Shown here: positions 1-55,927 of the stretch, one piece after another
How the letters are laid out: each line of letters starts with the position of its first letter
How positions within the stretch are numbered: the first letter of the stretch is position 1
IMG/VR virus record: IMGVR_UViG_3300042389_000953
Location: 1-55,927 of that record
Length of the DNA stretch: 55,927 nt
Source of the DNA: a virus
Taxonomy: Duplodnaviria > Caudoviricetes
Reading direction: 5' to 3' (one strand)
Position numbers and translations under genes: made by a program
Notes under the pieces: generated by a model
Database searches by the model: none
Told to the model about the DNA's origin: nothing
What the model saw: only the letters and a program-made list of their open reading frames with translations

Positions 1-70
1 GGCTGAGCTGTAGGGGCTGAGCTGTAGGGGCTGAGCTGTAGGGGCTGAGCTGTAGGGGCTGAGCTGTAGG
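1..70. repeat. Tandem repeat, 14 bp GGCTGAGCTGTAGG x5 (runs off the left edge)
   Basis: Five exact copies read directly. Confidence 0.97.
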
Positions 71-80
71 GGGTGGCCCG

Positions 81-157
81 CCCTCACCCCTCACCCCTCA
101 CCCCTCACCCCTCACCCCTCACCCCTGAGCCCTGAGCCCTGAGCCCTGAGCCCTGAG
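81..157. repeat. Heptamer tandem arrays (CCCTCAC)x6 then (CCCTGAG)x5
   Basis: Read directly; 7-bp phase is kept across the switch at 123. Confidence 0.97.
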
Positions 158-188
158 CCCTGGCCCGCTTAGCTAAGCGTGGCGACGT

Positions 189-314
189 TGCGCACCCTCG
201 CAGTAGCTAACCGCTGCAGAGCTGCGCACCCTCGCAGTAGCTAACCGCTGCAGAGCTGCGCACCCTCGCAGTAGCCAACCGCTGCAGAGCTGCGCACCCT
301 CGCAGTAGCTAACC
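189..314. repeat. Tandem repeat, 34 bp TGCGCACCCTCGCAGTAGCTAACCGCTGCAGAGC x~3.7
   Basis: Copies at 189, 223, 257 (1 mismatch), 291 (partial). Confidence 0.95.
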
Positions 315-346
315 CGCCGCACCTTACGGCCGCCGATCACATCACA

Positions 347-395
347 CTAGCGTGATGTCGTCGGATCTCAGGCACAACGCTAGCGTGATGTCGTC
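347..395. repeat. Direct repeat CTAGCGTGATGTCGTC x2; first copy overlaps imperfect palindrome ATCACACTAGCGTGAT
   Basis: Copies at 347-362 and 380-395. Confidence 0.85.
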
Positions 396-607
396 AGGTC
401 CGAGGCATAACGGTAGTGTGATAGGGTCCTTCCTGGCCCCCCAGACCGCGAGGGGTTTCGAAGCGCAAATTATTCCTAGGCACGACGCTCAAAAGTTGTT
501 TCGATAGCACTAAAAACACACTTATCCCTACCCACAAAAAATCGAAAACCGGCCATGGTAGCACGGAAATCCACCCATGGCCTATAAGCAACGCTACAAT
601 CAGAAAC

Positions 608-1183
608 ATGGCACTGATTTCAAAGGCGGACGCGGCACGAGCCCTCGGCGTTACCAGTGAAGCGGTCTACGCAGCAATTCGTACAAACCGTCTATCGGTG
701 GTACGCACCGGGGACGGTCGTGAACTCGTAAATTCCGCCACCATGCGCGAGGAATGGGACCGCAACACCCAGAAACGCATCGGCCGCGGCCCTAAGCCCC
801 CTGCTGGAACGACCGAACGCACCCCTAAGCGGCCTGGGGAACTGACCCCCCAGGAGCGCCGCGATCAACAGGCCGATTCAGGCGGCAACCTGGCGGAAAC
901 CAACGAGGCCATACCCGATTACAACGAGTCCCGCGCCCGCACCGAGCACCTAAAAGCCGAGCTATTAGAGCTGGAACGCAAGGAAAAAGAGCGAATTTTG
1001 GTAAAAGCGGAGGAAGTTGAGGCCAAATGGGTCGAAATTATCACCATGGCCCGCACTAAGATTTTGGGTATCCCCACAAAGGCCAAACAGCGCATCCCCG
1101 ACCTCGACACCGACGCCATAAGCCTCCTCGACGACATCGTAAGAGAGACGCTGGAAGATCTCGCTGCTAAATCTGACGCCTAA
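608..1183 (+). CDS. terS: Terminase small subunit (Nu1-like)
   Basis: N-terminal HTH (ISKADAARALGVTSEAVYAAI), coiled-coil C-half, directly upstream of TerL. Confidence 0.85.
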   Translation: MALISKADAARALGVTSEAVYAAIRTNRLSVVRTGDGRELVNSATMREEWDRNTQKRIGRGPKPPAGTTERTPKRPGELTPQERRDQQADSGGNLAETNEAIPDYNESRARTEHLKAELLELERKEKERILVKAEEVEAKWVEIITMARTKILGIPTKAKQRIPDLDTDAISLLDDIVRETLEDLAAKSDA

Positions 1184-1193
1184 GTACTTACAC

Positions 1194-3062
1194 ATGGTAA
1201 CTACGCCGCTTAGCAGTATTGTTCGCCTGGAAAGTGCGGCGCTTAGCGCCTTCAAACCCCCGCGCCGCCTCACGCTTAGCGAGTGGGCCGACACCTACGC
1301 CTACCTCAGCGTCGAGAGCAGCGCCGAGGGTGGCCGCTGGCACACCCTCCCCTACCAGAAGGGGATCATGGACGCCATAAGTGATCCGCTAATTGAACAA
1401 GTAACCCTTATGAAGTCGGCACGTGTTGGCTACTCCAAAATCCTCAACCATGTAATCGCCTATCACATCCACCAAGACCCCTGCCCCCTGATGTTGGTGC
1501 AGCCCACCATCGAAGACGCGCAGGGCTATTCCAAGGAAGAAATCGCGCCCATGCTGCGCGACACCCCCTGCCTAGCCGGCCTCGTAAGCGACGCCAAAGC
1601 TAAGGACGGCGCCAACACGATCCTGCAGAAGCAATTTCCGGGTGGAACGCTAAGCCTTGTCGGGGCCAACTCGCCGCGGGGCTTCCGTCGTGTGAGCCGC
1701 CGCGTCGTCCTGTTCGACGAAACCGATGGCTACCCGCCCTCGGCTGGTACGGAGGGCGACCAAATCAAGCTCGGCATCCGCCGAACCGAGTATTACTGGA
1801 ACCGCAAAATCGTCGCCGGCTCCACCCCCACCATCAAGGACTTCAGCCGCATCGAGCGCCTCTTCGCCCAAGGCGATCAGCGCCGCTACTTCGTGCCCTG
1901 CCCCCACTGCAACCACATGCAGTACCTGCGTTGGGCTCAGATGACCTGGACCGACAACGACCCCTCCACCACCGCCTACAAGTGCGAATCCTGCAACGAA
2001 CTCATCCCACACTCTAAGAAGCGTTGGATGGTCGAACGCGGCGAATGGCGCTCCACAATCCCCGGCAACGGCAAGCACGTAAGTTTCCACATTTGGGCCG
2101 CCTACTCCTATTCCCCCAACGCCTCATGGTCTAATTTGGTCGAAGAGTTCTTGGAGTCGAAGAACGACGCCGAGCAACTAAAGACCTTCGTAAACACCGT
2201 CTTAGGCGAGGTCTGGGAAGATGAATACGCCTCCAAGATCGGCGCCTCCGCCCTGCTGGAACGCACCGCCAAGGAGACCTACCAAGCCCTCATCGTCCCC
2301 TCCTCCGCCCTGGCGCTCACGATCGGCTGCGACTGCCAGGACGACCGCCTAAGTCTCAGCGTCTGGGCGTGGGGACGCGAAGAGGAGGCGTGGCTCATCG
2401 ACCGCAGCAAACTCTACGGCGACCCCTCACGCCCCGACGTATGGAAACAACTCGACGAAGTATTAGCACGTCCATTCTTAAGCGAAGACGGAATTGACCT
2501 GCGAATTAGTGTGTGCGCAATCGACTCTGGCGGCCACCACACCGCCACCGTCTACGCCTACGCCCGCGACCGCGCCGCCCAGGGCGTCATCGCCATCAAA
2601 GGCATGTCCACTAAGGGCAAGCCACCAATCGGCAAGGCCAGCAAGGTCGATCTCAACCACAAAGGCCAAACCTTACGCAAAGGCGCCCAAGTATTCCCCG
2701 TAGGCTCCGACGCTATCAAATCGCTGCTATTCGGCCGCCTAAAACACAACGAACCCGGTCCCGGCTACCTCCACTTCCACGCCAAAACACCCCTCGACTA
2801 TTTTGAGGAACTAACTGCCGAAAAGCAGGTAATGCGCTACAAGAACGGCTACCCCCAGCGCGTCTGGGTAAAGAAGAGCAGCCAGCCCAACGAAGCCCTC
2901 GACGAACTCGTCTACGCCTACGCCTCCCTGCACCGCCTCTACCAGCTCTACGACCGCCGCACCATTTGGGAGCAGCTGGAACGCAAGCTCCGCCCCTCCC
3001 CCGACGACGCCCCCTCCCAACCCGCCCGCTCCTCCGCCGCCTTCAACGTCCTCGGCCGCTAA
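1194..3062 (+). CDS. terL: Terminase large subunit, lambda gpA family
   Basis: MKSARVGYS Walker A variant, VVLFDETD Walker B, STPT, CPHC..C..C, IDSGG, NEALD motifs. Confidence 0.96.
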   Translation: MVTTPLSSIVRLESAALSAFKPPRRLTLSEWADTYAYLSVESSAEGGRWHTLPYQKGIMDAISDPLIEQVTLMKSARVGYSKILNHVIAYHIHQDPCPLMLVQPTIEDAQGYSKEEIAPMLRDTPCLAGLVSDAKAKDGANTILQKQFPGGTLSLVGANSPRGFRRVSRRVVLFDETDGYPPSAGTEGDQIKLGIRRTEYYWNRKIVAGSTPTIKDFSRIERLFAQGDQRRYFVPCPHCNHMQYLRWAQMTWTDNDPSTTAYKCESCNELIPHSKKRWMVERGEWRSTIPGNGKHVSFHIWAAYSYSPNASWSNLVEEFLESKNDAEQLKTFVNTVLGEVWEDEYASKIGASALLERTAKETYQALIVPSSALALTIGCDCQDDRLSLSVWAWGREEEAWLIDRSKLYGDPSRPDVWKQLDEVLARPFLSEDGIDLRISVCAIDSGGHHTATVYAYARDRAAQGVIAIKGMSTKGKPPIGKASKVDLNHKGQTLRKGAQVFPVGSDAIKSLLFGRLKHNEPGPGYLHFHAKTPLDYFEELTAEKQVMRYKNGYPQRVWVKKSSQPNEALDELVYAYASLHRLYQLYDRRTIWEQLERKLRPSPDDAPSQPARSSAAFNVLGR

Positions 3063-3164
3063 GCCGCAGCGCCCCCACGCCTCGCGTCCACTAAGCCAGC
3101 GCAGTGCTTACCGCGTATCACTGCAACGCTTACCACCTAGACTTAGGCGAAACGTAGTAGTCAG

Positions 3165-3416
3165 ATGGCGTCTCCAGCTGCGCAACGTCTAGCGGACCTG
3201 GAAGCAGTAGAAGCCGCTATTCGCACCCTTATCTCAGGTGCGCAAGAATATCGGATCGGCACACCTACAGGTGGTCGTATGGTGAAACGCGCCGACCTGG
3301 CGCAGCTCATCCAGTGGCGCGATCAGCTCAAAGCCGAAATCGCCCGCGACCGCATGGCCAACAGCCTGAACGCCGGCCGCGGCGATGGTCGCTCCCTCTA
3401 CGTCCGCTTCAACTGA
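3165..3416 (+). CDS. Head-tail joining protein, gpW-like
   Basis: Size, position between TerL and portal, QEYRIG..R.VKRADL pattern. Confidence 0.75.
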   Translation: MASPAAQRLADLEAVEAAIRTLISGAQEYRIGTPTGGRMVKRADLAQLIQWRDQLKAEIARDRMANSLNAGRGDGRSLYVRFN

Positions 3417-3422
3417 GCCACC

Positions 3423-5015
3423 ATGGGCCTTCGCACTTGGTTCCGCCGCCAGCTCGCCATTGCGCGACACGGCCGCCGCGCCTACGACGCCGCTAAGTGG
3501 AACCGCTTCACGGCTGACTTCCTCGCCTCCGGCAACAGCGCCGACGCCGAGATCCGCGGCAGCCTCAAGGTGCTACGCAACCGCAGCCGTGCGCTGGTCC
3601 GCGACAACCCCTACGCCCGCCAAGCCAAGCGCACCACCCAAATCAACGTCGTCGGCGCCCGCGGCATCCAAATGCAGCCCCAGGTGCTCCGCCCTGACGG
3701 CAGCGAAAAGGACGAGCGCCGCAACGCCGCCCTCCTCGCCGCCTGGAACCACTGGTGCCGCCCCGACTCCTGCGACGTAACCGGCCGCCTCAGCTTCCAC
3801 GGGATCGAACTCAGCATCGTCGGCGCCCTACCCGAATCCGGCGAGATCGGCATCCGCCTGGTCCGCCAGCCCATGGGCCGCAGCAAAGTCCCCCTAAGCC
3901 TGGAGCTAATCGAAGCCGATCAAATCGACGACGAATACACCGGACTTAGCGACCGCCCTAAGCACTACTGGCGTATGGGTGTTGAGCTAAATGAATGGGG
4001 CAGGCCCACCCGCTACGCAATTCTGCGTAAGCACCCTGGTGACGTTGAGTTCACCAACTACATCGGCAGTAATGAGAAGCATCTCTTTATTGATGCTGCC
4101 GATTTTATACACGTTTTTATGCCTGAGCGCGTCGGGCAGACACGCGGAGTCCCCTGGTTCGCCTCGGTAATTACTACGTCGTGGAATCTCGGTAAGTACG
4201 AGGAGGCGCACTGGACGCGGAAGCGTGTGCAGGCCAACAGCCTCGGCTGGATCCAGACCCCCGAGCCTGAGACCTTCGGCAGCACCAACCCCGACGGCAC
4301 GCCCGCCCTGGAGGACAGCAAGCGCCTCTGGAACACCGAGCCCGGCAGCTACAACTTCTTGCTCCCCGGCGAAACCGCCATCCCGCCCGACTTCGGCCCC
4401 GACGACGGCCAATACGAAGCGGTGGTACGCACCCTCGCCCGCCGCTTCGCCGCCGGCTACGGCTGCTCCTACGAGACCCTTAGCCGTGACTTTTCGGACA
4501 CCAATTACAGCTCCTCCAGGCTCAGCATCTTGGAAGACCGTGATCACTGGCGCGTAATCCAGTCGGTACTAATTCAGCAGGTACACCAGCGCGTATTTGA
4601 GGAGTGGCTCGCCGCGGCCGCGCTCGCTGAGCTGCCCATGCCGATGTTCAGCGACGTATGGACCCGACCTGAGCGCTACAACACCCCGCACTGGCAGGCT
4701 CGCGCCTGGAGCTGGGTCGATCCGGCCAAAGAGATGAAGGCCATGGAAATGAGCCGCGCCCTGCAGCTCCAAACCCACGCCGAACAAATCATGGAGTACA
4801 CCGGCAACGACTTCATGAGCACCATGACCACCATCAGCAAGGAGAACGAACTCAAACAAGAACTCGGCCTAAGCGGCGCCTCCCCCGCTCCCACCTCCAC
4901 CGATCCACCCACAGAAACCCCCGGCCGCAACATCGAACCCCTCTACTTAGAGGGCGAGGACGAGCCCATCAACCTCCGCACCGACCTCAGCGCCGCCGCT
5001 AAGCCGCAGCGCTAA
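3423..5015 (+). CDS. Portal protein, lambda family
   Basis: LRNRSRALVRDNPYA, GQTRGVPW, YETLSRDFSDTNYSSSR, WVDPAKE motifs. Confidence 0.95.
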   Translation: MGLRTWFRRQLAIARHGRRAYDAAKWNRFTADFLASGNSADAEIRGSLKVLRNRSRALVRDNPYARQAKRTTQINVVGARGIQMQPQVLRPDGSEKDERRNAALLAAWNHWCRPDSCDVTGRLSFHGIELSIVGALPESGEIGIRLVRQPMGRSKVPLSLELIEADQIDDEYTGLSDRPKHYWRMGVELNEWGRPTRYAILRKHPGDVEFTNYIGSNEKHLFIDAADFIHVFMPERVGQTRGVPWFASVITTSWNLGKYEEAHWTRKRVQANSLGWIQTPEPETFGSTNPDGTPALEDSKRLWNTEPGSYNFLLPGETAIPPDFGPDDGQYEAVVRTLARRFAAGYGCSYETLSRDFSDTNYSSSRLSILEDRDHWRVIQSVLIQQVHQRVFEEWLAAAALAELPMPMFSDVWTRPERYNTPHWQARAWSWVDPAKEMKAMEMSRALQLQTHAEQIMEYTGNDFMSTMTTISKENELKQELGLSGASPAPTSTDPPTETPGRNIEPLYLEGEDEPINLRTDLSAAAKPQR

Positions 5016-5079
5016 GCCGCCCCACTGCCCCTTAGCACTTACCGCCCCCACGCCCCACCGCCCCTTAGCGCCTCCGCTT

Positions 5080-8000
5080 ATGGCCAACGTCAACGGCACC
5101 GAGATCAACCTCATGCCCACCAAGGGGATGCGGGCCGAGGCCGAGCGCTACCGCGCCTGGAAGGCCGAGGGACGCAAAGGTGGCACCTCCGTAGCAGCCC
5201 GCCGCGCCACCCAAATCCTCAGCGGTAATGAGCTGAGCCCCGCCACCGTCATCACGATGTCCGCCTGGTTCGCTCGCCACGAAGTGGACAAGCAGGGCGA
5301 CGGCTACTCACCGGGCAGCCCCGCTTATCCGTCACCCGGCCGCGTCGCCTGGGCCGCCTGGGGCGGCGATCCCGGCAAGACCTGGGCCGACGCTAAGGCC
5401 AAAACCATAAAAAGCGCCACCGATAGACTGCACAACACAACAACTATGGCCGTGATGGACGCCACCGCCGATCAGCAACGCGAGCTGACGCCAGACCTTA
5501 CAGCTCCCCAAGTTGCGCTCTACGAAGCCTTGGAGGAAATTGTCGATGATCTCGGTCAGTTTGATCAGGGCATTGGCGCTCACGGCGCTCATTACATGCC
5601 TGTCAGCCCCTTCGCCAGCGAAGGGATGCAGTGCTCCAACTGCATCTTTTACGCCGGCCCTCGCGCTTGCGAAGTCGTCGCTGGCGACATCGCCCCCGAA
5701 GGCGCCTGCAAGTTCTGGATCATCCCAGAACAGCTGCTCACCCCCCAGGCTGACGCCTCAGCCGAAGGCCGTACCGCTACCTCTGCCGATGAAGTGCGCC
5801 TCGCCGCTAAGTCTGTGCGTGACTACGCAGCCCAACGCGCCGCAGCCGGCGAGCTGAGTGAGGGCGATTTCGTTGCCTGGCAGTCCAGCGGTGGCACGGC
5901 CCGCGGGCGCATCGAACACGTCATGCGTACCGGCACCCTCGGCGTCCCCGGCAGCGACTTCAGCATCGACGCCTCCGCCGACGACCCCGCCGCCCTGATT
6001 CGCATCTACCGCCCTAAGCAGGACGGCTGGAGCGAAACCGAAACCCTCGTCGGCCATAAGTTTTCGACGCTCCGCAAGATCGAGCCCCTCGACGAACCTT
6101 CGGACGACAGCGAAGACGACCGCAGCCTGGAACAGCGCCCTTACCCCAACGAACACGCTGCCCGCCTCTTAGACCCCGGCCAGTTCGACCGCTTCCGCCG
6201 CAAGAACAACGACTTCGCCCAAGGTATCGACTCCATTTACGGAATCAAAGGCGACGATCCCGTGCGCCTACAAGCCCTACGCTTCGACGCCGCACGCTTT
6301 ACAGTAAGTGAAGCTAAGAAGTGGCTTAGCGATCACGACTACACGCCCATCTCCTTTGAGCCCGCTACAGGCAAGTCCATGGACGGCAAAATCGACATCA
6401 AGGCCATCAGTAAGGAAGTGCTTAGGCGCGAAGCTCCGCAAGGTCTCCGCGTCGAAGAAAGCACCACTACGGGGCTTACCTTTAGCTTCAGCTCCGAGGC
6501 GCCCGTGGAGCGCTGGTGGGGCCGCGAGGTGCTGATGCACGATGACGGCGCCATGGACCTGGCCCGCATGAACGACGGCGGCCCCTGGCTCTGGAACCAC
6601 AACCGCGACGTGGTGCTCGGCGTCGCCGAAAAAGCCTGGCTTGGCGACGATCGCCGCCTCTACGTCAAAACGAAATGGAGCCCCAACACCACCGAAAAAG
6701 GCACCGAAGAATACAAGCGTCGTCGTGACATCGAAGCGGGCATCGTCCGCAACGTATCCTTCGCCTACGAGATCAACGATGTGCGCGAAGCATCCAACGG
6801 CGACATGCAAGTAGTGGGCTGGAACGTTCTGGAAGTCTCCTCAGTAAGCGTGCCCGCCGACCAGACCGTTGGCCTGGGCCGCGCACTCGACGACACCAAC
6901 ACATCTCCCACGCCACTTACGACGCAAGAAACAAATCAAGCGTCAACCCCTACACTAGAAACTAAGCAGACCGCCGAGCGCGGAGCTGACTTCCCCCAAG
7001 ATCCTCCATCCATGGAACAAGCCACCAACGTTCAGGAGGTCCAATCCGCCGCTCGGCAGTCCGAGCGTGAGCGTGTTGCGGCCATCCGCGCCATGTGCGC
7101 CCAGCACCAGATCGGCACCGATCTGGCTGACACCCTCATCGACAACGAATCCACCCTCGACCAAGCCCGCGAAGCCGTGCTGAACCAAATCGGACGCACC
7201 CGCGTCGAAGTCCAAGGTCGCGTCCATGACGACGACTCCGCCGCCCTCGGCCTCACCGACAAGGAAGTTCGCAGCTTCTCCTTCGTCCGCGCCCTCAACC
7301 ACCTCATCGCCCCCGGCGATCGCGCTGCCCGCGAAGCCGCCGCGTTTGAAATCGAGGTCGGCAAGGCTGCCGCCGAGAAGTATCAGCGCTCCTCCAACGG
7401 CATCGTCATCCCCAACGAAGTGCTCCGCCGCGACCTCGTGGTCGGCACCAGCACCGCCGGTGGCAACCTCGTCTCCACCGATCTGCTGAGCGGCAGCTTC
7501 ATCGACCTCCTGCGTAACCGCATGGCGATGATGCAAGCCGGCGTCACCATGCTGAGCGGCCTCCAAGGCAACGTAAGCATCCCGAAACAATCTTCCGCCG
7601 CGACCGCTTACTGGGTCGGCGAAAGCGGCTCACCCACCGAGAGCCAGCAGGCAATCGAACAGGTGAACATGACGCCCAAGACCGTGGGCGCCTTCGTCGA
7701 TTACAGCCGCCGCCTGCTGCTCCAGGCTTCGATCGACGTGGAGTCGATGATCCGTGCCGACCTGGCCAAGATCATCGCCCTTGAGCTGGACCGCGCTGCC
7801 ATCTACGGCACGGGCTCCACCAACCAGCCCCTCGGCCTGACCAACACCACCGGCATCGGCGCTCAGACGATCAGCACCTTTGGCACCTTCGCCGAGTACA
7901 TCGGCATGGAAACCGACGTGGCGACCGCCAACGCCGACGCCGGCTCGATGCGCTACATCATCAACGCCGCCGCCCGCGGTGCCCTCAAGAGCACCAGCGT

Positions 8001-8253
8001 CGCCGGCACCGAAGCCAAGTTCGTCTACGAGAACGACGAGATCAACGGCTACCCCGTGATCGTGAGCAACCAGCTCGGCAACAACGACTGCCTCTTCGGC
8101 GACTTCTCCCAGTTCGTCGTGGGCATGTGGTCCGGCCTCGACCTCACCGTCGATCCCTACGCCGGCTCCACCGCTGGCACGGTCCGCGTCATCGCCCTCC
8201 AGGACGTTGACTTCGCGGTCAAGCAACCTGGCGCCTTCTGCTTCGGCACCTGA
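5080..8253 (+). CDS. Fused multidomain prohead protease / scaffold / HK97-fold major capsid protein
   Basis: Protease motifs (FSSEAPV, LWNHN, NVSFAY, EVSSVSVPAD) mid-protein; capsid motifs (AYWVGE, TPKTVGA, GTGSTNQPLG, FGDFS) C-terminal; ~460 aa of extra N-terminal domains. Confidence 0.92.
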   Translation: MANVNGTEINLMPTKGMRAEAERYRAWKAEGRKGGTSVAARRATQILSGNELSPATVITMSAWFARHEVDKQGDGYSPGSPAYPSPGRVAWAAWGGDPGKTWADAKAKTIKSATDRLHNTTTMAVMDATADQQRELTPDLTAPQVALYEALEEIVDDLGQFDQGIGAHGAHYMPVSPFASEGMQCSNCIFYAGPRACEVVAGDIAPEGACKFWIIPEQLLTPQADASAEGRTATSADEVRLAAKSVRDYAAQRAAAGELSEGDFVAWQSSGGTARGRIEHVMRTGTLGVPGSDFSIDASADDPAALIRIYRPKQDGWSETETLVGHKFSTLRKIEPLDEPSDDSEDDRSLEQRPYPNEHAARLLDPGQFDRFRRKNNDFAQGIDSIYGIKGDDPVRLQALRFDAARFTVSEAKKWLSDHDYTPISFEPATGKSMDGKIDIKAISKEVLRREAPQGLRVEESTTTGLTFSFSSEAPVERWWGREVLMHDDGAMDLARMNDGGPWLWNHNRDVVLGVAEKAWLGDDRRLYVKTKWSPNTTEKGTEEYKRRRDIEAGIVRNVSFAYEINDVREASNGDMQVVGWNVLEVSSVSVPADQTVGLGRALDDTNTSPTPLTTQETNQASTPTLETKQTAERGADFPQDPPSMEQATNVQEVQSAARQSERERVAAIRAMCAQHQIGTDLADTLIDNESTLDQAREAVLNQIGRTRVEVQGRVHDDDSAALGLTDKEVRSFSFVRALNHLIAPGDRAAREAAAFEIEVGKAAAEKYQRSSNGIVIPNEVLRRDLVVGTSTAGGNLVSTDLLSGSFIDLLRNRMAMMQAGVTMLSGLQGNVSIPKQSSAATAYWVGESGSPTESQQAIEQVNMTPKTVGAFVDYSRRLLLQASIDVESMIRADLAKIIALELDRAAIYGTGSTNQPLGLTNTTGIGAQTISTFGTFAEYIGMETDVATANADAGSMRYIINAAARGALKSTSVAGTEAKFVYENDEINGYPVIVSNQLGNNDCLFGDFSQFVVGMWSGLDLTVDPYAGSTAGTVRVIALQDVDFAVKQPGAFCFGT

Positions 8254-8258
8254 TCGCC

Positions 8259-8483
8259 ATGAGGATCGAGATCCTTCGCTCAGTGATGGTCTCGGGGGAG
8301 CCGGTAAGCGCCGGCTCCATCCTTGAAGCCACCCCCGCTGACGCCCATCTGCTCATCGGCATGAACAAGGCGCAGCTCGCCCCCGAGCCCGCTCCCGAAC
8401 CTGCCGTAGAGCCCGCCCTCATCTGTGAGGCCCCCAAGCGGCCCCGCAAAACCACCCCAACCCCCACCGCCGAGGAGGCTTGA
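8259..8483 (+). CDS. Small hypothetical protein downstream of capsid
   Basis: ATG ORF in operon with phage-like codon use. Confidence 0.65.
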   Translation: MRIEILRSVMVSGEPVSAGSILEATPADAHLLIGMNKAQLAPEPAPEPAVEPALICEAPKRPRKTTPTPTAEEA

Positions 8484-8486
8484 CCA

Positions 8487-8876
8487 ATGGCCCTCATTCA
8501 ACAGGCGCTCGACAAGCTTGAGCTGCTGTCCTTCCACGCTACCGCCGCTCGCACCGCGACCGGCAGCGCCACCGGCCTCGACCTGCAGGCATACGACGGC
8601 GATGTCGTGCTCGTGCTCGACTCCGCCGCCGCCAGCGCCGGCACCAACCCCACCCTCGACGTGACCGTCGAGGCCAGCGACACCCTCGGTGGCACCTACG
8701 CCGCCGTCACCGGCGCCGCCTTCACCCGCGTCACCAGCACTGCCTCGCACCAGAAGCTCGTGATCAGCTCGGATGAAACCGCCCGCTTCGTTCGCGTCAC
8801 CTACACGATCGGTGGCACCAGCAGCCCCTCCTTCACCTTCTCGGTGAATGGCCTTGGCGTCAAGAAGTACGGCTAA
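8487..8876 (+). CDS. Putative capsid decoration/cement protein
   Basis: Beta-rich Ala/Thr protein after capsid gene, strongly biased codons. Confidence 0.6.
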   Translation: MALIQQALDKLELLSFHATAARTATGSATGLDLQAYDGDVVLVLDSAAASAGTNPTLDVTVEASDTLGGTYAAVTGAAFTRVTSTASHQKLVISSDETARFVRVTYTIGGTSSPSFTFSVNGLGVKKYG

Positions 8877-8890
8877 GCCGCACCTCCACC

Positions 8891-8934
8891 AAGCCCAGCT
8901 AGGCCGCGCACCGTCGTCGCTTAGCTGGGCTTTT
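8891..8934 (+). terminator. Putative intrinsic terminator after head genes
   Basis: Stem AAGCCCAGCTAGGC / GCTTAGCTGGGCTT with short T run. Confidence 0.65.
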
Positions 8935-8954
8935 CCTTACGCACGTTGCCTCCG

Positions 8955-9389
8955 ATGATCACCGAAGACACCGGCCTGTACCTAGCCGACTTCGGCGTAA
9001 GCGTTGTGGCAGGCACCGCATCCGGCCTAGGCATTCTCGACATGCCCAGCGAACTAATCGTCGATGGCCAAGTAATCAGCACCGAATACACACTTACTTG
9101 CGAATCCTCTAAGTTTGGCGACCTACTCTACGGCTCAAAACTTACCGTAAACGGCGCAGCCTATACCGTACGCGCCAACGTCCTAATTAGCGACGGGGTG
9201 TTCACGCAACTATCCTTACAACGCGACCTGGAAACCACGCACAGCACTTCCACCACCCCGATTAGCGCTAACGGTGCGAGGGTCTCGATCGACGACCTCG
9301 GCCTAGATCAGCTCAACCCACTGATCGACGGCGGTGCCGCCTCCACCACTTACATTGATGGCAACGACATCAGTGGGGGTACAGCATGA
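8955..9389 (+). CDS. Head-tail connector/closure protein (gpFII-like)
   Basis: Position; GILD, LTVNG..YTVR....DG pattern; ATG 8955 preferred to TTG 8946. Confidence 0.65.
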   Translation: MITEDTGLYLADFGVSVVAGTASGLGILDMPSELIVDGQVISTEYTLTCESSKFGDLLYGSKLTVNGAAYTVRANVLISDGVFTQLSLQRDLETTHSTSTTPISANGARVSIDDLGLDQLNPLIDGGAASTTYIDGNDISGGTA

Positions 9390-9988
9390 GCACCATCGCC
9401 CAGATCCAACTGCGCACGGACACCGCAGCGGCCTGGACCGCTGCCAACCCCACGCTCCTCTCCGGCGAGATGGGCATCGAGTCCGACACGCGCAAAATCA
9501 AGGTCGGCACCGGCTCCACCACCTGGAACGCCCTCCCCTACTTCCTGGCCGGCGTCCACGTCCGCGGCCAAGCCAGTTACGCCAACACCGGCACCGTAAG
9601 CATCGCCACCCAAGGCACCTACGTCTCCACCGGCCTAACCGCAACCTTCGACTCCACCACCGCCTACGGCCTAAGCCTCGGCACCACCGACCTTTTCGCG
9701 CTGAAAAACACGAGCGGCTCTGCGCAGCTCGTAAGTGTAAATGCAGCCGTTGATGCACATGCCGGTAACAACCAGATTATTGGGCTTCGCCTAGCTAAGA
9801 ACGGCACAGGCATTACCGAAACCGAATGCCGTACCTTTAGCAGCAGTAATGACGCCCCGCTAATTACGCATTGGCTTGTCAACATGGCCGCCAACGACGA
9901 ACTTAGTCTGCAGGTAGCCAACCACAGCAATAATACAAACATCACGCTTAAGCGAGGCCGCATCGTCGCCTTCGGAGTAAGTCAGTGA
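9386..9988 (+). CDS. Virion fibre-like protein with hyaluronidase/Mtd-type N-terminal motif
   Basis: IQLRTDTAAAWTAANPTLLSGEMGIESDT.KIKVGTG.T.WN.LPY. Confidence 0.7.
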   Translation: MSTIAQIQLRTDTAAAWTAANPTLLSGEMGIESDTRKIKVGTGSTTWNALPYFLAGVHVRGQASYANTGTVSIATQGTYVSTGLTATFDSTTAYGLSLGTTDLFALKNTSGSAQLVSVNAAVDAHAGNNQIIGLRLAKNGTGITETECRTFSSSNDAPLITHWLVNMAANDELSLQVANHSNNTNITLKRGRIVAFGVSQ

Positions 9989-10410
9989 CAACCAAGCGCG
10001 AGCAAATCCTTAGCGCGGTGCGCACCACGCTCATCGGCACCGTTGGCGTTGGCACGCGCATCTACCGCAGCCGCGTCGAGCCGGTGGCACGCGCCGAGAG
10101 CGCCGCCCTCATCGTCGAGCCCGTAAGCAACGTGCCGACGCAGAACACATCGCTGCCCACACTCGATCACACACTAAACATGCGCGTGGTAATTATCGTG
10201 CGCGATGCGGTACCCGATCAAGCCGCCGATCCCATAATCGAGTCGCTGCACAGCAAACTAATGGCCGACCTTACTCTGGGCGGTCTCTGCATAGACATCC
10301 AACCAGGCCCCACCGAATTTACCTTAGAAGCTGCCGACACCCCCGTAGGCGTAATTTTCAACAACTTCCGCGTCCTTTATCGCACGCAAGTGGCAACGCT
10401 AAGCAGCTAA
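9985..10410 (+). CDS. Tail terminator/completion protein
   Basis: TKREQIL.., RIYRSR, MADLTLGGL; position before tail tube. Confidence 0.7.
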   Translation: MTTKREQILSAVRTTLIGTVGVGTRIYRSRVEPVARAESAALIVEPVSNVPTQNTSLPTLDHTLNMRVVIIVRDAVPDQAADPIIESLHSKLMADLTLGGLCIDIQPGPTEFTLEAADTPVGVIFNNFRVLYRTQVATLSS

Positions 10411-10465
10411 GCCCGCAAACTGTGCCATGTCCGCCACGTAGAATCGCCGCAGCCCCCAAGCACTT

Positions 10466-10687
10466 ATGGCAAGAACTACAGCACCATCCGAGGATGTCCT
10501 GAGCAGCGAAGTTGCTGAGGACAGTCTGCAAGAGCTGGAACAAGAAGCCGCAGCAGAATCTGTTGAAGCGCCCGCACCTATGCTTATTGATGAGTACAGC
10601 GGCCAAGGCGGCTCGTACACCCTCGACTCCTCAACCGGCCAGCGGACGCTTGTGCAGCGTACGCAGCATTCAGACACCCCCAGGTAA
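10466..10687 (+). CDS. Small acidic hypothetical protein
   Basis: ATG ORF; DEYSGQGGSYTLD..TG.RTLVQRT C-terminus. Confidence 0.6.
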   Translation: MARTTAPSEDVLSSEVAEDSLQELEQEAAAESVEAPAPMLIDEYSGQGGSYTLDSSTGQRTLVQRTQHSDTPR

Positions 10688-10693
10688 TTCACG

Positions 10694-11857
10694 ATGGCAC
10701 TCCTCACTCGTAAGCGCCTCCTCCTGGCGGAGATCGAGGCCACCTACGGCTCCGACCCCTCTCCCTTGGGCACCGACGCCGTGCTGGTCCGTGACCTCAA
10801 CATCACGCCGGTCCAGAGCGAGAGCGTCAACCGTGACCTCGTTCGTCCTTACCTGGGCGCCTCTGAGCAGCTGCTCGCCAACGTTCGCGTCGAATGCACC
10901 TTCAGCGTTGAACTGGCCGGAAGCGGCGCTGCCGGCACCGCACCCCGCTACGGCTCGATCCTGAAAGCCTGCGGCTTCGCCGAGACCGCCGTCAGTCCCG
11001 CCGTCACCGGCACCGCCACTGCGGGCGCCCTGAACAGCATCACGCTGGCGGTCGGTTCCAGCGCCACCAACGACGCCTACAAGAACCAGATCATCCGCAT
11101 CACCGGCGGCACTGGCAGCGGCACCGTCGCGCTCGTCACCGGCTACGTGGGCTCTACCCGCGTCGCCTCCCTCCGCGCCCTTGCCGGCGACGTCACCCCT
11201 GACAACACCAGCGTCTACAGCATCGGTCTCCAGACCATCTACACCCCCGTCAGCAGCGCTTTCAGCTCGGTAACCCTCTACTACAACATTGACGGGGTTC
11301 TCCACAAGCTCACCGGCGCCCGTGGCACGTTCTCACTGAACACCACTGTCGGCCAGATCCCGACCCTCGACTTCACGATGACGGGCATCTACAACGCCCC
11401 CACCGACACCGCCGCGCCTTCCGTAACCTACGCCGACCAGGCCGCACCGCTCGTCTTCAAGGCAGGCAACAGCGGCGGCTTCAACCTCCTCGGCTACTCC
11501 GGCTGCCTCCAGTCGGTTGCCATGGACATCGGCAATAGCATCATCTACCGCGAACTCGTCGGCTGCACCAAGGAAGTGCTGCTCACCGATCGCTCGGTGT
11601 CCGGCACCGCAACGATCGAAGCACCCACCATCGCAGGGAAGGACTACTTCACCACCTCTCTCACCGACAACGCTCTCGGCGATCTTTCCTTCATCCATGG
11701 AACGACCGCCGGTAACATCGTCTCGCTGGTTTCCAACCGCGTGGACATCGGAGCGCCCAGCTACTCCGACCAGGACGGCATCCATATGCTCGCCCTGCCC
11801 TACACCGCTGTGCCCTCCACCACCGGCAACGACGAGATCCGCCTGATCTACGCCTGA
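10694..11857 (+). CDS. Major tail tube protein with inserted domain
   Basis: Position before chaperones/TMP; E..YG.D, LKACGF, GARGTFS motifs. Confidence 0.85.
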   Translation: MALLTRKRLLLAEIEATYGSDPSPLGTDAVLVRDLNITPVQSESVNRDLVRPYLGASEQLLANVRVECTFSVELAGSGAAGTAPRYGSILKACGFAETAVSPAVTGTATAGALNSITLAVGSSATNDAYKNQIIRITGGTGSGTVALVTGYVGSTRVASLRALAGDVTPDNTSVYSIGLQTIYTPVSSAFSSVTLYYNIDGVLHKLTGARGTFSLNTTVGQIPTLDFTMTGIYNAPTDTAAPSVTYADQAAPLVFKAGNSGGFNLLGYSGCLQSVAMDIGNSIIYRELVGCTKEVLLTDRSVSGTATIEAPTIAGKDYFTTSLTDNALGDLSFIHGTTAGNIVSLVSNRVDIGAPSYSDQDGIHMLALPYTAVPSTTGNDEIRLIYA

Positions 11858-11880
11858 GCCACGCCGCCGCGCACCACCAG

Positions 11881-11911
11881 CCCCCTAAGCCACGCCGCTT
11901 AGGGGGTTTTT
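11881..11911 (+). terminator. Intrinsic terminator after tail tube gene
   Basis: Perfect 10-bp stem CCCCCTAAGC/GCTTAGGGGG, 6-nt loop, TTTTT. Confidence 0.88.
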
Positions 11912-11981
11912 GCTGCGATGCCGCTTACGCGAAAAGCGCCTACACTAAGCCGGTACATCCAGTAACTCATCCGAACAGCTT

Positions 11982-12308
11982 ATGGCGTTCGTTCGCAAGA
12001 AGGTCAAAACCTTCAAGTGGCCTGTAACCATCGAAGAACCCGCTGACGGCGGCACGTTCGACTCCAGCACCTTCGACATCACCTTCAAGCGCCTGGGCCG
12101 TAAGGAGTTCGGCAAACTCAGCGAGAAGGGCGATCTGCCCCTGCTCAAAGCCGTCGTGCTCGGCTGGAACGGCATCAGCGACGAAGACGGCACCGACCTC
12201 CCCTTCTCCATCGAAGCGCTCACCGACTTCGCCGACGACCCCTACTGGGTGCGCGGTGTCCTGAAGGCTTACACCGAGACCTTCGACGGCGCTAAGTCGG
12301 GAAACTGA
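11982..12308 (+). CDS. Tail assembly chaperone (gpG-like)
   Basis: Between tail tube and TMP; GWNGI.DEDG..LPFS motif. Confidence 0.85.
   Translation: MAFVRKKVKTFKWPVTIEEPADGGTFDSSTFDITFKRLGRKEFGKLSEKGDLPLLKAVVLGWNGISDEDGTDLPFSIEALTDFADDPYWVRGVLKAYTETFDGAKSGN
12299..12305 (+). other. -1 programmed ribosomal frameshift site G GGA AAC
   Basis: XXXYYYZ heptamer immediately before the TGA; -1 frame is open to 12661. Confidence 0.85.
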
Positions 12309-12661
12309 AGGGTGCGGCGGAGTTCTGGGTAGGCGGTAAGCAGGAGGAAGATAAGACCGAAGACGATGCCAAAGTCTTCGGCTTAGTCTTACCCGAAGAC
12401 GCGAAACCCAAACCCGCCGCCCCTTACGAGGTCTGGGACGAAAACTGGGACATCGTAATGATGTTCCTAAGAATGCAGACGCAGTGGAACACCACCATGG
12501 CGGGCTACCTAGGCTTGAAATACGAGGTGCTGCTGATGCCTGGCGGTCTGATGGATCTATACTGCGTGGACGACCGCCTCGACATGCTGGAGGGCCTGCA
12601 GATCATGGAAACTGCCGCTCTCAGCGCGTTGGCTAAGGGGGAGGATAAGCGGGATGGCTAA
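12299..12661 (+). CDS. gpT-like frameshift extension of tail chaperone (DUF1799-like)
   Basis: -1 frame GKLKGAAEFW...EVWDENWDIVMMFLRMQTQW...GLKY...ME.AAL, continuous with listed ORF 12458-12661. Confidence 0.8.
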   Translation, partial: GKLKGAAEFWVGGKQEEDKTEDDAKVFGLVLPEDAKPKPAAPYEVWDENWDIVMMFLRMQTQWNTTMAGYLGLKYEVLLMPGGLMDLYCVDDRLDMLEGLQIMETAALSALAKGEDKRDG

Positions 12662-15600
12662 GCAGATTGAGGATATTGTTGTACAGCTAGGTATCCAAGG
12701 TTTTGAAGAATTAAATAAGCTACGCAGTTCCTTTAGAGAACTTACAAAAGTAACAAGAGGTACGGATGATCAGCTTAATGCTGCTCGCAAACGGCTGCTT
12801 GAGCTAAAAACCGAATTAGGAGATACCGCCCGAGCTAACAAGGGACTTACCGATGCCTTTACTGCTTTAGTCGGCGAGGCTAGGCGCGGCTCCGACGTAT
12901 GGCAAAGCCTAAATAAAGACTTGGCACAGTTGCGCCAAGAGTCACGCCTTACAGACACGCAAATTACAGCCTTGCGTGACATTATTGTCGATGAGTCAAA
13001 GGCTCATGCGCAGTCCGCAGTATCTATACGCGAGCATGTAAAATCTCTTCAAGACCTCAGAAATCAAGCTACCTTAAACGGCAAAGTACACCAGCAGCTA
13101 GGCGCAGATATTCAGCGGCTTACAGCTACCTTAGAACAGGGAGAAATAACAAACAGAAAGCATTACAGTTCCTTGACCGCCATGCTGGCGGTAAAGCCAG
13201 ACAAGGTACTTAAGCAATGGGAAGACTACAATCGCATCCTTAAAGAAGGTACTGCATCCGCCGACAAGCTGGCTACGGCACAACGTCGCCTCAATCAGCT
13301 TTCTGGCGCCCCACGCATCCTGGAACGCCGCCGCGTAAGCGAATCCGCAGCAATAACACAAGACCCTGAGTACCTACGCCGTTTTGGGTTTGAAGGTGCC
13401 TCCCTGCCCGAATTACCGAATACAAACGCTGCCTACGCACAACAAATAAAGGAACTGCAGCAAGACCTCGCTAACTTAGACCGCAACAGTATTGAATACC
13501 TGCAAACGCTTATGCAGCTGACGGGCGTGCAGCGGCAGTCCACTGAGGTGGCACGCGGCTACGCTCAAGCGCTGCTAATGGGCGTACAAACCAAAACCGT
13601 AGCAAACAGTACACGCAATTTACAGGAAGTAGTAACAGCGTTGCGTGCAGAAATGCAGCAACTTGATACCACAACCTCCGAAGGCAGTGCTGCCTACGCA
13701 CAAAACGCTAACCAGGTTCGTGTTTTAGAAAAACAGCTTAACGATCTTGCTGGCGCATATCGTAATGTAAGCACTATGGCGACGCAGGCTGCCACAGCCG
13801 AGCAGAACGCCGCTAATAAGCGCATACGCGATAACTATTTCAACCGAGCTGCAGTTGCACGCCAGGAGCAGGCGATTGAGGAACTGGGGCGCCGTGTACG
13901 TGAAGGTGTGGCTAACACTCCTCTGCTACTACCTGCGGCTGGCCAAACCTCTGCCGCTGGTACGGGCGCTGCGATTAGCGGCGGTGCCCGTCGTCTCGTT
14001 CCAGGGCGCACTGAAGTCACGTTTGGCCCATCCGAAGGTCAAGCACCCACGAGGGGTAGTCGCGCGTTCCTCGATGAGCGTGCGGTTCTACGTGGTGGCG
14101 ATCTGCCTAGCGCTGCTGTAGGCGTATCTCCAGCACTAGGGGGACAGTTAGCCGCTCAATTCGACAATTTGGGCAAATCTGCCGAACGAGCACGCCGCCC
14201 CTTGCGCGACATTTATGTTGATATTGATAAGACTACAAAAGCAAGTAACGGCAGCGTAAATAGTCTGGAAGCGCAGATAGGCGCTTGGACAGAACTACGC
14301 AATGCCGTTGGCCGTACCGCGCCCGCTTTTGATACAGCAACTAAGAAACTGGAGCAGCTCACGGCACGACGCGAGCGTCTTACCGGGGGCCGCCGCCTAA
14401 GCGGGATGCAGCTCGCCCAGGGCGTCGGCGCGGCGCTTAGTGGTGGCATTTTTGGCGGCCCCGAGGGCCTGATCGGCGGTCTCGGCGGCTTGGCCGTGGG
14501 CGGCGTGGGCGGCGCCTTCGCTGGCGCAGCCGCTGGTGCGCAGGTCGGCATGTTCCGCCAGCAGCTCAGTGGCGTCACCGACTATTCGGCCCGCATCGAC
14601 AAGCTGCAGATCGCTCTGCGGGGCATTCTTGGCTCCCAGGACGCTTACACCCGCGCTTTGGCAGCTGCTGACTCCGCGACCCGCGATCTCAACATCCCCC
14701 AGGAGATTGCGATCCGAAGCATGACCCAACTAAGTGCCGCTGTGACCGGCGCCGGTGGAACGGTTACCGACTCGGCCTTCGCGTTCCGTGCAGTAAGCGA
14801 GGCAGTGAAAGCCACTGGTGGCAACGCCGAGCAGGCCGATGGCGCCCTCCTCGCACTCACGCAGGTATTCTCCAAGGGCAAGGTCAGCGCCGAAGAACTT
14901 AACCAAATCGCTGAGCGTCTACCCGGCACATTTGTCCTATTCGCCAAGGCGGCCGGCATGACCGGCCCTCAGCTGCAAAAGGCGCTCCAGGAAGGCCAAG
15001 TAGGTCTGAACGACCTAATGAAGTTCCTGCAGCTAATCAGTACTGAGTACGGACAAACGGCACTCAAGATCGCCAAGTCCAGCCAAGAAGCCGGCGCTCG
15101 TTTGACAGTTGCAATGCAAAACATGCAACTAGAGGTAGGACGCGCTCTGCAACCTCTGGGTGCCGATTTGCAAAACGCATTTGCCATATTTATAACCGAC
15201 ATCACACCTGCCGTAGTCGCTGCTGCACAAGGGTTTGTGGGCGTGGCTAAGGCAATCGGTGCTGCCGGTGATGCGTTTATGGATTTCACAGCACCTGTAC
15301 GGGATTTCTTCGCCACGGGAATGCCTGCATACCTACAGGTTGCTAAAGCGTTTTGGGATAGTATCGCCAACGATGTCTCTGCGTTCTGGACTCGTATTGG
15401 CAGTTTCTTCACAGGATTGCAAACAATAAGCTCTACAGCGTTAAAGGCTATCGGTATAGACGTGGGAGGGCTAGGAGATACCATGCAGATAGTGGCCACT
15501 AATGTAGGTAAGTTCTGGTCTAGCATTTTTGACTTCATCAAAGGCCGCTGGCGCGAAACCGTCAGCAACATGATCAACTACAGCAATCCTTTGCTGGCGG

Positions 15601-17687
15601 GCCTCAAACTGCTTGGAATTGCAGATGTAGGCCAGGCTGTAACAAAGGGTATAGCGGCGGGTGCTACCGCAATGTCACCTATATTTAAGCTTCCGCAGGC
15701 GCAGCAGAGCACTGCAGAAAGCCCGTCCGTATTCCCCTCCCCTGCCACAGACGAGGAAAAGAAGAAAAAAGCAGCCAAGGACAAAGCAGAGAGAGAGCGC
15801 CAAGCCGCGGCCGCCGAACAGCAGCGCCTGGCCAACACCCTGCTCGACCAGCAGCTGCGTGCAGCCGACAGGGTATTCCAGCACCAAATCGAGCTGGACC
15901 GTCAACGCTACGAACTACAAAAACGCCTAGACGACGCCCAAGCACAGAATCGCATCATGCGCGAAACTGGTGCAGCACGCGACATCGTAAGCAACTTTGA
16001 GGATCTGCAGCGCAGCCTCCGCGAAATCGAGGAGCGCCGTGTCCGCGCAGTTCAAGACGTACGCCTGGCCAAGCAGACGCAACAAAGCGCTGCAGTACGT
16101 GCCACCTTTGCAGACCAAGGTGCAGCGGCACTAAGCGCCGGTGGTACGGGCATCAGTGCTACTGCCATCGCAAAGGCAACTGCAGAGGCAGCAAAATTCA
16201 CAGGCATCGCAAACCAGTGCTCTGAGGCTGTTAAGAGCTTCTACAAGTCTTTAGGTATAACTTTGCCCGGTGTAACTGCATGGGCAGACACAGTACGCAA
16301 TGCAGGTACGGTTATGCGGGACTGGAGTAAACTGCGTCCCGGCGATATTGTTGCTACTGGGCGTCCCGGCGATACTCCGCATGTAGGCGTGTATACAGGT
16401 GGAAATAATGTGTTCCACCAGTCTCGTAAGCGCGGTCTTACTGCTGGTAACTACCCCGATTTGGATTATTTCAAATCAGGGTATTTCGTACGTCCCACAC
16501 AATCTGCCGGAACCGCGCGGATGCCCACAGGCGCCGCAGCCCAGCAGAATCGCGCAATCAGAGCGAGCGGTGGTGCGGTTATCGAGGGTCTCGACGTAAA
16601 CAAGGCCGAAGCGCAGCTACAACTTATCGAAGCCAACGTATCTAAGGAACGCGCTACCTTATTTGAGCAATTCACGCTCAAGGCCACAGATGCCCTTAGG
16701 CAACAAAACGCGACAATGCGCGATAGTAACGAACTGCAGACTCTGCGTAACCGCCTCACCCTAGAAGGCGTGCGCCCTGAGTTTGTAGACCTGGAAGAAC
16801 GCTTACTCGGTATCAGGCAAGAGCAAAACCAAGCACAAACTACGTACAATCAGCTTGTTAAAGCTAACCCCGATAGAGCAGCCGAACTTCAGAGCGTCTT
16901 AGCTGCGCAGAACGAACAGTACGCCGAGCGTGCGCGGCTTTTGCGAGAAAATGCAGAAGCTGCAGAAGCCTTCAACAAGGCGATGCGCACTCGCCAAGAC
17001 GAGCGCATCGGCCTCGGCTTGCGCGAAGGCGCCGAAGCTTACGTCCAGTCGATCGGCACCATGCGCGAGGCCACGGCCCAGCTCGCCCAGACCGGCATCA
17101 AGGGCGTCGAGGACGCCATCTTCAGCCTCGTCACCACCGGCACCGCCAACTTCCAGGAGTTCGCCGCCTCGATCCTTAGGGATACGGCTCGCATGATCAT
17201 TCAGCAAATGGTGCTGCGCAGCATCATGCAGATCATCGGCGCCATTGCTCCTGGTGGTTCGCCAGCATCGGCCCTTGTTCCTGGTATGCCCTTCAACCCT
17301 GCGAGCATCCCCGGCATGGCATTTGGCTATGGCGGAGTATTCGCCAAGAATAATGTGGTGCCCTTTGCCATGGGCGGCATCGTCGATAAGCCGACGCTTT
17401 TCCCCTTCGCCAATGGCGGCGCCGGCCGCCTCGGACTTATGGGTGAGGCTGGCCCGGAAGCCATCATGCCCCTACGCCGCCTCCCCAGCGGAAGGCTGGG
17501 CGTCGAGGCAGGCGGCGCTGGAACGGGCGTCGTCGTCAACGTGAACGTGGACGCCAAGGGCACCGCCGTCGAAAGCGACCAGAGCAACGGCCAAGCGCTC
17601 GGCGCAGTCGTAGGCGCAGCCGTGCGTGCGGAGATCGTCCAGCAACAGCGCCCAGGCGGACTGCTTGACTCCAGTCGCCGGCGATGA
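12654..17687 (+). CDS. Tape measure protein with internal NlpC/P60-CHAP-like domain
   Basis: 1677 aa helical; SKGKVSAEELNQIAERLPG; C-terminal FAMGGIV..PT / MGEAGPEAIMPL; QCS...PGDIV...HVGVY. Confidence 0.95.
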   Translation: MAKQIEDIVVQLGIQGFEELNKLRSSFRELTKVTRGTDDQLNAARKRLLELKTELGDTARANKGLTDAFTALVGEARRGSDVWQSLNKDLAQLRQESRLTDTQITALRDIIVDESKAHAQSAVSIREHVKSLQDLRNQATLNGKVHQQLGADIQRLTATLEQGEITNRKHYSSLTAMLAVKPDKVLKQWEDYNRILKEGTASADKLATAQRRLNQLSGAPRILERRRVSESAAITQDPEYLRRFGFEGASLPELPNTNAAYAQQIKELQQDLANLDRNSIEYLQTLMQLTGVQRQSTEVARGYAQALLMGVQTKTVANSTRNLQEVVTALRAEMQQLDTTTSEGSAAYAQNANQVRVLEKQLNDLAGAYRNVSTMATQAATAEQNAANKRIRDNYFNRAAVARQEQAIEELGRRVREGVANTPLLLPAAGQTSAAGTGAAISGGARRLVPGRTEVTFGPSEGQAPTRGSRAFLDERAVLRGGDLPSAAVGVSPALGGQLAAQFDNLGKSAERARRPLRDIYVDIDKTTKASNGSVNSLEAQIGAWTELRNAVGRTAPAFDTATKKLEQLTARRERLTGGRRLSGMQLAQGVGAALSGGIFGGPEGLIGGLGGLAVGGVGGAFAGAAAGAQVGMFRQQLSGVTDYSARIDKLQIALRGILGSQDAYTRALAAADSATRDLNIPQEIAIRSMTQLSAAVTGAGGTVTDSAFAFRAVSEAVKATGGNAEQADGALLALTQVFSKGKVSAEELNQIAERLPGTFVLFAKAAGMTGPQLQKALQEGQVGLNDLMKFLQLISTEYGQTALKIAKSSQEAGARLTVAMQNMQLEVGRALQPLGADLQNAFAIFITDITPAVVAAAQGFVGVAKAIGAAGDAFMDFTAPVRDFFATGMPAYLQVAKAFWDSIANDVSAFWTRIGSFFTGLQTISSTALKAIGIDVGGLGDTMQIVATNVGKFWSSIFDFIKGRWRETVSNMINYSNPLLAGLKLLGIADVGQAVTKGIAAGATAMSPIFKLPQAQQSTAESPSVFPSPATDEEKKKKAAKDKAERERQAAAAEQQRLANTLLDQQLRAADRVFQHQIELDRQRYELQKRLDDAQAQNRIMRETGAARDIVSNFEDLQRSLREIEERRVRAVQDVRLAKQTQQSAAVRATFADQGAAALSAGGTGISATAIAKATAEAAKFTGIANQCSEAVKSFYKSLGITLPGVTAWADTVRNAGTVMRDWSKLRPGDIVATGRPGDTPHVGVYTGGNNVFHQSRKRGLTAGNYPDLDYFKSGYFVRPTQSAGTARMPTGAAAQQNRAIRASGGAVIEGLDVNKAEAQLQLIEANVSKERATLFEQFTLKATDALRQQNATMRDSNELQTLRNRLTLEGVRPEFVDLEERLLGIRQEQNQAQTTYNQLVKANPDRAAELQSVLAAQNEQYAERARLLRENAEAAEAFNKAMRTRQDERIGLGLREGAEAYVQSIGTMREATAQLAQTGIKGVEDAIFSLVTTGTANFQEFAASILRDTARMIIQQMVLRSIMQIIGAIAPGGSPASALVPGMPFNPASIPGMAFGYGGVFAKNNVVPFAMGGIVDKPTLFPFANGGAGRLGLMGEAGPEAIMPLRRLPSGRLGVEAGGAGTGVVVNVNVDAKGTAVESDQSNGQALGAVVGAAVRAEIVQQQRPGGLLDSSRRR

Positions 17688-18760
17688 CGACATTTTCATA
17701 CACACCCGATTTTCCTGCAGAAGAGCGGTCGCAGCCGCGCATCCGTGGGTACGAGGCAAACGGATTCACGCTCCGCGTCGAAGATGGAATAAACCTTCTC
17801 ACAGATAAGTGGCCGCTTACATTCTCCGCTCGCAACTCCACCGATCGCACGAATCTGCTGAGCTTCTTCGCCACGCAGAATGGCACAACCCCCTTCACCT
17901 GGGTAACGCCCTTCAACGAAACCGCTCAATTTATCTGCACAACTTGGGACTTAACCCTCGACTCGTGCCACCTTACAACAATCTCCGCTGAGTTTCAACT
18001 GGTCTACGTACCAGGGCAAACCAACATAGCCGTAAGTAATGTACCTGTAACCGCCTTTACATGGATCCCTGATTTCACTACATCAAGAAACTTAGATAGC
18101 AAAGCGCGTAGATCCGAATACGGGGATGGTTACGGACAGTCCGTAACTTTCGGCATAAACGCAGCAACAGAGAAGTGGTCACTCGTACTCAATAATCTCA
18201 CCAACACGCAACGTGATGCCATTCGCGCTTTCTTGCGTGGAGCGGCTCGCACACCCTCATTTGAATGGCAGAACCCCTTAGGCGACACCGGCGACTATAT
18301 CTGCGATGCCTGGACAACAACCTTTAACAAGTTTAACAACAGTTCGATTCGTGCTGACTTTACACGAGTCTACGGTACGTTCCTTGTGTCCTTCGCAGGC
18401 TACGCACCAGGCTTCAGCGAAGTCATCTCTTACGACTTTGCAGGTGGCTTCGCTTATCCTTCGGCTCCTGGCATCAATGCAACGATCGAGGCGGACTTTA
18501 CGGCCGGTATTGCCTCCGCACCAGCGCCCGGTATCAGCGTAATTATCGACGCAGACTTTACCGGGGGTGTAGGCTACACCGATACGCCGTCACCGCCACC
18601 TACAGGTGCAGATAGCTCCGCAAGCTTCTGGAGCGACTGGGCTTACTACGATCCCGACATATTCTTGTACGCGCAAGCAGCGGCCGAGACCCCCGTGTAC
18701 TGGAATAGATGGCAGTCCTGGACCGAAGACCCTCCGCTGCTGTTTGAGGAGTCGTCCTAA
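17684..18760 (+). CDS. Distal tail protein with two tandem gpM-like domains plus C-terminal extension
   Basis: Two copies of F.(Y/W).PDF...GIN....W.L.....F.W..P......C..W. Confidence 0.8.
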   Translation: MTTFSYTPDFPAEERSQPRIRGYEANGFTLRVEDGINLLTDKWPLTFSARNSTDRTNLLSFFATQNGTTPFTWVTPFNETAQFICTTWDLTLDSCHLTTISAEFQLVYVPGQTNIAVSNVPVTAFTWIPDFTTSRNLDSKARRSEYGDGYGQSVTFGINAATEKWSLVLNNLTNTQRDAIRAFLRGAARTPSFEWQNPLGDTGDYICDAWTTTFNKFNNSSIRADFTRVYGTFLVSFAGYAPGFSEVISYDFAGGFAYPSAPGINATIEADFTAGIASAPAPGISVIIDADFTGGVGYTDTPSPPPTGADSSASFWSDWAYYDPDIFLYAQAAAETPVYWNRWQSWTEDPPLLFEESS

Positions 18761-18810
18761 GCCTCGCTACACTGAGCACATAAGCGTCCAGCCTCTACGC
18801 CCTACCTGTT

Positions 18811-19179
18811 ATGGCAGCGCCAAACATCAAATCAGGCAGCTCGGTCACGACGGTCGTCGGTAAGACCGTGGGCTACGCAGTGACAACCTCAATGGCTGCG
18901 GCGCTGAGCAATGGCGCCGGCTCGGGCAAGGTGCTGAAGATCAACAGCGTCTACTGCTCCAACGTGGACGGTGCAGCGGCCGCTGACATCTCGCTGCAGC
19001 ACTGGGACGGCACCACCGGCTACGAGTTGGCCCACACCATTACGGTCCCAGCCGACGCCACGCAGGTGCTGGTCACCCGCGAGGCATACATCTACCTGGA
19101 GGAAGGCCACAGCCTCCGCGCACAGGCCAGCGCTGCCGGTGATCTGGAGCTGGTCATCAGCTACGAGGACATCAGCTGA
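18811..19179 (+). CDS. Putative virion structural protein
   Basis: MAAPNI.., KINSVYCSNVDG..AADI, IYLEEG, ISYEDIS; in tail module. Confidence 0.65.
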   Translation: MAAPNIKSGSSVTTVVGKTVGYAVTTSMAAALSNGAGSGKVLKINSVYCSNVDGAAAADISLQHWDGTTGYELAHTITVPADATQVLVTREAYIYLEEGHSLRAQASAAGDLELVISYEDIS

Positions 19180-19214
19180 TCTACTCCATCTGACTTGCCC
19201 CTGAGGATTGACCC

Positions 19215-20252
19215 ATGCCTGTCACCAAGCAAACCTATACCGCCGCCCCTACATGGACAGCGGCTGATCTTGCCACCATTTACCGCTCCGCGTTTATTGA
19301 TGCAGGGCTGATGACAGACTGGCACGACAGCTTCTTGTCCGGGTCGGTTGAAAACCGTGTACTGCGGATTCAGTACGACGTAAGCAAAACATACGGCACC
19401 ACTTTTTATTGGTTCCAGTTTAGTACAGATGGAGCGTACCTGCATGTCGCCACCGGTTGGAATACATCTACCGATGTCCCAACAGGTACGCAATACCTTG
19501 ATTTCTTCTCCACACTTACCAACGCAACAGGAAACCACTGGCGGTTTTCGGGGACATTAAGCAATACCACTGCAGCAAACCTGATTCGCTATTCATCTGG
19601 AACTCATCACTGGTTCGTCTCGCAGCAGACTACTACGCGCCAAGTATTTACAATTCAGCCAGCCAGTCACGCTCTGCAATCTTGGATCAATCTTGATCGC
19701 GGATTCTATAGTGGCTTTGCCGGTGTTTTTACGCAGAGCATCAGTACAAGCTCGTCCCTCGCATTTACTCGCGGGCCAGCGCTTAGAAGGGATATTATCG
19801 TCGGTCCCTCATTGAATGGTTCTACGTCTGCTAGCAATTACTCTAGTACCTCGGCCACTTTAGCGTTACTGGCTTATCTTGTGCCTGGGCATGTAAGCAA
19901 TAGCTACACTGGAAACATTCAAAGCCAAATCGGCTCAACCAGTGGCACTGGAACTAGCTCCGGGGCTCGATGCGGCGCAATCGTGTTACCAGTTGGCTTT
20001 TCTAGCTCAAACCCTGCCTACACCACGAACAGCATCCCGGTCTTCCACTCGATGCCGTTTACGCCATACTCGACCACGACATTAAACTCAGACTTCGGCA
20101 TCACGTTCCATTACGCCACTAACGTATTCGGTTTCCAAGATAAGTTTATCGTTACCGCTGGCACCGAAGAGTGGGAAACCCTTGCGTTTTCAAATGCGTC
20201 TGTTGGCGACGGCACAACGCCTAGCGTTGCTTTCCTTGCAAGGGTTGTGTAA
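19215..20252 (+). CDS. Putative tail fibre/virion protein
   Basis: Ser/Thr-rich beta protein in tail module. Confidence 0.6.
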   Translation: MPVTKQTYTAAPTWTAADLATIYRSAFIDAGLMTDWHDSFLSGSVENRVLRIQYDVSKTYGTTFYWFQFSTDGAYLHVATGWNTSTDVPTGTQYLDFFSTLTNATGNHWRFSGTLSNTTAANLIRYSSGTHHWFVSQQTTTRQVFTIQPASHALQSWINLDRGFYSGFAGVFTQSISTSSSLAFTRGPALRRDIIVGPSLNGSTSASNYSSTSATLALLAYLVPGHVSNSYTGNIQSQIGSTSGTGTSSGARCGAIVLPVGFSSSNPAYTTNSIPVFHSMPFTPYSTTTLNSDFGITFHYATNVFGFQDKFIVTAGTEEWETLAFSNASVGDGTTPSVAFLARVV

Positions 20253-20545
20253 TGGCCGATCAGAACCAATCGCCTGCATCACAGGCCAGCGTAAACCTGT
20301 CAGCCCTGGCGTATCCGCTGACGATCGCTGGTACGCCAACATGGCAAGCGTTGCCGCCACTGTCTCTTACAGTTATCGGCGGCAGTTTCTCAATTAGCAT
20401 CGGTGGCGCCGGCGGTAGCACCACGAACCTGCTCACCCCCGCCGCGCTACTCGGCAAAAACGCATCTGTATCGACTTCGGGCGCAAACGGAATGTGGACT
20501 CTACGCGACCAGCTCGCAGCCAAACGTGCCAGCGCATGGCCATGA
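20252..20545 (+). CDS. Small virion protein ending in G.W.L..Q......WP motif
   Basis: TAATG-coupled to upstream gene; motif shared with next gene. Confidence 0.55.
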   Translation: MADQNQSPASQASVNLSALAYPLTIAGTPTWQALPPLSLTVIGGSFSISIGGAGGSTTNLLTPAALLGKNASVSTSGANGMWTLRDQLAAKRASAWP

Positions 20546-20585
20546 CCCTACCCCGCCACGTCGCACTACACAGGAGGATAAGCTG

Positions 20586-21344
20586 ATGCTCGGTTTCAAC
20601 GGTGGCCTCATGGGCGTGCGCCGCACGGCAACAACTGGAGCGGCGTCTGGACTGTGGTTCCAGAATGAACAGAGCGTCGCTAGGCGAGCTGGGATTTGGC
20701 CGCTAGTAGGCGCAGATCCGTCTTATGCAAACGTGAGCCTGCTGCTGCACATGGATGGCAGCAATGGCAGTACGACATTTACAGATAGTGGGCCAAATGC
20801 AAGACCAGTTACGCGCACAGGCAATGCACAGATCAGTACTGCACAAAGCAAGTTTGGCGGCGCATCCGGATTGTTTGACGGATCAGGTGACATTTTAAGC
20901 GTTCTTGATTATGCAGACATGGAAATGACTGCAGATTTTACGATTGAGTGCTTTGCTTACCCGACCGTAACCACCGATAAGATCATTGCTGGCCACAATG
21001 TGCAAAACGTACAGCTGTTTAGAATTAACAGCGGCGCCACAGGCAACATATCGGTCTATCTTAATGATACTGTCCTTAGCAATACAGCAGCGGGAATTAC
21101 GGCTAATCAATGGCACCACTTGGCAGTCTCTCGCACTGGTTCAACAACTAGAGTGTTTGTTGATGGCACGCAGATCGGCAGCTCCAATACCACATGGACA
21201 GGCTCATTTAAGTTTAACCTGATTGGCGGTATGTTTGGCCTCGACTTCCAAGGCTATATTGACGAGTTCCGCGTGACCAAAGGTGTAGGCAGGTACAACA
21301 GCGCAAGCTTTACCGTGCCAACAGCAGCATTCCCTGATTTCTGA
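20586..21344 (+). CDS. Concanavalin A-like/LamG lectin-domain tail fibre protein
   Basis: VSLLLHMDG, STAQSKFGGAS..FDG, DFTIEC, WHHLAV.R, GYIDEFRVTKG; AGGAGG SD before ATG 20586. Confidence 0.85.
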   Translation: MLGFNGGLMGVRRTATTGAASGLWFQNEQSVARRAGIWPLVGADPSYANVSLLLHMDGSNGSTTFTDSGPNARPVTRTGNAQISTAQSKFGGASGLFDGSGDILSVLDYADMEMTADFTIECFAYPTVTTDKIIAGHNVQNVQLFRINSGATGNISVYLNDTVLSNTAAGITANQWHHLAVSRTGSTTRVFVDGTQIGSSNTTWTGSFKFNLIGGMFGLDFQGYIDEFRVTKGVGRYNSASFTVPTAAFPDF

Positions 21345-21775
21345 TGCTGTACTCCCACAACACCACCACCCCAGCGCCCCTCCCCCACCGCATCCGCTTT
21401 GCGGACGGCAGCACCCGCACGGACGCCAGCACCTTCACGCCTGACGAGCTGGAGCGTGCGGGCTACAGCGGCCCATACGAGCGCCCCGAGTGCAACCCGA
21501 AGCTGGAAACGATCGACTGGGACAGCGAGGCGCTTGAGTACGTCGTGCGTCCGTACAGCTTCGATGAGCTGCAAACGCAGCACGCCAAGGTCCGTCAGCA
21601 GCGCATCGAGCTGCTCAAGGCCAGCGACTGGACGCAGATCACCGACTACGACCTCGGCGCTGATCGTGAAGCCTGGGCCGCCTACCGCCAGGCCCTGCGC
21701 GACTTGGCCGATGCGCCCAACCCGTTTGACATCACCTGGCCGCAGCCGCCTGTACCCGACACGCCGCAGGTGTGA
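21344..21775 (+). CDS. Tail fibre assembly chaperone
   Basis: R..LLKASDWTQ..D...WAAYRQALRDL....WP. Confidence 0.85.
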   Translation: MLYSHNTTTPAPLPHRIRFADGSTRTDASTFTPDELERAGYSGPYERPECNPKLETIDWDSEALEYVVRPYSFDELQTQHAKVRQQRIELLKASDWTQITDYDLGADREAWAAYRQALRDLADAPNPFDITWPQPPVPDTPQV

Positions 21776-21844
21776 AGTGCAGCACAGCCACGGTAACCGC
21801 TACAGTTGTCATAACTCCAGCGGTTCTACTCTCTTCGTAAACCC

Positions 21845-22267
21845 ATGGCCAGCCTAATCTACCTATCGTGCCTGGACGACAGCGCTAAGGGCAACATAGA
21901 CTTCGACACGGATACGTTTAAGGTTTTGCTTGTCTCTGCGTCCTACGTACCGGACAAGCTTACCCATACTAAACGTTCCGCTGTAACCAACGAGGTTACT
22001 GGCACGGGTTACACTGCTGGCGGTGTTACCTGCACCTGTACGGTTGCAAAGTCCACGGTAAACAACGAAGTCACGCTTACATTCGCTGCTGTGAACTGGC
22101 CGACAGCAACACTAACGGCCCGTGGTGCCGTCTACTATAAGTCCAGGGGTGGAGCGTCATCAGCAGACGAGCTTATCGCCTACGATGATTTCGGCGCAAA
22201 CATCGCAAGCACCTCCCAGACTTTCTATCTCAACTCTTCGGTCCTTACTCTGCGCAACCTGACATGA
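21845..22267 (+). CDS. Putative tail structural protein
   Basis: IDFDTDTFKVLL, NEVTGTGYTAGG, TARGAV.Y motifs typical of phage virion proteins. Confidence 0.7.
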   Translation: MASLIYLSCLDDSAKGNIDFDTDTFKVLLVSASYVPDKLTHTKRSAVTNEVTGTGYTAGGVTCTCTVAKSTVNNEVTLTFAAVNWPTATLTARGAVYYKSRGGASSADELIAYDDFGANIASTSQTFYLNSSVLTLRNLT

Positions 22268-22686
22268 GTACCATCGTAACCCGTTCCGGCAAGGGCACAC
22301 CCCTTACTCACGCCGAACTCGACAGTAATTTTAGCAACCTGAACACTGATAAAGCCGGCTACGTCACAGGCGAAGGTGGTGCGGTAAGTCAAGCAACCAG
22401 TAAGGCAACAGGCGTAACGCTTAATAAGCGATGCGGTCAGATTACGCTTAACGGCGCCTCTCTCGCAGCAGCCACTACCGTAAGCTTCACGCTTACAAAC
22501 AGCACAATCGTAGCCACTGACATCGTTGTACTGAACCACGTATCGGTAGGTAACCTAGGCGACTATGCGCTTAGCGCTAGGGCCGCAGCAGGATCCGCAA
22601 CTATCGCAGTACGCAACCTCACTGCCGGTTCACTTTCTGATGCACTCGTCGTTGGCTTTGCGGTAATCAAAGCAACCGCCGCGTAA
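22264..22686 (+). CDS. Putative fibre/virion protein
   Basis: TR.GKG.PLT.AE.D.NF.NL N-terminal motif; QATSK.TGVTLN. Confidence 0.65.
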   Translation: MSTIVTRSGKGTPLTHAELDSNFSNLNTDKAGYVTGEGGAVSQATSKATGVTLNKRCGQITLNGASLAAATTVSFTLTNSTIVATDIVVLNHVSVGNLGDYALSARAAAGSATIAVRNLTAGSLSDALVVGFAVIKATAA

Positions 22687-22689
22687 GCA

Positions 22690-23448
22690 ATGAATTACGT
22701 TGTACTCGGATATTACGTATCTGGGTATGCCGAGGGCGACTCGGTTATCACGTCCTCGCTCCAGGAGGTTTCCCCTGGAGCGGTAATTGAGTTGTTCCAG
22801 CTCGTACTGAATACCGCACAACACGGCATAAACCAGACATTCTACTTTCACGCTGGCACCAATCAGCTGGAGAGCAACGTAGTTTGGCAAGGAAATACGT
22901 ACCAGGCGTTTCCCATCGAGGCCGAAGGGTTTGAGTGGGACGGCCAAGGCTCCTTGCCCCGCCCTAAAATCCGCGCCGCCAACGTCCTAGGAACCTTATC
23001 AAACCTCATACTCTCCTTACCCGAAGGCTTAGAAGGTGCCAAGGTCGTACGCATCCGCACCCTGGCACGCTTTCTCGATGCCGTCAACTTTCCGTCCAGC
23101 ATTAACCCAACCGCCGATCCCAACGCCTCGTGGGAACCGGAAATTTACTACATAGACAGAAAAGCGTCGGAAACTCGCACAGCAGTCGAGTACGAATTAG
23201 CCAGCGCATTCGATCTTGTAGGCGTTAGAGCCCCTAAGCGTCAATGTGTTGCCCGCTGCCAATGGGTCTACAGATCGGCCGAATGTGGCTACACAGGACT
23301 CACCTATTTCAACGACAAGGATCAGCCCGTAGGCTCTTCTGCACAAGACTCGTGCAGCAAGCAGCTCTCCGGGTGTGAGCTACGATTCGGGCAGTACGCC
23401 CAACTGCCATTCGGTGGCTTTCCGGGCATTGGAACCTTCTTCGTATGA
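22690..23448 (+). CDS. Minor tail protein L (lambda gpL-like)
   Basis: [34 protein letters not shown], Cys-rich C-terminus, PFGGFPG. Confidence 0.92.
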
Positions 23449-24149
23449 GCTGGAAAGACGCTGCACTAAGCCATGCACAAGCGCTCGATCCGCACGAGTC
23501 ATGCGGCCTTGTTGTAATTGTAAAGGGCAAGGAAACTTATTGGCCCTGCAAAAACATCGCAACTTACCCAGAGCAGATGTTCAGCATCTGCCCAAACGAT
23601 TATGCGGAAGCGGAACAGGCTGGCGAAGTTGTGGCCATAGTACACAGTCATCCGGCATTTCCGACTACCGCTAGCAACGCAGACATGGTTGCAGCGGAAA
23701 AGACAGCTTTGCCCTGGCACATCGTCAACCCCAAAACGCTGGCCTGGGGCACCTACACGCCCTGCGGCTACACCGCACCGCTCATTGGCAGGGAATGGGT
23801 CTGGGGCGTGCAAGATTGCTGGACTCTCGTCAGGGACTGGTACGCAGAGCAGGGTATCGCCTTGCCCGACTGGGAGCGCCCAGTAAACCCTCTTGACTTC
23901 GCCGACGCACCTATCTTCGATGCGTGCTGGCCCGCCGCCGGCTTCAGGGAACTAAGCGACGACGAAGACTTACAACCTGGCGACGCACTACTTATGTCGA
24001 TCCAGTCAAACACAGGACTGAATCACTGCGGCGTCTACATCGGTGATGGCATGGTACTCCACCACCTACGCGGAAGACTCAGCAGCCGCGACATCTACGG
24101 AGGTTGGCTCCTTAAATGTACCGGAAGGAGGTTGCGTTATGTTGCGTAA
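23445..24149 (+). CDS. Tail assembly protein K (JAB + NlpC/P60)
   Basis: ESCG, HSHP....S..D, DCWTL, NHCGVY....LHH. Confidence 0.92.
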
Positions 24150-25293
24150 GATTCGGCTATACGGAAGCCTTGCGAAATTCGTTGGCACCCGAGTCCTAGA
24201 GGCAGACGTACGCACAGCAGCAGAAGCCGTGCGCTTTCTTGTCACTAATTTTGATGGGCTTGAACAGCACATGGCTGACAAGCATTACAAAGTAATCACG
24301 CATACCGCAATAACACTAGACGAACTACATGATATAACTAATGTAGACACCATTAAGATTGTGCCAACCGTCGAAGGCTCCGGTCCCGTGGGCCGTATTT
24401 TAGCTGGCATCGGACTTGTCGTTCTTTCCTTTTTCGTCCCATTTGCTGCTCCTTTGCTTCTTGGTATAGGCGCAAGCTTGGTGCTCGGCGGCGTAGCACA
24501 ACTACTCACTCCCGTTCCACGAGTAGGGCAAGGCGAAGCGTCGATAACAGATACAAAAAGAAGTTATAACTTCTCTGGTATTCAGCAGACGAGCCGAGCT
24601 GGCACGCCAGTGCCGCTTGTTTACGGCAAGACCCTAGTAGGCAGCGTTGTTATATCCGCAGGTATTTCTGACGAGGTACAGGTAGGAGCTTCCGCCCCAC
24701 CGCCCACAATTACAATATCTGGCACACCTCCAAACCAAATACTTACCGCGCCAAACGTATGCGAAATAAGATCAATCCAATGGTTCCGCAACGGTGTGCC
24801 TATCCCCGGTGCAACGCAAAGTCAATACGCACTCACGCCACAGGACTACGACCAAACGATTACTGCCAACATTGTATGTTTCGACGGCAGTACAGTAATC
24901 ACCGATAGCTTCGACGTACCCTTTGAGCCAACTGCCTACACGTACTGGCGAGCAGTCAGGGACGCGTACGTATCTCCATGGGGCTCTACCGCAACCACCA
25001 GGCCTATCTGGGCAACACCGTTTAACCCAGGTCTTAAGCCAGTTACGCAGTTTTGGTTCGGAGGCGGAACCATCATGGTGCAATCAGGGAGCGCGGGCGG
25101 CGCTTTGGCTGAGATATACGGCACGAGCATAACCGGCGGCGGCGTAGCAGTCTTTTACTACTATTGGACCGGCGGCGTTACTCCCGAAGACCCCTTTGAA
25201 ATAGGCACACCATTTAGCTTTGAATTTAGCAATGATGCCGTTAATGTCATCGCAACTTGGGCCGGCGTGGAAGACGCATCGCCCCCCTGGTAA
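24139..25293 (+). CDS. Tail assembly protein I, copy 1, with Ig-like C-terminal extension
   Basis: [36 protein letters not shown]...VGSVVISAG; ATG 24139. Confidence 0.88.
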
Positions 25294-25297
25294 TTTT

Positions 25298-25459
25298 ATG
25301 CTTACGCTACTTACGCAGGTCGAAGCCAACGAGCGCCTAACCGTATGCCATACCTGCGAGCACTACATAAGGCTGACTGGGCAATGCTCTCTGTGCTATT
25401 GCTTTATGAACGCTAAGGTGTGGGCTAAGGGTGCGCAGTGCCCAATTAGCAAGTGGTAA
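25298..25459 (+). CDS. Small Cys-rich protein (DUF6171-like)
   Basis: RL.VC..C.......C..C.CF...K......CP..KW. Confidence 0.7.
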   Translation: MLTLLTQVEANERLTVCHTCEHYIRLTGQCSLCYCFMNAKVWAKGAQCPISKW

Positions 25460-25463
25460 GCCC

Positions 25464-26702
25464 ATGACAGACGTTATCCATGCCGATCCCAGGGGCCGCC
25501 CCGCACTGCGCAAAATTAGGCTATACGGAAGTCTTGCAAAATTTATAGGCCGTAGGACACTACAAGCTGACATAAGCACAGCAGCGGAAGCCGTACGCTT
25601 TTTAGTTGCTAATTTTGCAGGGCTTGAGCAGCACATGGCTGACAAGCACTACACGGTGATTACGCACACTGCGCTAACACAAGACGAGCTGCATGACCCG
25701 ACAAGCATCGATACCATCAAGATCGTTCCAGTCGTTGAAGGCACTGGTCCGGTAGGTCGCATCCTGGCAGGCGCTGCCCTCATCGCATTGTCATTCATCA
25801 TCCCATTCGGAGCACTACTTGCTCCGCTAGTTCTGGGTGTCGGCGCAAGCCTAGTGCTCGGCGGCGTATCACAACTACTTACTCCAGTGCCCAGAATAGA
25901 CCAAGGCGAAGACTCAATAACAGACACAAAAGAAAGCTATAACTTCTCAGGTATCCAACAGACAAGCCGCGCTGGTACGCCAGTGCCGCTCATTTACGGT
26001 AAGACCCTAGTAGGCAGCGTTGTTATCTCTGCGGGCATATCAGACGAGATAAAAACAGGCAATAGCGAGCCCGAAGAAATGACAGTATTCCCTGCTGACA
26101 TACCGGCTGGTATAGGTAGTGCGCTATACCCATTTGAGGGCTCAAATAGTCCATGTGGCTTAAGCAACCTCAAGTCAATCACTTGGTATAAGGATGGCGT
26201 CAAGCTTGTCACTATTAACTACAACCCTGGAACAAACACGTACACTTACGTGGCGGAACCCGGCCAGTACATGCCCGCATGGCTTAATGCAACCAGCGCC
26301 ACACCCGGCGTACTAGTGGTTGGCATCCACGGCGCGGGTACATATGTTGCAGTAACCGAATGCCTGGATGGCTCGCAATACGGCAAAGCAAAAGTTGTAG
26401 GCAACACTCAGCCTTATGCAATAGACTGCGGTGATATGCGCTATAGATTTATGGTGTCAAACAGCGCAAGCATCTTTACAGTTCCCGCTGGAGCCCCGCC
26501 ATTTGTAGAGCAAACTGATCCCACTGTCAATGTTGTTAGAGGCGTCGATTGTGACGGCAATGTCACCAATAGCTGGGGAATAATTAGCTGGAATCCTATT
26601 ACAGATCCAGGAATTACTCTGAGCGTGATTGACTTGCAAGTAACGTATAATAACGGAGTGACCTGGAGCACGTATATTGACTACGCAGTGGACGCCCCGT
26701 AA
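25464..26702 (+). CDS. Tail assembly protein I, copy 2, with a different C-terminal extension
   Basis: N-terminal ~180 aa highly similar to copy 1; diverges after ISAGISDE. Confidence 0.88.
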   Translation: MTDVIHADPRGRPALRKIRLYGSLAKFIGRRTLQADISTAAEAVRFLVANFAGLEQHMADKHYTVITHTALTQDELHDPTSIDTIKIVPVVEGTGPVGRILAGAALIALSFIIPFGALLAPLVLGVGASLVLGGVSQLLTPVPRIDQGEDSITDTKESYNFSGIQQTSRAGTPVPLIYGKTLVGSVVISAGISDEIKTGNSEPEEMTVFPADIPAGIGSALYPFEGSNSPCGLSNLKSITWYKDGVKLVTINYNPGTNTYTYVAEPGQYMPAWLNATSATPGVLVVGIHGAGTYVAVTECLDGSQYGKAKVVGNTQPYAIDCGDMRYRFMVSNSASIFTVPAGAPPFVEQTDPTVNVVRGVDCDGNVTNSWGIISWNPITDPGITLSVIDLQVTYNNGVTWSTYIDYAVDAP

Positions 26703-26795
26703 TGGCTAGTGTTTCTGCATTGTTCTCATCCCGCCGCATCGTTAAGTTAGAATGTGCCAACTCGTGCAATTAAGAGCGTGAATACCGAAAAGGAC

Positions 26796-29024
26796 ATGCA
26801 CCGCACGCTCGTCTCCGGCGCGGGCGGCAAAGGTAGCGCACCAGCTCCGCGCAAGCCTAGGACCGACGCGGACAGCCTCAACTCCACACAATACGCTAAT
26901 GTCCTCGACCTAATTTCTGAAGGCGAAATCGAAGGCTTGGTAGACGGCTACAAGTCAATTTTCTTCAATAATACAGCACTTCAGAACTCAGACGGTTCAT
27001 ACAACTTTCAAGACGTAGAGATCCACCTACGCAGCGGCACACAAACCCAGACCTGGATCCCCCTAGCCAGCGGCGGCGTAGAAGACGAAAAACCAGTCGG
27101 CGTCGAGGTACAGCAGGCATTCCCCATCGTAAAGACGATCACAGACATTCAAGTAGACGCAGTACGAGTTACTATCTCCATTCCGTCGCTGCAGCGAATT
27201 GACCAGGATACCGGCGACACCTTAGGCACCTCTGTCTCGCTAAAAATATCAGTCCAGTATGCCGGCGGCGGCTACACCGATGTAATTACAGACACTATCT
27301 CGGGAAGAACATCAGACGAATACCGAAAGCTTTACGTAGTGCCGCTGGCCGCACGCTCTGCAGGAATAAGCGCAGATATAAAAGTTACGCGCCTTACAGC
27401 AGACAGCAGCGATCAGCTTCTGAATAACAAGACGATATGGAGTAGCTACACCGAAATTATCTACGCAAAACTGCGCTACCCCAATAGCGCTCTCGTCGGC
27501 ATCCGCGTAAATGCACAACAATTCAACTCCATCCCACAACGCAGTTACCTAATCAAAGGCATCAAGGTTCAGATACCCGCCGGTGTAACCGTCGATCAAA
27601 CGACGGGTCGCATCATCTACCCGCCCAACTTCATCTGGAACGGAACCCTCGGAGCTGCGGTCTGGACATCCTGCCCCGCATGGATCCTCTGGGATCTGCT
27701 CACAGAATCGCGCTACGGTTTCGGCGACCACATCAAAGCCACACATCTCGATAAGTGGGCTTTCTACGCCGCCTCTAAGTACGCCAACGAGTTGGTTGCG
27801 GATGGCTTTGGCGCTGAGGAAGCCCGCTTCTCCTGCAACGCAAATATCCAGACATCAGAGGACGCCTACAGACTCGTAAACGACCTCTTATCCGTAATGA
27901 GATGCCAGGGCTTCTGGAGCGCTGGAGCGCTCACCGTCGTCCAAGATCGTCCCGCAGATCCCGCATACCTATTCACCCTCGCTAACGTATCCAAGGACGG
28001 ATTTGTCTACAGCAATTCCAGCCTAAAGACGCGGCCTAATGTGGCCGTTGTAAGCTATTTGGATCTTGATACGCGCGACACAGCTTACGAGGTAGCTGAG
28101 GATGTCGAGCTTGTAAATAAGTATGGTGTTTTAAAAACAGAAATAAGCTCGTTTGCCTGCACAAGCAGGGGCCAAGCTAACCGCCTGGGGCGCTGGCTAA
28201 TCTACACCGAACGCTACGAAAAAGACGTTGTTACGTTCCAGTCCGGGCTGGAGGCTGGGCAAAAAATCCGTCCGGGTCAGATCATCAAAATCTCCGACCC
28301 CCTCTACGCTGGTTCGCGTCGTGCCGGTCGCATTGCCGCAGCGACCAGCACACAAATTACAATCGACAACGCAGCAGAAACCGATCTAAGCGGTGCGGCA
28401 TCAAGCTCCCTTGTTTCTGTAATTCTGCCGGATGGCACGCTAGAAACCAGGCAGGTCTCCACAATCGCAGGCGGTGTAATCACCGTTACACAGCCCTTCA
28501 GCATCACACCTAATGCAAATTCGATCTGGGCACTGGAGACCGCGATCGTAGAGACAACCTTATGGCGCGTCTTAGGAATAAAGGAAGAAGACGGCTCCCA
28601 ATACGCAATAACCGCAATAGCTTATAACCCTGCGAAGTACGCTTACGTCGAGGATGCGGTGCCGCTTCAGCCACGGCAAGGCACTCAACTAAATCCACTT
28701 CCGCCGGCCCCCCAGAATGTGCGTGGTACGGAGATCGACTTCGACCGCAACGGCGTCACCGTCAAGAAGCTCACGTTCTTCTGGACGGCACCCCCTGGCA
28801 TCGGACAGTTCAGGGTTAAGTACCGGCCCGAGTCGGACTATTTTGTGACCGTAGACGTTCAGGGTTTCGTGTTTGACGTAGAAAACCCCAAGCCCGGTAA
28901 ACACTACATACAAGTATCTAGCATTTCGTCTAGCTCAAACCTTAGTCAAGCTGTTCTGGGCGAATATACAATAGGCCCCTACGTAGTTACCGACTACGTT
29001 GACGCGGACTACGGAACCGCGTAA
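26796..29024 (+). CDS. Central tail tip protein J (host specificity), C-terminally short
   Basis: DLISEGEIEGL, LRYPNSAL, PAWILWDLLT..RYG.G, CTSRGQA.R.G.W; ORF track starts at GTG 26754. Confidence 0.92.
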   Translation: MHRTLVSGAGGKGSAPAPRKPRTDADSLNSTQYANVLDLISEGEIEGLVDGYKSIFFNNTALQNSDGSYNFQDVEIHLRSGTQTQTWIPLASGGVEDEKPVGVEVQQAFPIVKTITDIQVDAVRVTISIPSLQRIDQDTGDTLGTSVSLKISVQYAGGGYTDVITDTISGRTSDEYRKLYVVPLAARSAGISADIKVTRLTADSSDQLLNNKTIWSSYTEIIYAKLRYPNSALVGIRVNAQQFNSIPQRSYLIKGIKVQIPAGVTVDQTTGRIIYPPNFIWNGTLGAAVWTSCPAWILWDLLTESRYGFGDHIKATHLDKWAFYAASKYANELVADGFGAEEARFSCNANIQTSEDAYRLVNDLLSVMRCQGFWSAGALTVVQDRPADPAYLFTLANVSKDGFVYSNSSLKTRPNVAVVSYLDLDTRDTAYEVAEDVELVNKYGVLKTEISSFACTSRGQANRLGRWLIYTERYEKDVVTFQSGLEAGQKIRPGQIIKISDPLYAGSRRAGRIAAATSTQITIDNAAETDLSGAASSSLVSVILPDGTLETRQVSTIAGGVITVTQPFSITPNANSIWALETAIVETTLWRVLGIKEEDGSQYAITAIAYNPAKYAYVEDAVPLQPRQGTQLNPLPPAPQNVRGTEIDFDRNGVTVKKLTFFWTAPPGIGQFRVKYRPESDYFVTVDVQGFVFDVENPKPGKHYIQVSSISSSSNLSQAVLGEYTIGPYVVTDYVDADYGTA

Positions 29025-29048
29025 GCTCTGCCTATCGGCTGTCACTTC

Positions 29049-29186
29049 ATGACTGTCAAAAGCAAAACCGGCACCGCCCGCGTCGAGCATGTACCAGGCA
29101 AGCCCAAGCTCACCCGCCAAGGTCAGGGCCAGCACAGCAAACCCAGCCACGGCCGAAAGCTGCGCCGCGGCCAAGGTAAGCCGTAG
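29049..29186 (+). CDS. Small basic protein (45 aa), not in ORF track
   Basis: MTVKSKTGTARVEHVPGKPKLTRQGQGQHSKPSHGRKLRRGQGKP; fills the gap. Confidence 0.7.
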   Translation: MTVKSKTGTARVEHVPGKPKLTRQGQGQHSKPSHGRKLRRGQGKP

Positions 29187-29257
29187 CGCTGTGCCGCAGC
29201 GCTGCCATAGTGCGGAGCTGCAGCCGTTTATGCAAGCCTTGTCGCTAAGCTGAGCTT

Positions 29258-29596
29258 ATGGCGATCTCCCCTGGCACGTACGACATCACCCTGCAGCGCA
29301 GGGCGGACTATAGCGTCACGCTCCAGTTCAAGGACAGCACCAACACGCCCATCGACCTAACGGGCTGGACCGCCGCGGCTCAAGCCTGGAACGAATACCG
29401 CACCACAAAATACGCCGACTTTACCGTAAGCTACACCAATAGGCTTACAGGTACTATTGCGCTGTCGCTTACAGACGATCAAACCGCTACCTTCCCCACC
29501 ACCGCCTATTACGACGTACTGCTCACAAATCCCAGCGGCCTAAAGGAATATTACCTAGAGGGCGCTATTTATGTGAGTGAGGGATACACTGCATGA
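29258..29596 (+). CDS. Virion protein, BppU-N-like/fibre adaptor
   Basis: PIDLTG.TA.AQ, G.I.LSLT..QT, YYDVLLT.P.G....LEG. Confidence 0.65.
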
Positions 29597-31095
29597 CAGC
29601 CGTAAGTGTAAGTACAGAGACTATTACGGTTGTAATTACAGAAGGTAATGGTAATACCGCCGTTGTAAGCTCTCCCAGCTCTGCTGTACTGATCGAAACG
29701 GTTGGTGTTGGTCCGCAAGGTGCCAGCTACGTCGGCGCAACCGGGGTCACCGGCCCAGTCGGCGCCACTGGCGTTGTAGGCGTAAGCGGCGCTACGGGCG
29801 TTGTAGGCGTGAGCGGCGCTACTGGTGTTGTTGGTGTTACGGGCGCTACTGGAGTTGTCGGTGTAAGTGGTGCCACGGGTATTGGTATTACCGGGGCTAC
29901 AGGCGTTGTTGGCGTGACTGGCGCCACGGGAGTTGTCGGTGTTACGGGTGCTACTGGTGTTGTTGGCGTTACAGGCGCTACTGGGGTAATTGGCGTAAGT
30001 GGTGCCACTGGTGTTGTAGGCGTAAGCGGCGCAACTGGCGTTGTTGGTGTTACTGGCGCCACGGGCGTTATTGGTATAAGCGGTGCCACTGGGCCTGTTG
30101 GAATTACTGGGGCTACTGGCGTTGCAGGGATTAGCGCCGCAGGCCGCATCTGGTACTTCCACCAAACCAATTCGGACATCAGCGGCTACGAATCTCTCCA
30201 GCCGGATACTCCTGACGCCGATCCACAGGATGACATGACCGCCGTGGTCATCGACACTGCTGGCCAGGTCATCATCGAAGAGTTTGCTAGCGACCCCGGC
30301 GATCCAGCTCTTACCGAAATCCCCGCAGGCGAATATGAGTTTCGGTACTGGGCCTATGCCAGCACCGCCAGCGGCAGCACCAATCTCGTCTTCAAGTTCT
30401 ACAAGCGCAATACCAGCGGCACCGAAACGCTGCTGTTTGAAATCGACAGCCCAGAAATCGACGCACTAAGCAGTAATTTTTACACCACGCTATACACCGC
30501 AGTTAACTCATTTGTTATTGCTGAAACCGATCGCATCGTCGTCAAGGTCTACGCCGAAACAACACACACCAGCAACGTAACCGCGCACTTCCTGCACTCT
30601 GGCGCGACGCCCAGCAGCATCCGCACCGCCATCACCCTGGGCTATGTCGGCCCTCAGGGCGCCACGGGTATCGGCATTACTGGAGCCACCGGAGTCGTCG
30701 GTGTGAGCGGCGCCACGGGCGTCGTCGGCGTCACCGGGGCCACAGGGGTTGTCGGAGTCACCGGGGCCACTGGGGTCGTTGGCGTGACCGGAGCCACTGG
30801 AGTTGAAGGGGTTACAGGCGCCACGGGCGTTGTCGGTGTGACGGGAGCGACGGGAGTTGAGGGCGTTACGGGCGCCACAGGTATCGGCATCACTGGCGCC
30901 ACTGGAGTTGTCGGCGTAAGCGGCGCGACGGGCGCCGTTGGAGTCACTGGAGCTACCGGCGTTGTTGGCGATGGTGATAAGGGAGACATCACCGTCTCCA
31001 ATAGCGGCCTTACGTGGACTATCGACCCCGGCGTAGCTACAAATGCTAAGTACGGCCGTATTCTCGCTGCCCAGTATGGTGCAGCAATGCCCTGA
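29593..31095 (+). CDS. Collagen-like Thr/Val-rich fibre protein
   Basis: Two Gly-X-Y blocks of GATGVVGV(T/S) flanking a globular domain; [16 protein letters not shown]. Confidence 0.9.
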
Positions 31096-31113
31096 CCCCC
31101 GCCTGTAGTCATC

Positions 31114-31566
31114 ATGGCCGCAAACACCTCACCGATCTGGACGCTGACCCCCAACGTCTCAGGCGTTGACATCACAAACACGGTTGCAAACGTCAACACC
31201 ACCGCCCCCGGCACCATCGGGACCAACTGTTTCCTGGCGTTCACTTCCGGCGCAGACGGCTCCTACCTGCAGAAGATCCGCTTCTGCTTCGTTTCAACCA
31301 CTGGCGTTATCTCTCCCGTCGCCGCAACATTGCAGGTGTATTTGTCCACCATCAACACTGGTGCGACAACTTCAGCCAACACTGACTTGATCGCTCAAGT
31401 CCATGCCGCACCGCAAACAATTACGCTGGTCACAGCAGCACCATACCCGATTGAAATTCCTTTGAATTTTGCAATCCCGGCCAGCAGGTACATCTTAGTA
31501 ACCCAGTCCGTTGCTCAAACCACCAACGCCAACTGGCACGCAGTTGTAATCGGGGGTAACTACTAA
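31114..31566 (+). CDS. Putative virion protein
   Basis: [11 protein letters not shown]-terminus, GGNY end; fibre block. Confidence 0.65.
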
Positions 31567-32510
31567 TGCTCAACCTATTTGACATTCCAAAAGCTAAAAC
31601 AGGTTACTTGAGCGCCTTTCCGGGTTGTTCTTACGCTATCAACGAGAACTGGCTGACTTGGGAGAAACCTGCCGGGATTAGCATGATTTACATCATGTGC
31701 ATTGGCCCTGGTGGTGGTGGTAGCAGTGGATTTCCAAGCGCTACCAGTACCGCCAGGGGAGGAGGCGGTGGTGGTGGAAGTGGCAGCGTTTCAACAACGC
31801 TAATTCCGGCCGCACTATTGCCTGATATTTTGTACGTTCAGCCTGGAGCTGGAGGAAGAGGAGGCGCGTCTTCAACAACTACCAGTAATGCTGGAGTAAA
31901 TGGCTCGAACAGTATTGTCTCCATAGCTCCCATCAATACGGCTTTTTACAACGTTTGTGTCGGGAATAACGGAAGTCCGGGTGGCGCAGCAAGTGCAACA
32001 GCTGTCGGCGGCGGCGGCAGCGCGGGCAGTGCTATTACGGTAGCTGGTAGTTGCCGCATAGCCTCGCTAGGAATTTTTACTAGCTTCGCTGGGCAGAATG
32101 GTGCTGCAGGCGGCGCAGTTGCTAACGGAGCAGGTGCCTCAATTACCTATCCCACAACCGGGATACTTTTATCTGGCGGTGCTGGAGGAGGTGGGGGTTC
32201 AACTGGCGCGGGCGGCGCTATCGCAGCGCCCTCCCCTCAATTTGATACTTTAATCCTTTTCACAGCATTATCAGGAGGCGCCGCTGGCGCAACCGCGGGC
32301 AACGGCTCTCCTGGGCACGAGCGACGTACTCCCCGGCTGTCTTGTGGTGGAAGTGGCGGCGGCTCCAATAGCGGCAATGCGCTCGGCGGTCACGGCGGCA
32401 CCGGCGGGCCGGGCTCCGGCGGTGGCGGTGGCGGCGCTGGTGGAACAACAGGCGGCGGTGGCGCGGGCGGCAACGGCGGCCCCGGCCTAGTGCTGATTTA
32501 CTCGTGGTAA
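31566..32510 (+). CDS. Glycine-rich fibre protein
   Basis: TWEKPAG...IG.GGGG..G and C-terminal GG.GG.G.V.I motifs. Confidence 0.75.
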   Translation: MLNLFDIPKAKTGYLSAFPGCSYAINENWLTWEKPAGISMIYIMCIGPGGGGSSGFPSATSTARGGGGGGGSGSVSTTLIPAALLPDILYVQPGAGGRGGASSTTTSNAGVNGSNSIVSIAPINTAFYNVCVGNNGSPGGAASATAVGGGGSAGSAITVAGSCRIASLGIFTSFAGQNGAAGGAVANGAGASITYPTTGILLSGGAGGGGGSTGAGGAIAAPSPQFDTLILFTALSGGAAGATAGNGSPGHERRTPRLSCGGSGGGSNSGNALGGHGGTGGPGSGGGGGGAGGTTGGGGAGGNGGPGLVLIYSW

Positions 32511-32520
32511 GCGGGTACTA

Positions 32521-33621
32521 ATGAGTACAGCAAAACCACGCCTACATCTAATCGGCATCTTCCACACCCAACACACCGCCGCCTACAGCCACTGCGCCTT
32601 TACCGGCAAAGCCCTGCGCTTCCCGCGCATGATGCAGACGCAGGGCTACACCGTTATCGAATACAGCAACGAAGGCAGCGCAAGCACTGCCGACGAGCAT
32701 GTAGTGCTGATAAATGCCGCCGAATTTAACGCGCTATACAACCGCAGTGAAACCGACTTCCACGGCAACGATGCCACGATGGGCAGCACGGGTCACCAAC
32801 TATTTGAACAGCGCCTTATTCCTGCCCTGCAAGAACGCCTGCAACCGCAAGACATCATTTGCCACCCATTCGGTCAAGCGCACCAGCATCTGATGACCGT
32901 ATTTCCAAATCACCAACACGTTGAAACCGGAATCGGCTATCCCAACTTGATGCCGAATAGCTTTCGTATTTTTGAATCCTACACTTGGATGCACTATCAC
33001 CAAGGCAAGGAAAACTGCAACGGCAAAAACTACGAATGGGTCGTCCCCAACTACTACGACCTGAACGACTGGGAACCGAGCTACGTACCAGGGCAATACC
33101 TAGCCTTCCTGGGACGCATCACTCCCCTCAAGGGCATCGACACCATCAAGGCCATCGCTGATTACAGCCCCTGGCCAATCGTGCTCCACGGTCAAGGCGA
33201 TCCATCCCCGTGGGCTCACCCCAACATCGACTATCGAGGCCCTATCAGCGGCACCGCCCGCAGCGACTTTCTCCGCAACGCTCGCGCCCTGCTGGCGCCC
33301 ACCGTCTTCACCGAGCCGTTCTGCGGCATGGCAGTAGAAGCCATGCTGTGTGGCACGCCCGTCATCTCCGTGGACTACGGCGCCATGACAGAAACAGTGA
33401 TCGAGGGCATCAGCGGCTTCCGCTGCCACACCCTGCAGGACTGGATCGACGCCATCCACGCAGTTGACATCTTAAATCGCCGCACCATCGCTTACATCGC
33501 CCGCTCCAGGTGGTCACTGGAAACCTGCGGCGCCCACTACGACAAAATCTTCCGCCAACTCAACGACCTCTACCGTGGCGGCTGGTACGAAGGGGTAGGC
33601 GACAAGCTTTATAGTACTTAA
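32521..33621 (+). CDS. Glycosyltransferase, GT-B fold (GT4-like)
   Basis: FLGRITPLKG, EPFCGMAVEAMLCGTPVI (E-x7-E). Confidence 0.9.
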   Translation: MSTAKPRLHLIGIFHTQHTAAYSHCAFTGKALRFPRMMQTQGYTVIEYSNEGSASTADEHVVLINAAEFNALYNRSETDFHGNDATMGSTGHQLFEQRLIPALQERLQPQDIICHPFGQAHQHLMTVFPNHQHVETGIGYPNLMPNSFRIFESYTWMHYHQGKENCNGKNYEWVVPNYYDLNDWEPSYVPGQYLAFLGRITPLKGIDTIKAIADYSPWPIVLHGQGDPSPWAHPNIDYRGPISGTARSDFLRNARALLAPTVFTEPFCGMAVEAMLCGTPVISVDYGAMTETVIEGISGFRCHTLQDWIDAIHAVDILNRRTIAYIARSRWSLETCGAHYDKIFRQLNDLYRGGWYEGVGDKLYST

Positions 33622-33705
33622 CGGCACCTACGGAATCGCCCGCCGCGCAGCTTGCCAAGTGCGCTAGGTGGAGTCGCTAGGCTGCTGGTGCGACCCGTTT
33701 TCAGC

Positions 33706-33855
33706 ATGGCACTCACACCCGAGGACATCACCGGCATCGCCGTAGCGCTGCTGGCCGGTTCCGAACTGCTGGCCCTCGTGCCTGGAATCCGCGCCAACAG
33801 CTGGACGCAGCTCATCCTCGCCGCACTGCGCGGCATCGCATCTCGCAAGCGCTAA
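33706..33855 (+). CDS. Small membrane protein, possible holin
   Basis: Hydrophobic, SE.LAL.P.IRANS..QL; upstream of endolysin. Confidence 0.55.
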   Translation: MALTPEDITGIAVALLAGSELLALVPGIRANSWTQLILAALRGIASRKR

Positions 33856-33859
33856 GCCA

Positions 33860-34120
33860 ATGGGCGAGCCAACGCACGGCGAGATCCTCCGCGCCATCGG
33901 CGTACTGGAAGGCCAGCTGAAGCAGCTGCTGGATGCCGCCATAAGTGACAAAGGGGAACGCAGCAGCTTGGGCGTTCGTGTTGGCCGCCTTGAAACGCGC
34001 ATGGCGCAAGTAATCATCCTCGCAGTGGTTGCTGCAATGCTCAGCCCCATCATCTGGTCTGAGATCAAAGGCGCCTTTGCTTATCGGCAGTCGCTTCCTC
34101 AACACATGCAACGCCCATGA
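33860..34120 (+). CDS. Coiled-coil + single-TM protein, lysis-associated
   Basis: RVGRLE then hydrophobic helix; overlaps endolysin start. Confidence 0.6.
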   Translation: MGEPTHGEILRAIGVLEGQLKQLLDAAISDKGERSSLGVRVGRLETRMAQVIILAVVAAMLSPIIWSEIKGAFAYRQSLPQHMQRP

Positions 34121-35295
34121 CTTCCGGCCCATTGCGCCTAAGCGACCTGTTTAAGTTCTACCGCGGCCTTCCGCATCAAATGGCCGCCGTAAGCGAATTG
34201 GAAGCAGCAATAAACAAACGCGCTCCCCAACTCCTAAGCCGCGATCAGAATTGGTTCAAAACTTGGAGCGTCCCAGGCAAACAGACCGACCTCGCGGATG
34301 CGATCCAGCTAATCAAGGATTTTGAAGGCTGCCATCTTAGCGCCTATCCCGATCCGCTAAGCGGCGGCGATCCTTGGACGATCGGTTACGGCACAACGCG
34401 CTATGGCGCTGGCGACCCTGTAAAACGCGGCGACAAGATCAACGTAATCGAAGCCGATATGCTTCTCCGCCTTGAGGTGGACCGCATCGCCGAACGTCTC
34501 CGCTCCACCATCCCAACCTGGAACGCCTTAGGCGACCCACAACGCTGCGCACTCGTAAGTTTCGCTTACAACTTAGGCGCCGACTTTTACGGTAAGCCTG
34601 GGTTCGACACCATCAGCGCAGCGCTGCGCGACAAGGACTTTGCTGCCGTACCAGCGGCACTGCTGCTTTACCGCAACCCTGGTACGAATGTCGAAGCCGG
34701 CCTACTGCGCCGCCGTAAGGCCGAAGGGGCACTGTGGCAAAAAGGAAGCCCACAACTGCAACAGCAGGGCATTTTGTTGCGCGTTCCTTATGAGGCACAG
34801 AACGACAACCGCTCAGGCACCGGCTACCGCGAATGCTTCAGCAGCAGCGCTGCCATGGTAAGTCGGTTCTACGGCAAGGTAAGCGGCGACGACGCCTATA
34901 ACAAGATCCGCGCCAGGTACGGCGATACCACCGATGCACAAGCGCAGATAAAAGCGCTGCAATCCTTAGGACTTAACGCGCGGCTGCGCACGAACTGTAA
35001 TCCCGCTGTAATTGACACCGAATTAGAGGCAGGACGCCCCGTGATGGTCGGCTGGCTGCACAAGGGGCCTGTCGGTGCGCCTACCGGCGGTGGCCACTGG
35101 AGCGTGATCATCGGCGCTACCAGCGGCGCCTACATCCACAACGATCCGAACGGCGAGGCCGACATGGTGAACGGCGGCTACGTCAACCACACCAAAGGTG
35201 CCGGAATCGCCTACAGCCGTAAAAACTGGTTGCGCCGCTGGGAGGTTGATGGCCCCGGCACCGGCTGGGCAATGCTTGTAAGCCACGCCCCTTAG
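34117..35295 (+). CDS. Endolysin: GH24 lysozyme fused to C39-like peptidase
   Basis: FEG..L.AY.D....WTIGYGTT, ALVSFAYNLG, GLLRRR.AE; RECFSSSAAM, GGGHW, HNDP.G. Confidence 0.9.
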   Translation: MTSGPLRLSDLFKFYRGLPHQMAAVSELEAAINKRAPQLLSRDQNWFKTWSVPGKQTDLADAIQLIKDFEGCHLSAYPDPLSGGDPWTIGYGTTRYGAGDPVKRGDKINVIEADMLLRLEVDRIAERLRSTIPTWNALGDPQRCALVSFAYNLGADFYGKPGFDTISAALRDKDFAAVPAALLLYRNPGTNVEAGLLRRRKAEGALWQKGSPQLQQQGILLRVPYEAQNDNRSGTGYRECFSSSAAMVSRFYGKVSGDDAYNKIRARYGDTTDAQAQIKALQSLGLNARLRTNCNPAVIDTELEAGRPVMVGWLHKGPVGAPTGGGHWSVIIGATSGAYIHNDPNGEADMVNGGYVNHTKGAGIAYSRKNWLRRWEVDGPGTGWAMLVSHAP

Positions 35296-35306
35296 GCTAA
35301 GTACAC

Positions 35307-36176
35307 ATGGAACCCAATCTTGTGAACATCACATCTATACGCAAGACACCAGAGCTCCTAGAGCTGCGCATCCCCTACACAACCTTTAGCGAAACAGCGA
35401 CATTCCTGCTACTTAGTGACATCCACTTAGATAACCCAAAGTGTGACCGTAAGCTGCTGAGCAAACATCTAGACGAGTGCCGAGCGCAGAATGGCCACGT
35501 TCTTATGTTTGGAGATGTGCTCTGCCTGATGCAAGGCAAGAAGGACCGCAGAGCAAGTAAGGGCGACATTCGCCCCGAGCATTTAGGCGGCAACTATTTC
35601 GACCTCGTATTCAGTGAGGCGGCGGAGTTCTTCAAACCGTGGCAAGACATTATCCTTATGGCAGGCGACGGCAACCACGAAACTGCCGTAAGCAACAATC
35701 AGGAAATCGACCCATTAGAGAATGTTGTGCGGCTGATGCGCAACAACGGCAGCAACATCGAGCACATGGGTTATCAAGGCTGGATCAGGTTCAGCTTTAC
35801 GCAGGACAACAACAGCAAGACCAGGCGCTGCATGTTGTTCTTTCATCACGGCGCCTGGGGCGGCATCGTCACCAAGGGCGTTATGGCCGGCGGTCGCTAT
35901 GCGGCGGTCGCTCCGGACGCCGATGTCCTGGTCAGTGGCCACAACCACGAGCGCAGCGTTGTCGCCCATTCCTGTTATCGCGTCGATCAAAACGGCCGCG
36001 CCTGGGTGGAGCAGCGCTGGCACGTCCAGTGCGGCACCTACAAGCAGGAGTTCGGAGGAACCGGCGGATGGGCGGTGGAACGCATCGTCATGCCAAAGTC
36101 ACTCGGCGGAATCTGGCTTACACTGCGTCCACGCACTCGCGGGGGCGTTGAAATTACCTGCACCCCCACCGTATGA
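35307..36176 (+). CDS. Calcineurin-like metallophosphoesterase
   Basis: DIH, GD, GNHE, HHG, GHNH motifs. Confidence 0.88.
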   Translation: MEPNLVNITSIRKTPELLELRIPYTTFSETATFLLLSDIHLDNPKCDRKLLSKHLDECRAQNGHVLMFGDVLCLMQGKKDRRASKGDIRPEHLGGNYFDLVFSEAAEFFKPWQDIILMAGDGNHETAVSNNQEIDPLENVVRLMRNNGSNIEHMGYQGWIRFSFTQDNNSKTRRCMLFFHHGAWGGIVTKGVMAGGRYAAVAPDADVLVSGHNHERSVVAHSCYRVDQNGRAWVEQRWHVQCGTYKQEFGGTGGWAVERIVMPKSLGGIWLTLRPRTRGGVEITCTPTV

Positions 36177-36355
36177 GGCAGTACGTTCTTGAGATCGAGT
36201 ACACCATCGTCGTCGAAAGTGAAGACGACGATCCCGAAACTGTAAGTGACGATTTCGCCTCCCGTCTCACAGAGTTAGCTCCATCGAACGACCATATCTT
36301 AGGTCTTTCGGTCAACGTCCTACCCATCCCGGAGTTGCGTGGATCATCAGATTGA
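36173..36355 (+). CDS. Small acidic hypothetical protein
   Basis: ATGA-coupled ORF. Confidence 0.55.
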   Translation: MRQYVLEIEYTIVVESEDDDPETVSDDFASRLTELAPSNDHILGLSVNVLPIPELRGSSD

Positions 36356-36638
36356 TGGCACATCTCTCGTCCCCAAGCGCTCCGCTAAGCAGCGATTCAG
36401 ACAGCAGATCTTTGAAGCGTGGCAACACTGTTGCGCCTACTGTGACGCCGCCGCCGATACCTTAGATCACGTCAAACCACGGCATAAAGGTGGCAACACC
36501 GTTGTCAGCAACTTAGTTCCTGCGTGTCGTACCTGTAACCGCAGCAAGGGCAGCGAGAACTGGCATGACTGGTTCAGTGCTCAATCGACCTGGACCGCAG
36601 CACGCGCAGCAAGGATTCAGGATTGGCTGGACGATTAA
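36339..36638 (+). CDS. HNH endonuclease
   Basis: CAYC...TLDHVKP..KGG....NLVPAC..CN.SK. Confidence 0.92.
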   Translation: MDHQIDGTSLVPKRSAKQRFRQQIFEAWQHCCAYCDAAADTLDHVKPRHKGGNTVVSNLVPACRTCNRSKGSENWHDWFSAQSTWTAARAARIQDWLDD

Positions 36639-36762
36639 GTAGGTGCTGATAGAACTCGACGGCTTTCCAGTCCTCCACGAAGTCACGCTCCATCCCCACG
36701 TAGCTAACACGCCACACCGGCGCACCAGCGCCATCTATGCGTTGTAGACGAGGTAAGCCCAT
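36574..36762 (-). CDS. Hypothetical protein
   Basis: ATG 36762 (MGLPRLQRI..VWRVSYVGM); overlaps HNH 3' end. Confidence 0.45.
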   Translation of the reverse strand: MGLPRLQRIDGAGAPVWRVSYVGMERDFVEDWKAVEFYQHLLNRPANPESLLRVLRSRSIEH

Positions 36763-36805
36763 TGCCTTAGCATAAGGGCTAAGCCTTCGTGCCCCCGGTG
36801 TTTCA

Positions 36806-37114
36806 ATGGCTAATGAAGACGCTGCGTTACCCTCAACACATTGGCTTGTACCACAGCTCGATCTGCAAACACAGCTGCGCTTAGAGGTGGATCGCCGCAC
36901 CGCTGCTAAGCTAAGCCGCGACGAACTCTCAGTCCTAGTAGACAAGCTAATCGTTGACTGGTATCACCGCAGCGCTCTCGTTGACAACCTCTTAGGGCGC
37001 ATACGCAGCATGGAAGTTGAGCTAGCGCTGCTAATGGTAGAACCCGGCCCTGCTGATCCAACCGAAGAGCACTACGAGTGGGCCGCCGAACTTCTACGCG
37101 ACCTAGGCCACTAA
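36806..37114 (+). CDS. NblA-like phycobilisome degradation adaptor
   Basis: LDLQTQLRL....R....LSRDEL..L...L.....R...V..LL resembles the NblA helix-loop-helix pattern. Confidence 0.55.
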   Translation: MANEDAALPSTHWLVPQLDLQTQLRLEVDRRTAAKLSRDELSVLVDKLIVDWYHRSALVDNLLGRIRSMEVELALLMVEPGPADPTEEHYEWAAELLRDLGH

Positions 37115-37167
37115 GCTACGCAGCTTAGTGACGCAGCTTAGCGCTAAGTCGCACGGTGTCCGCCACG

Positions 37168-37476
37168 CTACTTATCGAGCCAAAACGCCACACAATCCTT
37201 AGCGTGCTTACCGCCGCTGCGCTTGCCCTCGGGGAATCCCAGGCCGCACGATCCCTCGATGAACTGCCAGTGGATGCACTGCTGGCAGCGCGTTTTTCCA
37301 TTCGTCGCCACCAGGGCATCGGCGTAGAGCTGCTCGGCCTCCATAAGTGCCGTCTCCAGTTCCGTGCCACGCAAAGGCAGCTCCAGCACGCCCTGCTTCG
37401 TCTTAAGCCGCAGCATCCACCCCTCAGCCTGGGGGATCAGCACCATCCTGCCCGAGTGGTATCTGAGAGACGGCAT
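37168..37476 (-). CDS. Hypothetical protein with C-terminal Cys cluster
   Basis: CQQCIHW....C.LGFPE......C. Confidence 0.65.
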   Translation of the reverse strand: MPSLRYHSGRMVLIPQAEGWMLRLKTKQGVLELPLRGTELETALMEAEQLYADALVATNGKTRCQQCIHWQFIEGSCGLGFPEGKRSGGKHAKDCVAFWLDK

Positions 37477-37987
37477 GAAGCAGCTGCTCTAATGTTCCAT
37501 CGTTCTCAATATAACGCGCAAAATGGGGCCAATCATCTAGGCTTCCCTCCGAAGCGTGCGTGTGCGTATTAACCATTCCTTTACGCGTAATCTTCCACAT
37601 TTCACCCCCTAAGCTGCGGATTAGCTCTGCTTCATTTTCAAACCTTACGTCGTCCACAACAACGTACTCGTGCCGCTTAATACGTGCTTGCCATACGCGC
37701 AGCCACACATCAGGCGCTATGCAAGTTCTTCCCCATTCTGTGCCCAAGGTCTGCAGCAGGTGGCGCGTACTAACACCTAAGTCGGCGAGCACAATCTCCT
37801 TATCGACGTAAAGCCGCTGCGCAGCTTGTTCTGGCGTATAGCCAATACTTACAAGCAGCGGAAATACCATTTCCTTCAACGGCTCTGCGAAGGGCACCCG
37901 CACATAGACGCTGCGTTCCAGCGCATGACTAACCACCGTCTTACCGCTACGAGGCGCAGGAGAATAAAGCCCAATAAGCTTAGTCAT
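37424..37987 (-). CDS. Deoxynucleoside monophosphate kinase
   Basis: P.SGKT, FAEPLK, R.LLQTLGTEWGR, DDVRFENE, HASE. Confidence 0.92.
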   Translation of the reverse strand: MTKLIGLYSPAPRSGKTVVSHALERSVYVRVPFAEPLKEMVFPLLVSIGYTPEQAAQRLYVDKEIVLADLGVSTRHLLQTLGTEWGRTCIAPDVWLRVWQARIKRHEYVVVDDVRFENEAELIRSLGGEMWKITRKGMVNTHTHASEGSLDDWPHFARYIENDGTLEQLLHAVSQIPLGQDGADPPG

Positions 37988-38865
37988 ACAAGCCTCACTG
38001 ATTTCAAGCGCAGACGCATTTTAAGGTGTGCAGCCTCGATGCGCTGCCTGATGCGTTCTCTTGAAACATTATCCTCAGCTGCGATGCTCGACAATGACAT
38101 CGGTTCGCCGCCATTAAGCCCGTATCTGCGCTGGATCGTAAGCAGTTCGCCTTCAGTTAGGCAAGCGAGGGCGATCTGGAACATCGCCTGTTTTTCATCC
38201 TTCTCCATGCAATCCTTCTGCCTATCCAGCGAATCGGTGTCAGGGATAAGCTCCAGGATCGGACTACCCGTCTCACTTACTAAGGCATCGAGGCTGCGAT
38301 GCCAGGCGTTCCGGGCTAGCAGCGTCTGCATGTGCGCAACCTCAACATCTGCCTCTGCCGCCATCTGCGCAACAGTTGGCATCTTGCCGTGCTCCTGCAA
38401 ATGCGCTTTCTGAAAGCGCACCACCTTATACACCTTGTCGAGTCCGTGCTGCGGAACACGGATAAGCCGCTCCTTAGCGTCAATGCCCCGCGTAATTGCC
38501 TGCCTTACCCACCAATAGGCGTAAGTGGAGAACTTATAGCCCTTACTACTATCGAATAGCTCAACGGCGCGTGTAAGCCCAAATGCACCTTCCTGTACTA
38601 AGTCCATAAGTTCCATGCCGCTGCCATTTAGCCGCCGCGTGTACTGCTTAGCAACACTGACAACCAACCTAAGATTGCAGTTAATCAGCTTACGCTTAGC
38701 GCGTTCAGCCACCTTAAGTGTGCGCTTCTCTTGAGCACTAAGTTCCTGCTTATCGGCTAGGGCAGTGCCGCATTCGATTTGACGCGCTAGTTGAATCTCC
38801 TGTTCCGCGGTAAGCAGCGGATACCTAGCGATTTCGTTTAAGTAATCCTTAACAGAGTCGGTCAT
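37984..38865 (-). CDS. RNA polymerase sigma-70 factor, RpoD/group-2-like (no region 1.1)
   Basis: YLNEIARYPLLTAEQE, NLRLVVSVAK, DLVQEG, GYKFSTYAYWWVRQAITR, VSRERIRQ. Confidence 0.95.
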   Translation of the reverse strand: MTDSVKDYLNEIARYPLLTAEQEIQLARQIECGTALADKQELSAQEKRTLKVAERAKRKLINCNLRLVVSVAKQYTRRLNGSGMELMDLVQEGAFGLTRAVELFDSSKGYKFSTYAYWWVRQAITRGIDAKERLIRVPQHGLDKVYKVVRFQKAHLQEHGKMPTVAQMAAEADVEVAHMQTLLARNAWHRSLDALVSETGSPILELIPDTDSLDRQKDCMEKDEKQAMFQIALACLTEGELLTIQRRYGLNGGEPMSLSSIAAEDNVSRERIRQRIEAAHLKMRLRLKSVRLV

Positions 38866-38919
38866 AAGCTTGATGGGGATTTGCGTAGGTTACCAAGCAA
38901 CGCGGTTAAGCGCTGCAGC

Positions 38920-39138
38920 TTACTCTTGGCCTGGTTCAAGCAGCTTTACAGTTCGTCGCCTTCCAGCCTTTTCGATCCACCGGAAAGCATCGCTGGGTAG
39001 GAGCAGCTCAGGCGCCTGGAGCGTGTACCAGCGGTGCTCACACGCTTGGCAATGCCTCCTTCTTACGATCTGATCACCATCGGCATAAGCCGTCATAACA
39101 ACGCTATTGCGCTGGCACGCACATCCTGGGCATCGCAT
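38920..39138 (-). CDS. NrdR-like zinc-ribbon protein lacking the ATP cone
   Basis: MRCPGC....V......IVRRRHC..C..RW.T. Confidence 0.75.
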   Translation of the reverse strand: MRCPGCACQRNSVVMTAYADGDQIVRRRHCQACEHRWYTLQAPELLLPSDAFRWIEKAGRRRTVKLLEPGQE

Positions 39139-39143
39139 AAGCG

Positions 39144-39473
39144 CTAAATTACCGTCTTAGTGTTGAATTGGGGGTCTGATTCGTCCAGACCATGGGCCAG
39201 CGGATCGAACGAGCCTTCGACATTAGCATCCCCAACAGGCGCTGGAACGTCCCCCTTCCTCTTAGCATCCATGTCCGCCAAGCTGCTAAGCCACGAGTCC
39301 AACGCCTCGCGCATAGGTAGCCCCTTCCCAACACTTAGGAAGCGGCGCAACTCTTTCACGTCGCGCACGAACACCGAAGTGCCGCTGGAGTAGGCGATAA
39401 AGTAGCGCCCATTGTAATCGCGCCCAGTCTCGATAGATTGGTGCAAACTCAGGCGTAGGGTGTCGCGCTTCAC
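39144..39473 (-). CDS. Hypothetical protein
   Basis: Coupled ORF in leftward operon. Confidence 0.65.
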   Translation of the reverse strand: MKRDTLRLSLHQSIETGRDYNGRYFIAYSSGTSVFVRDVKELRRFLSVGKGLPMREALDSWLSSLADMDAKRKGDVPAPVGDANVEGSFDPLAHGLDESDPQFNTKTVI

Positions 39474-40129
39474 TGCTCAGCCTCCCGCTTAGGCACCGGC
39501 TCAATAGTTGTTACGCAGTGTCGCTCAATGATCAGCTTGTGGGGGCCATGTTGCGAGTAGGTCTGCAGGTAGCGATTGCCTTCTCGTTTAACATCATCCA
39601 AGCTGTAGGCGGATCCACCGGCCTGCCACTCACCCTCGGCGTCGTGCAGTTCCCAGGCGTAGTGAACGTCCTCCCGCTTAGGCACCGGCTCGATGGCGGG
39701 GCGGCCCCACAAAGGCACAGGCTCTTTGTTGCCCGACTTGAAGCGGGCAACCTTTTCGTCAAGCGTTACTTTCCAGTTCTCACGCCAGCGTTCTCCATCG
39801 AAGTCGGGTTCACCTCGGTACATCCATGCCGTCGGCCCCTGCGGCTCGGGCCTGGCGTGTTGCCAGCGGCTGTCGGGATGGCTCAAGATTGCCTCCGCCA
39901 ACGCAGCAGCGCCTTTGTCGTGGTTGCCGTCAACCCTACGGATGATTGCAGCCAAACGCAGAATGTCATCTACTTCGGGCATTGGCCCCTGCGGCTCGGG
40001 CTGGGCTTCCAGGGCGGCGCGGGCGCGATAAACCAAGGCGTCTTTGTTGGAGGGTGCCGTCATGTATCTGTTGATGCACCACTCGTAGGCTTCAACCAGC
40101 TCAGCGCACAGCGCACGGAAGTCAATCAT
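39470..40129 (-). CDS. Modular hypothetical protein with internal PEPQGP and IEPVPKRE repeats
   Basis: DFRALCAEL N-terminus; ATGA coupling. Confidence 0.75.
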   Translation of the reverse strand: MIDFRALCAELVEAYEWCINRYMTAPSNKDALVYRARAALEAQPEPQGPMPEVDDILRLAAIIRRVDGNHDKGAAALAEAILSHPDSRWQHARPEPQGPTAWMYRGEPDFDGERWRENWKVTLDEKVARFKSGNKEPVPLWGRPAIEPVPKREDVHYAWELHDAEGEWQAGGSAYSLDDVKREGNRYLQTYSQHGPHKLIIERHCVTTIEPVPKREAEQ

Positions 40130-40629
40130 TGGTTTGCTTGGTCATAAAGGGCATTGACGACGATGCCGCGATCGACGGGCCAAAGATCCAAAGGAGCTTC
40201 ATTAAGCCACAAGGCCACCTTCCGGATCGCCGTGCGTGCCATGGAGTTCTGATCCTTGATACTCTCCATCAAGGCATCGCCTACCTGCTGCACCAGCGAG
40301 CTTTCAATTTGAGAGGAATCAGGAGATGGCTTAATCTTGGGTAGCAACTGGTCAAGGGCTTGCTGCACCTGATCCGGTGTTAGCCGCAGCGGCTTGCTGA
40401 TTTGATAAACCTTTGACGCTTCGCGTTCGGCAGCCTCTAGCGACTCGACTCGTGTAAACAAAGCCACGATGTTGGAATTGGTTTCGACAACGTGCTTGTG
40501 CGTCGCAGCTTCTAGCGTTTCAATCCTGGCGCGGAGTTCAAGAATTGCAGAGCAATCAGAGCTGCCAACTACATCGGCGCATTTCTGAACTTGGTTCCAC
40601 TGATCGGACGTTGCTTTGTAATCAGTCAT
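40126..40629 (-). CDS. Hypothetical protein
   Basis: MTDYKATSDQW...ILELRARIETLEA; coupled. Confidence 0.7.
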   Translation of the reverse strand: MTDYKATSDQWNQVQKCADVVGSSDCSAILELRARIETLEAATHKHVVETNSNIVALFTRVESLEAAEREASKVYQISKPLRLTPDQVQQALDQLLPKIKPSPDSSQIESSLVQQVGDALMESIKDQNSMARTAIRKVALWLNEAPLDLWPVDRGIVVNALYDQANQ

Positions 40630-40706
40630 TGAGAGCTTCCAGTGCACGGCGAATAATCTTTACTTGGTCCGTATCAAACACAATAAGCTGGGGTGAAGTC
40701 AGTCAT
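40622..40706 (-). pseudogene. Possible frameshifted remnant of a small gene
   Basis: Coupled start MTDFTP and coupled end ...KIIRRALEALND are out of frame (85 nt). Confidence 0.35.
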
Positions 40707-40858
40707 TTAGCTCCAAGGCAGAATATTTGGGCTGGACGGTTGTCATACAGTTTTTGGCAGGCTTGCCACTTTTGCGGCAACCACCACCAAGCGATTGCAA
40801 ATGTAATCAGAAGAGTTGCTACTGTGGCAATCGCAATGAACTTGTCGTCGTCAGTCAT
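40703..40858 (-). CDS. Small membrane protein
   Basis: MTDDDKF + TM helix + WWLPQKWQAC. Confidence 0.6.
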   Translation of the reverse strand: MTDDDKFIAIATVATLLITFAIAWWWLPQKWQACQKLYDNRPAQIFCLGAK

Positions 40859-41084
40859 TGCCACCCTCCAGCTCGGCGGCGATGGCGAGGAGTTCGGCGC
40901 GGATTTTGAGCTGACGGTTGAACACGTCAGCAGTGCAGTCGTCTGGGATGGGTGACGCCACCTGATCCGCTGCAGCTCGCAAGGCGGCGGCGAGGCACTC
41001 CACGTCACACTCCAATGGTTCATCTAGCCAAATGCTGCGATAGGCATCCAACACCGCCTGAGCGGCGGGGGAGAGTTCAATCAC
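40851..41084 (-). CDS. Hypothetical protein
   Basis: LSPAAQAVLDA...AAALRAAADQV...LLAIAAELE. Confidence 0.7.
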   Translation of the reverse strand: MIELSPAAQAVLDAYRSIWLDEPLECDVECLAAALRAAADQVASPIPDDCTADVFNRQLKIRAELLAIAAELEGGND

Positions 41085-41196
41085 AGCAGCACCTCACGAC
41101 AAAGGCCATGACCGTGGCCATCAACGCTAGCCAGGGATGATTGCCGATCGCCAGGCAGGCCGTGGCGATCATCAGCAGCCAGATCAGGTAGTACAT
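41077..41196 (-). CDS. Small hydrophobic protein (39 aa), not in ORF track
   Basis: MYYLIWLLMIATACLAIGNHPWLALMATVMAFVVRCCCD. Confidence 0.5.
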   Translation of the reverse strand: MYYLIWLLMIATACLAIGNHPWLALMATVMAFVVRCCCD

Positions 41197-41223
41197 CAGC
41201 CCAACTCCTCGCTGTAAAACGCG

Positions 41224-41421
41224 CTAAGGGGTCTCGCTGTAGAACGCGCTAAGGGGTCCGTAGACACGCTGCAGATCAGGGAAAGCCGCAAACAACGTAA
41301 GCCTGTTGGACGGATCTGCAGCCAAGCCTGCGTCAGCAAGCTTGCGCATAAAGTTGCCTCCGAACCTCTGCGCGGTAAGCAGGGTGTGGATTTGTTGCTC
41401 AGCAGTAAGGGGTGATGACAT
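41224..41421 (-). CDS. Hypothetical protein
   Basis: GG.F...LA.A...AD..N...L..AFP pattern. Confidence 0.65.
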   Translation of the reverse strand: MSSPLTAEQQIHTLLTAQRFGGNFMRKLADAGLAADPSNRLTLFAAFPDLQRVYGPLSAFYSETP

Positions 41422-41486
41422 AAGTGGTAAGTGGTAAGTGGTAAACGTAGAGCAGGAAGCGTCGCAGCTTAGGGAAGCGCCGCGGC

Positions 41487-41930
41487 TTAGGGGACGAACC
41501 ACCTGCGCTGGCCCGTTGACTCGATCCAAGCCTGGTACGCAGCCCGTGCTTTGTCAAGCACTTCCTGTTCGATCTCCCGAAGCTCGGCTTCGCCGAACTC
41601 CTCAACGAGCATAGCACGAAATTGTGCCTTGTAAATACGGTCGTATTCCGACCGCTGCAGCACCGTCGTACCGCCTTGCCGAAGGCTGTGCGCCTCGGTG
41701 GCGAACTTGAGCGCGATGCGCTTCTTGGTGCCGATCTTATGCAGCCAGTTCTGATCCAGAGGAATGCCGCTGGAACGCTCCTTGGCCTTGGCCTCGGTCA
41801 CAGCATCACTGAGCGCCGCAACAACGTCACTCAGCTCCTTATGAAATTCCATAAGTTCCAAGTCGCTAAGCTCGCGCAACTTGTCGAACTCAACTTCGGT
41901 GGACAAAGCGTTACTAAAAAACGTAAGCAT
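41487..41930 (-). CDS. Hypothetical helical protein
   Basis: Long ORF in leftward operon; start uncertain. Confidence 0.65.
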   Translation of the reverse strand: MLTFFSNALSTEVEFDKLRELSDLELMEFHKELSDVVAALSDAVTEAKAKERSSGIPLDQNWLHKIGTKKRIALKFATEAHSLRQGGTTVLQRSEYDRIYKAQFRAMLVEEFGEAELREIEQEVLDKARAAYQAWIESTGQRRWFVP

Positions 41931-42010
41931 CAACAGTAAGGGGGTGTGGGTAAGGGGAGGCCGCACATCGTAAGTGGTATGCGGCCGGTGGTGCAGCTAA
42001 GCAGCGCAGC

Positions 42011-42358
42011 TCAGACGGGGCAGGCCGCCTCAGCCTTAGCTTCAGCCTTGGCCTTGGGCTTACGGCCGCGCTTGGCGTCGGTCTCGGGGGGCTTCGGACC
42101 AGCAATCAGGTAGCAGCCGGTGCCATCCGCCTTCTTACGCACGGAGAATTTCACCGTGGTCGAGTTGGCAGTCATCGTGCCAGCCACCTGGCTGATGGTG
42201 GTGGCGCGGTAGCCGGCCTCGGCGTCGTGCGTGTCATAGGCGACCTCGATGGCCTCACCGACCTGCAGAGCGGCAAGCGCATTCCGCAGCGGGGTCGTTT
42301 TCGATGTGCGCGTGGCACGGCCCGGCAAATCCGCAGCCGACAGAACAGAGAACGTCAT
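42011..42358 (-). CDS. Basic hypothetical protein, possibly DNA-binding
   Basis: Lys/Ala-rich tail AKRGRKPKAKAEAKAE. Confidence 0.65.
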   Translation of the reverse strand: MTFSVLSAADLPGRATRTSKTTPLRNALAALQVGEAIEVAYDTHDAEAGYRATTISQVAGTMTANSTTVKFSVRKKADGTGCYLIAGPKPPETDAKRGRKPKAKAEAKAEAACPV

Positions 42359-42413
42359 AAGTGGTGCGTAAGACGCATGGAAAGCAGCAGCTTAAGCATG
42401 GCACAGCTCGATG

Positions 42414-42656
42414 TCAAGCCTGGAGTCTTCCCTGCACCTGATTCTGAATGCTCTTGCGTCTAAGCGCCTGGTCTTGTGCCTCGGCCAGGTTGTAGGCCGC
42501 GGCCTCGGTCGAACGCTTGATGGCCGAGTACAGCAGCTCCCGCGCATAAGCCGTGGTACGCATCCCGGCATCCTGCGCCAGCTGCTCCAGCAGCTCCGCC
42601 CTATGCGGATCCAGCAGGAGCTGGTAATACCGCTTGCTGCCGTGCAACCTCGCCAT
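42414..42656 (-). CDS. Putative ribbon-helix-helix-like DNA-binding protein
   Basis: YYQLLLDP.RAELL..LA...G...T...RE pattern. Confidence 0.55.
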   Translation of the reverse strand: MARLHGSKRYYQLLLDPHRAELLEQLAQDAGMRTTAYARELLYSAIKRSTEAAAYNLAEAQDQALRRKSIQNQVQGRLQA

Positions 42657-42681
42657 AAGTGGGTGTGACAATGTACTAAGC

Positions 42682-42897
42682 CTACCACCGCGCGGCGGGA
42701 TCGACGTGCTTCCGCCACGCATTGCTCTGCTGCCTCCGCGCCGAGCCGCGCTGCTTAGCGCACCCCTTCCTCACCAACCTGGCGAACTCCAAGAACTCCG
42801 CAGCCCGCTGCAGATCCGCAACGCTCGCCTGCCGCATCTCAGCCTGCAGCCACGCAACCATAATTTCGCGTCCCGTCCGCACTAAGCCGCGCCGCAT
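42682..42897 (-). CDS. Hypothetical protein
   Basis: A..ADLQRAA.FLE.AR.VR.G; directly downstream of polA. Confidence 0.6.
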   Translation of the reverse strand: MRRGLVRTGREIMVAWLQAEMRQASVADLQRAAEFLEFARLVRKGCAKQRGSARRQQSNAWRKHVDPAARW

Positions 42898-42951
42898 CGC
42901 GCCACAAGCTAAGCAGCGCTGTACGCCGCCGCTTAGCCCGCCGCCCCACAC

Positions 42952-44820
42952 CTACTTAGCGTCGGCCCAGGTTTTGCCGTAATTGGCCTCGGCCAGCGCC
43001 GGGATTTCACCCAGCCATAAGCTCTCTGCGCTCTCCATGCACTCCTGCAATATCCCCATCCACTTGGTTTCCTCCCCTTCCTTGACAAGCAGCAAAATTT
43101 CGTCGTGAATAACAGCGGCTAAGCGGGCCTCAGCTTCGCTGGCACGGCTTAGTGCGGGCCACAGCTTGCCCAACGCACACTTCAAAATCGCCGCACCACT
43201 CCCCTGCACCGGCGTATTACACCTGACAGTAACCCTATTCATATCCCCAGGCAAGTAACGCCGCATCCCACTAAGCGGAATGCGAGTCTCAGCCCACTTG
43301 TTCCCGCTCGACTCGTAACTAATTTGTGCATTGCGCTTTTGCCACTCGTTAACGCCGCTATAAGTGCTGTGGAACGTATCCCTAATCTGCTGCGCTTCCT
43401 CAAGCGTCATAGTAATACCCATAGCACCGGCATAATCCCTAAGACCACTCGCACCCGCGCCATACAACAAGCCGAAATTTGCAGACTTAGCCACTTGCCT
43501 GCGTTGTTTCATCTCCTTAGCGTCCTCAACCGGCTCGCCATAAATCGCCTCAGCGGTAATGGTGTGCAAGTCCTTGTCTGCCTGGAACGCTGCAATCATC
43601 GTTTCGTCCTCGGCAACGGCCGCGGCCAAACGCAGCTCCATTTGCCCGAAGTCAGCGCACACAAAGTTCCAGCCTTCCGGCGCCTCAGCGGCAACCCTAA
43701 ACGAATTGTCACGCGGAACTTGCTGCAGATTCGGCTCAACACAACTCATGCGTCCAGTTTCTGTACCCAACTGCATATAACCAGAACGAATAAAGCTATC
43801 GTCTTGCTGATGCTTTATGAGTGAGCACACCATCTGCCTACGCTTCTCGGCACGCTTCCACAGCAAGTAGGTCTGGACAACAGCGTGGTCCGCTGCGTAA
43901 GTACGAAGCGACTTCCGTGACGCACTCGGTTTACCGTCCAACAACGGAACAGTCCCAAGAAGCGTTGTAAATTTCGCAATAAGCTGCTTCGGCGAGTTCA
44001 GGTTGAATCCCGCCGGCTTCTTCGTACCAAGCCTTACAGCGCCTTCTGCCCTGGCCCGCAGGTTGAAGCTTCCGTCCTCGTCGCGGGGCAGCTTCTCCGA
44101 CTCCGGCAGCGCCGCATCCAAATCCTCGACGAACTTTTTGCCGTACATCTCGATGTCGCGCTCCAGCGATTCCTGCACCTCGACAAGCTTCTGCCGATTG
44201 AACGGGAGCCCGGTGCGCTGCATCTGCGCCATGGCCGGCAAGCACTTGCACTCCAACCCGAACGCTGCCGTGAGGCGTGCCACCGCCAACCGTTCCTGCA
44301 GCACTAGATCGAGATCGAGCAGCGCCTGCACGTCCGCTGCCGCGTAGGCCAGCTGTTCCTTGCTCAGGACTGGTGCGCTCCAATCGCTCGCCTGCAACTC
44401 CTTGCTGAGCGTGCGCTCCAGGTAACGCTCCACCACAAACCCCAAGCCATGCTTGAGATTCGGAACACCATTGGTAAGCAGCTTAGATGCCAACATTGTG
44501 CAGTAAGTCACGCCGTTGGGAATAATGCCGTGCTCCTGCAACCAACCCAAATCAAACACCGCATTGTGCGCGATGTAAGTGCGCGGTGTAGCAAAAAAGT
44601 CCCTTACTTGCTGCCACCCCTTCTCATCCAGCTCCCAGCAGTCAATAACAACAATGGCGCGGTCGCGGGCACCGATCTGCAGCAACCGCAGCCCACCAAC
44701 AACCGGCTGCAGCCCAGTGGTCTCTGAGTCAAACGCCACCGTCACCGACGCGGCAACCTTCCACAAATGCTCAACACCAAACAGAACAGGCGGCATAGCC
44801 GACGCAACAGGCTCAGACAT
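42952..44820 (-). CDS. polA: DNA polymerase family A with 3'-5' exonuclease
   Basis: FDSETTG, HNAVFD, YAAAD; TGRMS...PNLQQVPR, ADFGQMELR, RQVAKSANFGLLYG, IHDE. Confidence 0.97.
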   Translation of the reverse strand: MSEPVASAMPPVLFGVEHLWKVAASVTVAFDSETTGLQPVVGGLRLLQIGARDRAIVVIDCWELDEKGWQQVRDFFATPRTYIAHNAVFDLGWLQEHGIIPNGVTYCTMLASKLLTNGVPNLKHGLGFVVERYLERTLSKELQASDWSAPVLSKEQLAYAAADVQALLDLDLVLQERLAVARLTAAFGLECKCLPAMAQMQRTGLPFNRQKLVEVQESLERDIEMYGKKFVEDLDAALPESEKLPRDEDGSFNLRARAEGAVRLGTKKPAGFNLNSPKQLIAKFTTLLGTVPLLDGKPSASRKSLRTYAADHAVVQTYLLWKRAEKRRQMVCSLIKHQQDDSFIRSGYMQLGTETGRMSCVEPNLQQVPRDNSFRVAAEAPEGWNFVCADFGQMELRLAAAVAEDETMIAAFQADKDLHTITAEAIYGEPVEDAKEMKQRRQVAKSANFGLLYGAGASGLRDYAGAMGITMTLEEAQQIRDTFHSTYSGVNEWQKRNAQISYESSGNKWAETRIPLSGMRRYLPGDMNRVTVRCNTPVQGSGAAILKCALGKLWPALSRASEAEARLAAVIHDEILLLVKEGEETKWMGILQECMESAESLWLGEIPALAEANYGKTWADAK

Positions 44821-44902
44821 AGATCCAAAGCGATAAAGAGACGCCCCAGCCTAAGCCTGGAGCGCCCCTTACCCTAGCACACCGTAAGCGGTGGCGCCAC
44901 GC

Positions 44903-45124
44903 TCACACGCTCGGCGACTTGCCCACCCTGCCGCTGGTCCGTGGCGTCGATCCAGGCGGCTTGGCATCCTCGCGCCAGCCATGCGGCGGCTCTGGCATCC
45001 ACGCCGCCAACTGCACAAGGAACGCCGTCAACCGCTCCTCGTCCTGCTTGGCCTTGCGCAGCGCTTTACTCACGTTGCGTCCCACGAGTCTCGCCTCCGT
45101 GGGGGTAGCGCCGCTCACTTCCAC
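44903..45124 (-). CDS. Hypothetical protein
   Basis: ORF between primase and polA. Confidence 0.45.
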   Translation of the reverse strand: MEVSGATPTEARLVGRNVSKALRKAKQDEERLTAFLVQLAAWMPEPPHGWREDAKPPGSTPRTSGRVGKSPSV

Positions 45125-47622
45125 AGCTCCTCCGCCTCCCGCCGCAGCCGCTCCAGCTCCTCGACGCTCCGCTCAGTGGGCTCAGCGAGCCTCGCGCGTA
45201 TAGTTTCCGTATCTGTCCCATCAGGGCCACTTCGCTTGCGCTGCAACGGCTTTGCAATGGGACACACTTCCTCTTTTTCGGGAAGTGTCCCATCTGTCGT
45301 ACCAGCACCGCTCACGTTTTCCACAACCACACCCTCACCTGTGGAAAACTCCTCATCGCTAATGGGACACACCCCCTCGTTTTCACCCCCCTGTCCCATT
45401 GCAGAATCCGTTCCAGCACAAGGATTTTGCCCTATGGGACACGTTCTACCTACTTCTACGCGCGAGGAACTTAAAACCGCCTGGTAATGGTGGAGCGCCT
45501 TACCCCCTTTCTCGGCCTGAGTCTTATCTGCGACACAGATGAGACCGCGCTTCTCCAAGCGCTGCAGCGCCTTCCTGATCGCTGTGACCCTGCCGCCCAC
45601 GATCGGATCGGCGTTCAGCTCTGCCCTGGTACGCGCCTCGGGGTAGATCACGCGCAACCGCGCCAGCACGCGGTCGGTGATGGCGCTGGGGCCTGTCTCC
45701 GCTGGATCGACCTCTGGCACGTAGTCGCTGAGGGTGAAGGTCAGGTCGTCTTCCAGCTTCAGCAGCAGCCCTGTGCCCCCACGACCGCTCCGCGACTTCT
45801 CGATGGCTATGAGACGCGCATTCGCCCCCACAGCCTCCTGCTGGCGCTCTGAGGGCCGTTTCAGCGCCCACACCTCATCCACGGCATCCCTAATTGCCGA
45901 AGTCCCCCTAAAGCCGCCCTGCTTATTCGCGTGGTGAATAATTACGATGGTTGCTGCCGGAAACAGCACACCATTATTTCGCGTAAGCCAATACAGCGGC
46001 GTAGCAAAATCACTCTTGTTCTCATCGAACGCCTTACCACCACTACACCCAATAAGCGAATCAATCACCACAAGGCTTGGCCGTAGCTCCTCCATAAGGC
46101 TTATGAACTGGGCGTAGCGCTGGAGCGCCCAGTCGGTGCGGATCGTGACCGGCGCGTGAGCGGGCATCTCGACCTCCTGGAGCTGCTCCTGGAGCTGCAC
46201 CAGCGGCTGGTCGCCGTTCAGCAGCAACACAGGCCCCTGCTGGACCGGCACATGCTTCCCGCGAATGACGAACGGCAGCCCCATCGCAACATGCTTCGCC
46301 ATCGTCCACGCCGCCATTGACTTACCATCGCCACCAGCCCCATAAATGAGTACAACAGACGGGCTAGGCAGCAGATCAGGAATGAGGTACTTACGCTCAA
46401 ACTCCTGCTCCATAAGTTGCGCGATCGACATGGTATCTGTCTGACCCTCGTACTGGATCTGATCAACCAGCAACCGCTCCAGCGCCTCCTTATCCCTATA
46501 CCCCGACTCCACCGCCAGCGCGTGCATCTTGTAATTCAGTTCCGCCGGATTATCAATCTGCAACACCTCCTTAGCCCGCCTAATTACTTCGGCGAAGTCG
46601 AGTACGACATGGCGGTAAGCCTGAGCCTGTGTGCTCTCGACCTCCTCAAGCGTTGCCCTGCTGGAGTCCTGAAATCGCAACCTCCCTGGGTCGTACTCAT
46701 CCGCCAGCTTCACCAAGCTGCCCAGCCCCAGGTTCCCCGGCTTCCCGACCCGCTCCACAAGGCGCGGCCACTTCTCCTCGCACGGGTTCCCCTTCGTCCA
46801 GTCGTCTTCAAACGCCGGGTCTTGCTCGCTCCATGCCGTCCACAGCGCCAAGCCCATCTCACTTGGCAGCGCCTCAGCCACCATCGCGCCGATCTGCCAC
46901 CACTGATCCTCACTCCCCCTGCCCAGGTGGGGCATGACCTGCAGGCAGTCGTGAACGATCTCTGCAACCTCATCGCTGGTCCGACCCGAGAAGTCCAGGC
47001 CGCGGCGATTCTTCACCAGGCCCTGCACCGGCGCATCCGCCTGCTTCCGCGCCCGCATCTCAGCGAGCAACCACTCCGGCGCATCGGGAATCGCATCAAA
47101 GCTCCCCGAAACCAGCTTGTAGTGCCCCGGCTTGGCCTTACCGTCCCTCGACCCCGGATAAGCACCGGCAATTACGCCCTGCATCCCCCATAAGATTTCG
47201 TAGCCGCTGTTTCCTTGGCTAAGCGTCATACCGCGCACTAAGGCGCGTTGATCGGCTGGCACGCGAAAAACGAACTTGGCCGCATTCGGTTTTGTGCTTC
47301 GCACTTGCGGAGCATCGGCAATGGAATCGCCCCACTTCTTAAGCAGCGCAGCAAGATTCGCATCGACATCCAGAATTACGATGCCGTCGCTGCGGATGCC
47401 TGTGAACAGGCCCACGGCCTGGAACGTCTCGGGCTTCTGCTCCAGCAGCAACGCCACATCCTCCGGGTTGAACCGGCGGTGGTGGGACGCCTCATGTGGC
47501 GCCTTCCCTTGGCTCTCCGACTCGTGCTTCCCGAACTTGACCCCTTTGGCGTAGATGGGGGCGTAAGCGGGGCCTACAGGCAGTGTTCGCACGAAGCGAA
47601 TCAGCCCTTGGTGCGTGTTCAT
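45115..47622 (-). CDS. Primase-helicase (prim-pol + PriCT-2 + AAA_25/RecA-like ATPase)
   Basis: ILDVD; W.QIG.M....W..WS; GAGGDGKS, VVIDS, IIHHANK..RGTSAI. Confidence 0.9.
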   Translation of the reverse strand: MNTHQGLIRFVRTLPVGPAYAPIYAKGVKFGKHESESQGKAPHEASHHRRFNPEDVALLLEQKPETFQAVGLFTGIRSDGIVILDVDANLAALLKKWGDSIADAPQVRSTKPNAAKFVFRVPADQRALVRGMTLSQGNSGYEILWGMQGVIAGAYPGSRDGKAKPGHYKLVSGSFDAIPDAPEWLLAEMRARKQADAPVQGLVKNRRGLDFSGRTSDEVAEIVHDCLQVMPHLGRGSEDQWWQIGAMVAEALPSEMGLALWTAWSEQDPAFEDDWTKGNPCEEKWPRLVERVGKPGNLGLGSLVKLADEYDPGRLRFQDSSRATLEEVESTQAQAYRHVVLDFAEVIRRAKEVLQIDNPAELNYKMHALAVESGYRDKEALERLLVDQIQYEGQTDTMSIAQLMEQEFERKYLIPDLLPSPSVVLIYGAGGDGKSMAAWTMAKHVAMGLPFVIRGKHVPVQQGPVLLLNGDQPLVQLQEQLQEVEMPAHAPVTIRTDWALQRYAQFISLMEELRPSLVVIDSLIGCSGGKAFDENKSDFATPLYWLTRNNGVLFPAATIVIIHHANKQGGFRGTSAIRDAVDEVWALKRPSERQQEAVGANARLIAIEKSRSGRGGTGLLLKLEDDLTFTLSDYVPEVDPAETGPSAITDRVLARLRVIYPEARTRAELNADPIVGGRVTAIRKALQRLEKRGLICVADKTQAEKGGKALHHYQAVLSSSRVEVGRTCPIGQNPCAGTDSAMGQGGENEGVCPISDEEFSTGEGVVVENVSGAGTTDGTLPEKEEVCPIAKPLQRKRSGPDGTDTETIRARLAEPTERSVEELERLRREAEELWK

Positions 47623-47819
47623 GCGCTACAATCCTATGCGTGAAGAGGCATCGCGCCCCTCGACAGCCCAGCTGTGAGGGGCGTTTTTCACTGTAAGCCC
47701 TTGGCCTTGAAAGCGCAACGATGTACTACGCCATGGGTTGCCAGCCGTGCTACGCTGCGTAAGCACTCGGCACCGCCCCTCCGGGCACCGCCTCCTGCAT
47801 CCACACCCCACAACCTCTT

Positions 47820-48398
47820 ATGGGACTCCTTTCCAAGACCGCCCAAGCCGCCGTCGCTGGCGGTGGCGCCTACCTGAACCCCGGCAAGATCGCCGCGGGC
47901 TCGGCCGTCCGCTTCTGCCTGCTCAGCGAAGAACCGCTTGAGTTCTACGAGTGCTGGGGCGAAGGCGCCGACGGCAAGGCCAAACCCTTCCGCTTCGACT
48001 CCGAGCCCAGCCCCGACGACATCGCGCTGGCCATGGGCGACTTCAAGCGCCGCATGAACCGCGAGGGCAACGGCTTTGAGGCTGTCAAGTTCTGTCTCGC
48101 CATCCCCTGCTACAACTTTGAGGCAGCTCAGGTGCAAGTCCTGCAGCTCAGCCAGAAGTCGATCATCCGCGAACTCGACGCGGTAAGCCAGATGGAGGAC
48201 TACTCCGACATCCTGGCCATCGACTTCCTGCTCGGCAAGGAGGGCAGCGGCCTGAACACCGAATACAAGCTCACCCCCGTCCCCCGCAAGAAGGGTGCCG
48301 ACAAGGCCATCGCCGAAGCCTGGGAAGAGACCCGCTCCGCCGGCTTCGACATCAGCAGGCTGCTGGACGGCGCCGATCCCTTCAAGCCCGCCGAATAA
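47820..48398 (+). CDS. Putative single-stranded DNA-binding protein
   Basis: GG.YLNP.K...VRF, KP.RF, Q.SI..EL, TEYKL.P.P, DPF end; next to exonuclease. Confidence 0.7.
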   Translation: MGLLSKTAQAAVAGGGAYLNPGKIAAGSAVRFCLLSEEPLEFYECWGEGADGKAKPFRFDSEPSPDDIALAMGDFKRRMNREGNGFEAVKFCLAIPCYNFEAAQVQVLQLSQKSIIRELDAVSQMEDYSDILAIDFLLGKEGSGLNTEYKLTPVPRKKGADKAIAEAWEETRSAGFDISRLLDGADPFKPAE

Positions 48399-48496
48399 GC
48401 TGCGGCACCGCTAAGCGTAAGCTGCTGCACACATAAGCTGATGTGCGGTAGATTCACCCTTACGCTTAGTTGGGTATGAGTACGCATGAGGAGTAA

Positions 48497-49378
48497 GTGT
48501 TGCACCACTTACTCCTTTTTTGTGTAAGCTGTTACAGCTACGTTGCGTTGCTGTCGTTGTCCACTCTTGATCCCACCGAAGCACTAAGCGGCTTAGCTAA
48601 GTGGAAGCTGGAGCGTGACGACGAAAGTGACCCTAATGGGCGTATTTACCGCGATAAGCAGGGTGAAATTTACCATAGCGTTACCCGTATTCTTAAAGAG
48701 ACCAGTAATAGCAAGGCGGCGTTGGAAGCTTGGGCCGCCCGCTTAGGCGAAGAACGCGCCGCCCAGGAGCGCGACACCGCAGCGCAACGCGGCACGCTCA
48801 CCCACAACTGCGCCGAGTACCTGCTGCGCACCGCCAAGCGCATGGCCGACTCCACCGCTAAGCGCCGCAACTCCTGGTACACGAAATCAGACGGCCTAGG
48901 CCGCGCTCCGGCTCCTCTCACCAGATGGGCACTTACCCAGGTGCTGCCCAGCGTCCCTAAGGCCGGTCTTAGTGCTGCCGGCTATCGCCGCGGCTTGCTC
49001 GGCTGGATAAGCGAAAACGTAACCGCAATCCACGCCATTGAATTTAGCGTGCATCATCCTGCAGGTTTCGCCGGCACCTGCGACGGACTAATCGACTATA
49101 AAGGTAAGGGGCCTTTCGTCGCAGACTGGAAAACCTCCTTCAACAAACGCTCCGAAGAACTCCTTACCGACTACACCGACCAGATCGGCGCCTACAGCCT
49201 CGGCCTACGCCACCTAACCGGCATCCAAGCCGTAGGCGGCCTCATCGTCGTAGCACGCCGCGCCGGTAAGCCGGATGTGCGCGAACTAAGCGCCTTGGAA
49301 GTGCGTGGCGCCGAATGCCGCTACTTAGAGCGCTGCGAAGCCTACTTCGATGCGTTGCATAAGCAGCTAAGCAGCTGA
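48497..49378 (+). CDS. PD-(D/E)XK exonuclease (Cas4/RecB-like); true start probably downstream
   Basis: HSVTRIL, RGT..H, FAGTCD.L, DWKTS, Q..AY. Confidence 0.88.
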   Translation: MLHHLLLFCVSCYSYVALLSLSTLDPTEALSGLAKWKLERDDESDPNGRIYRDKQGEIYHSVTRILKETSNSKAALEAWAARLGEERAAQERDTAAQRGTLTHNCAEYLLRTAKRMADSTAKRRNSWYTKSDGLGRAPAPLTRWALTQVLPSVPKAGLSAAGYRRGLLGWISENVTAIHAIEFSVHHPAGFAGTCDGLIDYKGKGPFVADWKTSFNKRSEELLTDYTDQIGAYSLGLRHLTGIQAVGGLIVVARRAGKPDVRELSALEVRGAECRYLERCEAYFDALHKQLSS

Positions 49379-49480
49379 GCGGTTGCGCAGCGTACGGCGA
49401 TAAGTCTTGTCACCTAAAATGGTTGGAGCTGCGGCGTAACAGCGCCCAGCTCCCGGATCACTCACCGAAATTGAGCAACC

Positions 49481-50242
49481 ATGGATATTCAAGCAAACCT
49501 CGGCGGCCTCTGGACCTGCGATCTCGGTGAGATCCGCATGACACCCCAGGGACAGCCCAGCGTTTTCGACATGATCAAGGTGCTTGGGGGGAGTAGCAAC
49601 CCCAGACGCGACTGGGCGCGTATCACTGAGTCCCACCCTGAGGTTGTACCAAAAACGGACAACCTCAAGTTCCCCGGCCCCGGCCAGCGTGAAACCCCGA
49701 TCGCCCGCACCAAGGAGGACGCCTACTACATCCTCGGCTTGCTGCCTGGAGCGGTCGGCCGGAAATACCGCGAGCAGGCCGCTGAACTGTTCAGCCGGTT
49801 CCTTGACGACCCCGCCTCAGTTGCGTCAGCCGCTGTCGAGCGGATGTCTGACGAGGAGCGCGATCGGCTTGAAGCCCGCCTAAAGGGAAAACGTACCAGG
49901 CATGTGTTTACAGATGTGCTTAAAGATCATGGAGTAGTGCAAGTGGGATACGGGAACTGCACTAATGCGGTTTATGTGCAAATACTTGGAGCTACCGCAC
50001 GACAGCTAAAAGTAGGAATTGCCGCCACTAAAAACCTACCCGTGCAGCGCGTAAACCCCCGCGATCACTTCTCGGTACAGCAGCTCGGCGACGTTGAAAC
50101 CGCAGAGCGTATTGCAGCCGGCCAAATTCGCCGCCACTCCGCGCACGGAAACACTGCCGTAGAGCACGTAGTCCTCCACAGCGCCGCCTACACACGTCGC
50201 CTTCTCGACGGCGATATTGACATACCCGGCCTAAGCCACTAA
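49481..50242 (+). CDS. Antirepressor-like DNA-binding protein (Bro-N/KilA-like N-terminus, DinD-like C-terminus)
   Basis: SVFDMI....NPR..W.R, FPGPGQRETP; TN.VY...G.TA..LK...N.RD. Confidence 0.6.
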   Translation: MDIQANLGGLWTCDLGEIRMTPQGQPSVFDMIKVLGGSSNPRRDWARITESHPEVVPKTDNLKFPGPGQRETPIARTKEDAYYILGLLPGAVGRKYREQAAELFSRFLDDPASVASAAVERMSDEERDRLEARLKGKRTRHVFTDVLKDHGVVQVGYGNCTNAVYVQILGATARQLKVGIAATKNLPVQRVNPRDHFSVQQLGDVETAERIAAGQIRRHSAHGNTAVEHVVLHSAAYTRRLLDGDIDIPGLSH

Positions 50243-50325
50243 GCTGGTTGGCGTGCTCCTCCTCCGGGGCGGTTAGGTCCAACTCCCAGACGTTTTGCGG
50301 CGTGGGGGGAGTTGGGTTTGTTTCT

Positions 50326-50364
50326 GAGAGACCTCCCGGTTGGCGCCGGGGGGTCTTTCGCTTT
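50326..50364 (+). terminator. Putative intrinsic terminator
   Basis: Stem GAGAGACCTCCCGG / CCGGGGGGTCTTTC, interrupted T tail. Confidence 0.6.
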
Positions 50365-50427
50365 GTTGGCTCAGCGCTGCTTAGCACCCGCACCCCTTAG
50401 CCTCTTAGCACTGCAGCGCCCCCACTT

Positions 50428-51120
50428 ATGGCTCGCACAATCGAGTTCGACGTGGAGCGCATCTTCCGTAAGCTGAATGTGCTGGAAGGTACGCAGATCA
50501 AATACGCCGCTAAGCGGACCATGGCTCGCTTCGGCTATGAGGCCCGCGAGTACCTTGTAATGAAGATGGTAGGTAGCTTTAAGAATCCCGTTGACTACAC
50601 ACTACAGTCACCGCTATACGATAAGCAGCTAATTGAAACACCTAACAGCGTCGCCGTAAGATTATACATTAGCACTGATAGCTCTAAAGGTAATGCGCCA
50701 ACCTCCTACCTTTACCCGGTGGATCGCGGTAGCGCATCCAACGAGGCCTACTTAGGCCGCTTTGCACGCGGCTTGGCTAAGACTGGCGTAACGACTAAGT
50801 TTCCGGTGCCGTATAAGCAAGGTTCTAAAGTACAGCGCAATAAATTCGGCAATATGGAAGGTAGCCAGTACCAAGAGGTGCTAAAAGCGGTGCAGCGGAA
50901 AGGTGGAACGATCTTCGCCCTGCCGAACGGCTCCCCAGGCGGCCTGCTGCCTCCCGGCATCTACAAACGCGAGGGCCGATCCGCCTTCCTCCTCTTCGCG
51001 CTCCTCAACAGCACTCCTACCGTCTACTCCCCATTCGACTCCTACAACGCCGTCCGCCTTCTGGCCAACCAACGCCTCCCTAAGCTGATAGGCGAAGAAC
51101 TGGCCAAAGCCCTGCGCTAA
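50428..51120 (+). CDS. Basic phage protein, possibly neck/minor tail (gpZ-like)
   Basis: Q..YA....M..., F.NP..YT, N.FGN, GIY.R pattern. Confidence 0.5.
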   Translation: MARTIEFDVERIFRKLNVLEGTQIKYAAKRTMARFGYEAREYLVMKMVGSFKNPVDYTLQSPLYDKQLIETPNSVAVRLYISTDSSKGNAPTSYLYPVDRGSASNEAYLGRFARGLAKTGVTTKFPVPYKQGSKVQRNKFGNMEGSQYQEVLKAVQRKGGTIFALPNGSPGGLLPPGIYKREGRSAFLLFALLNSTPTVYSPFDSYNAVRLLANQRLPKLIGEELAKALR

Positions 51121-51252
51121 GCTGCGCCGCTAAGCTGCGCCGCTGCGCTGCTGCGCCGCTTAGCTTACGTTTTACAACACCCCTTACACGACCCCTTACC
51201 CCGCTTCAGCTTACGTGTGCTACGCTTACTCGTGTTCAACCCCTTAGCACCG

Positions 51253-51984
51253 ATGCTTACACCCCTTATCCGCCTGGCCGACGCCGCCTACCGCGCTGGC
51301 GTCCCCCTTATGTCAGACGCCGCCTTCGATCGCCTGGCCAGCCTCGCCCCCAACGCCCTGCCCCCACTTTCCACGCTGCTTAGCCTCGACTGCCACCCCG
51401 ACCCGCACGACTGGCTGGAGCGCAACCCCGGCCCCTACGCCGTCCAACTCAAAGCCGACGGCGTAAGCGTCAACCTCGTCTACCTCGACGGCCGCTTCAG
51501 CCACGCCCACCTACGCAGCGGCCGTGACTGCACCGATGCTGCCCTCCGCGCTGGTGCGCTGCTCGACCTCCCCGGCTCCCCCGTGGGCCGCGTCGAAGTC
51601 CGCTGCGAGGCCATGGCGTTCGCCTACACAAACCCCGGCAAGCCCCCCACCCGCAACGCCTGCGCCGCCGCCCTCCGCCGTAAGGGGCTGCAGGACAAAC
51701 TCAACCTCAGCCTGCTCGCTTTCGACATCACCGGCATCGACGCCATCACCACACACTGCGGCGCCCTCACTTGGCTCAAGTGCGCCGGCTTCGCCACCCT
51801 CGACGCCCTGGAAGCCGCCACCGCCACCGAGGTGCTTGAGCTGTTCGACGCCTTCTGCGTCTGCCAGCCCACCCTGCCCTTCCCCTGCGACGGCATCACC
51901 GTCAAGCTCGACTCCAAGATCCGCCAACGCCAGCTCGGCAACGACTCCCGCGCCCCTAAGTGGGCGATAAGCATGAAGCCGTAA
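51253..51984 (+). CDS. Stand-alone NAD-dependent DNA ligase adenylation domain
   Basis: AY....PLMSDAAFD (Ia), KADG (I), EVRCE (III), RNACAAALR, DGITVK (IV), PKWAISMK (V) then stop. Confidence 0.85.
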   Translation: MLTPLIRLADAAYRAGVPLMSDAAFDRLASLAPNALPPLSTLLSLDCHPDPHDWLERNPGPYAVQLKADGVSVNLVYLDGRFSHAHLRSGRDCTDAALRAGALLDLPGSPVGRVEVRCEAMAFAYTNPGKPPTRNACAAALRRKGLQDKLNLSLLAFDITGIDAITTHCGALTWLKCAGFATLDALEAATATEVLELFDAFCVCQPTLPFPCDGITVKLDSKIRQRQLGNDSRAPKWAISMKP

Positions 51985-52044
51985 GCCGCGCAGCGCTAAG
52001 CCGCGGCACTAAGTCGCCCCAACGTCCTACGCACGCACCTACTC

Positions 52045-52446
52045 ATGTCCTTAGCTCGTCAGCTCTATCCAAACGCCTTTCAGCGTAAGTACCAGCGCAT
52101 TGACAATTACGAACCCATAATCAACCATTTAGGCAAACCCTTAGTACACACAGACACAGATCCTTATCAAGGAGACGCGCTAGTCCTACTTCGCACAGAT
52201 ACCGGCTACGGCTTTCTTGTATTCGGTTATGGCAGCTGCTCAGGTTGCGACGCCCTGCAAGCCTGCGATTCCTACGAAGACTTAGAGTCTTTAATCGACG
52301 ACCTTATCGCGTCCATGAAAACCTTCGACACCTTGGCCGATGCGCAACTTCACATCGCAAACAACAACTACCACGAATTGCGCTACCATTACCATCTAAA
52401 GGAATGGCAGGAGTTTCGCTCCGCCTGCCTAAGCCTCGACGCCTAA
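52045..52446 (+). CDS. Hypothetical phage protein
   Basis: YQGD...GYGSCSGCD motif. Confidence 0.7.
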   Translation: MSLARQLYPNAFQRKYQRIDNYEPIINHLGKPLVHTDTDPYQGDALVLLRTDTGYGFLVFGYGSCSGCDALQACDSYEDLESLIDDLIASMKTFDTLADAQLHIANNNYHELRYHYHLKEWQEFRSACLSLDA

Positions 52447-52501
52447 GCCTCGACGCCTAAGCCGCGGCACTGCCCCACACCACGTACCCACACTTAGTCT
52501 C

Positions 52502-52738
52502 ATGAGTCTCACCCCCATGCCTGGCACGCCCCTCACCCCGGAGCGCCGCCCCCTTACACCCACCGCCGCCTTACGCGAGGCCAAACTCCGCCTAGCCAAC
52601 GACATCGAGAACCTCCTCGACACCTTCACTAAGCTGACGGACCTAAGCGTAAGTGAAATCTATGTAGAGCAAGTGCTCATGCACACGCCTCACCCCACAT
52701 TCAACCGCCACCTCGTACGCCTGCGCATAAGTCTGTGA
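52502..52738 (+). CDS. Hypothetical protein
   Basis: ATG ORF in cluster of small genes. Confidence 0.55.
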   Translation: MSLTPMPGTPLTPERRPLTPTAALREAKLRLANDIENLLDTFTKLTDLSVSEIYVEQVLMHTPHPTFNRHLVRLRISL

Positions 52739-52884
52739 ACCGCAAACTCCTCACAATCTGCGACGTAATCTGCTTCGCAATCACGGCTGGAACGATCGCC
52801 CTGCTCGCCTGGGGCATCACCACCTACCCCTCCCCCACCCACAGCGGCACACAACCCCTAAGCCGCCCCACACCCACGCGCTAA
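52735..52884 (+). CDS. Small membrane protein, not in ORF track
   Basis: GTGA-coupled; one TM helix. Confidence 0.45.
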   Translation: MNRKLLTICDVICFAITAGTIALLAWGITTYPSPTHSGTQPLSRPTPTR

Positions 52885-52938
52885 GCGCTACGCCGCCCAA
52901 CTGCCCCTTACCCCTTACCCCTTACCACGCCGCAGCTT

Positions 52939-53115
52939 ATGACCCTCCTACCGTTTACCTGCAGCGCGTCCCGTCCTGGTGCGCCACTTATCCGCATCGG
53001 CATCCTGGCCCGCTCCAAGAGCGACGCCCACACCACCGCCACCGAACTCTTCCCCGCCTATACCATCGGCCTTGTCGAACTCAGCCCCGAGTGGACCGAT
53101 AAGCACGACGCCTAA
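52939..53115 (+). CDS. Small hypothetical protein (58 aa), not in ORF track
   Basis: MTLLPFTCSASRPGAPLIRIGILARSKSDAHTTATELFP... Confidence 0.5.
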   Translation: MTLLPFTCSASRPGAPLIRIGILARSKSDAHTTATELFPAYTIGLVELSPEWTDKHDA

Positions 53116-53153
53116 GCTTCCACGCATCCAAGCACCTACGCCGCCCCTTACTT

Positions 53154-53351
53154 ATGACAGCATCCAACCTGCAACTTACGCAGCTTAAGCGTTACTGGTT
53201 CCAGATCGAGTCCACTAACCAAATCCAGTGCGTGTGGGCCGTAAGCTTTACCGAGGCCAAAGACAAAGCCGCTAAGCGTTACCTACCGCAGTGGCGTGGC
53301 ATCAGCTGGATCGACGTAAGCGGCGGCACCTCCACAGGGCGAGACTCATGA
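53154..53351 (+). CDS. Hypothetical protein
   Basis: KRYWFQI.....V.A.SF.EAK.KA. Confidence 0.55.
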   Translation: MTASNLQLTQLKRYWFQIESTNQIQCVWAVSFTEAKDKAAKRYLPQWRGISWIDVSGGTSTGRDS

Positions 53352-53403
53352 GTCTCACACCCCAGCGCCTAAGCTCCGCCACTCCCCTTACCCCTTAGCA
53401 CCT

Positions 53404-53712
53404 ATGCCGCGCCTCCTTACCCGCCACCAACTGCTAAGCCTCTACTACACCATCCCCACCACCTCCACTTACGAAGACCGCTTAGTCGCCTATGGCAATG
53501 CGGTCCAGTCCTGGCTAAGCAGCCCCGAATCGGAAGATCCGCGCAGCCCGCTCTCCTCCCTCTGCTTACCGCAGCGCATTTACGGCGCCCTCCGCCGCGC
53601 CGGCTACACCTACGTCGATGACGTGCGCAACGCCACCGACGCCCAACTGCTCAGCGCCCGCGACTTCGGCCCTAAGGGGTTGCGCCTGCTCCGCCAAGCG
53701 CTAAGCGGCTAA
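53404..53712 (+). CDS. Protein with RNA polymerase alpha-CTD-like domain
   Basis: L..L.L..R.Y.AL.RAG...V.D......L....FG.K.L..L..AL. Confidence 0.75.
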   Translation: MPRLLTRHQLLSLYYTIPTTSTYEDRLVAYGNAVQSWLSSPESEDPRSPLSSLCLPQRIYGALRRAGYTYVDDVRNATDAQLLSARDFGPKGLRLLRQALSG

Positions 53713-53859
53713 GCGGCTAAGAGGCGGTGGAACGCTCACCGCTGAGCCTGTGTTACAAAATCTTACGTGGCCTGGCTGTCCAGCCTAAGTGGGCGGCGAT
53801 GCCTTAATGTACTTGCACAGCGCACCAATAGCGCTCCCCCACCCCTTCACTTAAACACC

Positions 53860-54990
53860 GTGACTTACCTGCTCACCAACCAGGCCACCCACTCCGACAC
53901 CACCGAGGCCCGCAGGGTCTCACGGATGCAGCGCCACGAGATCACCAGCGGCTACAGCCGTGACCGCCACCTCCTGCTCACCTCGCCGCCGCAGATCGCA
54001 CTGCAGGCCGGTGGTACGCCCATCGGCCCCGACGCCACACCCCGCCAAGCCTTCGCCGCAGCCGGCGCCGACTTCGCCGTAAGCGCGAAGCCGATCGCAT
54101 TCGACAACGCTGTCGAGTACGGCGGCGATGCCCCTGAGTCCGACTGGCGCTGCGTAAGCAGCCACAAGGCGATCGTCCGCGAGGACATCGGCCGCTGCCT
54201 GGGCATTGTGGGTCGTAATTACACCCCCGTTCAGAACGAAGCGCTCATCGGCCTCTTCGACTTCCTGCACGAAGACGCCAAGATCGACAACATCGTCACC
54301 CTGCGCCACGGCGCTAAGACGATCGTGACCGCATCCCTGGCGATCGAAGGTGAGGTGAAAGAGGGCGACACCATCCGCCGCTACCTGCACGCCTTCAACA
54401 GCTTCGACGGCAGCAGCAGCCTTGGCGTGTTCTTCAGCGACATGCGCATGGTCTGCAGCAACCAGATCTCTTACATCACCGGCAAGGGCGCCCGCAAAGC
54501 CTCCAAGGCTGGCGAGGGCCTGCTGATGCGCCACACCTCCGGTGTGCAGGAGTTCGCCAAGCGACTGCCCCAGCTCATCGACCTGCAGAACCGCTGCTTT
54601 GAGCAAGACCTCGCCGAGCTGCGCCCCCTCACCACCATGCGCCTCACCACCGAGGCGGCCCGCGCCATCCTTGAGGCCACCTTTGCCGACAAGCTGAGCA
54701 CCCCCGTCACCGACAAGGACAGCGGCAAGAAGCGCCAGCGCACCCTCGACGACCTCACCGAAATCCCCCTCATCCGTTCCCACTACGGCAAGGGCACCGG
54801 CATCGGCATCGACACCGCCGACAAGTCCGTCTGGAACATGCTCCAAGCCATCACCCAGAACCAAACCCACGACCTGGGCCGCGGCGCCACCGACCTGGAC
54901 CGTGCCCGTGCCCGCCTGGAATCCCTCTGGGGCGGCGACTCCGCCAAGCGCATCGCCCGCGCTAAGCAGGCGTGTCTCGCCGCTATCTAA
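53860..54990 (+). CDS. DUF932/DUF945-family phage/plasmid protein; start uncertain
   Basis: LGIVG..YTPVQN, NSFDGSS, R.VCSN, RHT, W....A.T....H. Confidence 0.85.
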   Translation: MTYLLTNQATHSDTTEARRVSRMQRHEITSGYSRDRHLLLTSPPQIALQAGGTPIGPDATPRQAFAAAGADFAVSAKPIAFDNAVEYGGDAPESDWRCVSSHKAIVREDIGRCLGIVGRNYTPVQNEALIGLFDFLHEDAKIDNIVTLRHGAKTIVTASLAIEGEVKEGDTIRRYLHAFNSFDGSSSLGVFFSDMRMVCSNQISYITGKGARKASKAGEGLLMRHTSGVQEFAKRLPQLIDLQNRCFEQDLAELRPLTTMRLTTEAARAILEATFADKLSTPVTDKDSGKKRQRTLDDLTEIPLIRSHYGKGTGIGIDTADKSVWNMLQAITQNQTHDLGRGATDLDRARARLESLWGGDSAKRIARAKQACLAAI

Positions 54991-55054
54991 GCCGTAGCGC
55001 TGCTTAGCCGCAGCGCTACTTAGCCGCAGCGCTGCTTAGCCGCAGCGCTACTTA
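54991..55054. repeat. 16-bp tandem repeat GCCGYAGCGCTRCTTA x4
   Basis: Read directly. Confidence 0.92.
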
Positions 55055-55082
55055 GCCCCACTTACCCCTCGCCCTACCAACC

Positions 55083-55370
55083 ATGTCTACGTCCCTCCTC
55101 TACTTAGCCGACCACTTCACCTACGAGCAGCGCATAAGCCCGCCGCCGACCGCCTACGGCCGCACCGCCTCGGGCTACGGCAACAGGATCGCCACCGATT
55201 GGCTGGTACGCATAAGCGGCAGCACTGGTACGCAGCCCGCTCTCTACGGCGGCGACTGCCGCTGGCGCCGCGTCTACGCGACCTGCTGGAGCAACTCCGC
55301 CTCCCTCTGGGTAAACGTGCCGGGGCATCGCTTCTACTTCCGCGACTGCGACCTAAGCCACACGGCGTAA
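55083..55370 (+). CDS. Hypothetical phage protein
   Basis: TASGYG.RI.T...RRVY..CWSN motif. Confidence 0.65.
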   Translation: MSTSLLYLADHFTYEQRISPPPTAYGRTASGYGNRIATDWLVRISGSTGTQPALYGGDCRWRRVYATCWSNSASLWVNVPGHRFYFRDCDLSHTA

Positions 55371-55629
55371 AACGCTGGTACGACAGCGCTCCACTAAGCC
55401 TGGAGCGCTAAGCTAATAAGTTTTAAGTTGCGCTTGGAAAAATTTGAGACATGCGCACTGCCGGTTCTTTAAGCAAAATTTTACGCACGCCTAAGCCGAA
55501 AAATTTAGGAACTTGCGGGGGGTCGGTTCTTAAGGCACTTTTTCACACACACAAACTTACACAACTTCTCGCACCCCCTCACCCACTCCGGCAGCGAGGC
55601 GGCGCCCCGCGCCCCCACAGCTCCCGCCG

Positions 55630-55724
55630 TGTACACCTGTACTATAGTACAAGTGTACGCTAGTACAGCCGTACCTATAGTACAGCCGTACCGTAGTACA
55701 GCCGTACGCTAGTACAGCCGTACT
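55630..55724. promoter_or_regulatory. Array of 12 GTAC at 8-bp period (LexA-box-like GTAC-N4-GTAC)
   Basis: GTAC at 55631, 39, 47, 55, 63, 71, 80, 88, 96, 55704, 12, 20; the repeat is certain, the function inferred. Confidence 0.55.
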
Positions 55725-55776
55725 GCCCCTGCCGGCCCATGCGGTCATGCCGGTAGCGTTATAAGGGGTTAGGTAG

Positions 55777-55927
55777 GCTAACCCGCTGAGAGTTAGGTGA
55801 GCTAACCCGCTGAGAGTTAGGTGAGCTAACCCGCTGAGAGTTAGGTGAGCTAACCCGCTGAGAGTTAGGTGAGCTAACCCGCTGAGAGTTAGGTGAGCTA
55901 ACCCGCTGAGAGTTAGGTGAGCTAACC
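55777..55927. repeat. 24-bp tandem repeat GCTAACCCGCTGAGAGTTAGGTGA x6.3 (runs off the right edge)
   Basis: Exact copies; each contains CTAAC-N9-GTTAG inverted repeat. Confidence 0.97.

Follow-up and report, generated by a model that had tools for sequence, protein, structure and literature searches.

The window considered here, a stretch of 55,927 bp that makes up the entire record, is a complete phage genome, and the phage encodes its own nuclease, SSB-like protein, PolA (a family A polymerase), ligase-like enzyme, dNMP kinase, and sigma factor. The word TAAG occurs 326 times and CTTA 285 times on the plus strand, together 611 sites or one per 91 bp, compared with 141 and 151 under a zero-order and 213 and 217 under a second-order Markov expectation for the whole genome. 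A Markov comparison of this kind had been proposed when the sequence was first read, and under both models TAAG has the highest observed/expected ratio among the 256 4-mers. None of 100 dinucleotide-preserving shuffles reached 611 matches on both strands (mean 320.3, sd 18.1, maximum 353). When protein and codon usage were held fixed (65 called genes, 200 codon-preserving shuffles), sense TAAG in genes numbered 249 against 125.0±9.4 (z 13.2) and antisense sites, counted as CTTA in genes, 241 against 143.2±8.5 (z 11.4). The z values for the two words were 11–14 across runs of synonymous-codon shuffling, and TAAG and CTTA ranked first and second in the codon-preserving run over all 4-mers. The genome-wide over-representation claimed by the sequence-only reading is thus real and word-specific, holding after both kinds of shuffling, and it is not an equal excess of all TA-containing 4-mers within the genome: codon-preserving shuffles show no rise in the remaining TAA-N words (TAAC 92 vs 121, z -3.1 to -3.4; TAAA 82 vs 79, z 0.4; TAAT 100 vs 81), and TATG has a z of -1.8. 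The excess is about 2-fold inside genes and about 5-fold between them.

The effective word is V-TAAG-B, a non-palindromic motif of 4–6 nt in which C/G-TAAG-C is strongest. TAAG is not part of a longer repeat; the 7-mer GCTAAGC occurs 37 times where its sub-words predict 37.4, and no preferred spacing between TAAG/CTTA sites was found. Within genes, the word is indeed carried by the atypical synonymous codons and codon junctions noted earlier: on the sense strand, TAAG lies in the frames xTA-AGx (110) and xxT-AAG (138), and CTTA in CTT-Axx (126), xCT-TAx (45), and xxC-TTA (66). Lysine is encoded by AAG in 70% of cases and serine by AGC in 40%. A different word of the same genome, CTGG[A/T][A/G]CG, is polar, with 44 copies vs 19 by strand (3.0 expected per strand) and a ratio of 16:1 in the related TAAG-rich genome G001.

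The sites are unevenly distributed among genes. The densest cluster (38401–38940, 18–19 sites per 400 bp) covers the N-terminal half of the phage sigma-70-family gene and the DNA just upstream, and a hand count of about 20 sites in 38521–38940 proved exact (11 TAAG and 9 CTTA). This gene (37984–38865, minus strand; Pfam sigma-70 regions 1.2, 2, 3, and 4) holds 27 sites vs 11.7 expected and is also the densest in G001 (25.1/kb) and in a second TAAG-rich relative, G002 (16.0/kb), compared with 1.2/kb in the TAAG-poor relative G005. The PD-(D/E)XK nuclease gene (48497–49378, plus strand) is second with 20 sites (22.7/kb). The capsid domain of the 1057-aa protease-capsid fusion gene (7200–8250, plus strand) was described as nearly devoid of sites; it contains one TAAG and one CTTA in 1,051 bp, and the imprint is weakest there. 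The longest site-free stretch (10848–11886, 1,038 bp) lies in the presumed major tail gene (plus strand; GC3 0.85, ratio 0.79). Ratios run from 1.6 to 2.8 in long-resident core genes; accessory genes, tail-fibre genes, and the genes for the major tail protein and SSB stay at about 1 or below. The tail-fibre-associated and glycosyltransferase genes (31114–33621, plus strand; ratios 1.06, 0.32, and 1.8, with 1–4 sites each) carry no imprint, nor do two accessory genes (39470–40647, minus strand; ratios 1.28 and 0.67) that are missing from the 98%-identical relative L001. Recently acquired genes are without the imprint, and the two core genes of highest GC3 (0.85–0.87), which are taken to be the most highly expressed, also show no excess. 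Core genes enriched and accessory and tail-fibre genes not would fit a slow, genome-wide action.

The 33 true intergenic segments (2,850 bp) hold 74 sites vs 13.9 expected from their own base composition, and 200 neighbour-preserving swaps of this DNA averaged 48.4±4.7 and never exceeded 61. Several gaps had been singled out as saturated, and they contain 5 (3063–3164), 5 (5016–5079), 2 (37062–37124), 7 (48399–48496), and 7 (51121–51216) sites. The cluster at 5016–5079 comprises a stop TAAGC followed by four CTTA, the last of which is CTTATG at a start codon. At 48399–48496, TAAGC and GCTTA form the arms of a predicted hairpin (MFE -37.7, z -1.9), and the cluster at 51121–51216 includes the tandem CGCTAAGCTGCGC (2.3 copies) and a predicted GCUAAGC...GCUUAGC hairpin (z -2.15). 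Six sites at 54981–55082 fall within a 16-nt tandem repeat, CGCTACTTAGCCGCAG (4.8 copies; fold z -4.06), and five at 52885–52978 include CCCCTTA three times and then CTTATG at a start codon, with no stable fold predicted in this segment (z +0.51). TAAGC-GCTTA pairing occurs in predicted hairpins of 4–5 of the 8 folded intergenic regions. The stop codon context is TAAG in 22 of 65 genes (TAAGC in 21 of these) and the start context CTTATG in 10 of 65; start and stop codons explain at most 32 sites across the genome. Since the sense and antisense excesses are equal and the intergenic excess is strongest, the action is at the DNA level and not in translation.

When the analysis was repeated in related phages, as had been suggested, the excess was confined to one clade of freshwater phages. 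In a capsid tree, this clade (100/100 support, long branch) contains all 20 TAAG-high rows and three rows at 1.08–1.15, and the 19 rows outside it score 0.11–0.48. The TAAG excess arose once, on the branch to this clade, and this single origin leaves no independent contrasts. It is held at a similar level across clade genomes that are now about 66%–88% identical in protein. Codon-shuffle z values are 11.6/6.8 in G001, 4.7/5.5 in G002, and 4.5/5.4 in G003, compared with -6.1/-2.6 and -0.9/-2.2 in the TAAG-poor relatives G004 and G005. Sister phages lack the imprint, as do the cultured cyanosiphoviruses S-LBS1 and S-CBS3 (TAAG observed/expected 0.44 and 0.28).

The imprint is accompanied by a clade-wide loss of TpA depletion. 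rho(TA) is 0.93–1.00 in four TAAG-rich genomes vs 0.52 in G004 and 0.74 in G005; among loci of at least 10 kb, 16 TAAG-rich ones have a median of 0.88 (0.83–1.05) and 54 TAAG-poor ones a median of 0.69 (0.42–0.81), with no overlap. Moreover, the 13 most-raised 4-mers versus relatives all contain TA, which indicates a general component besides the word-specific one; part of the TAAG effect is this general loss of TpA avoidance. It could be argued that a lifted constraint is the whole explanation, with TAAG rising most once TpA avoidance was lost by virtue of AAG and AGC codons, TAA-GC stops, CTT-ATG starts, and GC-clamped stems. The separation of rho(TA) between the two groups, the TA-containing words raised versus relatives, the codon preferences, and the frequencies of TAAG stops, CTTATG starts, and hairpin arms given above all agree with such an account. 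However, a lifted constraint yields parity and not a 2–5-fold excess, and other TA words are not raised within the genome under codon-preserving shuffles. The equally strong antisense excess and the 74 intergenic sites, set against the 13.9 expected and the 32 at most that starts and stops can supply genome-wide, suggest that TpA parity, codon usage, and stop/start contexts together would miss the 5-fold intergenic and 2-fold antisense excess. We consider this explanation doubtful.

Phages are reported usually to match their hosts in oligonucleotide usage (PMC1360066), and the phage could have drifted to match a host, not necessarily cyanobacterial, that is itself TAAG- and TpA-rich. A GATC/TGAT/ATCA signature like that of Cyanobium-type genomes is indeed present in S-LBS1, S-CBS3, and the sister phages, and the runs holding this DNA are lake-water metagenomes. 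Contrarily, the nearest cellular relatives of the sigma factor (37%–42% identity) are labelled cyanobacteria except for two MAG records otherwise labelled, with no TAAG-rich case among the 80 loci that surround them. TAAG observed/expected is 0.04–1.17 across the 80 cyanobacterial loci and exceeds 1 in a single 3-kb locus. Among 401 sampled cyanobacterial genomes, the 8-mer CGCTAAGC never exceeds about 61 per Mb, at least 8-fold under the 501 per Mb of the phage. A glycosyltransferase (85% protein identity) and a collagen-like fibre gene (81% aa in the best segment) common to the window and G005 suggest that the host range overlaps that of a TAAG-poor phage. The imprint runs counter to the composition of the candidate hosts, and a host signature appears improbable.

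Individual sites are not conserved. Where the amino acids of a codon pair are conserved, TAAG/CTTA 4-mers are kept no better than other 4-mers in seven comparisons; individual sites are gained and lost at the background synonymous rate while density persists, and gene-wise TAAG density recurs in relatives. Rare synonymous variants were counted in about 12.6 kb of the structural region, a test with small counts in which metagenomic contigs stand for the population and stationarity is assumed. TAAG was gained in 20 of them and lost in 18, where context-free rates predict 22.1 and 22.0, and no TAAG-directed mutational input is seen in this region. Over all sites, 470 rare variants are A/T-directed vs 127 G/C-directed (Fisher p 5e-4 against the 20/18 of TAAG); unlike other A/T-directed changes, TAAG gains balance losses. 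The gain/loss ratio of 1.03 is no unique outlier among three-A/T words, six of which lie at or below it.

These variants bear directly on the idea that a clade-specific polymerase, nucleotide pool, DNA modification, or host deaminase favours mutations towards TAAG, such as C>T in CAAG. Transitions are the commonest replacements at TAAG sites in close relatives (CAAG 58+17, TGAG 40+23, TAGG 30+29), and the phage has its own polymerase and dNMP kinase. However, C>T changes creating TAAG number 16 vs 19.8 expected, CAAG is undepleted, and 20 or fewer gains would have a probability of 4e-5 under doubled input; even 1.5-fold input is rejected (P 0.01). The dNMP kinase is also encoded by G004 and the polymerase by G005, and no base-replacement genes (thymidylate-synthase-like, PurZ-like, or transglycosylase domains) were found among the proteins scanned. 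Context-dependent mutational input is already disfavoured and is very improbable.

The sequence-only reading took C>T/G>A routes to TAAG as a sign of directed repair, and this part did not hold: besides the rare-variant counts, transition neighbours are not depleted in the codon-preserving run over all 4-mers (CAAG z +1.0, TGAG +0.3, TAGG +2.9, TAAA +0.4), and the depleted neighbours are scattered transversions (TAAC -3.4, GTTA -5.0, TCAG -2.5, AAAG -2.8). That synonymous alternatives lie one transition away follows simply from an A/T-rich word within G/C-ending codon usage. Biased gene conversion or motif-directed mismatch repair, in which, during frequent recombination of co-infecting relatives, heteroduplex mismatches beside or within near-TAAG words are resolved towards TAAG without any function, is nevertheless the strongest of the alternatives, although unlikely. 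It would act at fixation and not at mutational input, as the rare variants require; it predicts no positional conservation, a uniform genome-wide ratio, and no imprint in new genes; and the nuclease, SSB-like protein, PolA, and ligase-like enzyme are all encoded. Elhai's repair model for HIP1 likewise has the word driven up by repair (PMC4390886). Against this, no one-step neighbour is specifically drained, a Pfam scan of 46 window proteins revealed no methyltransferase, C5-methyltransferase, or Vsr-like domain, and the recombination and replication genes, including the polymerase, are common to the window and TAAG-poor G005.

No gene exclusive to the TAAG-rich clade was found among the HNH, nuclease, ligase-like, primase, sigma, and dNMP kinase genes. 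A check had been suggested of which gene (HNH, exonuclease, ligase-like domain, or primase) accompanies the enrichment; the HNH gene, PD-(D/E)XK nuclease, ligase-like gene, primase, sigma factor, and dNMP kinase are each present in TAAG-poor relatives or absent from a TAAG-rich one, and no reader protein emerged from these comparisons. As correlates, the HNH endonuclease and sigma factor genes are rejected by homologues in TAAG-poor phages, and the dNMP kinase by its presence in G004. The primase also fails: in TAAG-rich G001 the window's PriCT-2/AAA_25 protein is replaced by a DUF3987-type primase-helicase that is not homologous to it, and TAAG-poor relatives carry the PriCT-2/AAA_25 type at 46%–57% identity to the window's. 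A gene pair at 50428–51984 (plus strand), encoding a 230-aa protein (PHROG 'minor tail protein', DUF6441-like) and a 255-aa ligase-like protein (NAD-ligase domain Ia plus an adenylation domain with a KxDG motif), is present in all five TAAG-rich contigs covering the region, yet also in eight TAAG-poor phage loci.

Known mechanisms do not so far explain the TAAG excess. Chi and KOPS/AIMS are short words that act by density over position, serve as signals to a DNA-processing machine, and can tell self from foreign; they show strong strand polarity and abound in the chromosome of the host, whereas TAAG has little strand bias (326 vs 285) and is depleted in candidate hosts, and it is CTGG[A/T][A/G]CG that acts polar in this genome. 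Dcm/Vsr very-short-patch repair, the analogue offered by the sequence-only reading, reshapes 4–5-mer frequencies genome-wide (CCWGG up, CTAG down), but the analogy fails, as such a process depletes the words one transition away from the favoured one, and neither this depletion nor, among the proteins scanned, a Vsr/C5-methyltransferase domain was found. DUS/USS are lineage-specific iterated self-marks, copies of which are also arms of terminator hairpins, recalling the predicted TAAGC/GCTTA hairpins here; they are 9–12-mers at about one per kb in competent bacteria, with a known receptor, and nothing comparable is known to us in a phage. Primase initiation words (such as d(CTA)/d(TTA) with certain DnaG primases, or GTC in T7) are short, degenerate template words that are required on both strands and matter by density only. 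CTTA contains TTA and CTAAG contains CTA, a possible parallel; however, we know of no genome-wide enrichment of such words, and primase type does not track TAAG. T5-like phages combine site-specific nicks with a phage NAD-dependent ligase, and this clade encodes an NAD-ligase-type adenylation domain and an HNH endonuclease; in genomes known to be nicked, the sites are few and their consensus sequences long, compared with about 600 sites here, and the two genes also occur in TAAG-poor phages. The baculovirus late promoter, (A/G/T)TAAG, shares the TAAG core and is read by virus-specific transcription machinery, and the phage has its own sigma factor. However, hosts and polymerases are unrelated, C/G is preferred at -1, the sites, one per 91 bp, are found within genes and on both strands, and sigma homologues occur in TAAG-poor phages too.

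The likeness to HIP1 of cyanobacteria proposed by the earlier reading extends to a short word spread genome-wide on both strands, within and between genes, and partly through synonymous codons. HIP1 (GCGATCGC) is an 8-bp palindrome over-represented 15–300-fold with sites conserved between genomes and cognate orphan methyltransferases, and its function is debated, with selection or methylation-linked repair proposed (PMC5861425, PMC4390886). On these defining features the analogy fails: TAAG is 4–6 nt, non-palindromic, and 2–5-fold enriched at unconserved sites, with no methyltransferase found and candidate hosts without the excess. HIP1 also belongs to the cell, whereas TAAG is a phage-clade property against candidate-host composition; the HIP1 octamer itself occurs once per strand in this phage (1.5 expected).

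The present data fit selection and biased gene conversion alike. Of the two mechanisms first suggested, motif-directed repair lost its transition-route evidence, and selection for a site stands as the best reading, which we hold tentatively: weak selection at fixation on the number of [C/G/A]-TAAG-[C/G/T] copies in the genome and not on their positions. Fixation bias and not input bias would keep TAAG density up, and a putative protein or process acting on phage DNA would read TAAG with such low specificity that many interchangeable copies help. The uneven sites, gaps of up to 1,038 bp, and lack of preferred spacing speak against any requirement for sites at regular intervals. The candidate reader may serve replication priming, recombination, nucleoid-type coating, or nuclease protection. 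Picocyanobacterial DNA contains the TAAG word 10–100 times less often, and the word could thereby also set phage DNA apart from that of the host.

The excess of TAAG/CTTA in the window is a real, strong and clade-specific imprint at the DNA level, where the clade denotes the TAAG-rich phages around the window on the capsid tree. On the + strand, TAAG occurs 326 times and CTTA 285 times, which is 2.31 and 1.89 times the expectation from base composition and the highest of 256 4-mers; TAAG is also at the top of the 256 against a second-order Markov model (1.53). Dinucleotide-preserving shuffles yield 320±18 sites against 611 observed (1.9-fold), and none of 100 shuffles reaches the observed count. 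Shuffling synonymous codons in the 65 genes, with protein and codon usage kept, yields 125±9 TAAG and 143±9 CTTA against 249 and 241 observed (2.0-fold), and the expectations are lower yet (TAAG 104, CTTA 130) when codon order is shuffled. The genome-wide enrichment claimed in the sequence-only reading thus survives both dinucleotide-preserving and codon-preserving shuffles, and the local counts made there by hand prove exact (38521-38940 contains 20 sites, and 7200-8250 contains 2).

The excess is largest in intergenic DNA, of which 2,850 bp contain 74 sites where composition alone predicts 13.9 (5.3-fold). A cause at the level of translation is rejected, as the antisense excess is equal and the intergenic excess is strongest. 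Selection for hidden stop codons is rejected because TAAC, TAAA and TAAT are not raised; in the codon shuffles, too, the other TAA-N words stay unraised, and CTAG, TTAA and GTTA are depleted. Pairing with the 3' end of 16S rRNA, for which we assumed the commonly known sequence, is rejected because TAAGG is enriched less than TAAGC.

The effective word is V-TAAG-B: C, G or A is favoured at the -1 flank and C, with G or T less so, at the +1 flank, and both TTAAG and TAAGA occur at expectation. The strongest 6-mers are CTAAGC (118 against 25 expected) and GTAAGC (93 against 25), and the top 8-mer in the window, CGCTAAGC, is present in 21 copies against 1.2 expected. The 7-mers are accounted for by their constituent 6-mers (37 against 37.4), as are k-mers longer than five by their sub-words, and GCTAAGC (37) is as common as the non-palindromic CGTAAGC (36). 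Since the longer words, including the near-palindrome GCTAAGC/GCTTAGC, are explained in this manner, the imprint is neither a palindrome nor a dispersed repeat. A longer repeat or a fixed spacing is rejected as well, because no spacing peak exists except for 11 CTTAAG overlaps and a few counts of 7-9. The preference for C beside the word on the + strand accompanies a genome-wide surplus of C relative to G there. TAAG is located at 22 of 65 gene ends (TAAGC at 21) and CTTATG at 10 of 65 gene starts. Hairpin pairing of TAAGC with GCTTA is predicted in 4-5 of the eight intergenic regions folded, and the predicted fold of 11886-11912 contains one clear terminator-like stem followed by a U-run.

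The distribution of the imprint was followed through 140 related IMG/VR loci found via the primase and the capsid protein. Loci with at least 66-76% primase identity or 80% capsid identity to the window carry TAAG at 1.1-3.0 times expectation, whereas farther relatives carry it at 0.1-1.08 times, nearly all below 1. On the capsid tree, which omits any locus shorter than 6 kb and two duplicate rows (of G001 and G004), all 20 TAAG-high rows group with three rows at 1.08-1.15 in a single clade that sits on a long branch (0.52) with support of 100/100, and the 19 rows outside it range from 0.11 to 0.48. Codon-preserving shuffles of whole contigs give an excess in the TAAG-rich relatives G001, G002 and G003 (z for TAAG/CTTA of 11.6/6.8, 4.7/5.5 and 4.5/5.4), and avoidance or neutrality in the TAAG-poor relatives G004 (-6.1/-2.6) and G005 (-0.9/-2.2). 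An additional TAAG-rich contig (L246) stands at 2.9, and the cultured cyanosiphoviruses S-LBS1 and S-CBS3 stand at 0.44 and 0.28. In the literature on TAAG excess in phages, phage TpA, and dinucleotide and tetranucleotide usage, we found no TAAG excess in phages. The portion of PMC4390886 available as text makes no mention of TAAG, CTTA, phage, Cyanobium or GCTNAGC. The TAAG-poor sister clade (L104-L133 and G004) has top words of its own, TGATCAGC/GCTGATCA (45 against 3.4), and G004 encodes neither a polymerase nor a primase of its own.

The window is a complete virus record of 55,927 bp with 58% G+C that encodes a terminase, a lambda-type portal, a tape-measure protein, tail genes and an endolysin. 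A single ORF (5080-8253, +; 1,057 aa) fuses Hva1_TUDOR-like, prohead protease (S78) and HK97-type capsid domains; the 'major head' genes of S-CBS3 and S-LBS1 are likewise long. The leftward block encodes a dNMP kinase, a sigma-70-family factor with complete regions 1.2-4 (37984-38865, -), a family A DNA polymerase and a PriCT-2/AAA_25 primase-helicase, with an NrdR-like zinc-ribbon protein beside the sigma gene (38920-39138, -). The rightward block encodes an SSB-like protein, a PD-(D/E)XK nuclease, an NAD-ligase-type adenylation domain, a DUF932 protein, and a free-standing 102-aa protein with the RNA polymerase alpha C-terminal domain (53404-53712, +). The proteins conserved in the clade further include a 159-aa and a 115-aa protein encoded at 41487-42358. 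No match was obtained from Rfam at gathering thresholds or from a tRNA scan of the window, nor from a megablast search with 5080-12000 in the phage collection. Among named phages, cyanosiphoviruses come closest (S-LBS1 terminase, 46% identity; sigma factors of S-CBS1, S-CBS3 and KBS-S-2A, 42-44%). The closest cellular relatives of the sigma factor, at 37-42% identity, bear cyanobacterial labels (mostly picocyanobacteria), with the exception of two MAG records. The 24 public runs found to hold window DNA, searched as assembled Logan contigs, are lake-water metagenomes; four RNA runs contained 0.05-0.08 of the sampled window words and do not count as evidence of expression.

An oligonucleotide signature derived from such a host is made less probable by composition, an argument that holds only if the host is a cyanobacterium, since the word ranking of the window is unlike that of cyanobacteria. 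TAAG ranks first among 256 4-mers in the window and 80-253 in 80 cyanobacterial loci around the closest cellular sigma genes, where it occurs at 0.04-1.17 times expectation and exceeds 1 in one locus, 3 kb long. In Cyanobium-type loci, GATC, ATCA and TGAT rank top, as they do in the TAAG-poor sister phages, in S-LBS1 and in S-CBS3. Five whole picocyanobacterial genomes hold 9-30 matches to CGCTAAGC against 72-129 for a reversed-word control, and the highest density among 401 cyanobacterial genomes is about 295 copies per 4.8 Mb, at least 8-fold below that of the window (28 per 0.056 Mb). We also note that the window (29593-33621) and G005 (13347-16400) share a group-1 glycosyltransferase (85% aa identity) and a collagen-repeat fibre gene (81% in the best segment), the other genes of G005 being at most 60% identical to the window. 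Genes of this shared region bear little or no imprint, the collagen-like gene excepted. The sharing looks as though TAAG-rich and TAAG-poor phages had recently exchanged host-range genes, and it hints that the hosts of the window and G005 may overlap.

The compositional change in the clade is not limited to a single word. All 13 of the 4-mers most raised relative to G004 and G005 contain TA, led by TAAG/CTTA (log2 +1.8) and CTAA/TTAG (+1.45), with the others at +0.5 to +0.9. Depletion of TpA is near-universal in genomes. In four clade genomes rho(TA) is 0.93-1.00 against 0.52 and 0.74 in G004 and G005, and among loci of at least 10 kb it is 0.83-1.05 in 16 TAAG-rich and 0.42-0.81 in 54 TAAG-poor loci. 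Because these ranges do not overlap, the usual TpA depletion has been lost in the clade, and TAAG lies well above parity on top of this loss.

How the imprint is maintained can be approached through its turnover. In seven comparisons with relatives at 98% to 66% identity, the retention of TAAG/CTTA at codon pairs with conserved amino acids is much the same as that of other 4-mers; in the relative L002, for example, retention is 16/29, 8/16 and 10/20 against 0.41-0.62 for other words. In a separate tally, differences from close relatives at TAAG sites were counted once per relative and so are not independent. Site density nonetheless recurs in the same genes across the clade: three clade genomes have 30.6, 25.1 and 16.0 sites per kb in the sigma gene, where G005 has 1.2, and the densities in the nuclease gene are 22.7, 18.6, 14.5 and 10.2 against 0.0. 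When each gene is measured against the expectation from its own codon shuffles, the ratio varies rather little among long-resident core genes (1.6-2.8). It lies at or below about 1 for the major tail gene, the SSB gene, several tail-fibre genes and those accessory genes that are missing even from the 98%-identical relative L001.

Mutational input was assessed from rare variants (minor allele in at most two sequences) in about 12.6 kb covered by at least six close sequences; these are small counts from one genome region, with metagenomic contigs taken as a population and stationarity assumed. Among rare synonymous variants, TAAG gains number 20, where context-free rates predict 22.1, and TAAG losses number 18, where they predict 22.0; a doubled mutational input is rejected (P 4e-5). 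Overall, 470 such variants are A/T-directed and 127 G/C-directed. Under the assumed stationarity, this bias implies that A/T-directed changes are usually purged, yet gains and losses of TAAG are balanced (Fisher p 5e-4). In unpolarised 4-mer counts of the rare variants, TAAG gains again approximate losses, but TAAG is no unique outlier. Synonymous shuffles of all 4-mers reveal no single neighbouring word that is drained, the transition neighbours having z of +1.0 (CAAG), +0.3 (TGAG), +2.9 (TAGG) and +0.4 (TAAA). Taken together, turnover, density, gene ratios, neighbouring words and rare variants place the cause at fixation, through selection or biased conversion, and not at mutational input. 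The best-supported explanation is weak selection, or a conversion-type drive that fits these data alike, for many interchangeable copies of V-TAAG-B read by a putative factor.

Comparison with known iterated words sets the imprint apart. The sequence-only reading had likened it to HIP1, the highly iterated palindrome of cyanobacteria, and this analogy is only loose. HIP1 is a GC-rich palindrome of about 8 bp, whereas the word here is a non-palindromic TAAG core with V at -1 and B at +1. HIP1 is over-represented by one to two orders of magnitude (15-300-fold in the portion of PMC5861425 available), and TAAG by only 1.9-, 2.0- and 5.3-fold in the dinucleotide, codon and intergenic comparisons. 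Single HIP1 sites are conserved between related genomes, whereas TAAG/CTTA sites are conserved no better than other 4-mers. HIP1 belongs to the cellular genome; TAAG is depleted or at parity in all 80 cyanobacterial loci. HIP1 has a cognate DNA methyltransferase, and a search for such a domain gave none among 46 window proteins against Pfam or 10 against PHROGs, a scope that takes in the small and tail-module ORFs in part and leaves host enzymes outside. Chi-like and other polar words show strong strand polarity, unlike TAAG and CTTA (326 against 285; 167:156, 78:62 and 78:64 by block), and Chi-like words are enriched in the chromosome of the host whose nuclease reads them, which does not apply to TAAG if the host is a cyanobacterium.

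The same earlier reading took C>T/G>A changes as most of the routes to TAAG and pointed to motif-directed repair or conversion, or to selection for a site. VSP repair of the Vsr/Dcm type depletes transition neighbours, whereas CAAG, TGAG, TAGG and TAAA are not depleted here; this and the unexceptional number of TAAG gains leave the argument for repair unsupported. Neither a Vsr-type endonuclease nor a C5-methyltransferase domain was detected among the window proteins scanned against Pfam, and the PD-(D/E)XK match is to PDDEXK_1, not to a Vsr family model.

As a check, that reading had also suggested asking which gene, such as an HNH, exonuclease, ligase-like or primase gene, co-occurs with the enrichment. 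Comparison with relatives of the dNMP kinase, HNH, nuclease, SSB-like, polymerase, primase and sigma genes and the 50428-51984 gene pair identified none that tracks it, as homologues exist in TAAG-poor phages. The dNMP kinase has a homologue in G004 (48% identity), and HNH homologues (38-51%) occur in G004 and many TAAG-poor loci. The PD-(D/E)XK nuclease, SSB-like protein, PolA and primase are all present in G005, and the sigma factor is also found in G005, S-LBS1 and S-CBS3. The TAAG-rich G001 is without a primase of the window's type; between its polymerase and SSB-like genes lies an 858-aa DUF3987 primase-helicase (7969-10545, -), non-homologous to the PriCT-2/AAA_25 protein, which on sequence grounds is a module swap within the clade. 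The gene pair at 50428-51984 appeared exclusive at first, being present in all five TAAG-rich contigs that span the region and missing from 18 TAAG-poor primase loci as well as from G004 and G005, and was rejected when homologues of both genes were found in eight TAAG-poor loci (L244, L245, L247-L251 and L262; TAAG 0.44-0.95). Its 255-aa ligase-like protein (51217-51984, +) has only NAD-ligase domain Ia and the adenylation domain; motifs I (KADG, of the KxDG type), III, IV and V are present, OB, zinc-finger, HhH and BRCT domains are absent, and the G001 protein is similarly short (253 aa). The adjoining gene (50428-51120) encodes a 230-aa protein and accompanies the ligase-like gene always, in unrelated TAAG-poor phages as well. 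Its structure model is poor (pLDDT 64.5) and has no Foldseek match in the PDB at E<=0.001; its sequence finds nothing in the PDB below E 0.5, and in the ESM Atlas it matches unnamed viral clusters only, in which 11-14% of members carry DUF6441 and Minor_tail_Z. Given the single origin of the imprint, any test of gene association is without power.

Other features of the genome concern its strands and ends. C exceeds G on the + strand in all blocks, with GC skews of -0.09 (608-37100), -0.12 (37101-47815) and -0.18 (47816-55660). As the skew persists in the block with genes on the - strand, it tracks the DNA strand rather than transcription, and may reflect replication in one direction or some other strand-specific process. 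Both ends carry perfect non-coding tandem arrays: 14 nt x5.1, 7 nt x11.7, 34 nt x3.7 and 33 nt x2.3 in 1-422, and 16/33 nt x5.8/2.9 and 24 nt x6.7 in 55631-55927. The arrays differ between the two ends, where TAAG shows no enrichment (6 sites). Circular closure of the record would join the ends into one iteron-rich region of about 870 bp, possibly an origin or packaging site.

A second enriched word, CTGG[A/T][A/G]CG, occurs on the + strand from 804, 971 and 1744 through to 55400. CTGGAACG, CTGGAGCG and CTGGTACG combined are found 44 times on the + strand and 19 times on the - strand against 3.0 expected per strand. Its presence in all three frames, between genes and antisense to them excludes a peptide effect. 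The word is strongly polar in G001 (16:1), enriched in TAAG-poor relatives sharing the replication module (29:12 in G005; pooled CTGGAACG 97 against 4.8), and about 3-fold enriched in picocyanobacterial loci; by analogy, it looks more Chi- or KOPS-like than TAAG does. The words most avoided under codon-preserving shuffles are GACC/GGTC and GGACC (GACC 189 against 262, z -6.8; GGACC 24 against 50, z -4.5), with GGCC, CCGG, CGCG and CTAG also avoided genome-wide. This fits avoidance of restriction sites, among them the GGWCC type, which we take to be an enzyme specificity.

It is possible, though in our estimation rather unlikely, that this phage lineage evolved its own iterated 'self' word, V-TAAG-B, read by a putative phage or host factor. 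The lineage would maintain roughly one copy per 40-90 bp in opposition to host composition, in which the word would be 10-100 times rarer, and the reader of the word could direct replication, recombination, protection or packaging to phage rather than host DNA; the lost TpA avoidance would belong to the same adaptation. Given the great rarity of the word in candidate host DNA, a putative part for it in marking phage DNA is plausible.

Phage genomes are expected to mirror the oligonucleotide usage of their hosts, and host-prediction tools depend on this expectation. The imprint contradicts it and joins a known class of iterated genomic words. The whole clade departs from its relatives and from candidate hosts in one word and in TpA depletion; thus, composition-based host prediction misleads for these phages. 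A small genome, a short word and TAAG-poor sister phages that serve as natural controls make the case tractable. Should biased repair prove to be the driver, the imprint would clearly exemplify non-adaptive motif drive in a virus. Should a protein read the word, the clade would provide a simple and testable instance of a virus marking its DNA through sequence alone, together with a way into the long-standing question of the function of iterated words such as HIP1; and if the word is read as 'self', it would amount to a virus-autonomous equivalent of HIP1, Chi or uptake sequences.

What the first reader, a model, noticed from the sequence alone, without database searches (positions are those of the whole stretch)
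51253..51984. Stand-alone NAD+-ligase nucleotidyltransferase domain ending exactly at motif V
Seen: domain Ia and motifs I (KADG), III, IV and V are recognisable, the stop follows motif V, and no OB, Zn-finger, HhH or BRCT coding follows. Known: LigA needs the OB/HhH clamp to seal nicks, while the isolated N-terminal domain still self-adenylates from NAD+. Inference: a repurposed NAD+-dependent adenylyltransferase (5'-end capping of DNA/RNA, protein AMPylation, NAD/NMN manipulation against defence) or a split ligase using a partner in trans.
Basis: partly seen in the sequence, partly recalled or inferred. Interest (0 to 1): 0.75.

Follow-up and report, generated by a model that had tools for sequence, protein, structure and literature searches.

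The report
OB-less phage NAD-ligase with partner
A tailed phage carries an intact, conserved gene for only the NAD-binding, self-adenylating half of a bacterial DNA ligase, almost always placed right after a gene for a very basic protein of unknown fold, which suggests a two-piece ligase whose DNA-gripping part is not the usual one.

Summary
ORF 51253-51984 (+, 243 aa) is a shortened domain Ia plus the nucleotidyltransferase (NTase) domain of NAD+-dependent ligase LigA. It stops one residue after the motif V lysine (K242 = E. coli K314). The window is a complete 55.9-kb siphovirus genome. No OB, Zn-finger, HhH_2, BRCT or ATP-ligase domain was found in any of its six frames.

It is not a pseudogene:
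- 80 of 81 close homologues are 235-282 aa, and more distant stand-alone forms end at the same point.
- The adenylylation residues are invariant in 46 of 46 aligned sequences.
- dN/dS is 0.02-0.16 for close pairs.

New here is a gene pairing. A basic 230-aa protein (pI about 10, PHROG 1924, no Pfam or PDB match) lies directly upstream. It accompanies all 18 OB-less loci and none of 6 OB-bearing loci. In the reverse test, 18 of 20 contigs found through this protein carry the NTase gene next to it.

My best reading (about 0.4) is the catalytic subunit of a two-component NAD+ ligase, as in T5 LigA/LigB, with a non-canonical partner. Binding and activity are untested.

Stand-alone Ia+NTase ligases were already reported in Prochlorococcus, and this scan met them before on other DNA. 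This is a new variant of a known kind.

The parts
51253..51984 (+). Gene for a stand-alone short domain Ia plus NTase domain of NAD+-dependent ligase (243 aa, P0001). An alternative GTG start lies at 51217.
   Evidence: The family has 81 near-length homologues.
51289..51330 (+). Domain Ia NMN-binding segment (Y13, R14, D22, F25, D26). It aligns with the LigA segment 'YY....P..SD.EYD'.
   Evidence: Conservation counts: Y13 in 46/46, D26 in 46/46, D22 in 44/46, F or Y at 25 in 46/46. Alignments. The role of the E. coli equivalents (Y22, H23, D32, Y35, D36) is recalled, not read here.
51451..51462 (+). Motif I KADG. K67 is the predicted AMP-accepting lysine.
   Evidence: K67, D69 and G70 are each invariant in 46/46. 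The sequence was read.
51607..51609 (+). Motif III glutamate, E119.
   Evidence: Invariant in 46/46.
51889..51906 (+). Motif IV DGITVK (D213, G214, K218).
   Evidence: D213 and G214 are invariant in 46/46. K218 is not conserved: K 29, S 13, R 2, T 1, N 1 of 46.
51976..51984 (+). Motif V lysine K242, then P243, then stop TAA.
   Evidence: K242 is invariant in 46/46 and aligns with K314 of 2owo_A.
50428..51120 (+). Upstream gene for a 230-aa basic protein (PHROG 1924 family). It is the candidate partner.
   Evidence: Co-occurrence. pI 9.96 and net charge +15.5. No Pfam match and no PDB match.
50325..50360 (+). Terminator-like hairpin just upstream of the two-gene pair. None was found between the two genes.
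   Evidence: This is a consensus scan only, and the count did not exceed the shuffles.
51115..51144 (+). Tandem CGCTAAGCTGCGC units in the 132-nt spacer between the two genes. They contain the partner gene's stop codon.

Best explanation
The gene encodes the catalytic adenylyltransferase subunit of a two-component NAD+-dependent polynucleotide ligase.

Step 1, strongly inferred. The short domain Ia and the NTase domain bind NAD+. Lys67 attacks it, giving enzyme-AMP and releasing NMN.

Steps 2 and 3, inferred. AMP is passed to a 5'-phosphate at a nick or at annealed genome ends, and the strand is sealed. In LigA this needs the OB and HhH domains to hold the DNA. Here that grip must be supplied in trans.

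Partner, inferred from gene association only. The prime candidate is the strongly basic 230-aa protein encoded directly upstream at 50428-51120. It travels with OB-less NTase genes across very divergent phages. It would take the DNA-holding part played by the OB domain of T5 LigA and by T5 LigB, without being related to either.

The likely use is sealing nicks in phage DNA during replication or recombination, or closing the injected linear genome.
For: Catalytic competence:
- K67, D69, G70, E119, D213, G214 and K242, and the Ia residues Y13 and D26, are invariant in 46 of 46 sequences spanning 27-88% identity.
- The model is confident, with pLDDT 91.6, and superposes on NAD+- and AMP-bound LigA adenylation domains.

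Real and selected:
- 81 near-length homologues, and no close longer form.
- dN/dS is 0.16 and 0.02 in the two close pairs.
- The OB-less proteins group together in a 75-row tree. The group has 40 rows and SH-aLRT 90.

Precedent for a split NAD+ ligase in phages:
- T5 has ligA (323 aa) and ligB (259 aa).
- The family profile aligns to T5 LigA residues 4-247 with 99.4% probability.
- PDB 9hu3 and 9i5i are titled 'PR1 phage heterodimeric DNA ligase'.

Partner association:
- Among 24 NTase-seeded viral loci, 18 have an OB-less NTase gene (one of them, L009, is cut by the contig end). All 18 carry the partner.
- In 16 of the 18 it lies directly upstream on the same strand. In L013 and L020 it lies 3-4 kb away on the other strand.
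- None of the 6 OB-bearing loci (4 of 362 aa, 2 of 562 aa or more) carries it.
- In the reverse test, 18 of 20 distinct partner-seeded contigs have the NTase gene immediately downstream. That includes 6 of the 8 contigs not seen before.
- In the more distant loci the pair is almost the only thing shared with the window. No other shared protein lies within about 6 kb of the pair.
- All 18 partner sequences are strongly basic: pI 9.7-10.6, median net charge +19. The NTase is near neutral.

This is the genome's only ligase-like gene. It lies in the replication and recombination block with PolA, primase-helicase, SSB and a PD-(D/E)XK exonuclease.
Against: - No physical interaction or activity has been shown.
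- The partner has no detectable similarity to the T5 LigA OB domain, to T5 LigB or to full-length LigA. hhalign probabilities are 0.1-0.5%.
- The partner's fold is unassigned. The model has pLDDT 72.8, and the most conserved loop is low-confidence.
- Weak hints point to a tail-completion-like fold instead. These are the PHROG label 'minor tail protein', VIA Z 6.5 to 9mu2_P, and hhalign against lambda gpZ at 9.8% probability and E 0.003.
- Partner relatives occur without any NTase gene just upstream of terminase genes, in L050 and in Pseudomonas phage vB_Pae_U8.
- Window and L004 share 95% identical NTase but only 67% identical partner. The two genes recombine independently.
- The motif IV lysine is replaced in 17 of 46 members (S in 13). 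The position matching E. coli R200 is Q in 13 of 46. The E. coli correspondence and its importance are recalled.
- The co-occurrence counts are not phylogenetically independent.
Confidence: 0.4

Rival explanations
1. A stand-alone NAD+-dependent adenylyltransferase that does not seal DNA. After self-adenylylation it passes AMP to another acceptor. Candidates are the basic neighbour protein, a 5'-phosphate DNA or RNA end (capping or priming), or some other target.
For: - Residues needed for adenylylation are invariant. Two residues that align to positions recalled as important for later ligase steps vary: K218 is replaced in 17 of 46 and R134 in 14 of 46.
- No OB or HhH domain exists anywhere in the genome.
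- The partner has invariant Thr and Tyr residues (T58, Y94, Y179) inside a conserved, poorly modelled loop.
Against: - I recall no precedent for a LigA-type NTase that AMPylates proteins. My literature searches for phage NTase-only LigA found nothing on function.
- R142, S232-R233 and position 236 are mostly kept. In LigA the matching positions lie on the DNA-facing side; this is recalled.
- The genomic setting is DNA replication and recombination.
Confidence: 0.25
2. The NTase works with host factors (for example the host clamp, SSB or another DNA-binding protein) or very weakly alone. The upstream gene is a virion tail-completion-like or packaging-associated protein, and its adjacency is inherited gene order rather than function.
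For: - The partner carries the PHROG label 'minor tail protein' in 18 of 18 members.
- hhalign gives a weak co-linear C-terminal match to lambda gpZ, with E 0.003 and 9.8% probability.
- VIA gives Z 6.5 to a SaPI1 tail completion protein.
- No tail completion protein was recognised among the structural-module ORFs scanned against PHROGs.
- NTase-less relatives sit next to terminase genes.
- The partner allele was swapped independently of the NTase gene.
Against: - The pair persists next to unrelated replication genes in phages that otherwise share almost no detectable protein with the window.
- The 18-of-18 against 0-of-6 split follows the absence or presence of the OB domain.
- Pfam Minor_tail_Z and DUF6441 find nothing in the window or in 5 related records at E <= 10.
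- All the structural hints are below significance.
Confidence: 0.17
3. A catalytically idle remnant kept as an NAD+/NMN-binding or regulatory protein, as was assumed for the truncated ligases of Prochlorococcus.
For: - Hjerde et al. judged the truncated forms very unlikely to be active, and could not obtain soluble protein (whole text read).
- Passages read describe the NTase and OB domains as the minimal catalytic unit (PMC10504179).
Against: - Every adenylylation residue is invariant in 46 of 46 sequences across deep divergence, and selection is purifying.
- Earlier notes from this scan describe the Prochlorococcus copies as having eroded catalytic residues. That contrasts with this family. 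I did not check those notes.
Confidence: 0.08

Closest known systems
Bacteriophage T5 / PR1 heterodimeric NAD+-dependent DNA ligase (LigA + LigB; PDB 9hu3, 9i5i)
   Same: Both are phage-encoded NAD+ ligases split into separately encoded pieces. The catalytic piece has the same shortened domain Ia and the same NTase domain. hhalign gives 99.4% probability over T5 LigA residues 4-247, and Foldseek gives E 6.5e-14 to 9hu3_E.
   Different: T5 LigA keeps the OB domain (residues about 248-323), and its partner LigB is annotated with a BRCT-type domain. Here the OB domain is absent. The neighbouring gene lies upstream rather than downstream and shows no similarity to LigB or to the OB domain.
Truncated NAD-dependent ligases 'ND-Lig tr' of Prochlorococcus (Hjerde et al. 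2020, bioRxiv 10.1101/2020.05.11.089284)
   Same: The architecture matches: fewer than 260 residues, only the Ia and NT domains, carried on mobile DNA or prophage remnants, forming a clade apart from full-length LigA (whole text read).
   Different: Those were reported without conserved neighbours and were presumed inactive. This family keeps all adenylylation residues and has a near-obligate neighbouring gene. Direct sequence relatedness to the Prochlorococcus proteins was not tested here.
Bacterial LigA (E. coli LigA, 671 aa)
   Same: Domain Ia and the NTase domain are homologous, including motifs I, III, IV and V.
   Different: The OB, Zn-finger, HhH and BRCT domains are missing. The score is 63.9 bits against the TIGR00575 cut-off of 444. 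Domain Ia is shorter, and there are several internal deletions.
362-aa phage NTase+OB ligases (loci L021, L023-L025)
   Same: Minimal phage NAD+ ligases with a short domain Ia and an NTase domain.
   Different: They retain PF03120 OB at E 1e-16 to 1e-19, and no PHROG 1924 gene lies nearby.

Membership tests
NAD+-dependent DNA ligase LigA (full-length, TIGR00575 / NF005932) | NTase domain with motifs I (KxDG), III, IV and V | tested here: met
   PF01653 at E 6.3e-19. K67, D69, G70, E119, D213, G214 and K242 are invariant in 46/46.
NAD+-dependent DNA ligase LigA (full-length, TIGR00575 / NF005932) | Domain Ia conferring NAD+ specificity | tested here: met
   The family profile aligns from LigA residue about 9. 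Y13, D22, F25 and D26 are conserved. The domain is shortened.
NAD+-dependent DNA ligase LigA (full-length, TIGR00575 / NF005932) | OB-fold domain following motif V | tested here: not met
   The stop comes one codon after K242. PF03120 is absent from all six frames of the genome at E <= 1.
NAD+-dependent DNA ligase LigA (full-length, TIGR00575 / NF005932) | Zn-finger, HhH and BRCT modules | tested here: not met
   PF03119, PF12826 and PF00533 are absent at E <= 1.
NAD+-dependent DNA ligase LigA (full-length, TIGR00575 / NF005932) | Score above the curated equivalog cut-off | tested here: not met
   63.9 bits against 444.45, and 62.8 bits against 369.
NAD+-dependent DNA ligase LigA (full-length, TIGR00575 / NF005932) | NAD+-dependent self-adenylylation and nick sealing | not testable with these tools
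   This needs enzyme assays.
T5-type heterodimeric NAD+ ligase (LigA/LigB) | Catalytic subunit with short domain Ia plus NTase | tested here: met
   hhalign of A1 against T5 LigA gives 99.4% probability and E 4e-21, over T5 residues 4-247.
T5-type heterodimeric NAD+ ligase (LigA/LigB) | OB domain on the catalytic subunit | tested here: not met
   The protein ends where the T5 LigA OB domain begins.
T5-type heterodimeric NAD+ ligase (LigA/LigB) | Adjacent LigB-like second subunit | tested here: not met
   The neighbour (A2) against T5 LigB gives 0.15% probability. No BRCT or HhH_2 domain is in the genome.
Truncated NAD-dependent ligases (ND-Lig tr, Hjerde et al. 2020) | Fewer than 260 aa, only the Ia and NT domains | tested here: met
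   243 aa with PF01653 only. The definition was read.
Truncated NAD-dependent ligases (ND-Lig tr, Hjerde et al. 2020) | Carried on mobile or prophage DNA | tested here: met
   The window is a complete virus record with siphovirus structural genes.
Truncated NAD-dependent ligases (ND-Lig tr, Hjerde et al. 2020) | Same clade as the Prochlorococcus proteins | not tested
PHROG 1924 / lambda gpZ-like tail completion proteins (for the neighbour gene) | Match to the PHROG 1924 profile | tested here: met
   18 of 18 members match. The best E is 9.5e-30, and the window protein scores 5.4e-19.
PHROG 1924 / lambda gpZ-like tail completion proteins (for the neighbour gene) | Homology to Minor_tail_Z (PF06763) / lambda gpZ | tested here: inconclusive
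   No PF06763 match in the window or in 5 related records at E <= 10. hhalign against lambda gpZ gives 9.8% probability and E 0.003 over 74 columns. VIA gives Z 6.5 to 9mu2_P.
PHROG 1924 / lambda gpZ-like tail completion proteins (for the neighbour gene) | Presence in the virion | not testable with these tools
   This needs virion proteomics.

The most novel reading that the evidence does not exclude
A widespread phage cassette encodes a new kind of NAD+-dependent ligase. A 243-aa Ia-NTase subunit with no OB fold is completed in trans by a strongly basic protein of an unassigned fold. That fold may derive from a tail-completion protein that touches the DNA end. The NTase and OB domains would then not be the irreducible core of a polynucleotide ligase. 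Alternatively, the pair is an NAD+-driven AMP-transfer system acting on the partner or on the ends of the phage genome.
Probability: 0.35. Interest if true: 0.8.

Novelty: new variant of a known kind. Interest (0 to 1): 0.62.

Why it matters
Passages read in the ligase literature treat the NTase and OB domains as the minimal catalytic unit of a ligase (PMC10504179). Truncated NAD-ligase genes were dismissed as inactive leftovers (bioRxiv 10.1101/2020.05.11.089284).

This family has more than 80 members and is under purifying selection. Its adenylylation residues are intact, and it has a near-obligate basic neighbour gene. That turns the dismissal into a directly testable question: can an OB-less LigA core seal DNA when a different protein supplies the DNA grip, or has it acquired another AMP-transfer role?

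Either answer would explain a recurrent and so far unexplained gene in phages and marine mobile elements. It might also yield a compact, modular NAD+-dependent ligase.

Tried and rejected
- Complex prediction on NTase plus partner (alignments A1 and A2) returned 'no answer', with score 0.00 in two runs. This is not evidence either way.
- An OB domain hidden in the partner. A motif resemblance (SKGNxPAxYLYPV against the LigA OB segment GRTGxxTPVAxLEPV) was not supported. hhalign gave 0.1-0.5% probability against T5 LigA, T5 LigB and a 22-sequence LigA alignment. No OB fold appeared in the top 50 VIA rows.
- Fold of the partner. There was no PDB sequence hit at E <= 10 and no Foldseek PDB hit at E <= 0.001. 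The best VIA Z was 6.7, below the tool's stated noise level of 7-8. BFVD returned only two unnamed viral proteins. No Pfam family was found for any of the 18 members. The ESM Atlas returned hypothetical clusters with DUF6441 or Minor_tail_Z on only 11-14% of members.
- Other candidates for the trans partner.
  - The downstream 133-aa ORF 52045-52446 is missing from the closest relative, L004.
  - The alphaCTD-like ORF 53404-53712 is shared only with L004.
  - The partner is not similar to ORF 9386-9988.
- Readthrough or frameshift into an OB domain. Two in-frame TAA codons follow the gene, and no OB-coding frame exists anywhere.
- Close relatives among cultured phages. Megablast found none. 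tblastn with the NTase found only full-length LigAs of jumbo and other phages at 25-30% identity.
- Host. One genome-collection hit is a Hyphomonadaceae MAG contig that carries the pair. This is a hint only.
- Literature. Five searches found no paper on the function of phage NTase-only LigA: 'heterodimeric DNA ligase' + phage, the LigA/LigB/T5-like set, the adenylation-domain/OB-fold set, 'DNA_ligase_aden' and 'PF01653'. The paper behind PDB 9hu3 was not found. PMC2659207 and PMC2516987 are not held, so the roles of individual E. coli residues are recalled. Supplements of the Hjerde preprint were not seen. They may list phage-borne truncated ligases.

Full report
**What is there.** The window is a complete virus record of 55,927 bases, with a CheckV completeness estimate of 100%. 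It is a siphovirus. It has a small and a large terminase, a portal, a fused protease-major head protein, a 1,677-aa tape measure protein and a lambda J-like tip protein.

The finding lies in the replication and recombination block. That block holds family A DNA polymerase (42952-44820, minus strand), primase-helicase (45115-47622, minus strand), an SSB-like protein (47820-48398), a PD-(D/E)XK exonuclease (48497-49378), a regulator-like protein (49481-50242), the 230-aa gene at 50428-51120, and then the finding's ORF.

**The observation.**
- ORF 51253-51984 encodes 243 aa. It matches the LigA adenylation domain PF01653 at E 6.3e-19.
- It also matches LigA equivalog models, but far below their cut-offs, at 63.9 bits against 444.
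- A profile of the family matches 28 PDB LigA sequences over its whole length, domain Ia included. The best is E 1.2e-46.
- The AlphaFold model has pLDDT 91.6. Its best Foldseek matches are NAD+- or AMP-bound LigA adenylation domains at E about 1e-18.
- Residues 61-242 align with residues 109-314 of E. coli LigA. The E. coli NTase domain is aa 70-316, and the OB domain starts at 317 (passage in PMC4797296).
- The protein therefore ends at the domain boundary, one residue after the motif V lysine.
- Six-frame searches of the whole genome found no LigA OB, HhH_2, Zn-finger or BRCT domain and no ATP-dependent ligase domain at E <= 1. The controls were positive.

Domain Ia is shortened: motif I sits at residue 67, against 115 in E. 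coli.

**It is a conserved family, not a broken gene.**
- The near-length search returned 81 proteins at E <= 0.001 among 4,882 candidates, at 52-93% identity. 80 of them are 235-282 aa, and PF01653 is the only Pfam family recorded for any of them.
- The 'longer' search returned only 4 ordinary LigAs of 677-736 aa at 28-30% identity. The tool itself calls this weak evidence.
- The exhaustive representative search found 1,374 proteins at E <= 0.001. Among the best 150 are many other stand-alone proteins of 231-290 aa at 30-38% identity. They align from about residue 5 to residue 242, so they end at the same place.
- In a 46-sequence alignment, K67, D69, G70, E119, D213, G214 and K242 and the Ia residues Y13 and D26 are invariant. 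D22 is kept in 44 of 46, and position 25 is F or Y in 46 of 46.
- dN/dS is 0.16 for window vs L004 and 0.02 for L007 vs L008. Deeper pairs give 0.29-0.51 with dS of 0.5-1.6. The neighbouring exonuclease gives 0.03-0.17.
- In a quick maximum-likelihood tree of 75 NTase domains, 28 of 29 stand-alone rows, all 11 close-family rows and one 275-aa row form a single group with SH-aLRT 90. That is below the 95 mark. T5 LigA sits on a long, unresolved branch.

**Against canonical chemistry.**
- The motif IV lysine (K218 here) is S, R, T or N in 17 of 46 sequences.
- R134 is Q in 13 of 46.
- I recall the E. coli equivalents as K290 and R200, both important in E. coli LigA. I could not read the papers.

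**The new element: a conserved neighbour.**
- The 230-aa protein encoded at 50428-51120 matches PHROG 1924, labelled 'minor tail protein', at E 5.4e-19. It matches no Pfam family.
- Among 24 viral loci found through the NTase, 18 have an OB-less NTase gene. One of these, L009, is cut by the contig end.
- All 18 carry a homologue of the 230-aa protein. In 16 it lies directly upstream on the same strand. In L013 and L020 it lies 3-4 kb upstream on the other strand.
- The other 6 loci encode OB-bearing forms: four of 362 aa with PF03120, and two of 562 aa or more. None of them has the neighbour.
- The reverse test used loci found through the neighbour. They comprise 20 distinct contigs, 8 of them new. 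18 carry the NTase gene immediately downstream, including 6 of the 8 new ones. In L037 the NTase gene is split between two frames.
- L044 and L050 lack the NTase gene.
- A contig of a Hyphomonadaceae MAG also carries the pair.
- In the distant loci the flanking genes are different. They include VapE-like or zinc-ribbon primase-helicases. The pair is nearly the only thing shared with the window. L013, L017 and L022 each share one to three further proteins, none within about 6 kb of the pair.
- All 18 neighbour proteins are strongly basic, with pI 9.7-10.6 and median net charge +19. The NTase family is near neutral.
- A terminator-like hairpin precedes the pair, and none separates the two genes.

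**What the neighbour is remains open.**
- The profile found no PDB sequence match.
- The model has pLDDT 72.8. The invariant loop (G88, P91, Y94, P97) is poorly modelled.
- Foldseek against the PDB gave nothing at E <= 0.001. The best VIA Z was 6.7, below the tool's stated noise level. The SaPI1 tail completion protein ranked third at Z 6.5.
- hhalign against T5 LigA, T5 LigB and full-length LigA gave null results.
- hhalign against lambda gpZ gave a weak co-linear C-terminal match, with 9.8% probability and E 0.003.
- Pfam Minor_tail_Z and DUF6441 found nothing in this genome or in five related records.
- Relatives without an NTase gene lie just upstream of terminase genes, in L050 and in Pseudomonas phage vB_Pae_U8.
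- Window and L004 have 95% identical NTase and 99% identical exonuclease, but only 67% identical neighbour. The neighbour allele was exchanged on its own.

**Comparison with what is known.**
- Phage T5 encodes a two-gene NAD+ ligase, ligA (323 aa) and ligB (259 aa). PDB 9hu3 and 9i5i are titled 'PR1 phage heterodimeric DNA ligase in complex with nicked DNA'.
- The family profile aligns to T5 LigA residues 4-247 with 99.4% probability. This protein therefore corresponds to T5 LigA without its OB domain.
- Stand-alone Ia+NT 'ND-Lig tr' proteins under 260 aa were reported on Prochlorococcus genomic islands and in a prophage remnant. They had no conserved neighbours and were presumed inactive, and the protein was insoluble (bioRxiv 10.1101/2020.05.11.089284, whole text read).
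- Earlier notes from this scan led me to that preprint and to the T5 case.
- Passages read say that NTase plus OB is regarded as the minimal catalytic unit (PMC10504179). They also say that only the NTase domain is needed for all three steps, while NTase, OB and HhH together clamp the DNA (PMC4797296).
- That an isolated adenylation domain self-adenylates is supported here only by PDB titles, such as 3uq8 'in adenylated state'. The original biochemistry is recalled.

**Verdict.** The most likely reading (about 0.4) is a catalytic subunit that self-adenylylates from NAD+ and needs a trans-acting DNA-binding partner, with the conserved basic neighbour as the prime candidate.

The rivals are:
- a non-sealing AMP-transfer role (0.25);
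- cooperation with host factors, the neighbour being an unrelated virion or packaging protein (0.17);
- an idle NAD+-binding remnant (0.08).

The architecture is known. The cassette, and its complementary distribution with the OB domain, turned up in none of my literature searches.

Noticed in passing
window 34235-53187, e.g. 51118-51139, 51982-52005, 37119-37140: The 9-mer TAAGCYGCG occurs 16 times against 1.8 expected, and none of 100 shuffles reached 16. All copies lie in the 34-53 kb early/replication region. They are often doubled about 13-15 nt apart at gene ends. At both genes of the pair the TAA of the motif is the stop codon. It may be a terminator, a processing signal or a regulatory signal.
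   Followed up: partly
window 1-422 and 54981-55927: Both ends of the linear record are filled with perfect or near-perfect tandem repeat arrays (periods 14, 7, 34, 33, 16, 33 and 24 nt). The 24-nt unit occurs 6.7 times at 55768-55927. These may be terminal, packaging or origin-related repeats.
   Followed up: no
window 53404-53712 (+): A 102-aa ORF matches the C-terminal domain of RNA polymerase alpha subunit (PF03118, E 2.3e-7), a helix-hairpin-helix module. It is shared only with the closest relative, L004. It is not the LigA HhH domain.
   Followed up: partly
window 50428-51120 vs L004 7189-7881: The 230-aa neighbour gene is only 67% identical (dS 0.83) between two phages whose flanking genes are 94-99% identical (dS about 0.17). 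This points to a localised allele exchange.
   Followed up: partly
window 5080-8253 (+): A 1,057-aa ORF seems to fuse a head maturation protease-like region with the major head protein (PHROG 617 at E 9e-146 over residues 466-1056, plus PHROG 80 and 133).
   Followed up: no
window 37984-38865 (-) and 37424-37987 (-): The phage encodes an RNA polymerase sigma factor (PHROG 351, E 4e-73) next to a deoxynucleoside monophosphate kinase (PHROG 139).
   Followed up: no
window 29760-30970: Long imperfect arrays with periods of 27, 54 and 81 nt lie inside ORF 29593-31095 (500 aa). This suggests a repetitive fibre-like protein.
   Followed up: no
L037 4484-5232: In one related contig the NTase gene is split between two overlapping frames (profile positions 1-150 and 143-250). 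This is either a frameshift or a sequencing error.
   Followed up: no
L021, L023, L024, L025: A separate group of viral contigs encodes 362-aa minimal NAD+ ligases (short Ia + NTase + OB, nothing else). A small ORF of 132 or 194 aa with no Pfam match follows each of them.
   Followed up: partly

Follow-up and report, generated by a model that had tools for sequence, protein, structure and literature searches.

Why would a phage in which no repressor or integrase is evident carry a dense row of sites resembling cyanobacterial SOS operators in a stretch that holds no genes? The row lies at 55629..55725 of a viral IMG/VR record that was analyzed in its entirety and is called the window here (55,927 bases, CheckV 100% complete, classed as 'linear'). 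A preliminary description, made from the letters of the sequence, had likened it to tandem cyanobacterial LexA boxes and had proposed either a switch controlled by host LexA or a LexA sponge, with replication iterons as the alternative.

Structure of the array and its match to the cyanobacterial LexA box

Twelve GTAC words lie between 55631 and 55720 (starts at 55631, 55639, 55647, 55655, 55663, 55671, 55680, 55688, 55696, 55704, 55712, and 55720). They follow each other in 8-bp steps with a single 9-bp step, from 55671 to 55680, just as had been described. The word AGTACAAGTGTACG occupies 55646-55659, and four copies of AGTACAGCCGTAC are found, at 55662, 55679, 55695, and 55711. Tandem Repeats Finder called a period of 16 for the array (5.8 copies) together with periods of 33 and 8, indicating that the true repeat unit is 16 bp, and once 17 bp, rather than 8 bp. 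Each unit consists of TAGTACAGCCGTAC and 2-3 variable bases. Repeat calling, with consensus and matrix scores, delimited six such LexA-box-like units, which abut and have no assigned strand: U1 (55629-55644), U2 (55645-55660), U3 (55661-55676, followed by one linker base at 55677), U4 (55678-55693), U5 (55694-55709), and U6 (55710-55725). Units 3-6 are almost identical.

The operator arrays of RHH proteins (MetJ-type, ParG-type) are built from equivalent 8-bp units and go with a cognate RHH or partition protein. Here the units alternate, giving a period of 16 bp, and their flanks are distinct; no RHH, ParA, or ParB family was detected in the window with Pfam or PHROGs. Restriction avoidance was also considered and dropped because GTAC is undepleted in the window, where 186 copies were counted against 162.4 +/- 11 in shuffles; 174 of these lie outside the array in ~55.8 kb, or ~1 per 320 bp.

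The array was also found in contigs from independent lake metagenomes, which break inside the repeats so that none spans the whole stretch. A 1-base deletion and point changes distinguish the lake populations within it, and one of the point changes falls within a GTAC core. The variant lacking base 55676 restores the regular 16-bp phase.

The picocyanobacterial LexA box has been given as TAGTACA-N2-TGTACTA (Kolowrat et al. 2010, PMC2921402) and, by Li et al. 2010, as AGTACWNWTGTACT, with a table that lists 48 predicted sites (PMC3091678). The latter paper also quotes the Anabaena box of Mazon et al., RGTACNNNDGTWCB. The portions of this literature that were used cover Prochlorococcus and marine Synechococcus (PMC2921402, PMC3091678). 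Scanning of the window with RGTACNNNDGTWCB returned four matches, all within the array (one on the + strand and three on the - strand); 0.45 would be expected by chance, and four were reached in 0/100 shuffles. The preliminary description had counted one fully matching site and had the AGCC-spaced sites deviating. This holds on the + strand only; when the - strand is read, three of the four units with the AGCC spacer match in full, so that four of the six units conform to RGTACNNNDGTWCB. The two remaining units have C or T at position 1 of this pattern, as do recA boxes of Synechococcus, predicted in marine strains to be of the form CGTAC-N3-TGTACT (PMC3091678, Table 1). Read on the - strand, the units take the form [A/C/G]GTACGGCTGTACT, identical at 13 of 14 positions to the predicted recA box of WH8102. 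When compared to the 16-mer TAGTACANNTGTACTA, U1 to U6 agreed at 12, 12, 11, 11, 11, and 12 of 14 positions, respectively, and four units carry a C where this consensus has a T ahead of the second GTAC. By this stricter measure, the units of the window are degenerate.

A weight matrix was then tallied from those 24 rows of the PMC3091678 table that concern Prochlorococcus and marine Synechococcus. Both strands of the window were scanned, and the six units proved to be the six top sites of the genome, with scores of 15.6-18.4 of 22.8 bits (five of the six best on the - strand) and 12.3 for the best site elsewhere. In 30 random genomes, the best score with this matrix averaged 13.7 and never exceeded 17.4. 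The likeness to cyanobacterial LexA boxes was thus closer than originally supposed, and the array has the sequence expected of a cyanobacterial LexA operator. We consider it probable that the six units are operators bound by host LexA.

For the genes from head to tail tube, the window has counterparts at 40-60% amino-acid identity in Synechococcus phage S-LBS1, and its tail-tip/host-specificity, endolysin, HNH, and sigma genes are held in common with cyanophage KBS-S-2A. We infer a Synechococcus or Cyanobium host. Among the 24 sequencing runs listed, 19 contained at least half of the sampled words, and all were lake or freshwater metagenomes, which speaks to habitat only.

The gene-free region between the early genes and cos

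Examination of the window with Pfam and PHROGs revealed a late block on the + strand, from 608 to ~36176, that encodes terS, terL, a lambda-type portal, a capsid-protease fusion, tail proteins, and endolysin. A leftward block on the - strand (~36.5-47.6 kb) encodes a sigma-70-family factor, dNMP kinase, PolA, and a primase-helicase, and a rightward block on the + strand (~47.7-55.4 kb) has among its products an SSB-like protein, an exonuclease, and a ligase domain, along with an RNA-polymerase alpha-CTD-like ORF, a DUF932 protein, and a 95-aa ORF. Most of the phage ORFs were assigned no function by Pfam or PHROGs. The earlier remark that no phage repressor or integrase is evident was borne out among the 64 ORFs scanned with these two collections, in which no CI-type repressor, S24 peptidase, integrase, or partition protein was found. 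The LexA DNA-binding domain, PF01726, gave 0 matches at E <= 0.001 in the six frames of the window.

Several other features of the gene complement were recorded. The ORF at 53404-53712 has a match to the RNA-polymerase alpha C-terminal domain (PF03118), the ORF at 38920-39138(-) encodes a 72-aa NrdR-type zinc ribbon, and in the ORF at 5080-8253 a TUDOR-like domain, prohead protease, and major capsid protein are fused in a product of 1057 aa. Short tandem repeats built on a TAAGC/CTTAGC core (48396-48438, 49360-49380, 51115-51144, 52427-52463, 53696-53725, and 54981-55057) run across the stop codon of each of six consecutive genes in the rightward early operon, whose ORFs end at 48398, 49378, 51120, 52446, 53712, and 54990; these repeats might be intercistronic signals.

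The array is situated between the last early gene and cos/terS, with the nearest gene more than 250 bp away on either side. Upstream is the 95-aa ORF that ends the rightward early operon (55083..55370, + strand; phrog_3436). The first gene of the late operon encodes the terminase small subunit (608..1183, + strand; phrog_57, E 9.8e-22) and is followed by that for the large subunit (1194..3062, + strand; PF05876, PF20454), which is of the lambda gpA type that packages from cos sites. No convincing ORF was found in 55371-55927 or in 1-607, and at least eight different tandem arrays are packed into these stretches. Neither this region nor the first 20 kb of the window gave a similarity match in the phage collection.

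Ahead of the array, on the + strand, lies the element ACTTGCGGGGGGTCGGTTCTTAAGG (55511..55535), which is unique in the window. Its 18-base core recurs in 24 related IMG/VR loci, with 1-3 copies of the element per locus, and it may be a late promoter or a regulator site. A degenerate second copy ending in CGGTTCTTTAAGC could be read at 55450..55474 (+ strand), and, by eye, a T-run followed by ACAC repeats comes after the element at 55538..55553 (+ strand) in the window as well as in most relatives. Simple scans for a sigma-70-type promoter or a terminator in 54900-55927, 1-700, and 47400-48000 found none.

Beyond the array, Tandem Repeats Finder identified a 24-base tandem array without assigned strand (55768..55927, 6.7 copies) that has a GTTAGGTG core and runs off the end of the contig. 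Relatives L166, L169, and L214 likewise have repeats of this core downstream of the boxes, suggesting a second conserved set of protein sites. Unrelated arrays called by the same program at the other end of this gene-free region comprise a 14-mer repeated five times (1-72), 7-mers (80-161), a 34-mer with 3.7 copies (189-314), and a 33-mer with 2.3 copies (347-422).

The cos site was placed at 437..451 (no strand), with the left end of virion DNA at base 451 (AGGGGTTTCG...). Among 80 relatives found through TerS, the contigs of 46 start exactly at the base-451 motif and those of two more within 1-2 bases of it; in L007 and L058, a remnant of sequencing adapter directly precedes the motif. The shared contig starts and the adapter remnants identify base 451 as the physical left end, 157 bp upstream of terS. 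The contig of the window reads through the joined ends, and its layout therefore differs from that of virion DNA, in which the array would be upstream of cos and near the mature right end. The two ends of the window do not abut, as a metagenome contig (run X1) continues for up to ~450 bases past the 24-mer array (55905 onward) with sequence unlike the start of the window, and the record thus lacks part of the repeat region between its ends. The distance from array to cos, more than 650 bp, is for this reason a lower bound.

A cosB-type role for the array is not in keeping with these positions, as the array is on the other side of cos from terS and at the distance just given. The array is also absent from three complete relatives whose TerS proteins are 61-66% identical to that of the window, which again argues against such a role.

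Conservation in relatives and in other phage lineages

The 18-base core of the upstream element returned 26 IMG/VR loci, of which 24 were retained after two chance matches in coding sequence were dropped. A box was scored where at least 11 of 14 positions agreed with the 16-mer within 1 kb downstream of the element. By this measure, 18 of the 24 relatives have 1-9 boxes at the same place as the window, the first of them 60-150 bp downstream of the element. These modules contain 85 boxes, compared to one in the other 87 kb of the same loci. The consensus of the 85 boxes, TAGTACA[T/A][T/A]TGTACTA, equals the published 16-mer at all 14 fixed positions, and many of the relatives' boxes match the consensus at 14/14, better than do the host sites given in Table 1 of PMC3091678. 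When short GTAC-GTAC steps were tallied with no spacing imposed, 67 of 101 were 8 bp; the remaining listed steps were of 9 bp (five), 16 bp (16), and 17 bp (five). The N4 spacing, on whose conservation in related phages the preliminary description had staked its proposal, is kept.

At least three boxes are present in 13 of the 24 relatives and one or two boxes in five. No box was found in the other six, three of which are complete genomes, and the function of the array is therefore dispensable. Scans of five whole genomes of relatives detected boxes only in the module (two in G004 and four in G005), with none at all in three. Stretches rich in AT were seen in the modules of relatives. A search for relatives based on the DUF932 protein yielded one locus, which ends before the array.

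Another reading is that only one or two of the boxes have a function, the row of six having arisen as a neutral expansion by slippage in a repeat-prone end region. The near-identity of units 3-6 could reflect a recent expansion, at least seven other unrelated tandem arrays crowd the same 1.2 kb, the lake populations vary within the array, and some boxes are decaying in close relatives (L162 and L165 versus L155). However, arrays of several boxes recur in relatives and, with different spacer letters, in the other lineages described below, which points to repeated independent build-up or retention, and the 16-bp phase has been kept. In addition, just one of seven population variants falls in a GTAC core, the cores making up half of the bases, a weak signal by our own binomial estimate (P ~0.06). 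We regard neutral expansion as an unlikely explanation of the array.

Five relatives represented by long, mostly complete records share with the window the packaging and head genes, endolysin, HNH, dNMP kinase, and two small ORFs, and the upstream element is conserved in them at the DNA level. The same five lack the window's PolA, primase-helicase, sigma factor, and tail tip. Retention of the element alongside different replication genes indicates that the module travels with the late structural genes rather than with the replication genes, which argues against an origin for the window's initiator. The module fits the control region of a single long late operon. As a separate observation, the only unannotated early ORFs common to all five relatives compared are the small ORFs at 37168-37476(-) and 42011-42358(-).

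These comparisons also address the possibility that the units are sites for a phage protein, either replication iterons or sites of a late regulator, that merely resemble LexA boxes. The 16-bp direct repeats are iteron-like, other iteron-like arrays occur in the region, an AT-rich stretch accompanies the boxes in relatives, and the many phage ORFs of no known function leave room for a cognate protein. Nevertheless, the consensus of the 85 boxes equals the published host box at its 14 fixed positions, and the boxes occur in relatives that lack the PolA and primase-helicase of the window, are missing from three complete relatives, and appear in cyanophage-like contigs of other types (see below). 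Nor was any window ORF exclusive to box-bearing genomes when three such genomes were compared to three box-less ones, and no protein was common to all lineages within 2 kb of the arrays, as judged from stop-to-stop six-frame ORFs with many overlapping-frame matches. The iteron alternative of the preliminary description has lost ground in particular, given the box-less complete relatives and a module that goes with late rather than replication genes. We judge it improbable that the units are sites for a phage protein of either kind. A gene of phrog_1924 that often precedes the module was considered as encoding the box binder and was rejected, as it occurs in box-less relatives too.

Other short palindromes accompany the boxes in some relatives. 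In L094, L130, L147, L150, L154, L158, and L171, one to three 7-1-7 palindromes, TGAGAATNATTCTCA, are found beside the LexA-like boxes. In Enterococcus faecalis, the identical 15-mer is given as the Fur box of an operon for an iron transporter (PMC6056675), suggesting that a second host repressor has its sites within this module. The Fur-type palindrome TGAGAATNATTCTCA is absent from the window. In L167, a 16-base unit is repeated 11 times in tandem with GAAC rather than GTAC as its second half-site; these units could be a variant box or serve a different binding protein. The 17-kb contig L214, with a module near-identical to that of L169, was found in a genome bin labelled Gammaproteobacteria, probably a binning error, although this label is the sole external hint to the host.

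When two abutting boxes were sought as an exact pattern of 22 fixed bases, 46 viral loci were recovered, eight of which carry a motif like the upstream element. In 16 of the 46, as read from their sequences, one box is combined with two abutting boxes on contigs of up to ~75 kb. The layout in this group (L248, L251, L258, L261, L266, L267, L271, L272, L276, L277, L279, L281, L284, L285, L262, and L286) is one box, a gap of ~20 bp, two abutting boxes of the AGTACGCCTGTACT type, and then other short palindromes; some of the contigs are 65-75 kb long. For one contig of the group, the only match to a phage isolate was Synechococcus phage S-CBS4. Three of the 46 loci are on contigs bearing thyX, including L121. 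These matched 90 phage records, of which 86 are named Synechococcus, Prochlorococcus, or 'Cyanophage', three 'Marine', and one 'uncultured'. A further fragment, L114, matched large cyanophage (myovirus) genomes in 250 of 250 records.

Other scans were less informative. Two perfect abutting boxes were found at 69 loci in the genomes of 185,579 species, none of them cyanobacterial, and nearly all were (AGTACTNN)n repeats that fit the pattern. A scan for five phased GTAC words gave 62 loci, mostly plain 8-base tandem repeats with chance GTAC. The array of L137, when searched alone against the phage collection, had no match, possibly owing to low-complexity filtering. No box cluster was detected in nine isolated cyanophages (S-LBS1, KBS-S-2A, S-CRES2, S-CBS4, S-SKS1, S-SRM01, DSL-LC03, S-TIM54, and S-H25).

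In L114, the boxes lie 22 bp downstream of a TTGACA-N17-TAGAAT promoter and are followed by a hairpin and T-run terminator, and promoter, three boxes, and terminator would together produce a transcript of ~85 bases. Such an arrangement raises the question of whether the array acts as RNA or as single-stranded DNA, its string of small hairpins being a small RNA, a processing site, or a priming signal. Each unit of the window is self-complementary, and the folded array had z = -3.25, with 0/200 shuffles folding equally well. This z-score does not discriminate, however, since any palindrome array folds well; moreover, the units of the window pair through only 4-5 bp each, and an Rfam search of the array region gave no match above chance. 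The pattern of conservation, with fixed half-sites and free spacers, is that of protein sites. A role as RNA or single-stranded DNA is accordingly very improbable.

Proposed role of the array and known LexA-controlled phages

The considerations above suggest the possibility, which we favor tentatively, that the array is a set of host-LexA operators that gate late transcription, with titration of the repressor as a side effect or an alternative. The six operators for the host SOS repressor would stand in a control region heading the single late operon. LexA dimers would fill the six 16-bp units and, at a center spacing of 16 bp (~1.5 helical turns), neighboring dimers are expected to lie on opposite faces of the DNA. 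Occupied units would block rightward transcription that starts from the upstream element, or that reads through from the early operon, and that would otherwise cross the joined cos into terS and the head, tail, and lysis genes. We infer this direction of effect, as well as a promoter. A fall in LexA would lift the block and turn the late genes on; LexA might fall by RecA-driven self-cleavage after DNA damage or, alternatively, by dilution over many replicated phage genomes. Titration of LexA off host promoters would be a likely side effect. The binder would be a host factor rather than a phage factor, an argument that we base on the presence of boxes in other cyanophage types, the lack of a LexA domain in the window, and the lack of a box-specific ORF.

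Titration could also be the whole function. As a pure LexA sponge with no target in cis, the multiplying phage sites would draw LexA off host promoters and turn the SOS genes on, so that recA, ssb, and the repair polymerases of the host would be switched on for the phage. This is in line with the failure to find a promoter or a nearby gene in the window, with a box copy number that ranges from one to nine among relatives as for a dosage trait, with the many relatives' boxes that surpass the host sites of PMC3091678 Table 1 in their match to consensus, and with the Fur-box-like palindromes beside the boxes in relatives, which fit a general trap for host repressors. On the other hand, the first box keeps to 60-150 bp after a conserved element, which fits an operator better than a free decoy, the one or two boxes of five relatives are too few for titration, and the boxes are promoter-proximal in L114 and L121. 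We think a pure sponge unlikely, but titration and gating of the late genes are compatible and not exclusive.

A broader version of the trap idea is that several unrelated cyanophage lineages independently gathered operators of consensus strength for global host repressors, LexA and in some relatives a Fur-type protein, into arrays free of genes that act as transcription-factor traps. We hold this to be rather doubtful. If it were true, multiplying phage DNA would drain the repressors, the SOS and iron regulons of the host would come on, and the late genes would be timed in cis, amounting to a copy-number clock that also reads host stress. In the laboratory, the Fur titration assay exploits a strong operator in multicopy to derepress a regulon. 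We know of no natural case in which a phage titrates a repressor with operators that it carries, and none was found in a search of literature outside the subscription journals. Within the same coverage, no description of LexA boxes on cyanophage genomes was found, nor any paper with the 16-mer.

In E. coli, the operators of colicin and other SOS genes have adjacent LexA dimers on paired or overlapping boxes, giving tight repression and late relief. The E. coli operators have two or three sites, compared to six in the window, and the E. coli box, CTG(TA)5CAG as quoted in PMC3091678, is unrelated in sequence to the boxes of the window. The SOS boxes of picocyanobacteria at recA, lexA, umuC, and umuD, so far as given in PMC2921402 and PMC3091678, are the same 14-16-bp word, GTAC-N4-GTAC with TA/A and T/TA flanks. 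In Table 1 of PMC3091678, however, those host sites stand singly, 16-172 bp ahead of a start codon, whereas the phage array consists of six abutting units in a gene-free region.

By analogy, the closest known system is the switch of GIL01, a tectivirus of Bacillus thuringiensis in which host LexA acts on tandem boxes that include those at the late promoter P3 (Fornelos et al. 2018, PMC6182141). As far as the available account of GIL01 goes, the two phages are alike in lacking a repressor of their own while carrying tandem boxes for host LexA, which in the window are predicted. They differ in that GIL01 has two boxes about two helical turns apart in a mapped promoter, whereas the window has six at 16-bp spacing and no mapped promoter. 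GIL01 also employs the corepressor gp7 and the LexA-like activator gp6, whereas no LexA-like domain (PF01726) was found in the window. Finally, GIL01 is a temperate linear plasmid, and the window shows no sign of lysogeny, with no partition or integration genes by Pfam or PHROGs. Host LexA operators on phages are known, for instance from GIL01; new here is the predicted form, conserved arrays with as many as nine abutting consensus boxes that recur in several lineages of seemingly non-temperate cyanophages.

Much of the photosynthesis in aquatic environments is due to picocyanobacteria, whose phages are regarded as strictly lytic. The array belongs to the question of how infection by such phages is adjusted to light, UV, and nutrient stress. 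Abutting 16-bp boxes are a simple search key, which recovered 46 viral contigs here, and offer a route to predicting the cyanobacterial hosts of uncultured phages. By way of the array, the phage probably senses or soaks up a stress signal of its host. If LexA operators gate the late genes, host DNA-damage signalling would be linked directly to the timing of a phage that has neither integrase nor repressor, and operators at the head of the late genes may bear on delayed or carrier-type infections. If the arrays titrate LexA, a virus would be reprogramming a regulon of its host with DNA sites rather than with proteins.
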